Origin: Reclinomonas americana ATCC 50394
Taxonomy: Eukaryota
Assembly (NCBI GenBank): GCA_048213135.1
Contig: PS015027.1
Coordinates: forward strand, 43,782 to 107,781
DNA length: 64,000 nucleotides
Direction: 5' to 3'
Within the stretch, counting starts at the first letter, position 1. Each line of letters opens with the position of its first letter. Shown here in pieces: positions 1 to 64,000 of the stretch. The position numbers and the translations under genes were made by a program. Under the pieces are notes generated by a model that saw nothing but the letters and a program-made list of their open reading frames with translations, searched no databases and had not been told where the DNA came from.

Positions 1-1702
1 CCCGTGGGCGGTGCGGCAACAGACCCTCGAAAGCGCCGTGTTTCGGCTTCTTGAAGCTCCACAGCATGGCCAGCGCGTCGTCGGCGTCCTCACCGGCCTC
101 GATCTTGTCCATGGGCAGCACTTTCCTCCAGGAGAAAATCTGTATCAAGCGTACACATGACGACGGTGAGACCGGAGGCAAGAGGGGAAAAATGTAGCAC
201 GGCGTACCAACGGGTAGTAAATGTGAGCCATGATTTCGCACAGCTTGCGACCGTCTTCGTCGAGGTACGACTGGAGGAATCGCAAGGTCCTGCTGTTCAG
301 CGAACTGATGACGGCGCTGGTGAACGAGGCGGCGTCCGGTGCTGACAGGTACCGAATGCTGAAATTCCAGCCGTCCTGCAGCAGCTTGCGGTCCAGGGTG
401 CCCTCAAATATGGTGCCGTGGCCGCCCGAAGTGCTCACAGTTAGCACGCTTCCGACCTCGCTGGCGGAGAACTGGGGTGGGCGCGCAGGGAAACGAGAGG
501 TAAGCAACACTTTACGGCAAGCATAAACGCACACGCACGGGCACAAACCTTGGCACCGACACCGTACTTGGAGTACATGTGCGAGATGAACAGAAAGTTC
601 TTGTGGCTGTTGAACACTCCCTGGCGGGCAGTCGACGACGACGAGTAGGCGAGGCGGAAGAACGTCCTCATGCGATTACTGTCCATGCCCACTCCATTGT
701 CGGTGATGCTAATGATGCCTTGCGGCTCGTCCTCCGATTCCTGCGCACCGTGGTGAGTGCAGTAGGTCCCCCCATGTCGCCGAGACTCAGACACACACCT
801 CCGCCTCATCGACCTTCCACAACAGCTCGACCACCGGTTCCCCGGTCTCCGAGTCCCACACCATGTTCTCGCACGAGTTGTCGATGAACTCGCACGAGAC
901 AAGAACGGGATCGTACTGCAGCAGCCCAGAACCTGCAAGAGCCACACGCCATAAGCACGCAACGCACACACACACACATGCACACATGCACACGCACACA
1001 CACACACCCATGATCTTGGTGTCGGGCGGCTCGTAGATTGTGTAGTTGCGTGTCACCGAGGCCAGCGACCATTGCTCTCTCACCTCTGCAGTCGGGGAAA
1101 AGAAAATACCGAGCAATCAGTCGACACGCGCGCGCGCGCAACACACCAGCAAGCAGCACATTTCGGATAACGAACCCTCCGAGACATCGTCCGTAAACTG
1201 CACACAGCAATCCAGTCGCGTGATACGCTCATCGCTGCTGAGCATCTCGTGCGCTTTCTCCTCTGTCAGTGGCGTCTTCAAGTCGTCGACCAGCTGAGGA
1301 CGCGCGCGCGCACACACGCACAAAATCAATCGCAAGTTGTCAATGTGCGAGAGAGTGAGAGAGAGACACACACACGAAACATGCACAGCCATGTCAGAGG
1401 TAGAAATGTGGGCGAGTTCATCCTGGAAAGCATCGTGAACGAGTTGCACGAGTTCCTCTTGCGGTGCAATGGGCAAGTCCAAGTGCTTTCCATCCTGCAA
1501 TCACACACGCACACGAATGCACACACAAACACACACACGCAGAGAGAGAGAGAGAGAGACGCAAAAGCAGCGTGAGTGCACATGCATTCACGCACACACA
1601 CACACACAGAGAGACAAACACTTGCACACAATGCATGCACGCAACTGGACAGAGCACGTGGACTGGCGCCTTGGTGCGTGCAGGGGGTGCAGCTGCGGCC
1701 AT
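1..1702 (-). CDS. GHKL (HATPase_c-type) ATPase, SMCHD1/MORC-like; multi-exon, 3' part runs off the window
   Basis: Spliced exons give the Bergerat motifs EFIDNS, ITDNGVGM and SKYGVGAK, then FTSAVI and LCEIMAHIYYP (resembles the SMCHD1 LAHIYHY segment). Probable start MAAAAPPARTK at 1702. GT-AG introns at about 140-207, 472-548 and 1495-1645. Confidence 0.7.
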
Positions 1703-1877
1703 CCAAGCACCTCTCTCACACACACACGCACACACACACACTTTCTCGCACGTGGAGAACTCTTCAACGCACAATTGCCGGAAGTCCCGCACGACAAACA
1801 ACGTCGATTGCCTCGTAACAAACAGTTTTCTCTTTAGTTTTACTATGATGATTAGGGGAGGTGGTTCCTGGCGTTGC

Positions 1878-4800
1878 TTAGCCGTGGAGGCGAAGGGTTC
1901 CGGAATGATGCGACTGGCCGGCAGTCGTCGGATACGTCGGCTGCAGGAGGAATTCGACGCCATCTCGCTTGGCCAGCTCGCGCCACTTGCGTCGAGTGCG
2001 TGTCCGTCGTGAACAGCCGCACACGTCGGTGACGCGCTGGATGTAGCGCCATATGAGAGGGAGGCCGACAGTGCACACGCCGATAATGTACAGGACCAGG
2101 CCGGCCACGTCGCGGAAATGACCGCTGACTGCGGCGTCCGAGGTCTCCGACAGCGGGCCGGCGAGGAAGACTGCCGCCTATGTCGACCATAGCATGAGAG
2201 ACGTGTGGGGAGGCAACGAAAAAAATGCATGCAAACCATCAGTACGAGGATAACGAGCGTCAGGGCCTCGATGATCTGTCGTACGCGCACACACACACGT
2301 GAGCGTAATGATGAGCTGTGAAGCACAGGACTGTGACCGCACGCACATTGTCAATGGGCCGTCGGTAGGGCCGGACAAAAACGTGCAGTGCCAGGAACGC
2401 CATCTGTGCGCGCACACCAATGAGCAACAAATAAATAGCACAAGGAAGCAAAGTACATCCTGCGACGAACCGACATGATGAGCAGAGCAAAGTGCAATGT
2501 GCCGAGGTTGCCATTGTGCGACAGGATCAAGAAAGCGGCCACGTACAGCACTGCACACAACGGATGGTGAGCAGCGGCGGAGATCGCGAAGAAAAAATAA
2601 CACACACAGAAGCGCTCACCAGGTCGCGCCAACTGCACCGCCTGCCAGTAGTACATGCGGCTCTTGTAGCGATTGGACAAGCCGGAGAACAAGTGCCGCG
2701 CCTGCCCAATGTCCTTCCCATTGTCCGAGTCACCGTCGCCGTCGCCGAATGTCGTATCTGCGACGCTCGACAACTGTGGGTGGCCCCCGCGGACACTGCG
2801 AGACGACGACAGTCACACGTCAATAGATCGCAGAACAACACCAGCAAAAAAAAAAAAAAACAATGCGAAAAACATGCGAAACCTCTGCAGCGTGTGAGAG
2901 CTGGAGCCGGCGTGCGACGCAGAGAGCGACGCGTGCGACTGGTCCTCGTCGTTTGCCGCCGCACTTGCCTGCACATAATTCGCCGTGAGAGACAACATAC
3001 AAGGCACAAACACACACAGATAATCACAGCGCGCCGCACCGATAATCGATGCTCGTTGTTCGACGCCGGCGGCGACGCGGTCGTCTGCATCGGTTGCAAG
3101 GCAATCATACTGGCGTGAGCGCTCTTGGCAGTGCGCTGACGAGCCAGTCGTCGCCGATGCCACCACATGGCGATTCCGAGTGCTGGCGGCGTCAAGCACA
3201 ACACCGCAGACAAGAGGCCAATCAGAGGCTCGAGAGCCGCGTGCAAGCGACAAGTATCGGTGGCCGATCCCTGCAGTTAATTTCCGTCAGACCAAGTGCA
3301 CACGACCATCATGCGCTGCAGCACGTACCTCGATACAGCCAGTGCACTGCATGGACGGAATCAGAATGTTGAACGTGCCGAGATCGCCGACTTTGACGCA
3401 GTTCCAGAAGGAAAACGACTCGAACAGCAAGCTGCGTACATGTAAACAGGCGAGAATATGCGTGCTAAGACTTGTGTGCGAAAAAGACTCACCTCCAGAA
3501 CACGCCAGTCGCCAGCATGACTCTGCACACGATGCAATCGGAGTCAGAACGACATGGTGATAAATTTGACTGAACACGGCAGGAATGAACGCACGAGGAT
3601 CGAGCATAGCGCGACACGTTGGAGGTTTGCACAAACTTGCGTACGACCAACCACACACGAGCCTTCCAGATATTGGTGCGCTCGATTCGCATCCGCGCAC
3701 GGTTGTCGGGATGCATGTGGTTGCCTGTGCGGAGGGCGAGTAAGCAGCGGGACAGCGAGGACAACATCAGCAAGGCAAGCAGTGCGCAACTGTGTAGCGA
3801 CGGCGGACCAGAACCCGGATCCATACCAGACATCGGCAGCAGTGCCTCGCTCAGTGCTCCGGAATCCAGCGACTTGGAATGATGCGCTGCAGACAGGCGA
3901 TTCCGCTCCAGGCCACCAAACAATGACAATGGCCCGTGATGCAACGGCCCGCCAGGCAAGTAGTCACAAAGCTCCGGCCAGATGCAGGCCAGCAGCATCG
4001 AGATGGAGCGTTGCAGTGCAAAGAGAATCCACGTGCAGGCAAAGTAGAGCTGGCCACACCAACGAAACACAATCAGATGAGGTGGCGAGGATGCACTTAT
4101 TTCGCCACGTGATGCTCACCAGCGGATGCACAATCAGTGACATCATTTCGCCAAAGCCACTGGTCGGGAACGGACATTTTCCTATGTTTATCATGATGAG
4201 GTACTAAGACGCAGCTAGGTGGATTGTGCTCGTTCGTGCAAACCTTGAACCAGTTGGGTGATGGGTGCAAAGTCGAAAAACACCTGCAACAGGAACAGGA
4301 CAACGTGAGAAGAGGAGATCGAGGAATGGGAGACGCATGGAGAGTTGTCGTGAGCGTACCGTCGCCGCCTGAATCGTCGACTGCGGATAGAAGAGAAGCT
4401 GCAGTCCAAAGAGGAGCATTAGCAACCACAGAGACACACAATGAGAGCAGCGAATCGCCACGCAACTCCACTGGTCTGCGTGAAGAAGAAGAGCTGTGCG
4501 ACAAGTAAACAGAGTTGCGTGAGAACGCCAGCCGGTCTTACTGACATTGACACGGTATTGCTCTGCTTACCATGTAGACCTCGCTGCGGCCGCGTCCCTG
4601 TGACACCACGTGCAAGAAGCCGGCCAACATAAACAGCTCCAGAATCATCATGCCTGCGAGTGCCAACGATTAAGGCCAGCGAGCACAGAGAAGGAAGCAG
4701 AAGACAAACAAATGTCACAAACCAATGACTGACGTGTTGACACCCGGACATTCGAGGCAGACGTGTTGCCACTCGTGGTAGCCAGCTGCAAGCGTCATAT

Positions 4801-7800
4801 TCAGTTAGTAAACTCCTTCATATACAGTGAAGGTATCGCAATCAGCCGCCGCACCGGTGCAGAGACCACAGAGTGGTGACTGTGGGTCGCGATGCAGCTG
4901 AGAGCCACAGAATTGGCCCTGCGCATCAACAGAGACCGGTAGCACAACGTGAGCTCAACTGCCACGCACTGTGAGGGACGTCACATATTCTCACCTGCGC
5001 CACAGTGGATCCCGATGACAACGTCTGCGTGCCGACAATCAAACGGAGAGTCGAAACGTCGCTGAACGTGGTATCCGAGAAGCAGAAATTGTACGGGCAT
5101 CGAACGGTGGACACCACATTGTCGACAACGACAGGCCAATAGTCGTTGTTCACCTGTTGAAAAGAAGTGTATGTGAGTGAGGAGCGAGTGGGAGGAGCAC
5201 AATCACCGCACGCTGTCGCAACTGTGACGGCGCCATTGCCCGGGCAATCGAGATTGTCGTTTCGTGCGCATTGTTGGCAGGGATGGCCCGGAATCAAACC
5301 AAAAGTGCCAAGCGGGCACGACAGACATTGCTCGCCGTAATAGCCGAAACCAATCTGCACGAGCGATGAAGCAGGGAGGAGGTGAGAGTGCGCAGCAACA
5401 GCTTTTGCGCACACGCAGAGGCAACAAACCGGACAAGACTGCAGCATCACTGTCTGCGTCGTTGGCGATGACGTGAACTGTGTGGACGACGAACCCACTT
5501 GTACAACAACCGACTGTCCGAAACCACCCACTGGGACCACCGTGGCATTCACCACGCCATTCTGCATAGCCGATTAGCGAAAGGGGCGGAACTCTTCTCC
5601 TCTTCCCCGTGCCACTCACCTCCGTCGCGTAAAGTGTCGTGTTTGTGATGCAGCCGGAACCCGTACAGGTGACGATGACCGGGAATTGACCCAACGACGT
5701 GATGAGGTTACCGAACACGTCGCGAACACCAATGTCAAGCTGCACGCCAATGCCTGGTGGCGACGACGGTGCGGCGCGCGGTTCACCGGGATCAGAGCGC
5801 GCCGACAGACCGCCTGCAACATGCGCAGTGAGATGCCGGACAATCATCGCCACGAGTCATTTTTTCTTGCACAAAAACATTCACGCACCACCGAGCACTG
5901 AAGTCGACAAGACGTCTACCGCGTAGGGCGAGGAGGCAAAGTTGTCGCCGTACGAGTATGCAACGTTGTTGGACCACAACAAGCAAGACTCCCACGACAA
6001 TGCCGAGCGATTGACTCCCGGGGCTAAGCGCATAACAAGCATGTTAGTGCCCACGCGAGTGCGCGCAAGGAACGTGCTCCAACTTACAGACCGTAAATCT
6101 GGTTGTTGCAGAGCAAGTGGATACCAGGCTGATCGACCTCTACCGGCGACGGGATGGTGTACTCGCGACAAGATGACGCAACCAGAGCGGCGTCCGTGAG
6201 TGACGACGGACGAGACGCGCAAATCCACGCCGACATGGTGCTCCAACAACTTCCGAGCGACTGACCAATGTCGGTCGACGAGCCTACGCAGAGAAAGACG
6301 CACAAGAATAAGTCAAGTACGATGCTTCGCTCCCCAAGAGTCGCAGCCAGCTGCGTGCATACCACTGATGAACATTCCGCCGCCACCTATCGCAGCAAGG
6401 ATGAGTGCACGAGTAAGTGAGCGGGCAGCTGGAAGATCAATACACGCACCTTGCATGGCCGCTGCATTGCCACCCAGTGGCATTGTCTGGTTGGTGTACG
6501 CAATGTTGCCGATGACTTGCACGCCGTCGCCGAATCGAAGAGGATTGCAGTACACGGGAGGAATGTCGGCGGCACGTGGATGCGCATGTAGTGGCGGTGC
6601 TGAATCGCGACGTCGGACTGAACGAAGCGGATTCTGATTGCTGGCCAACGCCAGACTGTCCACGTACAAGCCTGGTGCACAAAAGAGAGAACGATATGAG
6701 CCGACAAAAATAATGCAGAAGTCATCATCGCGTGCACTAGGGTACAGACCGCCACCCAATGTGGCCACATTCTGCTGCAATGTGGTGCTACTCAAATCCA
6801 GTACGCCGTTTTCGATACCGAGGAAGATTGCTCCACCTGCCGAAGAGTGTGAGTGAGTCGCGATAGCATTAGCGTCCGTGAAGAACCACGCACCGCGCGC
6901 AATAGCAGTGTTGTTGGCGATCTGTTGTTCTCCACAGGTGAGCACAATGACTACAGTTGAAAATGAAAAGCGACAACACTGCATCGCCGACAAACCAGCG
7001 TGTTGTCAATGAAGAGCGACGACTCGGCGGCCACGTAGATTGCTCCTGCGCCAAGCAAAGTGGGTGAGAAATATAGCCTCAACAATCCATGAGGTAACGA
7101 CGACAAGACCTGCGTCTGCAGACGCTACGCTGTACATGATGGAAGAGTACGACACGTACACGTTGAGGCCGAAGAGACCGCTCATGTACACTGCGAGTGC
7201 GTGTGAGGAAAATGAACACAGCTACAAATCCTGCAATAGTACGCACAAGCGCCTCCCTGTGACATGCCACCACAGAGTAAGCACACTATCACATAATCTA
7301 TCCCAACAATAGCAACAGATTCTTTTCGCAACTGTCACTGCTTGACCACCAGCGAGATACGACTCGACAATGTGCAGTTGTCCCGTGTCAGTCACGTACA
7401 CCAAGCCACCTGCAACGTGCAGCACACAGACACAAAAATATCAGCAGGCTAGCACATCAAATACGCGAGAAGAAGGGAAGAAAAGCAACCATTGGCTGCG
7501 CTGGAGCTGTACAAGTCGCACTGCTCAATGGTCACGGTGGCAGACTCGGCACAGCGTACAGAGCCACCATCCTGGGTGGCAACGTTGTTGTAGAGGCGCG
7601 TGCTGATGATGGCCACCTTGGCGTAGTCGCCAATAACCACACCGCCACCATGCGTCGCTGCGAGACATAGGTGGTGCGTGCCGTCAGTCGCAAATCACAA
7701 CAAACTAACATAGTGCGTCCATCACGCACCATTGTTGGCGGTGATCACCGAGTTGCTGAGGATGCTGATCGTGGCACCCTGCAGAGCACACACGGCTCCA

Positions 7801-10800
7801 CCGTACCACCTGGCATAGTTGGACACCAACTGGACGCCTGATAGGGTCACTGTGCACTGCCCCGATGCGTATAGCGCTGTGTGAAGGCTCAGAGTGAGCG
7901 ATCGACAGGGGTCAATACGAGCAAAGCAATAAGAGGAGGCAACCTCCGCCATCAGCAAGTACTGCAGCGTTCATCTGCAACAAACTATCTGCGACACCGA
8001 CGGCCACCGCAGCACTCTGCACCCAGAAACAGTGTCAACAATTACCATTACCATCGAGCACAAGATCGTGGAGTAAACCGAATAGGAATGCTCACCACGT
8101 AGAGACCACCGCCGATCGCAGCTTGATTCCTCGTAAATACCGACGACTGGATCCCCATACTTATTCCGGTGCAATACACGCCTCCACCACCAGCGGCTGC
8201 CAAGTTGCCCACCATTTCACAGTTTGAAATGGACGTCGAGCCTTCATCAATAAACACGCCACCACCCTGTGACAGCCGACGAGTGTGAGGGTGTGTCGCT
8301 GCATAAAGGCAGTGCGAGAGAGTCAGTGCACCTGAATGGCCGAATTTCCACTCAATAAACTGCTCGCGACAGTCGTCAAGTCACCGGTGGACGACAGACA
8401 ACCACCGAAAAGAATGCCAGTGTTGTTGGAACACTGCGAGTACGTGAATGTCACAGCACCATCGACATGCACTGCGCCACCTTGTTCGGCAGTGTTGTTG
8501 GCAAAGAATCCGCTATTGACCTGCATTTTTCGGGAAGTGGACACGCAAGAGCACATCAGCCATGCCGCTACTCATAGGAATGTTGACGGACAAACAGGAG
8601 CCGACAACACAAACCAGCAGCTGAGCGTTGTCTGACGCAAAGAAGACACCTCCCTGGTAGTCCGCACGGTTGCCTAAGGCCACTGAAAACGAATCGCTGG
8701 CCGACAGTACATCAATGAGAGCGCCGCCTGCAGAAACAAGGCAACGGTAAGCACAGACGCGTGAGAGCAGACACTGGTAGTGCGACGGAAATTCTCGCCT
8801 CCTTGGCCCACGTGAATAATGTTTGCCGTATTGGTGACCAACGACGCCGTCACTGTGTTTTGTAACCTGCAAGCAGCCAAGCGGGCAAATATCATGTTAA
8901 TGAGAGGGGCACGGGCGCAGACAATGTCGGCCGTCAGCCGCAAACGTACCACTGGTTACCCGACATAAACAAAGAGGCCGAATTCAGCGAGGAAAACGTG
9001 CTGTGTCCCATGGTGAGGAACACGCCACCGCCGCCGACTCTCGTGAAAGGTGGGGTGAGGTACACCGAAATCACTTCCGTCTAGCGAAGCACCGACAGAA
9101 AAAAGAGTAAGTGAAAGAGAAACCAATGGCGCCAGACACACAAACACGCAGACACGCGCTGACAGACCCTGACAAAGTTGCCGGAAAAAACATTATTCCA
9201 AAAAGATGTCGTGACAACCGGCGCAGCCGTCGTGGGAATGACCACATATGCACCTGCGCCAGTGTGAGTGGAGAAACGCAAGACGAGTAGCAGTGAGCAC
9301 ATGTTCTCCAGCGAACCAGCACCACCGCTATGCAGCAGCGCGAGAGCACAGTTGGGCACGGACGAAAGGATCAGCGAGTTCCCCGTGAACACATTGTTCA
9401 CGGCGTCGAAGACCACAGTTGTTGCCGAGTCGGACACACCAACCTATGCGGTGGTCAGAGTGAGCGTCGCACTAACACATCGTGCGTGCAGCGCACGAAC
9501 CAAGTAAAACGATCCGCCAGCATACAGCTGCGTGACTGTGGCCCCGGGGTAACCGGACACAGTCTGCACATACTTGTGTCAGCAGCACTGCGCACACAAG
9601 AAAAGTAACAGAAAATCAGAGTGATACAGAACATTGTTGGTAAAGTGCGAGTTCCAAAGCGTGAATTTCGAGTTTGTCACTGCCGATTGTGCCTGCAGTC
9701 GCAAAGCGAGTGAGAACTGCGGCGGATGCACACACGAAGCCTTGCGCACCAGTCACTCACCTTATTCAGGATGTAGATGGCACTACCGCCAAAGAAGCTC
9801 GAGACACTTGGATTCGTGTCGCCTGCCAGCACTCGGTTGTTGGAAAATACACTGCGACCACAGAATGAATTTTGGTGTGCGAGACATGGTGCTGACTTTG
9901 CACAGTGCACCACCACACACCAATTGGTGACGTTGCCGATGAGACCGCCCAGTTGAACCGAGCTGGCGTGAATGTAGATGACTCCGCCACCGGCGTAGTC
10001 AGCGGGTCCAGCACTGATGGAGAGTCAGTCTGAGTATACACACCACATGCACCACATACATCCGACAAACCCAATAGACTTGGACACGTCGGCCTGGTTG
10101 CCCGTGAAAGTTGAGTCGACAAAGGTGACATTGAAGCTGACAGTGGTGCCGTAGATGTTGGTCAACAGAAAACCACCACCATTGCGATTCGACGCCGCTT
10201 GTCCACTGGCCACTTGTGTCGGCACCGTCGCTGCGCAGTTATTCGTGGTAACATTCTGCACCACTAGCTGCGCATTCGTCGTGTACCTGGAGAATCAACG
10301 AACACTGTCATCAGCGTGCTTGTTGCACAACGCAGATGAGGGACTGCGCGTACCCATTGAGGTTGTAGTAGACACTACCGCCGCCGACAATGTTGTCGCC
10401 GTAGAACGAACTCGAAAACGTGGAGCCGACAGTGTCCGTGGTGAACGTCGTGTTTTTCAGCGAGATGAGAGAACTGATGGTGGCCAGTTGGTTATTCGCC
10501 GAATTCGCGTAGAGATAGAGACTGCCGCCGCCACTCATTCGCCACGGGCTGCACAGGGGAACTCGTGAGCGATGCGGTCGCGACACAGCCCTCAGCACGA
10601 AAGGCACTCATGATGAACCTGTAGTTTCCGTTGAGCATGACCAAGTTGGTGTCGAATGCACTGTTGACCACATTGATCGAGATGGTGTGCGTCGCGTCTG
10701 GATACATCGATGTAAACGTGTACACGAAACTGCGTGAGATCAAATAATGTGAGTGCGCAAGACCCTGGCATGAAGCACATCGACAATGCAAAGCACGAAA

Positions 10801-13800
10801 CATTGTACCGCCCTCGCAATTGGAAACACTGGGCGTGAAACCATCACCAGGCACTGTGGTCGAGTTGGCCACGGTGCCGGATGCGTTCACGATGTTGTTC
10901 GAAAATGTACAGTTGGTGATGCTGACGGGAGCGGAAACAGATTGCGAGGTGGATGTGAACAGGTACAAGCCAGAGCCACCATTGAAGTTGCCGTTGTTGT
11001 TGCCATACTGTGTGTGCATCATGCAGCGCCGTGTGAGAGCAAGCGAGACATGTGATAGAGTCCGGAGCACAATACCAACCGTGGACGTCATGGTGTTGTT
11101 GGTGACGATCGCAGCATTCAGAATAAACGTGCATCCGCTGACTTGCACCGGCATAGATACTGTGCCTTCGCCGTACTGCAATGACAACACCAAATAGTAA
11201 GGCATCTGGTTGGAGACAAGTGCATACAACAACGTCACCAGAGCGAGGAAAATCACGGTGCCACCTGCGCGGTTACTTAGGTGAGCAAGTGCGACACTGA
11301 AACACAACAAAATCAAGTCCACACCGTTGTTGTTCGACGGATAATTCGTTGTCAGAGACTGAATGGCCGTATTGTTTTGCTGCACGAACACACAACCACA
11401 TCATCAGCACGGAACACACGCGAACGCGCGCTCGGGCGAGTCACAAGACGCACCACAAGCACGACGTTTCCGGCAAAGTATCCATCCGTGACATTGAGAC
11501 CCATGTTGGTGACTCCTTGGCCTGCACGTCAAAAGAGAGACAGCGTCACCAACCAACTGCGACACTTTTCATAACGTCAATCAGCACGTACCAATCGTGT
11601 AGAACATGAAACCGCCACCTACATCACACAGCACTAGTTGTGAGGGCCACAATAACATGAATGAAGCATGCAGCAAGCATCTTCGTCTCACCGTTTGCGT
11701 TGTTGTTGCCAGCTGCAACATCGAATCAGCAGTCAGTCAGGGCACACATTGGCAACACGGAAAGAAGTGAACTTCATACGCAGCCGGTGTACACATTGTT
11801 GGCGACCACAACAGAGTCGACAAGCTGCACCGATGACAAGGTAATCTGGCCTTGCGAGTTGCCATTCTGCGCGATATTGCCTGCACAGATTCCCAGTGGT
11901 GAACAAGTGGACATCGAACCGTATCGAACTGTCAAGATCAAGCAACATACCGAAGAAAACACCGGAGCCGCCAATCGTGTTCAACCCAGCGGGAATTCCA
12001 CCGCTGCCCTGGACGTAACCGTTCGAGACCACGTTCGTAGCCTGCACTTGACACTTGAAGAAAACGGAGTTGGAGATGGTCACTGAGCTTTGCGTGTTGC
12101 CGATGAACTGCGACGATACGCGAGCGTAGAGGAAGCCACCACCAGCCAGATTGGCGGCTTGCGACGTCAGGTACTCGGCAGTCATCAGAAGGTAATTGGC
12201 CTGCACATTGTCCAGTGCGATCGTGGTCTGTGCACTGCCGCCCGATGCCAGGGTGTAGGTGCAGATGGAGCCGCCACCTAATTGCGCCATAGAATATATG
12301 AGGCAAGATTCTTTCTCCAAGCGCAGCAGCGGCAGCGGATAACAGCGCACGTACCAACAAAATTGCCGCCCGGGTTGGTCTGATACTGGGGCGCCGACGA
12401 GTAGCTAGCGGTAACCGAGTCGCCCGAGAACGAAGTGTTGGTGATCACAAGGCTCGAGCCAGCAGTGCCGAAGCTCGCCTGTTGCGCAAAGACCAGAATC
12501 GAACCGCCGCCAGAGTTGTTGCCAAAGTCCTGCGCAACACCGTAACTCGCGTCGACAGAGTTCTGCAGGAACTGCGAACTCGCGATACTGCGAACCACCA
12601 CCACTTAATCAGCACTGGCCACCAACACACGCATGTGAATGCAAACAAATGAACCGCAGTTGTGTCCACGTGCTCCCGTTGGAGGCCGAAATCATCGCCA
12701 GTGCGCCGCCTCCGTTCTGAGCATCCATAAAAAGCAAAGTGATGAGAGATTGCACATCCACATACACACACATGCACAAAGTGCACGCAACAATGTTGCC
12801 ACTCGTTTGCGTCGCCGTGTTGTATCTCGCCTGCACCGAATTGGAGGAAAATACACAGTTTGTGACCACGGCCGTGGTGTTGATGCTTTGGCTAATGGCA
12901 TTGGCCTGCAGGTTGAAGAGCTGCGCGAACAAGTACACGGCTGCGATCCGGGTACACAATCAGAACCGCCGACCAATAACAACAACAGTGAGCTGGCGTG
13001 CGTGAGAGACGCACCTGCACCGCCATTGTCGTTCGCACTTGCATTCACAGTGGCCTCGTTATTATTGGCAGTGACCTGCACAAGACGTGTCAGTCGAGGG
13101 TAGGCAATGCAGGAGCCGCACGTGCAGCGCACCGAGTTGCTCACGAAGTTGGATTGAGCAAAGTTGGCCACCAGTTTGTTCCCGTTGAGAATGCCGTCAT
13201 TCAACACAAAGAGTCCTGCGGCCCGCACGTGAGAGGAAAAAGACGGTGTGTCACTCGGGTTCAGCAACCGCTGCTGCACTCACCAGCACCACCATTGTTG
13301 TTGCTCAGATTGGGAGAGTCGGCCTGGCCCGCAATCACCGTATTATTGCTCGTGAATGTGTTGTTACTGTGCACGGTACGCAATATGTGTCAACAATTGC
13401 TGGCTCGCAGCTACATAAAGGGAGACAACGTACTAGAATTGGCTGTTCAACACATCGAGATTGATGGTCGACGACTGGCCGCGAGAGAACACGTAACACG
13501 CGCCACCTGCCACCACACAATGCGCACGCAGTCAGCGGTCGGTTGCACGGTGCTAGGCACAGAGTGGAAGACGGCAAACCATTGGCGTTGAGAGCATTGT
13601 TTGCCAAGGCGTTGTCGGTGTGTGCCACGTTGTTGGAGAAGGTGCAGTTGGACACGAGCACATTCAGCTCACTGGTGCCGTTGAGAGCCAGCGACACAAC
13701 GTACACTCCACCTGCGAATCGATTCAGTGATCCACCTCCTTCCACGCCCCACCTCGCCTCGCCACAACGCAACTACCGCCATTCATGTTTCCACCGGCGT

Positions 13801-14859
13801 TGTTGTTCCGGCCGGGTGCGTTGCCGACAGTCGAGTTGTTGACAATTAGCATGTTGTTGTCGAATACGCAGTTCAAGAACGTGACATTCAGCTGCGACGA
13901 CACGAGGCCGTTCATCTGAGAGAGCGCGATGTGTTGGTCAAACTGCGCACGGAGAGAGAGAGTGCACACACCACGCAACATTGATCATGACACCGGTGCC
14001 ACCCTGTGCGACGACACATCTGTCAGGCACAAGATAACGCGAGGCTCGCTCTCTCTACACGCAACGTTCTGATTCCACTGATATGTCAGAGTCTGGCTCG
14101 CATTCACGACCGAGTTGCGAAATGACGAATTTTTGAACATGCCACTGACTGCAGTTGTGTAGCCGTAGGCATTGCCGTACAGGCCACCGCCTGCCAACAC
14201 CACACAGATGAGAATCAATTGCTCGGATACGTCAACAGAGTCTTCCGCAAGTGCTACACACCGCCATCAAGATTGCCTGCGAGCAAAAGAGAGTGTGAGC
14301 GTCGAACACGAGCGAGAAGGGAGGGAGCGCAGCGCAGAGGTCGACTCACCGCCGATATTCGTGGAGCCAGGGGTGGTGCCTGGAACGTACACCAAATCAC
14401 TGTCGAACGACGAGTTGGTGACGTTGATTGAGAGCAGTGCGGGCGTCAGGATGTTGCTGCTTTGAGACACCATGTACACGGAGGCGCCGCCGTCGAGATT
14501 TACGCGCGCTACTGCGTTGGCCAAGTGAACCGAGTTGCCGGCGAATTCACATGCGTCAATGCTGACAGTCACGGCAGCCGGATCAGAGGTGCTCGCCACA
14601 ACCGCCGTCGAATTCACTGCGCTTTGAGTGAGCACCAGCAGCATGATGACAACGCAACGACTACTAGGCGACCCAAACCGTTGTTGGCCACCAGGTAAAT
14701 CGCACCGCCAACAGCGGTCATACCAAAGTCGCTGGAGACCCAGCTGCCGGTGGCGTCTACCATACTGTTGGTGACCGAGGTGTTGACGGCTGTGAACGAC
14801 ACTGAGGTGATGGCTGTCGGCAATGGCGAAGCCTGCCAATCAAAATCGCTGTCAGTAAG

Positions 14860-14947
<88 letters not shown>

Positions 14948-15140
14948 GACGCGTACGACGACGACGACGACACGTACCGTCCGACCGACGACCGACGACG
15001 ACGACGACGACGACCGACCGACCGACGAACGAACGAACCGACCGTACCGACCCGAACCGAACGAACGACGGACGGNNNNNNNNNNNNNNNNNNNNCTCCT
15101 ACTCCCGTCGTGGTCGGCCGTTCGGACGAGTACGTACAGA

Positions 15141-15184
<44 letters not shown>

Positions 15185-17489
15185 CAGAGATAGAGAGACA
15201 GTCGCTCACCGGATGCACATCCTCGGCCAGCACGTACAGAGCAGCACCGCCAGCAAAGATACCGCCGTCCGAGAACCCAAAGAGCGGGGCCGTATTCTGG
15301 TAGCTACCGCGCACATTCACAAAGTTGCGATCGAACTGGCTCCCCAACACGTGTACCGTGCTGGTCGACACTTGGCCTCCGTACATGACGGCAAAGACAG
15401 CGCCACCACCGTTCCGCGGTGCGTGCACGAGCGGAATATTGGCGGTGGGACTCAAGTACGGCGTCGGAGCCAGCAACGAGTTGGCCACAAAGGTCGAATT
15501 CGTGATCGCCATGTCCAGCGTGTTCGAAGTCACCGCCGACGAGACAATCGAGAGCGCACCACCACCTGACACGTACACATGCAACTCAGCTCGTGTTCAA
15601 CGCGGGTGGACGAATGAGTAGGAATGAGCGCACCAGCGGCCAGGAACGTCGTTTGCGACTGTGTGCTGGTGGCATTCAGCATGTTGTACTGGAACATCGA
15701 GTTTGTCACCGTCGCTTGGATGGCGGTCGAATTGGAGCCGGTAATCACAAAGAGAGCACCACCTGCAGTCGCCGGCCCCAGTTGGTTCAACCGCATTGAA
15801 GCAGAAGTGTGTGTGTGTGCGTGTGACGAGCGTACCTCGAACATTCGACAACATGCTTCCAGCAGTGGCGCTGCAATACACCGCATTATTGGCGACGACC
15901 GACTGCACAACACCGAGAGTCACTTGCACTGCGCCACTGACTTGTGCCACCACGGAGAAGCCACTCCCTGAATACAAACACACGTGAGCGGCAACAGCTT
16001 CGAGAAGAGAGTGAGCGCACTGTGGAAAACGGACCTCCGAGCGCCACAAAGCCGCCTTGTGCTGCTGAGACGCCATCGGCCAGAAGGAACTGCGAAAGAA
16101 CCGAGTCGCCAGTTGACGACAGCGAGATGGCGGGCGTCGATGCGGCGAGAAACACGCCTACGCCACCCAGGTGCGACAGGCTCGGACCCAAGTCGGCAAA
16201 GCTGACCACCACGGCGTTTGTGACGTCCACGGTGTTGTCTGCCATCAGCGTCACGGTCAACGCACAGACCCACAAAAAGGGGAGACACATGCACACAGCA
16301 CAGCAGGTGCGCAACTCGTGAAGCGATTGCCGGTCAGCTGCACAGTCAGCGGTTGGGTGTAACTGTCACTGAACATCATGATGCCGGCACCGCCGACCAG
16401 ATGGGCAGCTGGGTGCGCCACGGCACGCACCAAGTTGCTGTGAAACACCGAGTTCCGCACCACCAATGTGTCGGCCAGCACAAACATGCCGGCACCTGCA
16501 ACACCCCGAGATGAGAATCCCTCTCCCCCATTGGAAAAAGGGATGGAGGCACGAACCGCCCATGGTCGGCACACAAGCCGCATTCGCGCACTTCACGACA
16601 TTGCCAGTGACAGAACACGAATCCAGCGTGAGCTGCGAGGTCAACCCGTCGTTCACGAAGCTTGTGTCGGTCAGGTTGAAGTAGGCACCAGCTCCGATGA
16701 GCGACGCCGTGTTATTGGTCCACGAACACTGCACGGCTGTCACCTGCGACCCCGAGGCGCAGTAGACGGCCAGAGCTGTGGTACCGAGCGCGTTCGAGAA
16801 GCTCGTCTGCTCACCACATGAGTTGAAGCGCAGAGCGACAGAGAGAGTGAACGCACAATCAGACCTGTGCAAGAGTCACGTTCATGGCCGCGGCATGTTG
16901 AATGTACACAAGCGGCTGCGTTAGCGAGGCCGCAGAGCTGCCAAACGCCATGCCCACTAATGATACCTGTGTTCCAGCAGGCGTGAGAGAGAGGAGTGTG
17001 ACAAGAGAGCATACATGTGTGGTCTCTCTCTCTCTTCTCTCCCTCGCTCTCTCACTCACTCACGCACACACACGCACACGCAACGACGTTGACATTGGCG
17101 ATGGAGAGCAACGGGGTGACACTAGCAGCCGTGGCCGTCCACTCACACGCTCCCACCACCTCACACACAATAGTCACATTGTGCAACGCAGACGAGGCAG
17201 TGGCAGTGGAGAGGAGGAGACCTCCGCCCGAGGCCACCGGGAAGAGGCCGGAGAGCACTCGCCATTCGACACTGTTCGGCGGTGGCATGGCGCTATTGAG
17301 CACCGAGACAGCCGCCGAGGGTGTGCACGCCTGCGCGGGTGTGTCTCCACAGGGAGCGCTGGTGTGCGTGCTGGCGGGGTCGACATAGGTCACCAGTTGT
17401 ATGGTGGTGGCCGCGGTGCACACACACAACAGCAGCAGCTGCAGCAGCAGAAGCAGGTGTAATCGGCGGGTGGCCTCCCGCGCCGCCAT
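1878..17489 (-). CDS. Giant secreted-type multipass membrane protein: signal peptide, long parallel beta-helix/Pmp-like repeats, Cys-rich linker, several TM helices; dozens of introns
   Basis: N-terminus MAAREATRRLHLLLLLQLLLLCVC. Many FxxN / GGA(I/L/V) motifs (FANNTAEQGGAV, FTRNQAAIGGGL, GNGGGAVF). CLSCPLGTF...CQQC...DCPG and PLCGLC...GYHEW...C segments. Hydrophobic exons at 2000-4700, including LFSGLSNRYKSRMYYWQAVQL. TAA at 1878. Treating it as one gene is an inference. Confidence 0.7.
14868..15200. repeat. (GA)n microsatellite decaying into ACG/GAAC low-complexity sequence around an N gap, intronic
   Basis: Seen directly in the sequence. Confidence 0.85.
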
Positions 17490-17739
17490 CGTGATGGATG
17501 GAGGCAAGAGGATGTGCGTGAGAAAGTGTGTGTGTGAGAGAGAGAGAAAGTGTGAGGGTCAGAGTCTTGTTATGGCCATGCGTGCGCTCTCAGGGGGGGT
17601 CGCTGCGTGATTGACTGCTTGCTGTGATGTACGGAAATTGCAGTTTCCCGAACCCGCCCCCTCTCCCCGCCCCCTTCTCCTTCTGCCCGCTGCCAAGCAC
17701 ATGCCAACGAGGAATGAGACACACGTTCACTTGGATGAG

Positions 17740-18860
17740 TTAGAGCGGGATGTGACCGACAAGAATGTGGCCGCTGTCTGAATCCACGGCGATCCGCGAG
17801 ACCTCCAGCGACTTGCCCTGTTGGTGGAGCGAGAGTGAGTCTTCCGCACGCGCATGGGAAGAAGCAAAAGGTGCACGGACCGACGCAAAAATGCCGCCGC
17901 CAGTGTGCCCGTTGTTCGAGGCCACCATCGTGGCGCCGTGATCGAACGACCTGCGCAGCGTGGTGAGCCCTGCGACGCAACAGCAACAGCACGCACGCAC
18001 ACAAAGACGCACCACAGCTCGGGCGTGGCCACATCAATGCCTGGAATGGGGAGCGCAAACGAGTACAGGAAGTGGCGAATGCCCTTGGCCAGCAGCAGGT
18101 CCTCGGGGGTGGAGTACAGAATGTCCTTGCAGGTGAAGATGCCGAGAGTGACCTCGGCCGCTCCACCGGCCGACGACGGCACCGTGGCGTTGAAGGAGAC
18201 CAACTCCGGCGGCGACGGTCCATGGAAACACTCAGTCCAGTACGGATGCGTCTTGCGATACTGCGCCACCACGCTGCCGTCGGGCGCAAACACCACCTGC
18301 GTGTTGTACAAGTGGCCGTCGCGATCCACGCTATCCTCGCACATGTTCACCGACAGGTACACGCCCGACGCACGCGCCGCCGCCTGCAGCACACACAGAC
18401 CGCCCTGATCATCGCCGTCCGCCTGCGAGCACGGAGCGCGCAGAGGCAGCGGCGTGCAGAACGGACGCAACCCCGCCGCAGACGTCTTGTTGCACGCGCT
18501 GTAGTCGCCGCCCAGGGTGAACTCTACACGCACGTGGTCAGCAGCGCCTCTGTGTGTGCGAGACAGAGAGATGCGCGCACCAGGGAACACCAGCACGCTG
18601 ATGCCCGCGGCAGCTGCGGCTTCCACATACGGCACATAGCTGCGGAGGATGTGAGCGACTGTGAGTAGGCGCATGCAGTGAGAGAGGGCGCGCAACGCTC
18701 GAGCATTGGCCGACAAGACACGCGCAGGCGAGAGGCCGCGATCGCCCGGGTTGACCGTGGTGGTCTTGATGACAGCGCCTGCGGTCCAGTACGCCGACGC
18801 AGACACGCCCGCGACCAGTACCGCCAGCACCACCAACAACAACAACGTCGCGCGCTGCAT
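17740..18860 (-). CDS. Secreted carbon-nitrogen hydrolase, vanin/biotinidase/pantetheinase-like
   Basis: Signal peptide MQRATLLLLVVLAVLVAG. Nitrilase-fold triad motifs VLVFPE, LYNTQVVF...YRKTH and GIFTCKDILY. Confidence 0.88.
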
Positions 18861-18914
18861 TGCAAACGAAGAGTGAGAGGACACAGAGAAGGACGACGCG
18901 CGCTGATTGTACGT

Positions 18915-19628
18915 ATGATGCAGAGAGGAGGAGTGGGCGAGTCGACTGCCGCGACTGCGGCCACCACTGGTGACGCAGAGGAGGATCGTCCGGCCTCCAA
19001 GGCGGCGGTGGGGNNNNNNNNNNNNNNNNNNNNNNNNNNNNNNNNNNNNNNNNNNNNNNNNNNNNNNNNNNNNNNNNNNNNNNNNNNNNNNNNNNNNNNN
19101 NNNNNNNNNNNNNNNNNNNNNNNNNNNNNNNNNNNNNNNNNNNNNNNNNNNNNNNNNNNNNNNNNNNNNNNNNNNNNNNNNNNNNNNNNNNNNNNNNNNN
19201 NNNNNNNNNNNNNNNNNNNNNNNNNNNNNNNNNNNNNNNNNNNNNNNNNNNNNNNNNNNNNNNNNNNNNNNNNNNNNNNNNNNNNNNNNNNNNNNNNNNN
19301 NNNNNNNNNNNNNNNNNNNNNNNNNNNNNNNNNNNNNNNNNNNNNNNNNNNNNNNNNNNNNNNNNNNNNNNNNNNNNNNNNNNNNNNNNNNNNNNNNNNN
19401 NNNNNNNNNNNNNNNNNNNNNNNNNNNNNNNNNNNNNNNNNNNNNNNNNNNNNNNNNNNNNNNNNNNNNNNNNNNNNNNNNNNNNNNNNNNNNNNNNNNN
19501 NNNNNNNNNNNNNNNNNNNNNNNNNNNNNNNNNNNNNNNNNNNNNNNNNNNNNNNNNNNNNNNNNNNNNNNNNNNNNNNNNNNNNNNNNNNNNNNNNNNN
19601 NNNNNNNNNNNNNNNNNNNNNNNNNNNN

Positions 19629-19727
<99 letters not shown>

Positions 19728-20854
19728 GAGGAGGAGGAGGCGGTGGAGCAGGAGAAAGAGAAGAAGAAGAAGAAGAAGGAGGAGAAGAAGAAGAAGAAGA
19801 AGAAGAAGAAGAAGAAGAGAGAGAGAGAGACACACACACACATGTGAGGAACGTGAGACACTAGAGGCAAGAGGGGAGGCTGAGGAGAGGAGGCAACGAA
19901 GAGACTGCAGGATCTGGCAAGTGTGTGTTTGACATGCAGCTTTCCGCTGTTGTCTTTCTTTTCTTCTCTTTGCAGCAACGGGGAGTGGTGCTTCGCAGCA
20001 GCGACGCACGTCGTTGGTGGTGCCGAAGGAGGGTGGGGAGATGGAGACTGTAGAGCTGGATCAGCATGTGGATGTGCCGCCGCCGATGTTTGCGCTGGCG
20101 TATGATGCGTTGCAGGTGCCAATGGAGACCGCTGCTGGTCTGTGTGTCTGCTCACAGTGTGTTCGCCTGCTGTATGCGTTCATCTTCTGCGTGTGTGTGC
20201 GTTGGTAGCCAAGGAGAGTGGTACGGCGGATCCGCGCGGCATCTTGAATCACGTGCACATTGAGGGGTGCATTGAGAAGATGTTTTCTGTGCGCAAGGGA
20301 ATGGACGATGTTGTGCGCTCGGCGAACAGTGTTGCGTGTCTTGCAGAGGGAGAGGCAAGGGAAGAAAGAGGGAAGGGGTGCGGGGAGCAAGGATTGGCGC
20401 AGCGAAGGAAGGAGGAGAACGGAAGAAGAAGAAGAACAAGACGCCTTACCAGAAGGCGAAATGCAGACCGGAGTACTGCGAGAGTGGGAGGATAAGCCTG
20501 CAGAAACGGAAAGGAAGCTGAGAGACATGAAAGAAGACGCCCTTGCTGAAGGCGAGATGCAGACTGTGGTACTGCGAGAGTGGGATAAGCCTGCAGAATC
20601 GGAAAGGAAGCTGAGATATGAAAGAGACGCCTTACTAAAAGGCGAAATGCAGAGTGCGATACTGCAAGAGTGGGGGGACAAGACTGCAGAAACGGGGGGA
20701 AGGCAGAGGGCGAGAGACACGAAGAAGAAAAAGACGCCCTTGCAGAAGGCGAGATGCAAACTGTGTGCTGCGAGAGTGGGCGGATAAGCCTGCAGAAACG
20801 GGGAAACATGAGACATGTGAGCTGAGAAGAAGGGTGCAGAGGATGCCGCGTCCG

Positions 20855-20886
<32 letters not shown>

Positions 20887-21420
20887 CACGGTAATCGCTG
20901 CTTGCAGGAGCTGGAGGCTACAGTGGCGGCGGTGTCCTACGGCAAGGACGACACCTTCAACAGGTTCGACCGGACCATGAACCTCAGCAAGACTCCGGGC
21001 GCCGATGCTGCGCTGGCGAGGAAACGTGCCGCCACGTCCAAGCTGCTGGTGAGGCCACACTGCTCTTATGTCTTCCCGGTGATTCACTTGGTCGCTCAAT
21101 CCGCCTCCCTGCAGCAAACACCGCATCCCGACAAGAGGCGCAACACAAAGCTCACAGTCGACGAGCTGGGCGAGAAGATCTTCGAGGCATTTGCGACGCA
21201 GGAGTACTGGACAGCTGGCGATATGCTGACCTACACTGGAGCCTCGTCTATGGTTCGGAAGATGTGCTGATCGTTGTTTGCATGCAGTCGTGCTCACACG
21301 CGCGAGAGCCTCTCGCAGAAAGTGCTCAAACAAACACTGGGCGACTTGTGCATTCAAGTACGCACGGGCGCACACAAGGGCGAGTACGAGCTCAAGGAGG
21401 AGTACAAGGAACGAGAGTGA
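18915..21420 (+). CDS. GTF2F2: Transcription initiation factor IIF beta subunit (RAP30/Tfg2), interrupted by an N gap
   Basis: C-terminal winged helix ELGEKIFEAFATQEYWTAGDMLTYT...LKQTLGDLC...GAHKGEYELKEEYK and upstream HIEGCIEK. The start at 18915 is tentative because it lies before the gap. Confidence 0.8.
19629..19840. repeat. (AG)n and (AAG)n microsatellites
   Basis: Seen directly in the sequence. Confidence 0.9.
20440..20818 (+). repeat. Four diverged tandem copies of a ~90-105 bp unit inside a TFIIF-beta intron
   Basis: Recurring gacgccYt..AgaaggcgaRatgca...ctgcgagagtggg..gataagcctgcagaa at about 20440, 20537, 20626 and 20733. Confidence 0.85.
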
Positions 21421-21554
21421 TAATGAAAAATCAAAACGTTGTTGTGACCGTTACACGCCCGTTCAATTGCGCAAGTGACGAGAGAAGACACACTCACGCA
21501 CACACACACACACGCGCTCACACGTTCACACGCAACCCACTCGCTTCGTGAGCC

Positions 21555-24500
21555 ATGGCCACCGATAAGGAGAACTCGGCCTTGGCCGTGTCATACCCCC
21601 TCGCCAGCCCCGGCAAGGCACTGATGTTGGTCTGTTCGCAACGCTTTTCCCCTCTTCCTCCTCCTCCTCCTCCACTGCCCTCCTCCTCTTACACACACGC
21701 ACACAGCCGAGTGCCATGTCACCTGGACGCTCGCCAGGCAGCGCCTCGAAGCGCGACGGAGGCCGTCGTCGTGCCTTCTCGGACATCTCGCCCGACGATC
21801 CCAATGCTGCTCCCGTCAGTGTACCGTCGGCCAACAAGCGCACCTCCATCCTCGTGACACAGAATGGCACAGCAAGTGCCGCCAAGTCGCCGTCGAAGAA
21901 GCGTGCGCGTCTCTCGGTCGCCCGTCGCGTGAGCTTTGCTCCGCCTCCAGAGCCCAGCACTCCTGGGTCGGCAGCTGCAGCCGCCGCCGCCGCAGCCGCA
22001 GCAGGCGGTGCACAGCCGTTTGCCATCCATGTCGATGACGACGTGCGTGAGCAGGTGCGCCAGCAGCTGCGACAGACCATTCCCAACTTTGGCGAGATGA
22101 AGTCGTTGCGTGCGACTAGCGGATGCGGCGTCGTTTGTGTTGTGACTGACTGATGGTGGCGTGCAGGTTGGAGGACTACCTGGCCGAGTGCGAGCGTGAG
22201 AACGCCAATGCCGAAGCGAGTGCGCCCGTGTCGCCTGCGCCTGTTTCGTAGCACGCCGTCTCCAATGAGGTGAAAAAGAACCGAGCTCGACTCACTCCCC
22301 TTGTTTTCAACGCAGTCGGCCACTTCGCTGCTCTTCTCGCCGTTCCCCGAGTCGGATGCGCCAAACTTTGACGCCGACGTGCCACCGATGCCCATGTTTT
22401 CGCAGTCGCCGGCCATTCCGTCGCGCAGTCTCGTGTCGCCGAGCAAGCGACGCAGTCTGGACGCCTACAACGCCTCCAACTTTTCGTTCAGTGACGAGTA
22501 CGACGAGAAGAGTCCGCCCGCCGCCGCTGAGCAGCCGCAGGAGGCCAGCTTGATGGACATGAGCATGGCAGAGGTGAGCATGTGCGCCGCGTAGATACGA
22601 GGCGAATCACGTGAGTTGCTCACGCGACCTGTGTTGGCAGGCGGATGAGGCGCTGGCGGCGACGCAGAAAGTGCTGGCCGACAACTCGTTTGCCGACCTG
22701 GAGCAGCAGACCATGGAGCTCACGCAAGCGTACGGACGCATCTTGCAGGCGCCCATCTCTGGCGGCTACAAGCTGGCACGCACGCCGGTGAAGCAAGCCG
22801 AGTCGGCCCCCGAACCACCTCAGCAGCAGCAGCCAGCAGAGCAAGAGGAGGAGCAGGATGGAGAAGACGAGGATGAGGAGATGCAGGAGACCATGGACTT
22901 TACACGCGCTCTCGGCACGATCATCAGCACTCGGTGAGTCCACCGAGTGACAGTGCTACAATTGTTGCTGTGTGAGCGCTGACCTGCAGCTGCCATGTTT
23001 ACAGGACGCCAGTGTCGTTGCCGAGCCGCTCGCCGGCTACCGAAAAGCCGTTTTCGGATTCGTCGCCCTCGCAGGTGTCCATGGACATTACTCGCATGTA
23101 CGGAGGAATCCTGAGCCTGGCCAATCGCACCGTGCAGGCCGAGGACGACAGCCAGGAGTCCGTGTCGCCGCAACCACAAGAGCCTGTCTTCGAGGAGGAG
23201 GAGGAGGAGGAGAAGGAGGATGAGGACGAGGAGATGGAGTTCACCGGCACCTATGGAGTCATTCAGCAAGCTCCGCCTGCACCACCGGCTGTTGTCGACG
23301 ACTCGAATGCGAATTCGCAGGAGGAGGACGACGGCGAGGCCATGGATCTGACCGGCGCCTTTGGTGCCATCATGGCTGAGGCTCGACGCATGTCGATTGC
23401 TGTGCCCTCGGAGCAGGCGGCTGCCACCACGCCGGCCAAGTCGCCGCTGCGTCGCCAGACAATGTCGCCGATGAAGAAGGGCGCCATGTCACCGGCTCTC
23501 CACGCCTTCCTCACCAAGTCGCCACGCTCCACCACGAAGTCACCGCGCGCTGCTGAATCACCGGCGCCGATTGTGGCGCGCTCACCAGCCGCCACCACGC
23601 CCGGCTCAGCCGCACGTCGCCTGCTGGCCATGTCACCCGGTGGCTCACGCTCCCTGGCTCGCACACCGCTCGGCAATCTGAGCAAGAAGTTTGAGGAGGA
23701 GTCTGCGGAGGAACAGCCGCAGGAGGACCTCACGCAAGACATTACACGCACCATGCAAGGCATCATGATGCTGGCTCGCTCGCCTGGTCCTCATGGTACG
23801 TGCTGTGGGGGCATTGTGGTTTCACAACAACAGCGTGACTGATTATCATTTTTCCTGCGTGTACAGCTACCCCAACAGCCACCAACACAATCGCCACCAC
23901 CTTTACTGGTGTGTCGACTCCGTCCGCTCTCTCCTACGATGGCTCGTTTGTCAGCGACGCTTCGGTGAGTGAAGTGTGCAGTTCTCTTGTGCATCACTGT
24001 GTAATCTGACGAACTGTCGTGCTTGCACAGAACGCCCGTGACAGCCTGTGCAGTCCGGGAATGTCGGGCTCGGACGAAATGTGTGCCGACGAGTGGCGAC
24101 TGGAGGACTTTTTGAGTCGAGGTGCGCCCCGCTAATCCTTTGTCCAACGACTCACATCCACCGACCTCGTTTGTTTCTAACTCGTGTGAATGCGGCACAG
24201 CAAACCTGCACTTCCCGATTGACGATCTCGGCAAGCGCCGCGCGGCGTCCATGTGCCCAACGCGAGGTGGTCCGCTGCAGACTGTTCCGCCGTCGCAGCG
24301 CCCGCTGCAGGAGCGCATCATTCTGGCGGCGTACACGGTGCCGCTGATGATGTCGACCGAGGAGGCCTGCTCATCGCTCAAGGACCAGACGGAGCTGATT
24401 CGCAACAGCATCTCCAGCCTGGAGGAGCACGTCAACGAGAATGTGCCACCAATCTACGCGCAGCTGGAGAACGCACTGCGAACGGGTGACGAGGTGCAGA

Positions 24501-26233
24501 TGCAAGATCAGCTGCGCTCGCTGAAGGAGGCCTGCAAGAACAAGGCACAGTGCGCATGGTACGAGTACATTACCAAGGTGCAGCAGAGCCTGCAAGCCGG
24601 CGGCCTGGCCGAGTGCATGCACGCTCTGCGTGACGACGCACAGGCAGTGGCGGAGATGAACCAGGCACTGGCCGCATCGGTGGGCGAACTCGAGCACGCC
24701 AGCCAATTGTTTGCGCGTGAGGAGGAGCGGCTGCGTGGCAAGTCGTCGCGCGTGGCCGACTTGGAGCAGTTGGTGGCCACCAACGAAGTGATGCTGCGCG
24801 AACGGCGTCGCACATCGGATGAGCTGGTGCAGAGCGAGCGACACGCTGCCGACGAGGCCGATCGTCTCGAGGCACGCGGTGACGAGCTGCAGGCGGTGCG
24901 TATGGAGGGAACAATGGGGGGTGGTCACAGTCTTTTGTTGCTGACTTTAGTACTGCACACAGGAACTCGACGCACTGCTGGCCGCCAGAGAGCGCCGTCA
25001 GGCCGAGAAGCAGACGGCCAGAGCAAGTGCCGATGCAGTGGCGGCGGCTGCGGCCCTGTCTGCAGCTCGTGCGGCCGCTCCGTCGGTCAACCACGTGTCG
25101 GCGGCACTCAGCCGAGAAGACAATACCATGAATCGCCGTGAGATGGAGGCCGCCAAGGGTATGTTGACACGGAGAAAAGAGCAGCAGTCTTTTCAAGCAC
25201 GGTTCTTATTTTTGTTTCTCCCTCGCTGCAGACATGCTCCAACTGGTGCAAGCTGCCGGCCTGGCCGAGGAGCAGCTGACACGAGATGGCCGCAATGTCA
25301 TTCGCTTCGCCCTGCCCAATGTCGGCGCGCTCTTTGCGTTCCCACCGTTGCGTCGTCCGCACTACCTGCGCAATTGCCCCTTTCATCCACGTCTCAATTC
25401 GTGTGCTTTCATGTCACAGTGAGGGCGACATGTGGCAATGTGCCTTCCTTCGCGGCTCGGCACCCAGTGATCGCAGTGCGGCACTCTTCTCGACATTCGG
25501 CAGCCATCCGTTTGTGGCCGACATGGGTCCGGAGATGCGCCTGTCGCTGTCCACCAGGGAGCTGCAGCAGGTTGCGTCGTGTTTTTTGGGTGAGGCAAAG
25601 GCAGGGAGCAGTGTTGCTAATGTTCGTGTGTGAGCAGTTCGTGCTCGAGAGCCAGGTGCGCTCCGATCGCCTGCTGATGTTCAGCGAGATGGTGTCGGAG
25701 CTGGCTTCACGCTTCAACGACGTGCAAGTGCTGGCCAGTGGACTGGACGACGCACTGCTGAAGGTGCGTGTGTAAGGGAGATAGAGAGAGAGCACGTCAC
25801 ATTGACTGACACGTTTCTTCTTGCGCGTGCAGGTGACCATCTCGGAGCCGCAATTCCACTGCAAGTTCACCGTGCAGCTGTGGTGCTCGCCCCTGTCTGG
25901 TGTCGGCGATGCGGTACTCAAGGCCGTGTCACCATTTGCCGGCTCTGGAGTGGTGTCGAGTGCTTTCGGTGCACTGCCACGAGCGAGCGCACTCGGAGCA
26001 GCGAGCCAGAGCTCGATTGCTTTCGGCTTTGACAACTTGTTCGGTGGTGTCACCACTGCCCGTGTGCAGCAAGCAGTTGCGTACTCGTTTCCCTTGCTCT
26101 TCGTCGCCATTGAAAATGCTGACGCCGTGTGCTGTCGCAGATTGGTGGCGCGCTGAGCGAGACTCGCCGCGACGTGCCGCTGTTGTTCCGCGTGCTTGAT
26201 TCAATTGCAGCACTGCCGGCGTTCTCCCACTGA
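21555..26233 (+). CDS. KNL1: Kinetochore scaffold KNL1/Spc105/Spc7
   Basis: PP1-docking motifs RTSILV and RRVSF. MELT-like repeats MELTQAYG, MDFTRALG, MDITRMYG, MEFTGTYG, MDLTGAFG and QDITRTM. Coiled coil with AWYEY, then an RWD-like C-terminus. First exon MATDKEN; last exon ends TGA at 26233. Confidence 0.92.
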
Positions 26234-27257
26234 TCAACCCCTCATATTTGAAAGAAAATGTCAATGCTCTCTCTTCTCCTCCTCACTCCTCTTTCTTGTT
26301 GTCGTTGTTTTGTTGTTATTGCTGTGAGAATTCGAGCCACGAGCGATGCCGTGTTGCTCTCTCCACACGATACCAGTCCGTTCTTCCTTCCTCTGCAATG
26401 CTGTCCCCCCCCTGCCCCCCTTTTCAACAACCCTCTCCCCCAATCAATGTATACGGATGCTTTCAGGTTACTCGGTTCACTGTGCATAAACTGCAGCGAC
26501 CCGGCGGGCGGCTCCCTCTAGGTGGAAGGCGGTTGCATAATTCGTCACTTCAGTGGTGTGTCGGCGAGCTGCGAGGGTGGAGGAGAGGGAGGGTGAGAAG
26601 AGAAGGGGGAAGGAGAAGCATGAGCAGCACGCACCTACAGATCACGAGAGAGGGGAGAGAGTAGAGAGAGAGTATATGCAAACAACCATCGCGAGCGAGA
26701 GTACGAAGAACACGACGCAGGACGAGACATGAGAGCAGCCCGGGGAGAGACAGAGCGAAGGGGACTGGAAGCAGCGACTGCACGCAAACTACCATCGAAA
26801 GCGAGAGAGCATGACGTCTGATTGGGAGGTGCTGAAAGCGCAGGATGAGTCACGCGAGCAGCACGGGAGAGACAGAGCTGCACGCAGACACCGGAGTACG
26901 AAGTACACAAGCCGTCCACAAACTGCGGAGGAAAGAGAGAGACATGCAAGCAATGCGGGCAGACAGAGAGAGAGAGCGCGCGCGCGCGAAGGAGGGAGGG
27001 AGGGAGAAAGACAACAAATGAACAACCATCACCAGCAAACGACAAGGGAAGCACGAAGAAGATGAAGCCTATTTGTGAGGCGCTGGACAAGACATGCGAG
27101 CAGCCCGAGGAGGGAAATACAGCGAATGAGACTGACAACTGCGGGCAAGTACGAAAAGCACAACATGGACTGCAAAACGAGGAAAACAGAAAGAGACGAA
27201 AGCGGCAGCACATACAGAGCGAAAGGGAAAAAAGGACACGGTTGGAGGTCTGCAAAC

Positions 27258-28085
27258 CTTGTTGGCACAGGCAATGAACTCCTTGGCTTTTTGTTGACAG
27301 TCGATAAACGTCTTTCCCTCCTTCAAGCATCCCAGCAGCGCAGAGCGCGCCTCCTGGCATGGAACGTCTCGCACGGGAGCACTGCGAGGGGGGAGGAGGG
27401 GTGAGTGGTGCACGGGGACAACAAAGAGAGAGAGTGTGTGTGCACTGGACAAGGAAATGAGCCTTGAATGCCGGAGATGTGTGACATAGAGCAAAGGAGA
27501 ACAGTGAGATAGAAAGAGATGACACGATCGAAAATGCATGAAGTAAGCGAGGTGAAAAGGCAAGGCAGGATGCGAGAGATGCGCAACAGACTGGACAGTA
27601 CGAGACTTGAACGCCAGAGGGGCAGAAAGAGAGNNNNNNNNNNNNNNNNNNNNNNNNNNNNNNNNNNNNNNNNNNNNNNNNNNNNNNNNNNNNNNNNNNN
27701 NNNNNNNNNNNNNNNNNNNNNNNNNNNNNNNNNNNNNNNNNNNNNNNNNNNNNNNNNNNNNNNNNNNNNNNNNNNNNNNNNGCGAATAAATCACACACGG
27801 ACAACACACTGAAAAAAATGCATGTGATGCGCATCATACCCTCAAATGCATCCTCCAGTTGCGCCTGCACAATCTCCTGCCGTGAGGGCTTGCCTCGCTC
27901 GGGCAACACGTCCACAAAGTCGGGCGTGAACTGCACAAGTGGAGAGAGAGAGAAGAGAGAGAGTAAGTGTGAGTGTGAGTGTGTGTGTGTGTGTGGTGGG
28001 GGGGGGGGGAAGTGTGTGCGAAAGAGTGTATGAGTGAGATATGCAAGTGTGCGTGCAAGTGTCAGAGTGTGTGTGCAAGTGTGTG

Positions 28086-28130
<45 letters not shown>

Positions 28131-28264
28131 TGTGCGTCACACTCTCTCTTTCTCTCTCTTCTCTTACTCACTGCAATTCCACTTCCGCCCTTGGTGAGTG
28201 GTGAGGGCTGTGCGTTGAACTGCACGCGGTCGTCTGCAGACGAGTTTGATCCCGTTGCGCCCAT
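27258..28264 (-). CDS. Mic19/CHCHD3-like MICOS subunit (twin CX9C protein); 3' end and middle exon uncertain because of a gap
   Basis: MGATGS myristoylation-type start, PLTK-FTPDFVDVL segment resembling fungal Mic19, and C-terminal C-x9-C-x9-C-x9-C (PCQEARSALLGCLKEGKTFIDCQQKAKEFIAC). Confidence 0.65.
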
Positions 28265-28337
28265 GAGAAACACACGAAAAAAGCACAAGGACATGTCCCC
28301 TTTATGTCCTCTTCTCCTCGCGTTTTCTTCTTGTCGA

Positions 28338-28601
28338 ATGAGTGCGGTGTTTGAGGAGGATAAGTACGCGTTGCCGGCGAGTGGCACTCCGCTGCGACCG
28401 AGTGTGTTTGCGTATGGAACTGCGGGGTTTCGGTATGCGGCGAGTGTGTTGACGGGAGTCGGAGTGCGTGTGGGCGCGGTGGCCGCGGCGAGGGCGAGGG
28501 TGTTGGCGCGGGAGAGAGGTGAGGAGGAGAAGGGGAGGAGAAGGGGAGGAGATGGGGAGGAGAAGGGGAGGAGAGAGACAACTGGTAGTGTAGTCACACA
28601 A

Positions 28602-28644
<43 letters not shown>

Positions 28645-31275
28645 CTCTTACACACACTTACACACACGCACAGAGAGAGAGAACGTCTTGAATGCCGTGA
28701 TTGCATGCATTGCTTGCATCCTCACAGACTCCTCTCCCTTTCTCAACACACACACACACACATTCACAAAGAGACACTCCACTGATGCTCTCTCTTTCTC
28801 TCTCTCTCACTCGCTCACCCACCCACACACCACTGTGAGAGAGAATGCCGTGATTTGCATGCATTCATTCTCCGTTTCTCTCTTTCCCTGTCCCCCTCTC
28901 TTCCAGGCGGCTCCCCCGTGTGCGTCGGCGTAATGATCACGGCGTCGCACAATGCACCGCGCGACAACGGCTTCAAGATTGTGGATGCCGACGGCGGCAT
29001 GCTGCATGCGTCGTGGGAGGCGGTGGCGACGCGTGTGGCCAATGCTGGCACGGCACGCGAGGTGGAGGCTGTGTTGTCGGAGATGTTGCCCGTGGGGGGC
29101 GAGCCGGTGTTTGGTGGTGACCAGTCGCAGGTGTGATGTGCACGGGGGAGAGGAGAAACGCAAGAGTGTCTCATGTTGCTTGCNNNNNNNNNNNNNNNNN
29201 NNNAGGCGGTGGTCATGGTGGCGCGCGATACACGGCCGTCGGGCAAGTTGCTGGCGGAAGTGATCAAGGCCGGTGCGGAGGCTGTGGGTGCGCGTGTGCA
29301 CGTGGTGGCGCAGCCGATTACGACGCCGGAGTTGCACTGGCGTGTGGCGCGATGGAATGAGGGAGTGGACGATCGCGAGGATGATGAGGCCGGGTCGATT
29401 GCGTTTGAGGAGACTCTGGTGAATGCGTTCCGGGAGCTGGTGGGCGAGCATGCACCGGCCCCGCCGGCGCGAATTGTGGTCGACGCTGCGGATGGAGTCG
29501 GTGGACCGCGACTGCGCTCGATCGCGGNNNNNNNNNNNNNNNNNNNNNNNNNNNNNNNNNNNNNNNNNNNNNNNNNNNNNNNNNNNNNNNNNNNNNNNNN
29601 NNNNNNNNNNNNNNNNNNNNNNNNNNNNNNNNNNNNNNNNNNNNNNNNNNNNNNNNNNNNNNNNNNNNNNNNNNNNNNNNNNNNNNNNNNNNNNNNNNNN
29701 NNNNNNNNNNNNNNNNNNNNNNNNNNNNNNNNNNNNNNNNNNNNNNNNNNNNNNNNNNNNNNNNNNNNNNNNNNNNNNNNNNNNNNNNNNNNNNNNNNNN
29801 NNNNNNNNNNNNNNNNNNNNNNNNNNNNNNNNNNNNNNACCGGCTGCGCGCGCTCGAGTTGCTCGATGTGGTGATTGTCAATGACGGATGTGGCGATGGT
29901 GCCGAGGAGATGGTTCGTGCGAGTGAGACAAGAATTATGAAAAAAAGGAAACGATATGTGTGTGAGAGAGAGCTTGTAATCTCTCTATCTCTCTCTCTCT
30001 CTCTCTTGTGTCATCTCTTTCTCTGCGTGTGTGTGTGTGTGTCATGTTGAATGTCGTTCACGTTGGCGTCGTATATTGCATGTTATTTGACTCTCTCTCT
30101 CTCTCCCTCTTCCCCTTTTCGCAGCTGAATGTCAATGCTGGAGCCGAACACGTGCACAAGACGCAATCGTGGCCGCGACAACTGGCCACCGCCATGGAGC
30201 GGTCGCTGGCCGCCATTGGGGTGGAAGCGATTGCGGAACACGGCGCGGGTTCGGCGGGCCTCGCTCGCAGTGACAGTCTCGCCGCGGCGCCGGCCTCTGT
30301 TCTTCTGGCAGCAAGCCTCGACGGCGATGCCGATCGCGTAATGTGCATGGACCTCGCCAGTGCAGACGGTAGCGTGTCTCTCCCTCGCGTCAAGTGTGGT
30401 GATGACCTTCCCGGCTCACCACTTGCTTGTCAATGATGTGCAGGCGAGCCACTTACCGTGCTCGACGGCGACTACATGGCTGTGCTGCTGGCCGCCTTTG
30501 TGGTGCGCCAGCTCAAGGCCGCCGGCGTGCTGGTGGTCAAGGAGTCGGAGGCGGCGGCTTCCGACCGTGCTCTGTCGGTCGGCGTGGTGCACACGGCCTA
30601 CACCAATGGTGCCGCGGTGCAGTACCTGCGCGAGGTGGTGAACGTGGACACGGCGTGCGTGCCGACGGGTGTGAAGCATCTGCATGCTCGCGCACACCAC
30701 TACGACATTGGTGAGTGCGCACTCGCGTTTGGAGAGGCCTCGCTCCTCTCTCATTCTTTTTTGCCGACGATCTCCTCCTCCATGCAGGTGTGTACTTTGA
30801 GCCGAATGGACACGGCACGGTGCTGTTCTCCACCCGTGCACAGCGTGTGCTGGCCGACGGCGGAGATGCGGTGGCGAGCGTGCGTGCTCTGTCGCAGTTG
30901 TTCAACCAGTACACTGGGTGTGCGATTGCCGATCTGCTGGCCCTGGTTGGTGTGCTGCTCTGCGAGGGCCTGTCGATTGGTGCCTGGAAGCAGATGTACG
31001 CGCCGCGCTGCTCCACGCTGCTGCGTGTCGAGGTGCATGATCGCTCTGTGGTGCGCACAACGTCGGACGAGCAGACGGTGGTGGAGCCGCCGGATCTGCA
31101 GCCCCGACTCGATGCCATCATTCACGAAATCGGAGGCCCGGGAGCGCGTGCATTTGTGCGTCCCAGCGGCACAGAGGACGTGGTGCGTGTGTATGCCGAG
31201 GCAGAGACGCAGCCGTTGGCCGACGCCCTCGGTGCAGCGCTGTGTGAGAGTGTGCGATCGCGACTCGGGTCATGA
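28338..31275 (+). CDS. PGM3: Phosphoacetylglucosamine mutase
   Basis: [16 protein letters not shown]...[47 protein letters not shown] and [15 protein letters not shown]. Confidence 0.96.
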
Positions 31276-31384
31276 GTGGAGATGGGGGAATGAATGTCGG
31301 GGAGTGTTTGTGTTGTTAGAATAAGGGGGAAGAGGAGAGAAACAATGGTACATGAAAGAAAAACAACCAGCACACACATTGCCA

Positions 31385-33692
31385 TCACTGATTGTCGAGC
31401 AGGTGCGAGCCACTGCGGAAAATGATGCTGGGGAAGCGGTCGGCAATGTCAAAAATCAGCTCACCGAACAGGCCTGGGCACAAGCGGTGAGCGGTTTGAG
31501 GGAGATGGACAAAGAGAGGCTAGTACAACACACCATTGGCCCAAGCGAACCACGATCGCGTGTAGTTCTGCGGATCGTCCTTCCAGTACGATTCGTGCAT
31601 GAAACCCGTGCCGTCGGCACTGTTCAGCAGCGTCTGCAGCAGCAGCGACACCTCATCCTGGTCGTCGCTTGTCATGGCCTGCGCGGGTGGAAGGAGGGGA
31701 GGCGTGAGAAGGAGAGCGATGAAGGGGATGGGAAAGGAGGCTGAGAATCACAGCGTGGTGCACAGTGATGAATGCAGATGTGTGCTGATTGGTGACCTGC
31801 TATGATCCCATGTCGAGAGCAGCACAAACCTGGACAATGAGAGCAATCGGCCAGATGTTGCCGGCACGAGTGTGGAACGAACCAATGCCGGTGCCGGCCA
31901 GGCCCGAGTAAAAGTACTGCGACAGACGATGAGTCTGCTGTGTGTACTGCGACAAGTGACCACGACTCACGGGGTTCGTGTACGGCGACAGCAGCAACTG
32001 GCGTGTGTTGCGGTACACAATGTCGGTGCGATTCAGGAAGCCGAGGAGCGGCAGTGCCATGAGCTGTACCGCATGGTGAATACGCAACGCAATTTCCACG
32101 AGCGAGATGAAGAAACGAACCGACGGCACATTGGCATCGTCCATGAACACCTGTGCACAACCAGTTCACATCAACTCACGAAAGATAACACACAGCTGCA
32201 GGCAACCGACCTTGTTGTAAAAGCCGTCCACCTGTCGCCTGCGTGTCAGTCGGAGGAATTGCACATGAATGGCGAGCGCTGATGGAAAGAACCTCGTAAA
32301 AGTACACACGCTTGTCTGGTCCCGGCAACGCGTCGTGGTTGCCGACACAGTTTTGCTGAATAGCGTAGTTCAGGTTGCCGGCGAGAGTCAGGGCCGACTT
32401 GGCCAACGCAGCACCATTCGGAATCAAGTTGGCGATGCGAGCGGCATTGCTGAGCCCGACGGCCATCATGGCATTCGCCGGGCAAAAGTACGGGAAAATG
32501 TGATTGTCATCGGAGGGGCGATAGGCGCTCTTGGCTGCGTGGGAACAGAGAAGCGGTAGGAATGAGGGGAATTCAAGGAGAGCACCAGCAAGAAGAGTAA
32601 AGCCGCACCGAGACCACATCGCCGACCGGGCAGGCCGACGCCGTACTGCTGATCGTCGTACTGGTAGGGCGCAACGCAACCATGCTACATCGAGAATCGC
32701 GTGAGTAACCCGGAGTGTTGTCGTGGCACGCTGCACACCAGCAGCGCCGCAACTCCAGTCTCCTGCTCCACGGTGCCGGGCATCTGTGCGTACACAGTGT
32801 CGATCACCAGCTGCACAGCTTGTGCCCACTCGGGTGACGTGAAAGGGCGCAAATCCTTGCCCCCGGTGGCATCAAAGTAGCCGGCACTCAGACGGAGGAA
32901 GCTGGCCAGTGTGTCGAGCTCGTACTTGCCCCTGTTGTCGAGGGTGTGAGTGGAAGCTGAATGTTTTGCTGCTGCTGCTGCGATGTAATGCAACACGCAA
33001 CTCCCACACAATCGGCGTCAGCGGAGGGACTCGGCGAGGCGCACCGACATTGTAGGCAGCATCGTTGGCGGCGTAGTTGAATGCTGTTGGAAAAAACTAC
33101 AGGTGAGCAGCAACGTGATGAGAGAAAGAGAGAAACTATTATGCGCACCATTGGCATACGGGTCGTGGAGCACGTTGTTGGCCTGGCGGTGAATCAGACC
33201 GCGGATCATGGTCGCCAGCTTGTCATCCTGCTGCACGAAGCGCAGATAGGGCCATACCTGTTGCGGTGGAGAGGAGTGAGAAACAGCAGAGAGCGTAGAC
33301 ACAGGGAAGGCGCAGGCGCAGACAGACGAAACTTGGTTCATCGAGTCGCGGCCCCACATAGCGGGAATGTCACCTGCACAATGGAGTGTGAGAGGGGCGG
33401 GTGCTCGTGACCAGCATTGTAGAGCACACTGACCAGTGATGACAAACTGTGAAGCGCAATGCGAGTGAGATATATGACAACTTGCAACGCTGCTTGACGA
33501 CAAAAACGTACCGCGTCTGGCGTCGTGTAGTCCACGTGCGAGACGGTGGTGTCCAGCGTGTTGGGGAAGCAGTTGGAGAACAGCTGCGAGGAGGACAAGG
33601 TGAAAGGGTTGGGGCAAGAATGGGACTGTCGGGGAATTCGGAGGCACCCACCGTGGCGAGGTTTGGGTCCTTCATCTTGCTGGTCATTTCTG
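31385..33692 (-). CDS. Glycoside hydrolase family 125 (DUF1237, exo-alpha-mannosidase-like); 5' end lost in repeat/gap
   Basis: LFSNCFPNTLDTTV, FVITGDIPAMWGRDS, WEGKYELDTL, SAYRPSDD, YEVDG, MDDANVPS, GIGSFHT and WFAWANGLFGELI. Confidence 0.93.
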
Positions 33693-33710
33693 CACAGGAA
33701 AGGGAAAGGG

Positions 33711-34540
33711 GAATGACAAGGGGAATGAGAGGAGGAACGAGAAGGGGGGAACGAGGAGGGGAATGAGAAGGGGAACGAGAAGGGGAAGAGAAGGGGAACA
33801 ACAAGGGGAAAGGTCAAGGGGAACGACAAGGGGAATGACAAGGGGGATGACAAGGGGGATGACAAGGGGGATGACAAGGGGATTGACAAGGGGAATGACA
33901 AGGGGAATGACAAGGGGATTGACAAGGGGAATGACAAGGGGAATGACAAGGGGAACGAGGAGGGGAACGAGGAGGGGAACGAGAAGGGGAATGACAACGG
34001 GAATGACAACGGGAATGACAACGGGAATGACAACGGGAATGACAACGGGAATGACAACGGGAATGACAACGGGAATGACAACGGGAATGACAACGGGAAT
34101 GACAACGGGAATGACAACGGGGGGAGTGACACGGGGAATGACAACGGGAATGACAACGGGAATGACAAGGGGAATGCCAAGGGGAATGACAAGGGGAATG
34201 ACAAGGGGAATGACAAGGGGAATGACAAGGGGAATGACAAGGGGAATGACAAGGGGAATGACAAGGGGAATGACAAGGGGAATGACAAGGGGAACGAGGA
34301 GGAGAATGACGAGGAGAATGACGACAAGGGGGGAGTGACAAGGGGGGAGTGACAAGGGGGGAATGACAAGGGGGGAATGACAAGGGGGGAATGACAAGGG
34401 GGGAATGAATGACAAGGGGGGAGTGACATGGGGAAGGGGGGAATGACAAGGGGGGAGTGACAAGGGGGGAGTGAGAAGGGGGGAGTGAGAAGGGGGGAGT
34501 GAGAAGGGGGGAATGACAAGGGGAATGACAAGGGGAACGA
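33711..34540 (+). repeat. 12-bp minisatellite (GACAAGGGGAAT / GACAACGGGAAT) grading into 13-14 bp variants, within a GH125 intron
   Basis: Dozens of tandem units seen directly. Block of the AACGGG variant at about 33990-34160. Confidence 0.95.
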
Positions 34541-34575
34541 GAAGAGGCACGAGANNNNNNNNNNNNNNNNNNNNT

Positions 34576-36264
34576 TGTGAGCAACGAATGTGTGTCTAGA
34601 AATCCCAACGTGTCCTCCGTCGACGAAGGGGACGTCGTAGTGGCACACTTCTCTCTGAAAGGCGCCCTCTGCGTATGGGTATGGCAACAGATAGTATAAC
34701 CAACGATCGCCGGTGAGAAAATGCTTGCTTAAGATTAATCAACGAAGAGAGCGCATCATGTTTCATTCAACAGCTTTTCTCTCTCTCTCTCTGCTCAGTC
34801 GTCAGGCAGAGCGATTCCGGCGAGCTGCGACAACAGAAGCAACGAAGAAGCAGTGAGCATGCACGTTACACACAACGCCCACACTCTTCTCCCACCCTTG
34901 TGCTTAAAAGAGATAGAGAGCTTTCAGATCAGAATCTTGTCGCCTTTTCATATCATCGGATGGCGGCACACACATTGGGGCGGCGTGCCGTTCTCCACCC
35001 TACTAAGGTGTCCTAAGAGACAATTCATCATCGAAAGAAGAATAAGGAGAAGAACTTCTGCACCCTCCCCTCTCCTACCCCACACATACAAACATGAAAA
35101 CTCACCAGACGATTTGTCGCTCACGCAGTCGAGAAGGCCACCATCAACCTGCATCATCATCATCAACACGAGTGAGGCCAATCGTGCACAAACGCGGGCA
35201 GGAAAGAGTCAATAGTGGTGCAGAAGGCCGTGGAAAGACAAGCGTGCTCAGGTTCTTGACACAAGGTTCGTATCATTGGGCGCGCAAACACCCATTCTAA
35301 ACATGCTGGGATCAAGAAAGAAACTCATCATTGGTCTCTCTATTCTGCTGCCTTCCGCCTTGTTTCTCTCGTTGGAGGCAAGAAAGAGTGTGCACGAAGG
35401 AAAACACTCACCATCGCAGCAGGTCGACACGCGGCTTACCGGGGTCGACACATCACGCGTTCACATGCCTAATGCAACAAAAAAACGAGTCAGCAACCAC
35501 GCTCGGAGGCGGAGGGAGAAAAGGAAACAAAGGAGGAGTGGGGAATTATCAGATCGAGGATTCGTTATGCATTTAGAAGTTTTTGCATGGAGGCATGCGC
35601 CCCTCAAACTAATGCAGTTCATCATGTAACATGAGGGAAGAGAAGGAAAAGGGAAGCGAGAGAGATGAAGAAAAAAAGAGGCGGGAAAAACACTCACCGA
35701 GATAATGCAATGGCTTCACGGCACTGCGTCGACAATAAAAAAGAGCACACACACACACGTGTCAGTGTCTTGCGGCAGCAATGGCGGTGCAGTGCAGATG
35801 GGGGGAAAAGAGGGGGATGGGCACAGCACACACGCGTGTCTCAGTTTAGCATACGGTTTCGCAGCACAGATAGTCAGACTAGAGGTGTCAAACGTTTTTC
35901 TTCGTCATTGAGCTTATGTGCATGTGTGTGCTCGTGCGTGTGGAAGGAGAGACAAGGGAGAAAGGGGCAAAGAAGGGGAGAAAAACTCACCGCATGATGC
36001 ACATGGTCGACACACGCGACTTTTTTCGTTCAGCGCGCGCGCACGTGGTTGCAGCGCCGCATGCCGCAGAGTGGAGGCACTCGCGTTGTTGCAGTGGGCC
36101 TCGTGGTGGAGGTGCACGAAGGGGGAGCGCGTCAGCAGAGACTCATGGCTCAGCAAGGGGAAGAAAAAAGAGATTGGTCCAACGGAACGGACCGTGGATT
36201 CCTGCCCACTACGAAACGGTCTTTTTTTACCGTATTTCGCGCACTCTACACGCTGTTGCTTCAT
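34576..36264 (-). other. Possible spliced transcript or degenerate gene of unknown function
   Basis: Four G|GTGAGT donors on the minus strand (actcac at about 35100, 35405, 35692 and 35985), with pyrimidine tracts. No recognisable protein, and some candidate exons contain stops. Confidence 0.3.
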
Positions 36265-36492
36265 CGACGACCCAGCTTGTTGCGACAACCAACGTTGACG
36301 CCGGTGCGTGCATGTGCACATATGTGTGCGTTTGTCATCATCTCACGCACATATATGCATGTGGTTTTTTCGCGCGCATTTAGTCTTCCTCGTTGCACCT
36401 CTCTGCATCGCAGAACACTGTGCACACGACATATGAGTACACACCCGCCGCGTTGTAGTGCCACTTGGCTCCGGCACCGGCGCCACACGCGT

Positions 36493-36894
36493 ATGCCAGC
36501 ATGCGTATTGACCACAGCGCTGGTGCGGGTCTTGATCAGCTCTCTCGTGCTGCTGACCGCCTGCGCTGCCGTGTCGGCGCTGCCACACACACCACAATAT
36601 CATTCCGCCACTGTGGGTGAGTCTCTAGAGCTCTGCGTACTGCAGAATCTGGAGGCGGTGGTGATTGCGTGGTTGATGATGACTCAGAGAACTCCACAGG
36701 TCCTCCTATTCTTCTTCTTCTGCTGCCTCTCCTCCTCCTCCTCCTCCTCCTCTCTCTCTTCTTCTTCTTCTTCTTCTTCTTCTTCTTCTTCTTCTTCTTC
36801 TTCTTCTTCTTCTTCTTCTTCTTCTTCTTCTTCTTCGTTCGTTCGTTCGTTCGTTCGTTCGTTCGTTCGTTCGTTCGTTCGTTCGTTCGTTCGT

Positions 36895-36942
<48 letters not shown>

Positions 36943-39900
36943 NNNNNNNNNNNNNNNNNNNNTCGTTCGTCGTCGTCGTCGTCTCGTCTACTCTCTCGTC
37001 TTCTTCTTCTTCTTCTTCTTCTTCTTCTTCTTCTTCTGCTTTCTCCTCATGGATTGTCGTTGTTTCGTTCCCTGTTGCAGAGTCATCGTCTTCGAGTACT
37101 CGCCCCGTCACTGTGCGCGCGGTGCTCGCAGTGGCAGATGCGGCGACACTTATCGCGGGTGTGCCGATGGTGGTCAACGTGCTTGCCAACGACACCGGGG
37201 TGGGCCTGGTGGTCACGGCAGTGATCGATACGGCTTTCGGGGGCACGGTGTTCAACCTGCCAAGCGCAGGCAGCACGGCAACTCTGGCCGACGGCATTGT
37301 TGTCACTCGACGCAGCGACAAGCGGCTGGACGTAACGGCGCCAACTGCAGGCGTCGTGCGAAGCTTTGACTATCGTGCTACTGACGGCATCGACACGGCC
37401 ACGGCCTCGGTGACGCTGACGGTGGCGTCTGACGAAACAACTGCACGCACCGTTGGCCACGTCTTGGTTTTCGACACCACCAAGGCGGGGACTGCCAGCA
37501 ACCAGTTGCAGCTGCTGGTGGGGGGTGGTGCGACCAACAATTTCAAAGTGTTTTGGGGCGATGGAAGCTCGCAAGTGGCCACCGGTACGGTGACGAAGAC
37601 GTACGCCGCCAGTGGCACGTACACTGTGACGATTGTGGGCAAGTTTGCGGGTCTCAAGTTCAACAACAGTGGTGATCGGCTGAAACTGAGCAGCATCAGT
37701 CAGTGGGGAAATGTGGCGTTCACCGACCTGGTCAGCGCATTCACCGGTTGTGCGAATCTGCAGGTCACGGCCACCGACACACCCGATCTGGCCAACGCTA
37801 GTAGTCTAGCTAGCACGTTTTTGGGCTGCACTGCGTTGACGGGCGCGGGAGCAAACTGGAACTGGGATGTTTCGACGGTGACCATCATGTCGAACATGTT
37901 CAACGGGGCGACGGCATTCAATCAGAACATTGGCGGATGGAACACAGCTGCCGTCACTAACATGGCGGGCATGTTCAACGGGGCGACAGTGTTCAATCAG
38001 AACATCAGCGGATGGAGCACTGCTGCCGTCACCAACATGTCGTACGTGTTCTACGGAGCAGCGGCGTTCAACCAGAACATTAGCGGGTGGAGCACTGCTG
38101 CCGTCACAAACATGTCGAACATGTTCCAGGGAGCAACCGCGTTCAACCAGAACATTGGCGTGTGGAACACTACTGCCGTCACCAACATGTCGAACATGTT
38201 TTATGGAGCGACGGCGTTCAACCAGAACATTGGCGTGTGGAACACTGCTGCCGTCACCAACATGTCAAGCATGTTCTACTTGGCGACGGCGTTCAACCAG
38301 AACATTAGCGGGTGGAACACCGCTGCCGTCGCCAACATGTCGAACATGTTCAACGGAGCGACGGCGTTCAACCAGAACATTAGCGGGTGGAACACAGCTG
38401 CCGTCACTAACATGGCGGGCATGTTTAACGGGGCGACGGCATTCAATCAGAACATTAGCGGGTGGAACACAGCTGCCGTCGCCACCATGTCGTACATGTT
38501 CTATGGAGCAGCGGCGTTCAACCAGAACATTGGCGGGTGGAGCACTGCTGCCGTCACCAACATGTCAAACATGTTTCAGGGAGCGACAGCGTTCAATCAG
38601 AACATTGGCGTGTGGACCACTACTGCCGTCACCAACATGTCGAGTATGTTCCAGGGGGCGACGGCGTTCAACTCGAACATTGGCGTGTGGAACACCGCTG
38701 CCGTCACCAACATGTCGAGCATGTTCGCCGGAGCGACGTCATTCAGCCAGAACATTAGCGGGTGGAACACGGCTGCCGTCGCCATCATGTCGAACATGTT
38801 CAACGGAGCGACGGCGTTCAACCAGAACATTGGCGGATGGAACACAGCTGCCGTCACTAACATGGCGGGTATGTTCAACGGGGCGACGGCGTTCAACCAG
38901 AACATTGGCGGCTGGAGCACTGCTGCCGTCACCACCATGTCGTACATGTTCTACGGAGCAGTGGCGTTCAACCAGAATATTAGCGGGTGGAGCACTGCTG
39001 CCGTCACAGACATGTCGAACATGTTTTATGGAGCGACGGCCTTCAATCAGAACATTGGCGTGTGGAACACCGCTGCCGTCACCAACATGTCGAACATGTT
39101 CTACTCGGCGACGGCATTCAATCAGAGCATTGGCGGGTGGAACACCGCTGCCGTCGCCAACACGGCGAACATGTTCAACGGAGCGACGGCGTTCAACCAG
39201 AACATTAGCGGGTGGAACACAGCTGCCATCACCACCATGGCGGGCATGTTCAACGGGGCGACGGCCTTCAACCAGAACATTGGCGGATGGAATGTGACCC
39301 AAGTGACTTCGATGAGCAGCATGTTTGACAGCAGCGGTCTAAGTGTGCCCAACTTCAATGCCATTCTGGTCGGCTGGGCCGCTCAGAACGTCAAGTCAGC
39401 CGTCACGCTGGGGGCCTCTGGCGTGTTCTACGGTCCCACTGGAAGCACCGCCCGCAGCTCGTTGATCGCTTCCAAAATGTGGTCCATTACCGCGAGCGCG
39501 AACACCGCTCCGGCACTGACTGGAGCAAACGCACTGAGTGCCATCACCGAGGATCAGACGAGCAACTCGGGCGACTTGGTGTCGGCTGTCGTCAGTGGAC
39601 GTGTGACAGATGCAGACGCGTCGCGCGCGTCGGCAAAGGGCGTTGCCGTGACGGCTGTCAGTGTCGCAGGCAGTGGCGTATGGCAGTTCTCGCTGGACAA
39701 CGGCAGCTCATGGACCAACATGCCTGGCGGCCTGAGCAGCACGGCGGCGCTGTTGTTGCGAGACACTGACAGGGTTCGGTTCTTGCCAGACACTGTCATT
39801 GGTGGCGCAGCGGGGTTGACCTTCCGTGCCTGGGACCAGACTGACGGAGGTGCAGCAGGGTCGCAGGCAAACACGAGCTCGAACGGTGGGCTGACGGCCT

Positions 39901-40730
39901 TCAGTACAGCGACCCAGACTGCCTCGCTGACGGTGACCAGCATCAACGACGCACCGGTCGCCGCGTCGGCCAGCTCTTCTGCCACGTACTATACAGGCAG
40001 CAGCGGCATTGCGCTCGTCGGCACCATGACAATCTACGACGCCGAGCTGAGCCTTCTCAACAACTTTTCCGGTGCGACATTCACGGTGGCGCGTGATGGC
40101 GGTGCCAGTGTGCAGGACGTGTTTTCCGGCATGGGCACTCTTGGAGCGCTAACTGAGGGCGGCACGTGTACCGTTGGCGGCACGGTCATTGGCACAGTCA
40201 CGACCAACAGCGGCGGCACGCTTGTGCTCACGTTCAATGGCAGTGCGACAAACGCGCTTGTGAATGCAGCGATGCAACAGATTGCGTACACAAACCCCAG
40301 TGCTGCACCTGCGTCGACGGCGCTGATGCGGTGGACTTTCAGCGATGGCAACTCTGGCGGAGCACAGGGCACAGGTGGTGTTCTGAGTGCCACAGGCACC
40401 GTGCTTGTGACCGTGGCTATGCCACCCGCACCAGTGTTTATCAACTTGACTCCGGGAACATATACGTCACCATCTGTTGCTCAGGTAGTGGTGGGCACGC
40501 TCAGCGTGCCGTCGCCTGTGTCCACTGGCCAGTCGTACACGTTTTCGATAGTGGGCGGACCACACGGTGCCTGGTTCAACATTTCTGGAGGCAACCAACT
40601 GCGCATCACTGCGGCTGGGCGGACTGGTCGGTGGCTGAGTGTGACGGTTTCTGCCACGAATACGAACTTGCCGAGTCTGACGGTGACGCGGACGCTGACG
40701 GTTTCGCGAGCGATAGGTTTGTTCTTGTGA
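36493..40730 (+). CDS. Bacterial-type surface protein: Ig-like (VNVLANDT) + PKD-like + DUF285/BspA-like 25-aa repeats + cadherin/Ig-like domains. Main exon 37081-40730; probable signal-peptide exon 36493-36616
   Basis: Uninterrupted ORF after the ttgcag acceptor at 37080. Motifs VFWGDG, ISQWG, 19 W(N/S)TAAVTNMxxMFxGATAFNQNI(G/S)x repeats, FNAILVGW, WQFSLDNGSSW, LTFRAWDQT and INDAPV. The upstream hydrophobic exon ends in phase 1, matching the acceptor, but a gap lies between them. Confidence 0.85.
36725..37035. repeat. Compound microsatellite (CTC)n(TTC)n(TTCG)n(GTC)n around an N gap
   Basis: Seen directly in the sequence. Confidence 0.85.
37863..39330 (+). repeat. Coding tandem repeat, 19 full 75-bp units plus a partial unit (DUF285)
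   Basis: Trp codons at 37863 and 39288 are exactly 19 x 75 bp apart. Confidence 0.95.
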
Positions 40731-41260
40731 GAGGGAGAGAGAGAGAGAGAAAGAGAAAGAGGAAGAGAGAGACCGTTGAAGATCTGCTCTTTTGAGGCGC
40801 GGACGAAAATGCTGACTTTTTGCTGTGCGTGTGCTGTGTGGTGTTGACTGATGTTCAGGAACGTCATGCAACGTTATGCGGGAGTTTGAGGGGCCAGGTT
40901 TGTTGGTGGGCGTTTTTCTGTTGTTGTGTTCCCATGGTCTTTCTGTTGCGCACCACACTCTTGCATCCAGGTGTTACGCAGAAGGTAGAGTACATATATA
41001 GCTAGAGCAGTAAGAGAAAAGACACTGATAGCAGATTTCTTACTGATCGTTACCTTTCCAGTTCTTTCGTCGTAGAACCAGTGTTGTGAAAAGGGTCACA
41101 GCTGCAGTGAGTGTGAGCGAGACATTGCGATGAATTGGATCGTGATTCGCGCAAGACAAGGAACACTGCAGTGTCGTGCAGAGCTATATTGTTTCCTTTC
41201 TGAGTTGCACAATCTTGGGCTCGTATCGCTTCGACTTATGCGTGGTGCGTTGTGCGACAG

Positions 41261-41940
41261 TGGGTCTGGAGGTGTGTGCAATCGAAGCCGTCGACCGGCC
41301 AGGGAACGTGTATACGGTGCACACGGGAGTTGCGCACGAGCTGGCGTGCTGCTACCTGTGTGATCGCGACCCGGTGTGTAAATCATGGACATTTTTGGAT
41401 GGAGCAGCGGCCAGCAATGCGGACGGTGTCAATTTGTGCAGGCTCAAGGTTTATTACGTTGTTGGATGTTCGCAAAGTGGTTTTTGTACGCGCCATGATG
41501 TGCTCATTATTGAGAGTTTCCAGTCCACTGTCCCAGCCACAGTGGCCAATGCCGAGACCAGCAACATCTGCGGGTCCCATTATTGCATGTCGTCGGGCAA
41601 GAAAACACTGGCGGCCAAGTACGACAGCTGGAACTTTGAGATCTATTCTGGTTTGTGTGTGTGAGTGTGTAACGTAATCCTTCAATGTCTGTGCTGATGT
41701 AACAGTGGTGTGTATCGTGTGCATGCAGCTCGAACAGGTGGTGTCGATGTGAGCTGCAACAGCGACTTGTACGGAGGACCACAAGCTTGCTCGGTGGCGT
41801 GCTCCGCCGAGGCGGCGTGCGGGAGCTGGACTTACACGTCTTCAACGGGAACGTGCTGCCTCAAAGCTGGAGTGGTGCCGCCGGTCACTAATACTGTGTG
41901 CGCGACGAGTGGCGATTGTGGTTCAGGATTAAAGGTGTGA
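41261..41940 (+). CDS. Cys-rich protein with two PAN/apple-like domains; 5' end undefined
   Basis: DRPG...CCYLCDRDPVCKSWTF...CRLK and CSVACSAEAACGSWTY...CCLK...ATSG, in three exons with GT-AG introns. Confidence 0.75.
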
Positions 41941-42307
41941 ATAACGATGTACAGACGTCTACATCTACATCTACTGTACTAGTACCCAACAGCTACAAAG
42001 CTGCATGATAATCACCATCTTGAGTGAGCACCGGAAACTGAGACATCACGATCTGTTTCCCGGCTTTGCTTTGTGTGCTGAATCGGATGTGCCGTGTTCG
42101 ATCGCAGAAAAATGTTCAACCACGCTTTTGCGGTGAAGGTCGCAGTTCTCGACTTGTTCGGATTTTCAAGCGAACACACGCACACAAGGAAACCTGCTGC
42201 TGCGTTAAAGACGGCTGTTGCCTATTTGTTGGTGTCGCATTGCAGTTCTCGACTTGTTCCTTTCTCCCCTTTTTCCACATCTATCACTCTTTACCACCAC
42301 ACCACAA

Positions 42308-44756
42308 CTACCGCTGTTGCACCAACAAATCCCGCGAGGCCAACGCACTCACTCCCTGCGCTCTCAGTCCCTGCTCGTACAACCGGCGGTACTCCAGCAC
42401 AGTCTCCCTTTGCAACACCAGCAATCGGTTCTCGTCCAACTCAAACCGCAGAAATCGATCCTCCTCGGCCGAATTCTGGCACGCGGTCTCCACCAAGTCG
42501 CGCAAGTGTCTGCGGCCACGCGCGTGTCAAGGACCGCGTCAAATACACTTGCATTTCGTCACCAGCACTCACCGCAGGTTTCGCAGCTCAACACCGTTGA
42601 ACTTTCGCACTTGCGCGTCTTGCCAGCCTTGGTAGCCAGCATTTTGGTCGTCGACCAGCACGTGTGCAAGAATCACAATCTGTGGACAACGTCAAAGCGC
42701 GAGGCATTGCACGACTCGACGTGGGAATGGCAGCATACCTCCTCGTCGGGATGCTTGGCGAGTGCAGTGACGGCCTTGTGCACGAGTCGACGAGGGGCGT
42801 TGTTGAACTGCAAGCACACACAGGGCTTTGAAAACATTCATTCTCTCCCAGCACCCGGCACCACTCACCCACTCGTGACCCCACTCGTGAATGTACGGCT
42901 GCATGTGTAGAATGAGGGCGCAGAGGTTACATGGGAAGACAGCATCCACACAAACCTGCACAAAGCGCAGGAATACGAGACCAGCAACAATCTGTACACT
43001 CGACCATCAGTGAGTACTCACAGCAACGATGAATCCATCACTTTGTCCCACACGCAACATAGTAACTCGGTTGCTGCCCGTAAAACGTCGGTGGCACAAG
43101 CACCGGCAGTGGTGCCATTGTCAGTTGCAGGTCGTGTTGCTGTCGACACGACGCAGGGTCAATTTGCTTTCCAACAATACGCCCACAGTGTCACACTCCG
43201 TCAGCAAACCTGATGATCGCGCCACACCGACAGCCGGCAAGTCTCTCCCGGCAACTTCATCTGCACCAGGTAGTCGAACTGAACGCGCTCGCCGGTGGTT
43301 TCCAGTTGCGACGAATCGCTTGCTGTGTCACACACAAGTGTCCGTCGGCGCCGCAATACGTGCTCTCTCTAGCACTCCCACGCCAGACGCAACATGCACG
43401 AAGAGGGACAGAGCCGTCATTTGCCACTTGAGTTCCATCAATGGCCAACAGTACGTCGTTGGTCTGCAGCACACCCTTGGCCGGGCTGAGCGGGTACACC
43501 TCGTTGACGAGGACGCCGGTCTGCGGGCGGGGGCAACGAGGGGGGGAAGAGATTTGCATCAGTGACAGGAAGCGAAAGGAGAAGGCAAACAAGCAGGGAG
43601 AGAAAGAGAGAGAGAGAGCGCGCGCACGCACTCACGCGCAGAGGCATATTGAAATTGCGTCTGACAGGAAGGCAGAGGAATCGACAAATCAGCATTACTT
43701 GGTCACACGAACAAACAGAGAGAGTGAGAGAAAAGGAGCACACACACTCAAGCACAGAGACATGCTGATATTGCTTCAGTGACTGACAGCAATATGAGAA
43801 GTCAACAGTTCACGGAATGCGATAGAGAAGAGAAAATATAAACAGAGGCAGGGAGAGAGAGAGAGAGACAGTACGCTCACGCACAGAGACGTGTCGACAG
43901 AGTAACCCGTAAGAAGAGAGAAAGAGAAGCAAGGGCCAGGCAAAACATACAACGCACTGCACACCGCTCACCTGTCCGTCTTGCATGCGAAGGAAGGCGC
44001 GCAAGTTGGGATTCTCCAACGCCTGACACAGCAGCCCCAGCGAACAGAACCCATTGAAGCGGCCGTTCTTGGCGACGTCTTGTCTGCAAGGTGGGTCAGC
44101 CACCACCCGCGCACACACGTGCACATGCCTCACGCAACAGGAAATGACGAATGATGGGCACTGGGATCACCCAGCCAATGTTCTCTGCATCCTGGAGGTT
44201 CTGGAAAGCCACTCCAACGACTTTGCCACCTTGGACGACGGGACCACCGCTGCGTGGACATGAATTTGTGGTGAGAAGGTAGAAGGCGAAAATGCACAGC
44301 AGTATGATCGCTTGTACCTGTTGCCTGGATTGATGGCGGCATCGATCTGAATGGCCAGCAGCGTGGCGGCACCTGCAGTTCATGTGAGCAACAACCGCGA
44401 CAGCGCAGCGGTCGACTGCCACACACCATGAGCGTAGAGGACTGGTTCCACACGGGAGACCACGCCCTGCGTCACGGACAGCGAGTCGCCACCAGTGGGG
44501 TAGCCAAGAACAACCACTTGATCTTGCAATAGCTGCCGCCATAATCAAGTCAGCAAAGACCCGAACAGCCTCATGCAAACAGCGACTCACAACTCTTCGA
44601 CGGCTCACTACAGACACACGTACTTTCCAAGCGTTCACTCGGATTCTACTCGCTGATCAACTCACGGATTNNNNNNNNNNNNNNNNNNNNNNNNNNNNNN
44701 NNNNNNNNNNNNNNNNNNNNNCTCACTACGTCGTCGTCTTCTTCTTCTTCTTCTTC

Positions 44757-44805
<49 letters not shown>

Positions 44806-47422
44806 CCTTCCCTTTCCCGCACAAAGTCCCCTTCCGTCTCGCTTTTTCTCCGGCCTCCTGCTTCAACTCATCCTTGCTTCTCTCGCTGCTTTACTCCCCC
44901 CTATCACTCCGTCTTTTCCTTCTGCCTTCACTGTCATGTCTCTGGTTGTCACTCGCACCCCTTCCCACTACTTATCCTTCCCTCCACCTTTTCCTCATCT
45001 TTTTTCGTGTTCTTCTCGCTACACACCTTCTGCTGTTCTCTCCGTCTGACTGCATCCTTCTCTGTTTTGTCTCTGGCTGTCTCTCTCACTCTGGATCCTC
45101 AATCTCTCGTTCACTCTCATCGTCTTCTTGCTTTCCTCATCTTTCTCTCTTGTCCTCCTCTCTGCCTTCTGCTGTTCTCTCCGTCTGACTCCGTCCTTCT
45201 CTGTCATGTCTCTGGCTGTCTCTCTCTCGTTCACTCTCATCGTCTTCTTGCTTTCCTCATCTTTCTCTCTTGTCCTTCTCTCTGTCTTCTGCTGTTCTCT
45301 CTGTCTGACTCCCTCCTCCTCGATCCGCCTGTTCTCTCTGCTTTCTTCCATGTCTTCTCGCTGTCATTCTCCCTCCTTCCCCTTCTCCCTTCTCCCTCCC
45401 CCCGCCTCCTCCTCACCGGCAACTCCCCAAACTCAAACGACTGCAACCCGACCCAAAACTNNNNNNNNNNNNNNNNNNNNNNNNNNNNNNNNNNNNNNNN
45501 NNNNNNNNNNNNNNNNNNNNNNNNNNNNNNNNNNNNNNNNNNNNNNNNNNNNNNNNNNNNNNNNNNNNNNNNNNNNNNNNNNNNNNNNNNNNNNNNNNNN
45601 NNNNNNNNNNNNNNNNNNNNNNNNNNNNNNNNNNNNNNNNNNNNNNNNNNNNNNNNNNNNNNNNNNNNNNNNNNNNNNNNNNNNNNNNNNNNNNNNNNNN
45701 NNNNNNNNNNNNNNNNNNNNNNNNNNNNNNNNNNNNNNNNNNNNNNNNNNNNNNNNNNNNNNNNNNNNNNNNNNNNNNNNNNNNNNNNNNNNNNNNNNNN
45801 NNNNNNNNNNNNNNNNNNNNNNNNNNNNNNNNNNNNGGCAGTGAGCGAGGTCATTCAGGCAGCATCGCGATCACTGCCACGCAATCCCTTCCGCAGTGTG
45901 GTCAAGGTGTTCACAGTCGCAGCCTCTGTCAACTTTCTGCAAGTTGCGTCTTCTCTCTCTCTCTCTCTTTCTCCTTTGCCTCTTTGTCTCTCATTGACTG
46001 TGGGCGGTGGGGAGAAAAGCCGTGGCAAATGAAACAACAACGCGAGTGCACCGGCACTGCATTTGTGGTGGAAGGGCGTCGCCTGCTCACCAATGCGCAT
46101 GTGGTCGCCGATTCGCGCTATGTCAGTGTGCGGCGGTATGGTGATCCGACAAAGTACGCTGCGCAAGGTGATTAGATGAGAGCCTTTTTCTGCTTCTCTC
46201 CGTGCTTTTGTTTCATTGCTTTTTTTTTTGGTTAGTCGTGGCGGCGGCGCATGAGTGCGATCTGGCGCTGCTGGAGGTCAAGTCGGATGNNNNNNNNNNN
46301 NNNNNNNNNNNNNNNNNNNNNNNNNNNNNNNNNNNNNNNNNNNNNNNNNNNNNNNNNNNNNNNNNNNNNNNNNNNNNNNNNNNNNNNNNNNNNNNNNNNN
46401 NNNNNNNNNNNNNNNNNNNNNNNNNNNNNNNNNNNNNNNNNNNNNNNNNNNNNNNNNNNNNNNNNNNNNNNNNNNNNNNNNNNNNNNNNNNNNNNNNNNN
46501 NNNNNNNNNNNNNNNNNNNNNNNNNNNNNNNNNNNNNNNNNNNNNNNNNNNNNNNNNNNNNNNNNNNNNNNNNNNNNNNNNNNNNNNNNNNNNNNNNNNN
46601 NNNNNNNNNNNNNNNNNNNNNNNNNNNNNNNNNNNNNNNNNNNNNNNNNNNNNNNNNNNNNNNNNNNNNNNNNNNNNNNNNNNNNNNNNNNNNNNNNNNN
46701 NNNNNNNNNNNNNNNNNNNNNNNNNNNNNNNNNNNNNNNNNNNNNNNNNNNNNNNNNNNNNNNNNNNNNNNNNNNNNNNNNNNNNNNNNNNNNNNNNNNN
46801 NNNNNNNNNNNNNNNNNNNNNNNNNNNNNNNNNNNNNNNNNNNNNNNNNNNNNNNNNNNNNNNNNNNNNNNNNNNNNNNNNNNNNNNNNNNNNNNNNNNN
46901 NNNNNNNNNNNNNNNNNNNNNNNNNNNNNNNNNNNNNNNNNNNNNNNNNNNNNNNNNNNNNNNNNNNNNNNNNNNNNNNNNNNNNNNNNNNNNNNNNNNN
47001 NNNNNNNNNNNNNNNNNNNNNNNNNNNNNNNNNNNNNNNNNNNNNNNNNNNNNNNNNNNNNNNNNNNNNNNNNNNNNNNNNNNNNNNNNNNNNNNNNNNN
47101 NNNNNNNNNNNNNNNNNNNNNNNNNNNNNNNNNNNNNNNNNNNNNNNNNNNNNNNNNNNNNNNNNNNNNNNNNNNNNNNNNNNNNNNNNNNNNNNNNNNN
47201 NNNNNNNNNNNNNTCCTGCGTCTGTCAGAGAGACACAGTGAGTGAGTGAGAGCTTGACATGCATTCTCTTTCTCTCTCTCTCTCTCTTCTCTTCACCAGT
47301 GGTGCTGCTGCTGGAGGAGGAGGAGGAGGAGGCAGGGCACTTGGTGGCCGTGTGCGCGGTCGCGGGCGCCCAGTCAGTGTCGCAAAGGAGCGCAGAACGC
47401 GACCGAACACTGCGCTCAACAT
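42308..47422 (-). CDS. Deg/HtrA serine protease with PDZ domains (plant Deg2/9/10-like), probably mitochondrial; piece 45838-46289 is on the + strand between gaps
   Basis: TNAHVV and HECDLALL (+ piece). On the minus strand: [36 protein letters not shown] and PSYYIVAGLVF. Arg-rich presequence [16 protein letters not shown] at 47422. Confidence 0.9.
45025..45310. repeat. Pyrimidine-rich ~120-bp imperfect tandem duplication, probably intronic
   Basis: cgttcactctcatcgtcttcttgctttcctcatctttctctcttgtcc occurs at about 45108 and 45228. Confidence 0.75.
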
Positions 47423-47526
47423 TGTTGTGGGGTGTGTTTGTTACTGTAAATCGTCAATGATCATTTACACAAGAGTGTGTGGGAGAGGAGGGAAGAAAAG
47501 CGAAACAAGAGTAGGAAAAAGCACTT

Positions 47527-52127
<4,601 letters not shown>

Positions 52128-52228
52128 TCTCTCCACACTTCTGATCGAGCCGTTGGATCCGGGACATTCGGCATGAGTCACGCGCGCGATTGTCCTTCTT
52201 TCACACACACCCTCAAACTCGAGAACAA

Positions 52229-52783
52229 ATGCCGCGCTTGACTGGCTTCGTGAAGAACGTCGTTGCTCGTGGTGGCCACCACAACCCGGTGAGTCAGTTG
52301 CTTGCGTCTCTGTGTGTCCGTGGGCGCGCCATGTCTCGCGTGCGTTGCTCTCTCTGTGTCTGTGCGAGTGTCTGTTCATGACTGGTGTGCATGTGTGCGT
52401 GTGTGTGCATGCGTTGTTGTGAGGAGGGGAGCGCTGTGACGTGAAAGATGTGCGATGTCCATGCCACTCACTCACTCGTGCGCTCTCTCTTGTGCAGCCT
52501 CTGTACTTTGCCGACAAGGCGCCGACCAAGGCCGGTGTGCTGGCTGGTGTCGCGGCGTACGCGCTGACGGTTAGTGTGTGTGCATGCATGGATGCATTTG
52601 GGGTGTGCATCTTGCACTGACATTCCGTCCGCATCTTCTTCTTCTGTTACAGGGCGTGTCGCTGCCGATCCTCATTGTCTGTTGCGTTGACACCTTCTCT
52701 CACACACGCTCTCTGTGCCTCTCATGCGCGCGCTCATTGTTCCTTTGCACACAGTGCACCAACTCAACAAGAGCAAGGGCTAA
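52229..52783 (+). CDS. COX7C: Cytochrome c oxidase subunit VIIc-like, 62 aa, 4 exons (52229-52288, 52498-52569, 52653-52680, 52755-52783)
   Basis: Spliced product MPRLTGFVKNVVARGGHHNPPLYFADKAPTKAGVLAGVAAYALTGVSLPILIVLHQLNKSKG. Presequence, a single TM helix and a G..xP..xV.HQL.K C-terminus as in COX7C. Confidence 0.72.
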
Positions 52784-52988
52784 GTCAATTTCAAACTGAA
52801 GCTGCTGTGGCAGTGGTGGTATTGATGGCGTGCACACCCGTGCTCCCTTTGTGCTCGTTCGTGTACACATACACACACAGTACATTCAATTGCCACCCCG
52901 CTGCCGACGTCGATGTGACCCGGGGTTTTGCGTTTCTTTTCGGAGTGAGTGGGGAGTAGAAAAGACAAAAAGAGAGAGAGAGATATCA

Positions 52989-55397
52989 CTATCGACCGCT
53001 GTATGAGAGTCGTCGATTGGCGCCACCTNNNNNNNNNNNNNNNNNNNNNNNNNNNNNNNNNNNNNNNNNNNNNNNNNNNNNNNNNNNNNNNNNNNNNNNN
53101 NNNNNNNNNNNNNNNNNNNNNNNNNNNNNNNGGCAGCGGCAGCGGTAGCAGTGGCGTGGTGGTGGTGGCCACGGACGACGAGGAGGAAGACGACGACGAT
53201 CAGCGGTATCGCAGAAAGTCGGCCGACCACGACTACGCCGATGCGGCGTATGGCGACAGTGACCGACATGCACCTGCTGCTGCGCGACTGCCACCACACC
53301 CCATGCCCGGACCGCAAAAGGGCCGCCAGCCACCACAACCGCAAGCAGTGCCTGTACGCTCCACGGGACACCTGCCACCGCAGCCGCCAGTCATGCAGCG
53401 CTCCATCACCCTGCCCACTGCGCCATCACTAGCCGCCGCCGCGGTCGGAGCCGGTGGCACGACAGCTGCCGGGCGCGCACAACGCACATCACCGATGAAC
53501 CCGCTCAGCACGCCCGCCACCATGCACGCCCAGTACCGCCTGCCACGCTCCGAAAACAGCGCCAATGCCGCCGCAGCTGCCGCCGCCAATGCCGCACGAG
53601 CGGCCGCCACCGCCTCCACNNNNNNNNNNNNNNNNNNNNNNNNNNNNNNNNNNNNNNNNNNNNNNNNNNNNNNNNNNNNNNNNNNNNNNNNNNNNNNNNN
53701 NNNNNNNNNNNNNNNNNNNNNNNNNNNNNNNNNNNNNNNNNNNNNNNNNNNNNNNNNNNNNNNNNNNNNNNNNNNNNNNNNNNNNNNNNNNNNNNNNNNN
53801 NNNNNNNNNNNNNNNNNNNNNNNNNNNNNNNNNNNNNNNNNNNNNNNNNNNNNNNNNNNNNNNNNNNNNNNNNNNNNNNNNNNNNNNNNNNNNNNNNNNN
53901 NNNNNNNNNNNNNNNNNNNNNNNNNNNNNNNNNNNNNNNNNNNNNNNNNNNNNNNNNNNNNNNNNNNNNNNNNNNNNNNNNNNNNNNNNNNNNNNNNNNN
54001 NNNNNNNNNNNNNNNNNNNNNNNNNNNNNNNNNNNNNNNNNNNNNNNNNNNNNNNNNNNNNNNNNNNNNNNNNNNNNNNNNNNNNNNNNNNNNNNNNNNN
54101 NNNNNNNNNNNNNNNNNNNNNNNNNNNNNNNNNNNNNNNNNNNNNNNNNNNNNNNNNNNNNNNNNNNNNNNNNNNNNNNNNNNNNNNNNNNNNNNNNNNN
54201 NNNNNNNNNNNNNNNNNNNNNNNNNNNNNNNNNNNNNNNNNNNNNNNNNNNNNNNNNNNNNNNNNNNNNNNNNNNNNNNNNNNNNNNNNNNNNNNNNNNN
54301 NNNNNNNNNNNNNNNNNNNNNNNNNNNNNNNNNNNNNNNNNNNNNNNNNNNNNNNNNNNNNNNNNNNNNNNNGTTGCTTCTGGAGCTGTTGGACGCTGCT
54401 GCTGCGGCGGCGGCAGTAGTCGTGGTCGTGCTGGTCGATGTCGTCGTTGATGCCGCGCTGGAGGCGGCCTTGCCACCACCAGCCGCCGACGGGCCGTCAA
54501 AGTACTTTTTGTAGACGACAAAGTTGTTGGCCTGCGGCGTGTAGTCGCGCAGTCCGTAGTGCTTGGCGAGGAAACCGAGCAGCTTGTGCGACGGTCGATC
54601 GTAGGCCAATTGCGACGGCACCACCTTTTCCTCCTGCACTCACAACAGCGATGAGCGACGATGATAATGATGGCCGACCAGCAAGCAGACGCACCGCCAA
54701 CATGAACTCAAACAGCTCCTTGCCGAATCCCTGTCGCTGGCGAGTCGGATGCACGAAAATGTCCAGCACACACAACGGCGACATCTCCTTGTAGGCACCA
54801 GTCTCCAGCTGCGCCACCCCCCGCGGTCAGCACCAGCGACGCCCCAACCCACAGAGAAAGGATCGCGTGCGCAACTCGATGGAACAGCTTCTTGTGGCCG
54901 ACCTTGAGCAAGCCGACGGCGAGACCATCCTCACAGCCGAGATACAGGTGCTGGTCGGGATTGTTAATCAGGCGACTGGTGGTGGTGATCACTTGACTCA
55001 GTCCTTGTGCCTGCAAATTGCCAAGAGTGAGACAAAATGAAGGAGGTGTGTGTAGAGAGGGCGCACGCGGACCTCTTGCGAGGCCAGGCCCATGCGATCA
55101 ATGATCCGACTGAGCGAGTCGAACGCATCGGATCGTCGCGCTCTCAGTTGCGCAAGTCGATCACCGTCCCATCGCGAAAGCCGCTCCGTAAGCAGACGTT
55201 TGCAGTGAGCATCCAGCTGCACAAGAGAGAGTGACACGAGAGAGAGTCAGATCAAGAGGAGATGTCCCTTTCGCCGAATAACACGCATTCGCAGAGGCGC
55301 GATGAGAGGCACACAGAGAATGCGACACAGGCATAGAGAGAGAGAGCACACAAAGAGCATGCGGGGAGGCAGAGGCAACGCGCGCACACACCTCCAT
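52989..55397 (-). CDS. ATAT1: Alpha-tubulin N-acetyltransferase (MEC-17); low-complexity tail partly in gaps, piece 53132-53619 apparently inverted
   Basis: [71 protein letters not shown] and PQANNFVV. The 3' end is tentative. Confidence 0.93.
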
Positions 55398-55456
55398 GGC
55401 CGTTTCGTTGCGCGTGCCGCTCGTCCTGCTCCACGTCCTGCACTCTACTTCTATAA

Positions 55457-56566
55457 ATGTCCGTGGGCAAGGTTCTCTCCGGCTACGAGTCATTCCTCAC
55501 TGGCAACCCATGGGTGGCACGCGAGATGCACCAGTCACTCAGCGCAGTCGCCTTTCTCCTGTTCGATCTCAAGTCGCCTGCGCAGTTCGAAGGCGGTCAG
55601 TGACACACACTCCGGCATTCTCATCTCCGCGCGCTCATTGCTCATCTGTTGTTGTTGTCAGTTCGCTCTGTGGAGTCACTGTTTGAGCTGTTCAACCGCT
55701 GGGTGCTGGAGAGACGATCGACGCACCCACTGCTGCATCGCCAGTCGCCGACAGCGATCATTCTCAAGCTGATGCGCGTGGTCGAGCTGCCGCTGGATAT
55801 CGCCCTGGCCACGCATCGCCCGGGCGCGCCACACACGCGCTTCCTTGTCCTGTGGGAGGCCGTCAAGTCGGCGCTGCGCCTGTGGTCGCTGTGGCGCTAC
55901 CGTCGCATGCATGTCGATTTCGATGTGGTGCCTGCGGTGGAGGAGGCGGAGGGAAAGCCGCCTGCAGCGGAGGAGGAGGAAGGCGGCGGCGATGAGGAGG
56001 AAGAGGAAGAGGCGTCGGCACTGGTGAATCGATTCCGCATTGGTGCCTCGTCGAGTCGGAGACCGCGTCGGCGGCAGGCGGCGAGGCAGGCGGCGACCGT
56101 GGCAGCAGGTGCGCCCGAGCGACTGCAGCCGCACCAGTCGGTCATCACTGCGCGCGTGCATCTGCTGGCCGAGACGCTGCATGCCGTGCGTCCGTTTGTG
56201 TACGTGTGTGCGTTGAAGGCGTTTCCGCAGCGGCGGTGGCTGGCGTGGGCGCTGTCGCTGGCCATCGATCTGCTGTCGCTGCGGTTGCACATGGTGCCGC
56301 GAGTGGGCGAGCACGAGACGCCGCCGACGGCGTTGGAGATGGCGGAGTTGTCGTCGCGGGCCCGCTCGTTGCCGACGACGTACCTGCTGCGCGATCCGCC
56401 GTTTGAGTGGATTCTGCGCACGCCACTGGAGCGCGTCTCGGCCTGGGTCAAGGACAAGACCGAACCCATTCCGTTGGTGCGCATGGTGGGATCGCTGGCC
56501 ACGTCTATCGTAGACTACACCCTGCAGCTGCAGCGGTTCTACACGTACACGGCGAATAGCACGTGA
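55457..56566 (+). CDS. PEX16: Peroxisomal biogenesis factor 16
   Basis: N-terminal YESFL...LSAVAFLL, LFELFNRWVL, EAVKSALRL, AETLHAVRPFVY, WALSLAIDL, ELSSRARSL..YLLRDP and C-terminal FYTYT. One intron. Confidence 0.85.
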
Positions 56567-56619
56567 AGTGCGACGGAAATGAACGTCGCACATTCACAAA
56601 GTCCTGTTGTGTCTTGTCA

Positions 56620-57837
56620 ATGGAGTTTGAGCGCAGAGAGCCTGAGATCGCTGGCGGCTCGTCGTCGTCCAGCAAGGTGGTGAGCGACTCCAAGCGGCTA
56701 ATCATTGTGCTGGAGAATGCGTGTCTGGAGACGGCCAAAGTTGGTGCGTGTGTTTGTGTCCATGTGCACATTCACATCACCAAGCACGCACACTCACACT
56801 CATTCGGGAGCAGGCGCCGAGTATCAGCTGCTCAACTCTGACGATCACAAGCACATTCTGATGCGTAACAACCGCGATCCAAAGTTGTACAGGCCCGACA
56901 TTGTTCATCAGGTTGGTCTCAAGAGAGAGAAAGAGACAGAGAGAGAGAGAGGAGGGGGAGTGTCAGAGAGAGACTCATGGTGTTCCTCTCTCGTCTCACT
57001 GTTCCTCTCGCTCTATCGCAGTGCCTTCTGCAACTGCTGGACAGCCCGCTTAACAAGGCTGGCCTGCTGCAAGTGTTCATCCGCACCGTCAACAATGTGC
57101 TGATTGAGGTGAACCCCCGCACACGCATTCCGCGAACCATCAAGCGCTTCAGTGGACTGATGGGTGCGTAATGAGGAGACGGCTCTTCGAAGTGTTTCAT
57201 TAGTGGCTCATCTGTGGCGCAGTGCAACTGTTGCACAAGCTGAAGATCAGGGCCACCAATGGACCCGACACGCTGTTGCGCGTGATCAAGAATCCCATTA
57301 CGGATCACTTGCCGACTGTCGGCTGCAAGTTTGGTGCGTGCATGTCCTCCTCTTCCTTTGTCTCTTCCTCCCTTCCTCTCTGTCTCTCTCGCTGTCTCTT
57401 GTGGCTGCTCCCATGTCTCTTTCTCCTTATCCTCCTCCGTCTTCTTCTCCCCTCCCTTCGTCTTCTTTCTCTCTCTCGCTCTCCTCCTCCTCCTCCTCCT
57501 CCTCCTCCTCCTCTTTCCTCCTCCTCCTCCTTCTCCTCCTTCTCCTCCTTCTCCTTTCCCTTCTACCCCTTCCCCATCTGTCTCCCTCCTCACCCCCTTT
57601 CCCGTCTTCGGCACAGCCGCCTCAATGGACGGACAGCTGGTGAGACTGTCGGAGTTCGTGCCGACACTGCCGAAGGACAAGCCGGTGGTGTTTGTCGTGG
57701 GAGCGTACGCGCACGGCGATCTGAAGAAGGCCGACTGGATCGAGGAAGAAATCGCCTTCTCGGAGTACCCGCTCAGTGCGGCTGGCGCGTGCGGCAAGCT
57801 GTGCGACGCGTTTGAGGATGTGTGGGACATATTGTAA
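56620..57837 (+). CDS. EMG1: rRNA small-subunit pseudouridine methyltransferase Nep1
   Basis: [70 protein letters not shown] and YPLSAAGAC. Confidence 0.97.
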
Positions 57838-57912
57838 TCATTCAAAATCACCCATTTGCGTCTTCGTTTTCTAACAGTGTGTGCGCGTCTCTTTTTATGT
57901 TCAACATTACTT

Positions 57913-60900
57913 CTATGCTTTGCTGGAGGAGTACCGATGTCGCTGCTGGTACTGGCTGTGAAGATTGCGGAAGATATCCCGGCCGAGCGGCGACAGCATG
58001 AGGTGCAATTGTTGCAACCTGCGAGAGAGCAGGTGAGGTGCAAGTACGTGGGTGGAGAGTGAGGAGTGCATGATGACGCACCCGCTCTCGTCTGACACAT
58101 CCATGAGTGCATACGTGCCGAGTGTCATGCGCCGCTTCGCCTCGCCGCCCATGCCATGCTCCTCCAACGTGGTGACATACTTGCCAATCAATTGTGGCAC
58201 GTACAGTCGCAACCAGTTGTTGGTGGCTCGTTGCCGTCCACTCGCTGCGAATAATAATCAGAAACCACACTTATAGAGAGAGAGAGAGAGAGAGAGAATC
58301 AGGATGATCGCCACTTGCCATCGCCACTGGCCTGTGCGGCGGCTGCAGAACGAGACCGTGAATGGTCGTCAACTTGGGCACTGCTGAACGTGCTCGACAC
58401 ATTCTCCTCCGACGCCAGCTCGTTCATCACCCGCACCACCGCGTCCACGCATTGCAAGTGTACCGCTTCCTGTGTGCGCAAAACATATGAGCCATGGAGC
58501 ACACACACAAACACTCTCTCACATCAGCCGCCGCCGCCGCCTCAACTGTGCATTCGAACAGTGGACGACCAGCAGCACTTCCACTCATAGGGAAAACGCC
58601 GACAATCAACACTGCGTGCGAGGTCATGAGCGACGAGAAACATCGTGACACCAGGCGATGTTTGTGCATGCGCAACTCTGCAAGAGTTCCACCAGCAGAC
58701 CAATGTTGCTGCTGACAGCGTAGAGACGGTAACGGATCAGCGACATGAGCACTCGTGAGGCCACCTGCAACACTTGCGGGTGGCACAGCAAGCGCACAAC
58801 GCCAGCCTTCCGGCCAGTCTTGCCCAGCGACGGAGGCGCCACAACTGGAGCACCTGTGCCACACGTGCCAGTGACTGCCACCATCTGTGACTGCAGCACG
58901 GCTGCCACCTCGGCTGCTGTCACTTGGAATGCCTGTCATGGCAAGGTATAACAGATTTGAGACTGCTACATACGTAACAAGAGCAGAGAACGCCCCGTAC
59001 CTCTACCCGGCTGATCATGGCACACGCGCAGTCGGCGGCCGTCTCGGCGAACGTGGGGAAGTGCGGTGCGCCGGCCAGCAACGCTGTCAGATCGACCACA
59101 TGCGACAGAATCGCCGCCTGCCGATGTCGCAGAATACGCATCGACAGCGATGCTGTTGGAAAACGTGGAGGTCAGTGAGGGAGGCACGTAAGCAAGACTG
59201 CACTCGACGACGTGTTGCGCAACAGTTTGCCGTCTGCAACACAGTGACCAGGAGATGCATGCCCAAGAAGAGTGCCGACTGCTCGCGCTGGCTGCGTGCA
59301 CTGTCGGCACCGCGTTGCAGCAACGCAAGCGCCGACGAGTACAGCTGAACGAGAGTCTCGGGTCGCGCCGCTCGCACAATCACTCCGATGCACTCGTCGA
59401 GTTGTGCGCAGTTGGGCCACACGGACTTGAGCCACAGCACAAAGGCGGCCACGCGACTGTGCACACTGAGTGGAACGGCGGGCGTCACTTGCGGCAGTGT
59501 ATCACACAGCGAGAACAGCAGGCGCAGCTCCGCTGCCACCGCCTCCTGCGAGTCATGCGATAATGATGAGCACACGCACGGCCCTTCTTATGTACATACA
59601 AACGAAAGCGACAGAACTGCAGCTCCGTGCGCCTGAGCATGCCGTGTCAGTGTGCCCACAGTCGAGTGCAGCACACGACCGAGATGGCCAACAATGGGGA
59701 ACGCATCCGCTCGTGACAACTGTGGCGAGGACAGCGCGCACCGCAGCAACGAGTCCAGCACAGAGGACAGGCCGTGCGGTGGCCCAACATCCTCCTTGCT
59801 CTTCTTCTTCTTCTTCTTTTTCTTGTCCTTCTCCTCGTCAACTTCCACGTTGTCGCCCTGTGGGAGCAGACTGACAGTGGCCTCCTGCAACTCGCCAAAC
59901 TTCTTGCGCAGCACGTTGTCCCTGCTCGAAAGAGACACAAATGAACAATGACATTCAAAACGTCCACATCATGCGCCTCCCAACAACACTTACGTGGTGA
60001 ACAGTAGTGGACGGACTCTCACACTCTCTGTAAAGGCGAGCACAATGTATCTCGCCAGACGCAGGTCAAAAGACGTTGGCGACCTGTGTATGCACGTAAG
60101 CAGACGCAGAAACTCACAGAGAGGAATGTCGACAACAACCCACCGGCTTTCCAGCGCTTTGCAAACGGGTTTTACAAAGGTCCTGACGCACTGCTTGGCG
60201 TCCGCCTTGTCCACAAGTGCCTGCTTGTCGTCTCGTCGTCTGTCACCCACTAGGCTGACAAACTCGTGACTGCGCGACGCCAAGAACACGGTAAGTGCGT
60301 GTGTGGCATGGACGCGCATGGGGACCAGGAGAACCTCACAGCTCGCACGAAGAACTCCTCTTCTTGCTTCTGGCTTGCCTCATCGTCAGCAAACAGCGTG
60401 TCGCCCAGTTTCAGCAAATTGACGCGTGTCTGTAGCAGCAATCCGACCGCGCCTCGGTAGGCGACGGCCAGTGCACCGAGCGCGCCGGATACCTGCCATG
60501 AAGCAAGGCTGGTTGGTGAGAGAGAGAAAGGGACCCTCCGAAGCTGAAGAGAAGGCACTCACCTCGGGCAAGTGCGGCACAATCGACGCAAGGCAGATCA
60601 TGCGCTCCACCAGCAGTCTCCGCAGCGCTTCTTGCTCCTCCTTGTCCTCGTCGATTAGATACGCAGCTGCGTGCACATGCAACGACACGGTTGGTGTGCT
60701 GTCTCCGACTGTCATCAGATTCGCACGCAACTGTCTCCAAGTGCCGAGGGCAGCAGACCGGGTTCAACGCCAACGGCCGTCGGCAGCATCGAAACAAATC
60801 GCGCCAAGCCAACAATCCGCTGAACAAAACTGTGTTGCGTCGACGATGCTGCGTGCAGTGCCTGGCGACAAAACTTGAAAACGGGCGACTTTTTCGCCGA

Positions 60901-63900
60901 GGCCTTGCCTTTCAAGAGACTTCCGTCGAGCTCCTCGTGCTGCAGTCACATACAGTGAGTCGCGTCTCGCGTGGCACGCTCCGAGGGGAAAACACAATAC
61001 GCACCGCCGCGAGTGTATCTTCCAGGATTGACTCTGTCGCGTGCACAAGTCGTCGCAAGAGGCAGGCTGGTCGCAAGTTGTCAGCACAGTGCGCACAAGT
61101 GCACACACACACATATTTTTTTAAACAGGGAGTCACCTCGGAAAGCCGGCACGTCCAGCAGAACCGAGTCGCGCACGAGGTGTTGCGCCACCGCCACACA
61201 TTGCAGGCTCGCGTTCGATCCCGCGGCTTCGAATGCGTGAATCAGAAAGTCGGCCAAGTGGCCGCATGCTTCCTCTTTCAAGTACCAGCTGCGCATGGCG
61301 GATGAGCGCCCAATGCTTCAGTACACACAGAACAAGAAAGCGATATACACACCACAGCGTGGGTGAAAAGTGCGAGATGCAATGCCACAAGGCCGTACAA
61401 AAGACCGCCTCGTCAGTCACAACATCGACGCACTCGTCCCACGGTTCACTAGGAGTGGCGGGATGCAGTGACCAGTGAGTGCACGAGCATGGACTTGCGC
61501 ACAACAAGACAACAGTAGGGATTCGCTCACCTGGCAAGAATGTCGCTCAAAGTTGTCTGCGCCACCACAAGAAGCATCAGCAAGAGAAAGGACGCACAAT
61601 ACAGATGTATGGAGAGAGACGCAACTCGCTGCTTGACATACTTCCACACAATGCTGAGCAGCTTATTGATCTCCTTGGTGGACGCCGACGACGAGAAACC
61701 AATCGACTCCCACTGAGCCATGGAATCTGGAGCGCGGCAAAGCGAGTCAGTGAACGGACCAAGCTGCCTCAGGAAACACCTCATACAACCCTTACCGTCA
61801 AACTGTGCCGAAAAAGTCGCGTGTTCCGCATTGCAGTGCAGCATGTGAATACGCTGGAGGCATATTCGGCACTGCACAAAACAATCACACACGCAAGAGA
61901 GGTGACACGTGAGTATCTCACAGAAGGCGACATACGCGTGACGGAAGACAATGATTGCCGTCGCACCAGTGCAAGCTGGGCACGGTAGTCATCGCGGACG
62001 GCGGCAATCTTACGCAGGCGACGCAAGTACGCGACCAGGCTTTCGCCTGGCACGACTCTGTCGACCAACTCCGACACTCTGTCGGGCGGGAAGCCGGCGT
62101 GATTGCGAAGTGTGAGACGCGTCTCCTGACACACTGCGGCACAATCGATGCCAGCATACATGGCCTCCAGCAATGCAGCGTACACGTATCCGGCGCTGAC
62201 CAGACAAAATAAACACGCCACGTAAGAAATGGACAAGAGGTGAAGGATCGTCGAGATCATGATCACACAGACCACGACTCTTCGACACTCGATGCCACCT
62301 GGTCCAGCGCAATCAGTGCGGGTCTCAGGAACTGTGCTCCCATCACCAGTTAGCACAACGCACAGTGGCAAGAGCCCCCACAGTAGCACCAGCACGCACC
62401 TCCATGAGGAACATGTTGCAGCACTCGGCGGCCGCATCGACATTCGACTCGTCGACACGAACAGCGAAAAAGAGCGACTGCGCCAGTGCCACTGCGCCAT
62501 TGACAACAATAGCCCGCGACTGACTGGTCGCATCTGCTCAACTCAGCTCGTTAGGGTCGACCACCACGTGACGACCGATCAGGAGATAAACAAACCACGA
62601 CCGAACGGATCCACAAGGAACGGCAGCACCGTGTCCTGCAGCAGCTGCACGAGACGCCAGCTGAATGGAATCACTTGACCCGACGGCAGTGCATCAACGG
62701 CCGACAACAATCTGCGTGTATCACGATCAGCAAATATCATACAAAAACATGAAAGCGTGCATCGCATCGACGCACGTCTGTTGCACTTGCTTGTGGCGCA
62801 GCAGCACCGACAGACCGGCAGGTCGCTTCCCTCGACCAACAAAGGCCGCCAGATTCGCCAGCATGGTCTCACACAGCACATCGAGCTGGCGCAGCTTGTT
62901 GTACACTTGCAGACATGTCACCATAAAGTCGGCAGCACCCTGCAGCACGTGCTCCAGCGCAAAGATGCGCTCCAGCAGCGCATCCATGAACGGCTGCACC
63001 AGTCGGTGACTGAGATTGAGCAACCAGCGCGCCACGCGGAAAACAGCGTCGTGTTGCTGCGCAGAAGCATCGCATCACATAATGTCAGCTGCAGTGAAAA
63101 ACAGGAGGCGAGGGAGAGGAGAGTGGCGCAACAATGGGCGAGGCAACGCAGGTGGACAAACAGAGTGCCAGTCGGTTCCGCGCCAGCTCGTGCTTGGCGT
63201 CGGTCCGTGTGTCACGGTACACGTCGAAACGGTGCATCACCTCGAGCAGCGCGGCAAGAGCGCCAGCCCCACTCGCGACCTTGTCCTCATCTGCAGCACA
63301 GCAGTGAGTTGCAGCACAGCGATGAGGGTGAGAGCAGTGGCAACCAGGCGTACCATGGATGCGAATCATGTCGATCAGTGGCAGAGAGAGTTCGTGGAAG
63401 AACGCAAACATTTCGTAGTGCTGATCCCCCGAAGTGCTCACGGCGCCCAGCGGTCGCTTCCGACTACCGCTTGCAGCAGCCGGCGGTGCCTCTGCAGCTG
63501 AATCAGCAGAGGCCGACGCACTGCCACCGAGACTCCGGCCTGGTGTCAGGGCTTGTCGCTGAACGGCCTCACAGTACCAGGTCAACAGCGCCGGCATCAC
63601 CGCCAGGGCGGCGGCTGTATGTGGGAGGAAACTTAGCAGCGGCACAAGAACAGAAATGTGACGTCACCCGCACCTTGTCGCTGGTCGCCGGCAGCACACA
63701 TGGCAAACAACCGCACAAACAGCTGACTCTGGAAGCTGGCAAGCGACTGACCCTTGTACTGCACCACAGTACCCGTTTTGGCGCCCTTGCCCTTTTTCCT
63801 GCACAACAGGAATCAGCCTCTGGAACCACTCGGGAAATGCACGCACGCCGCACGCAACTTGGGTGGCTCGCCGACGGTTTCCGCAGCCGCTGCGGCATCG

Positions 63901-64000
63901 CCGGCACTCGCGGCTGCCGCAACATCTGCACCCTCCCCTCGCAGGTGCGTGTAGGCCATGTTGAAGTCGGCCAGCACCGTCGGATGGAAGAGCGCCTGCT
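57913..64000 (-). CDS. URB2: Nucleolar pre-ribosome-associated protein URB2/Npa2-like; many exons, 5' end beyond the window
   Basis: C-terminal Urb2-type domain KRRMTLGTYALMDVSD...LQQL..ML...GRDIFRNLHSQYQQRHRY*. Helical repeats upstream, including VYNKLRQLDVL. Confidence 0.72.

Follow-up and report, generated by a model that had tools for sequence, protein, structure and literature searches.

We find that two classes of 5′ splice site are present in a 64,000-nucleotide stretch of DNA (the window) from the intron-rich eukaryote Reclinomonas americana, G/GTNNGT and H/GTT(GC)GT, where the slash marks the exon–intron boundary. The second class carries the signal of the first displaced by one base, in both its intronic and its exonic flanks, and the 3′ ends of the introns are identical in the two classes. 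Class 1, G/GTNNGT, accounts for about 4/5 of introns and has an almost obligatory G at −1, as well as +5G and +6T. Class 2, H/GTTGCGT, makes up about 1/6 of introns and has the rarer forms GTTACGT, GTTTCGT and GTTCTGT; it can be described as the seven-base signal G.TNNGT moved one base intronward, such that the intron's first G replaces the exon's last G. A first-pass annotation had proposed GTTGCG as a second donor class comprising around a tenth of introns. The share in this window is nearer 12–18%, and the underlying observation holds more strongly than first stated: GTTGCG(T) donors are genuine and form an abundant class in the window.

Introns were predicted with a donor-blind gene finder, for which GT was the sole donor information (125 introns), and with a trained gene finder, in which the donor model was split by the −1 base. 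Spliced alignments to homologues, which know GT/GC..AG alone and are blind to the donor motif, gave a homology-only set of 24 introns. All 22 sites listed in the first-pass annotation carry GTTGCG at the coordinate and on the strand given, and the base at −1 is G solely at 25571 and another base in 21, as claimed. The donor-blind run recovered 11 of the 22 donors exactly, rising to 17 after training on the −1-split model, and 17 of the 22 sit in frame-consistent models of the trained gene finder. Seventeen of the proposed introns are supported and 26076 is plausible, but 1645 and 4466 are unsupported, and 52681 and 63858 have no clear solution. Six additional GTTGCG donors come from gene-finder predictions. 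The sites, with one variant donor, are as follows.

20331..20907, + strand: GTTGCG intron in a KNL1/Spc7-like gene, 577 nt, T at −1; trained prediction only, absent from the donor-blind set.
22105..22166, + strand: GTTGCG intron, 62 nt, C at −1; donor-blind and trained predictions.
25347..25419, + strand: additional GTTGCG intron, not listed before, 73 nt, C at −1; trained prediction only.
25571..25637, + strand: GTTGCG intron, the sole one with G at −1; donor-blind and trained predictions.
26076..26140, + strand: plausible intron at proposed donor 26076, 65 nt, A at −1; not chosen by the gene finder, and on forced evaluation phase 0, with a CAG acceptor and a positive coding score on either side.
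45943..46019, + strand: GTTGCG intron in the N-terminal piece of a Deg protease, A at −1, AAG acceptor; 35 of 38 homologue spliced alignments and donor-blind prediction.
52681..52754, + strand: proposed donor 52681 in a putative COX7C-like tail, T at −1; flanking exons too short, with coding scores of about 0, and no Pfam or PDB support found for the COX7C identity.
1640..1645, − strand: proposed donor 1645, unsupported; motif present, upstream coding score negative, no convincing acceptor or upstream exon.
4461..4466, − strand: proposed donor 4466, unsupported; motif present, upstream coding score about 0, long introns as the only solutions, no convincing upstream exon.
5154..5222, − strand: additional GTTGCG intron in a beta-helix repeat gene, 69 nt, A at −1; donor-blind and trained.
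7116..7332, − strand: additional GTTGCG intron, 217 nt, A at −1; trained prediction only.
12717..12791, − strand: GTTGCG intron, proposed donor 12791, T at −1; trained prediction.
13712..13773, − strand: additional GTTGCG intron, 62 nt, A at −1; donor-blind and trained.
13916..13979, − strand: GTTGCG intron, proposed donor 13979, T at −1; donor-blind and trained.
14004..14065, − strand: GTTGCG intron, proposed donor 14065, C at −1; donor-blind and trained.
16239..16315, − strand: GTTGCG intron, proposed donor 16315, A at −1; donor-blind and trained.
16967..17084, − strand: GTTGCG intron, proposed donor 17084, C at −1; donor-blind and trained.
18640..18696, − strand: GTTGCG intron, proposed donor 18696, C at −1; donor-blind and trained.
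32932..33001, − strand: GTTGCG intron in GH125, proposed donor 33001, A at −1; 9 of 13 GH125 homologue alignments and trained prediction; the donor-blind run picked 33007 instead, leaving the frame unchanged.
33258..33332, − strand: variant donor of the shifted class, A/GTTTCGT, in GH125; supported by 10 of 13 homologue alignments but not predicted by the gene finder.
42992..43058, − strand: GTTGCG intron in Deg, proposed donor 43058, T at −1; 38 of 41 homologue alignments.
43323..43393, − strand: probable but contested intron in Deg, proposed donor 43393, T at −1, 71 nt, CAG acceptor; trained ab initio prediction, used by 0 of 41 homologue alignments, 22 of which instead chose an intron from donor 43388 to 43288, with a poor GAG acceptor.
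44084..44138, − strand: GTTGCG intron in Deg, proposed donor 44138, T at −1; 40 of 41 homologue alignments and donor-blind.
54809..54875, − strand: GTTGCG intron in ATAT1, proposed donor 54875, A at −1; donor-blind, and collinear without a gap with ATAT1 chain 4yrh_A, on which the upstream exon stops at residue 100 and its downstream neighbour begins with residue 101.
58612..58676, − strand: additional GTTGCG intron, A at −1; donor-blind and trained.
59153..59223, − strand: additional GTTGCG intron, T at −1; donor-blind and trained.
60667..60731, − strand: GTTGCG intron, proposed donor 60731, A at −1; donor-blind and trained.
61557..61625, − strand: GTTGCG intron, proposed donor 61625, A at −1; trained, with 61620 picked by the donor-blind run.
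63853..63858, − strand: proposed donor 63858, ambiguous, A at −1; several acceptor and phase solutions with similar scores.

Homology or collinearity fixes five of these GTTGCG junctions (44138, 43058, 45943, 33001 and 54875). Indeed, GTTGCG is the commonest donor hexamer in the donor-blind set, being used by 15 of the 125 introns compared to its occurrence at 76 of 8243 GT sites (0.9%; binomial P = 1e-12). The 76 copies in the window compare with 62.9 ± 8.0 in dinucleotide shuffles, 3 of 100 of which reached 76, and the raw count by itself is therefore just mildly high. Predicted genes contain 40 copies in the sense orientation, of which 23 are donors, versus 24 antisense copies, and thus the excess is due to the donors. 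The ab initio intron catalogue is imperfect, with about half of the 24 homology-supported introns recovered: the blind run found the exact intron in 8 cases and the donor in 9, and the trained run in 12 and 14, respectively. The donor-blind and trained models also disagree at many junctions in the window.

The choice between the two signals depends on the last base of the exon. Among the 70 donor-blind donors with G at −1, 40 have GTNNGT and 1 has GTTNNGT, with +5G in 53 and +6G in 7; the corresponding numbers for the 55 donors without it are 3, 13, 9 and 28. At donors with any other base at −1, the +5G/+6T signal thus lies at +6/+7 (Fisher P = 3e-9, donor-blind ab initio). Similar results are obtained from the homology-only introns: of the 17 with G at −1, +5G is found in 14 and T3 together with G6 in 0, compared to 2 and 5 of the 7 without it (P = 0.001). 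Independence of the motif from the −1 base, which the first-pass annotation had named as a refuting result, is accordingly rejected. Neither does a single weight matrix account for the class, as the product of single-position frequencies predicts 0.6 (blind) or 0.9 (trained) GTTGCG donors and 15 or 23 are seen. Behind a base other than G, GTNNGT has a background rate of 676 of 6600, and with 3 of 55 donors of this kind, canonical donors without −1G are therefore not enriched at all, although one, C/GTGAGT at 31970, is proven by 13 of 13 GH125 homologue alignments. The nine ordinary donors previously reported to have G at −1 all do so; seven of these coordinates are exact, but 22935 and 56745 are one base off. 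As had been proposed, GTTGCG(T) serves exons with a last base other than G (−1G in 1 of 23). G is thus not needed at −1, but active avoidance of it is not shown, as 8 of 53 non-donor GTTGCG copies follow a G.

As had been suggested, class 2 aligns with the ordinary G/GTGCGT signal moved by one base, and its exon side matches that of class 1 moved in the same way. Exon positions −1 to −3 of class 2 are similar in composition to −2 to −4 of class 1: in comparisons based on 23 class 2 sites, all from the trained model, class 2 −1 is like class 1 −2 (P = 0.69) and class 2 −2 is like class 1 −3 (P = 0.63), but the unshifted comparisons differ (−2 versus −2, P = 0.02; −3 versus −3, P = 0.003). A G immediately 5′ of the key G is rare in both classes (7 of 91 in class 1, 1 of 23 in class 2). 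The NN spectrum of class 2 (GC, AC, TC, CT) is a subset of that of class 1. Class 2 is tighter than a plain shift predicts, with C at +5 in 28 of 33 compared to C at +4 in 42 of 92 class 1 donors (P = 8e-5), and GTTGAG was seen once although class 1 often has GTGAGT.

The remainder of the intron does not distinguish the classes. Median lengths are 70 nt in class 1 and 69 nt in class 2 (P = 0.91), the acceptor is CAG in 81 of 91 versus 22 of 23, and a CTNAY motif occurs in the last 22 nt in 36 of 91 versus 9 of 23. Since length, acceptor and branch motif are alike, both classes are U2-type; class 2 introns have frame-restoring GT-AG termini, the same 3′ signals and the same length. U12-type introns have the donor consensus RTATCCTT and a TCCTTAAC-like branch site near the acceptor. 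Class 2 resembles them in that it is the smaller class, has a long and rigid donor motif and does not require −1G, but its donor is GTTGCGT rather than RTATCCTT, it has main-class lengths, and its 3′ regions share the CTSAC...CAG signals of the other introns; a U12 identity was therefore rejected. Introner-like inserted elements were likewise rejected, as all-against-all blastn of the 125 intron bodies yielded one class 2 pair, of low complexity.

The standard U1 5′ end is ACUUACCU. No U1 or U6 genes were found in the 64-kb window, and a human-type U1 5′ end, taken from Tan et al. 2016 (PMC4856993), was used for energy calculations. Class 1 pairs well with this sequence (−6.6 kcal/mol, AUC 0.89). 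Class 2 is a poor partner in every register (+1.0 kcal/mol shifted, +1.4 kcal/mol bulged), and with this U1, which may differ from the organism's own, its best-register mean of −1.7 kcal/mol is worse than the −2.7 kcal/mol at decoy GT sites (AUC 0.34). Moreover, human-type energies predict that H/GTGCGT (−2.4) should outdo H/GTTGCGT, yet H/GTGCGT is the rare one, and thus duplex stability alone cannot explain the rule. The first-pass annotation had drawn an analogy with human GUUAAGU donors read by U1 in a register shifted by +1. The displacement of the donor stands, but since class 2 pairs worse than decoys with a human-type U1, a diverged or variant U1 is required, and the analogy holds only if this lineage has either a U1 unlike the human one, such as one with G at position 5, or a variant snRNA.

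Human shifted-register donors (Roca and Krainer 2009, as described by Tan et al. 2016, PMC4856993, and in a review, PMC9311317) begin GUU with the consensus one base intronward; the cut stays at the GU, and it has been proposed that the first intronic G takes over the pairing position of the last exonic one. Class 2 likewise starts GTT, is cut at GU, and has +5G/+6U moved to +6/+7. In contrast, the human donors are rare and have AA, which pairs with U1, at the variable positions, whereas class 2 comprises ∼12–18% of introns, has GC there, does not pair with human-type U1 in calculation, and is linked to a main class for which −1G is near-obligatory.

We consider it an even proposition that a single reader recognizes both classes in a common register set by G.TNNGT, with the displaced register, established at a small number of human donors, serving here as a routine second class. 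The 5′ end of U1 snRNA would be the most likely reader; it would recognize G.TNNGT in both classes, and the cut would then be placed at whichever GT the signal contains. The lineage's U1 5′ end would have to differ from that of human, for instance by G at position 5. With hypothetical U1 5′ ends of this kind, the shifted register is optimal for 12–19 of the 23 class 2 donors, with +1G pairing C9 and +6G pairing C4, and class 1 remains canonical. While the partner RNA and pairing register of class 2 are what we infer, the match of its exon composition to class 1 moved by one base favours a shifted register over a bulge. A bolder reading, in which recognition has been rebuilt either through a U1 with G at position 5 and non-C at position 8 or through a second U1-type snRNA complementary to GUUGCGU, is put forward tentatively; under the changed-U1 option, a single snRNA would read G.UNNGU and the position of the GU would set the cut.

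It is unlikely that class 2 has a dedicated reader, either a second U1-like snRNA or an RNA-binding protein that fits GUUGCGU, with the standard U1 taking class 1. Such a reader would suit the near-invariance of class 2 across seven bases, as opposed to the degeneracy of class 1 at +3 and +4. Among 256 U1 5′ ends (positions 5, 6, 8 and 9 varied), the perfect complement of class 2 separated class 2 from decoys almost completely (AUC 0.996) but not class 1 (0.60), the reverse of the human-type pattern (0.34 and 0.89), and variant U1 genes reportedly exist in other lineages (PMC8457000). However, when 4096 U1 5′ ends were scanned, some proved able to serve both classes by themselves (AUC 0.85 and 0.90), making two readers unnecessary, and the exon-side shift equivalence is expected under one reader, not two.

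Registers of U1 pairing with a bulge or an asymmetric loop were reportedly described by Roca et al. 2012. The first-pass annotation had allowed for a bulged U1, and class 2 could be viewed as the best class 1 donor, GTGCGT, with an extra U after the GU looped from the U1 (and U6) helix, cut and register otherwise being canonical. Downstream of the GU, such a bulge and the shift lead to one and the same prediction (+6G, +7T), U6 would retain its usual pairing, and Tan et al. 2016 (PMC4856993) document registers with a bulge at +2/+3 at human donors, which resemble class 2 in having an extra nucleotide between GU and the +5G equivalent and a donor signal of more than nine bases. We nevertheless judge this reading quite improbable. 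A bulge keeps −1 facing U1 C9, where G is then expected, and class 2 dispenses with it (1 of 23); the exon flanks fit the shifted frame, not the unshifted one; the extra base is commonly only T (GTAGCG and GTCGCC once each in the donor-blind set); and the computed energy with human-type U1 is slightly worse than that of the shift.

That there is no special class, only mis-set junctions, one degenerate weight matrix acting on TG-rich introns or related inserted introns, is very improbable and already largely refuted here: although the raw GTTGCG count exceeds that of shuffles just mildly (76 versus 63), 4 of the 22 proposed sites lack support and the gene finder is imperfect, five junctions are set by homology or collinearity, the donor-blind enrichment is strong (P = 1e-12), a single matrix expects less than one GTTGCG donor where 15–23 are seen, and the intron bodies are unrelated.

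A division of 5′ splice sites into two major classes, in which the strengths of the exon side and the intron side complement each other, has also been reported (Parker et al. 2025, PMC11732430; Kenny et al. 2025, PMC11842720). The classes in the window are similar in that a weak exon side accompanies a strong intron side. The reported classes keep a common register and are set apart by the positions that match, whereas in the window the signal on the intron side has itself moved by one base, and donors in the canonical register almost never lack −1G.

How the spliceosome turns approximate U1 binding into one exact phosphodiester cut is still argued, and the debate is based on a few atypical human donors and engineered minigenes. 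A genome with 1/6 of its introns on a displaced signal would aid the study of cut-site choice, and a strict either/or rule (−1G, or GTT with the shifted signal) would supply thousands of natural test cases. What the U1 5′ end should look like is also clearly predicted and can be checked. A second U1-type snRNA, if true, would add a third mode of donor recognition to the U1 and U11 systems of the spliceosome. For the organism itself, gene finders built on one donor matrix will get gene models wrong.

Introns in this draft scaffold, which comes from an intron-dense eukaryote (∼55% G+C; 3,922 N in 15 gaps), are short (median ∼70 nt), with CAG at the 3′ end and a branch motif resembling CTSAC. Their donors are of two kinds: ordinary donors, G/GTNNGT (class 1; the slash marks the exon–intron boundary), and donors of the type H/GTTGCGT (class 2), in which the signal lies one base further into the intron. 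The GTTGCG donor class is very probably real, the either/or rule that relates it to G at −1 is real, and a one-base displacement of the whole donor signal is well supported. The raw count of the motif proves little by itself, since the 76 GTTGCG copies in the window are only slightly above chance (62.9 ± 8.0 in shuffled sequences, with 76 reached by 3 of 100 shuffles). The first-pass annotation listed 22 GTTGCG donors; the hexamer is indeed present at all 22 coordinates, on the strands named, and the −1 bases are as it gave them.

Introns were predicted with a Viterbi gene finder that combines a 3-periodic Markov coding model with self-trained acceptor and intron-length models. In a blind run, each GT received the same flat donor score, and retention of the better-scoring strand left 125 introns. 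The top donor hexamer in this blind set was GTTGCG, found at 15 of the 125 introns; window-wide, 76 of 8,243 GT sites carry it (P = 1e-12). The run recovered exactly 11 of the 22 listed sites and added four new GTTGCG donors (5222, 13773, 58676 and 59223). When the blind set is divided according to the −1 base, the donor signal is displaced by one position (Fisher P = 3e-9).

Donors of the blind set according to the base at −1
Base at −1; introns; GTNNGT; GTTNNGT; G at +5; G at +6
G; 70; 40; 1; 53; 7
Not G; 55; 3; 13; 9; 28

GTNNGT follows a base other than G at 676 of 6,600 background sites, and thus canonical-register donors that lack G at −1 show no enrichment. A single weight matrix, the alternative that the first-pass annotation had itself raised, fails, because the product of single-position frequencies predicts 0.6 GTTGCG donors in the blind set compared to the 15 observed.

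Junctions were also placed by homology, using a custom protein-to-DNA spliced aligner that admits only GT/GC...AG introns, applies a flat intron penalty and is blind to the donor motif. The genes recognized in the window were as follows.

Genes in the window (Pfam searches were run on stop-free ORFs)
HATPase_c_3 protein: Pfam
KNL1/Spc7-like gene: Pfam
Pex16: Pfam
TTL-family ligase: Pfam
EMG1: Pfam
GH125: recognizable gene, including by Pfam
Deg/HtrA protease: recognizable gene
AGM1 phosphoacetylglucosamine mutase: protein homology
ATAT1: exons align to PDB chain 4yrh_A

In Deg, the donors at 44138 and 43058 were placed by 40 and 38 of 41 homologues, respectively, and the donor at 45943 by 35 of the 38 that align to the N-terminal piece; the AAG acceptor of this last intron, at 46019 (+), is likewise backed by 35 of 38. 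In GH125, 9 of 13 homologues (from a representative search) placed the donor at 33001, and 10 of 13 placed a donor related to class 2, A/GTTTCGT at 33332. The two ATAT1 exons that flank 54875 abut on 4yrh_A, where residue 100 is the last of the upstream exon and residue 101 the first of the downstream exon, but ATAT1 was excluded from the homology set because it had been picked for its claimed site. This set consists of 24 introns, each backed by 50% or more of the alignments. G occupies −1 in 17 of them, with G at +5 in 14 and the combination of T at +3 and G at +6 in none; among the seven without G at −1, two have G at +5 and five have the T/G combination (Fisher P = 0.001). These five comprise four GTTGCG donors and one GTTTCGT. 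There is one proven exception to the −1 G rule: a canonical-register donor, C/GTGAGT at 31970 (intron 31917–31970, − strand), was placed by all 13 GH125 homologues.

The AGM1 spliced alignments were too divergent, and 30711 was the sole unanimous donor (12 of 12). The donor GTAGCGTG at 30369 received 2 of 12 votes compared to 5 for 30360; the intron at 30360–30443 (+) has three rival donors within 15 nt, with 5, 2 and 2 of 12 votes. The donor at 30369, G/GTAGCGTG, has G at −1 and the form GT-N-GCGT, in which the extra base is A. The top AGM1 matches in protein collections are at most 49% identical and come from mixed taxa, and no close relative is found there. A metagenome scan with a Pex16 exon found no relative; one with an AGM1 exon gave 22 loci, with full-length matches at ≤45% identity, too distant for intron comparison. 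A shared-word search found no GH125 homologues, and PDB searches with the short GH125 upstream exon and the next GH125 exon gave nothing usable.

Several regions of the window are unusual in other respects. At 42300–46290, the N-terminal exons of Deg lie on the + strand (45.8–46.3 kb) and the remainder on the − strand (44.5–42.3 kb), and at 47500–51720, TTL-family exons lie on the −, + and − strands, in both cases as pieces between N gaps; these split orientations are probably scaffolding errors of the draft assembly. A 1,187-aa DUF285 repeat protein (36963–40730, +; Pfam E 4.8e-281) is encoded by a single uninterrupted, intronless exon, while neighboring genes have one intron per 100–200 nt; the gene may have been acquired recently or may be a retrogene. 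Approximately 14 kb of repeat exons rich in asparagine, serine and threonine (4800–19013, −), with nine GTTGCG donors inside, look like a giant beta-helix adhesin; Pfam gave no match for two of these exons. The long repeat ORF at 33810–34337 (+), rich in lysine, aspartate, glycine and asparagine (KGNDKGDD...), has the top codon-model score per length but is probably low-complexity sequence and not a gene.

Retraining with the donor model split on −1, and with GTTGCG unnamed, also yielded 125 introns: 91 of class 1, 23 with GTTGCG donors and 11 with other donors that lack G at −1 (six of them GTTACGT, GTTTCGT or GTTCTGT). Agreement with the 24 homology introns was 8 (blind) and 12 (trained) for the exact intron, and 9 and 14 for the donor. 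Counts from the finder are estimates, and the trained set is biased to its own learned pattern; GTTGCG donors account for 12% of window introns in the blind set, 17% (4 of 24) by homology and 18% in the trained set.

The 23 trained GTTGCG donors include 7332, 25347 and 17 of the 22 in the first-pass annotation; five were unpredicted. The site at 26076 was not predicted, yet has a good 65-nt intron solution. The exons adjoining 52681 are too short for judgement, and the COX7C identity proposed nearby drew no support from Pfam and PDB searches. The site at 63858, which the finder also did not predict, is ambiguous as a donor, and a credible upstream exon was found for neither 1645 nor 4466. The site at 43393 is contested. 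Its use would give a 71-nt intron with a CAG acceptor but would insert 10 extra residues in Deg, and none of 41 homologue alignments used it; 22 of 41 preferred an intron that runs from 43388 to 43288 (−), which keeps protein length but needs a GAG, rather than CAG, acceptor.

We calculated nearest-neighbor pairing energies with the human-type U1 5′ end of Tan et al. 2016 (PMC4856993), from which the U1 of this organism may differ. Relative to a decoy set of 600 GT sites, class 1 pairs well (mean −6.6 kcal/mol, AUC 0.89), and class 2 pairs less well than the decoys themselves (−1.7 versus −2.7 kcal/mol, AUC 0.34), at +1.0 in the explicit shifted register and +1.4 in the bulged one. The human GUUAAGU donor, to which the first-pass annotation likened class 2, has an energy of −5.8 with this U1, and thus the analogy transfers only if the U1 of this organism differs. 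Hypothetical U1 5′ ends with G at position 5 favor both classes, in agreement with the preference of class 1 for C/T at +4. A few single ends serve the two classes with AUCs of 0.85 and 0.90, and with these the class-2 optimum is the shifted register in 12–19 of 23 donors.

A dedicated variant reader might instead handle class 2, although we consider this rather unlikely. The perfect complement of GUUGCGU as 5′ end separates class 2 with an AUC of 0.996 and class 1 with 0.60, the signature expected of a separate reader. No simple pairing model accounts for the rarity of H/GTNNGT, despite its better predicted pairing (with human-type U1, −2.4 for H/GUGCGU and −5.7 for G/GUGCGU), or for the demand of class 2 for GC (28 of 33 donors have C at +5; in class 1, 42 of 92 have C at +4; P = 8e-5). 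No Rfam family matched the window at gathering score, and relaxing the threshold to E ≤ 5 brought up weak look-alikes of miRNAs, snoRNAs and scaRNAs but no U1, U6, U11 or U12 gene.

The appearance at +6/+7 of the G and T usual at +5/+6 is predicted by shift and bulge alike, and it is the exon side that separates them. If pairing is shifted, −1 of class 2 would behave as −2 of class 1, and likewise further upstream. The shifted comparisons gave P = 0.69, 0.63 and 0.09, and the unshifted ones P = 0.02 and 0.003. In both classes, G is scarce immediately 5′ of the key G (7 of 91 donors in class 1, 1 of 23 in class 2). A bulge, in which the extra base loops out and −1 stays opposite U1 C9, predicts G at −1, which is found in that single class-2 donor of 23, and we regard it as improbable. 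These tests at 23 trained-set sites are no more than suggestive of shift over bulge. G precedes 8 of 53 non-donor GTTGCG copies, and active avoidance of G at −1 of class 2 is not established. Position −2 of class 1 is strongly depleted of G and does not favor A (A in 28 donors, T in 32, C in 24), which sets it apart from the usual AG/GT consensus.

Class 2 is neither U12-like nor a repeat family: a U12-type reading is excluded by the likeness of class 1 and class 2 in length (70 versus 69 nt, P = 0.91), CAG acceptor (81 of 91 and 22 of 23) and branch motif (36 of 91 and 9 of 23), and an introner reading by the dissimilarity of the 125 intron bodies (one class-2 pair, low-complexity).

In human, a shifted or bulged U1 register is established for rare donors (Tan et al. 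2016, PMC4856993; PMC9311317), and in animals and plants donors are described as falling into two broad classes whose strengths on the exon and intron sides are complementary (PMC11732430, PMC11842720). A search of the literature outside paywalls and supplements found no splicing paper on GTTGCG/GUUGCG donors and no report of a displaced donor as a routine class of a lineage; shifted U1 pairing appeared only in human work and, as a passing mention, in one tunicate paper. The best mechanism for class 2 is shifted pairing to a lineage-specific U1, to which we would give an even chance: class 2 would pair with this U1 in the shifted register.
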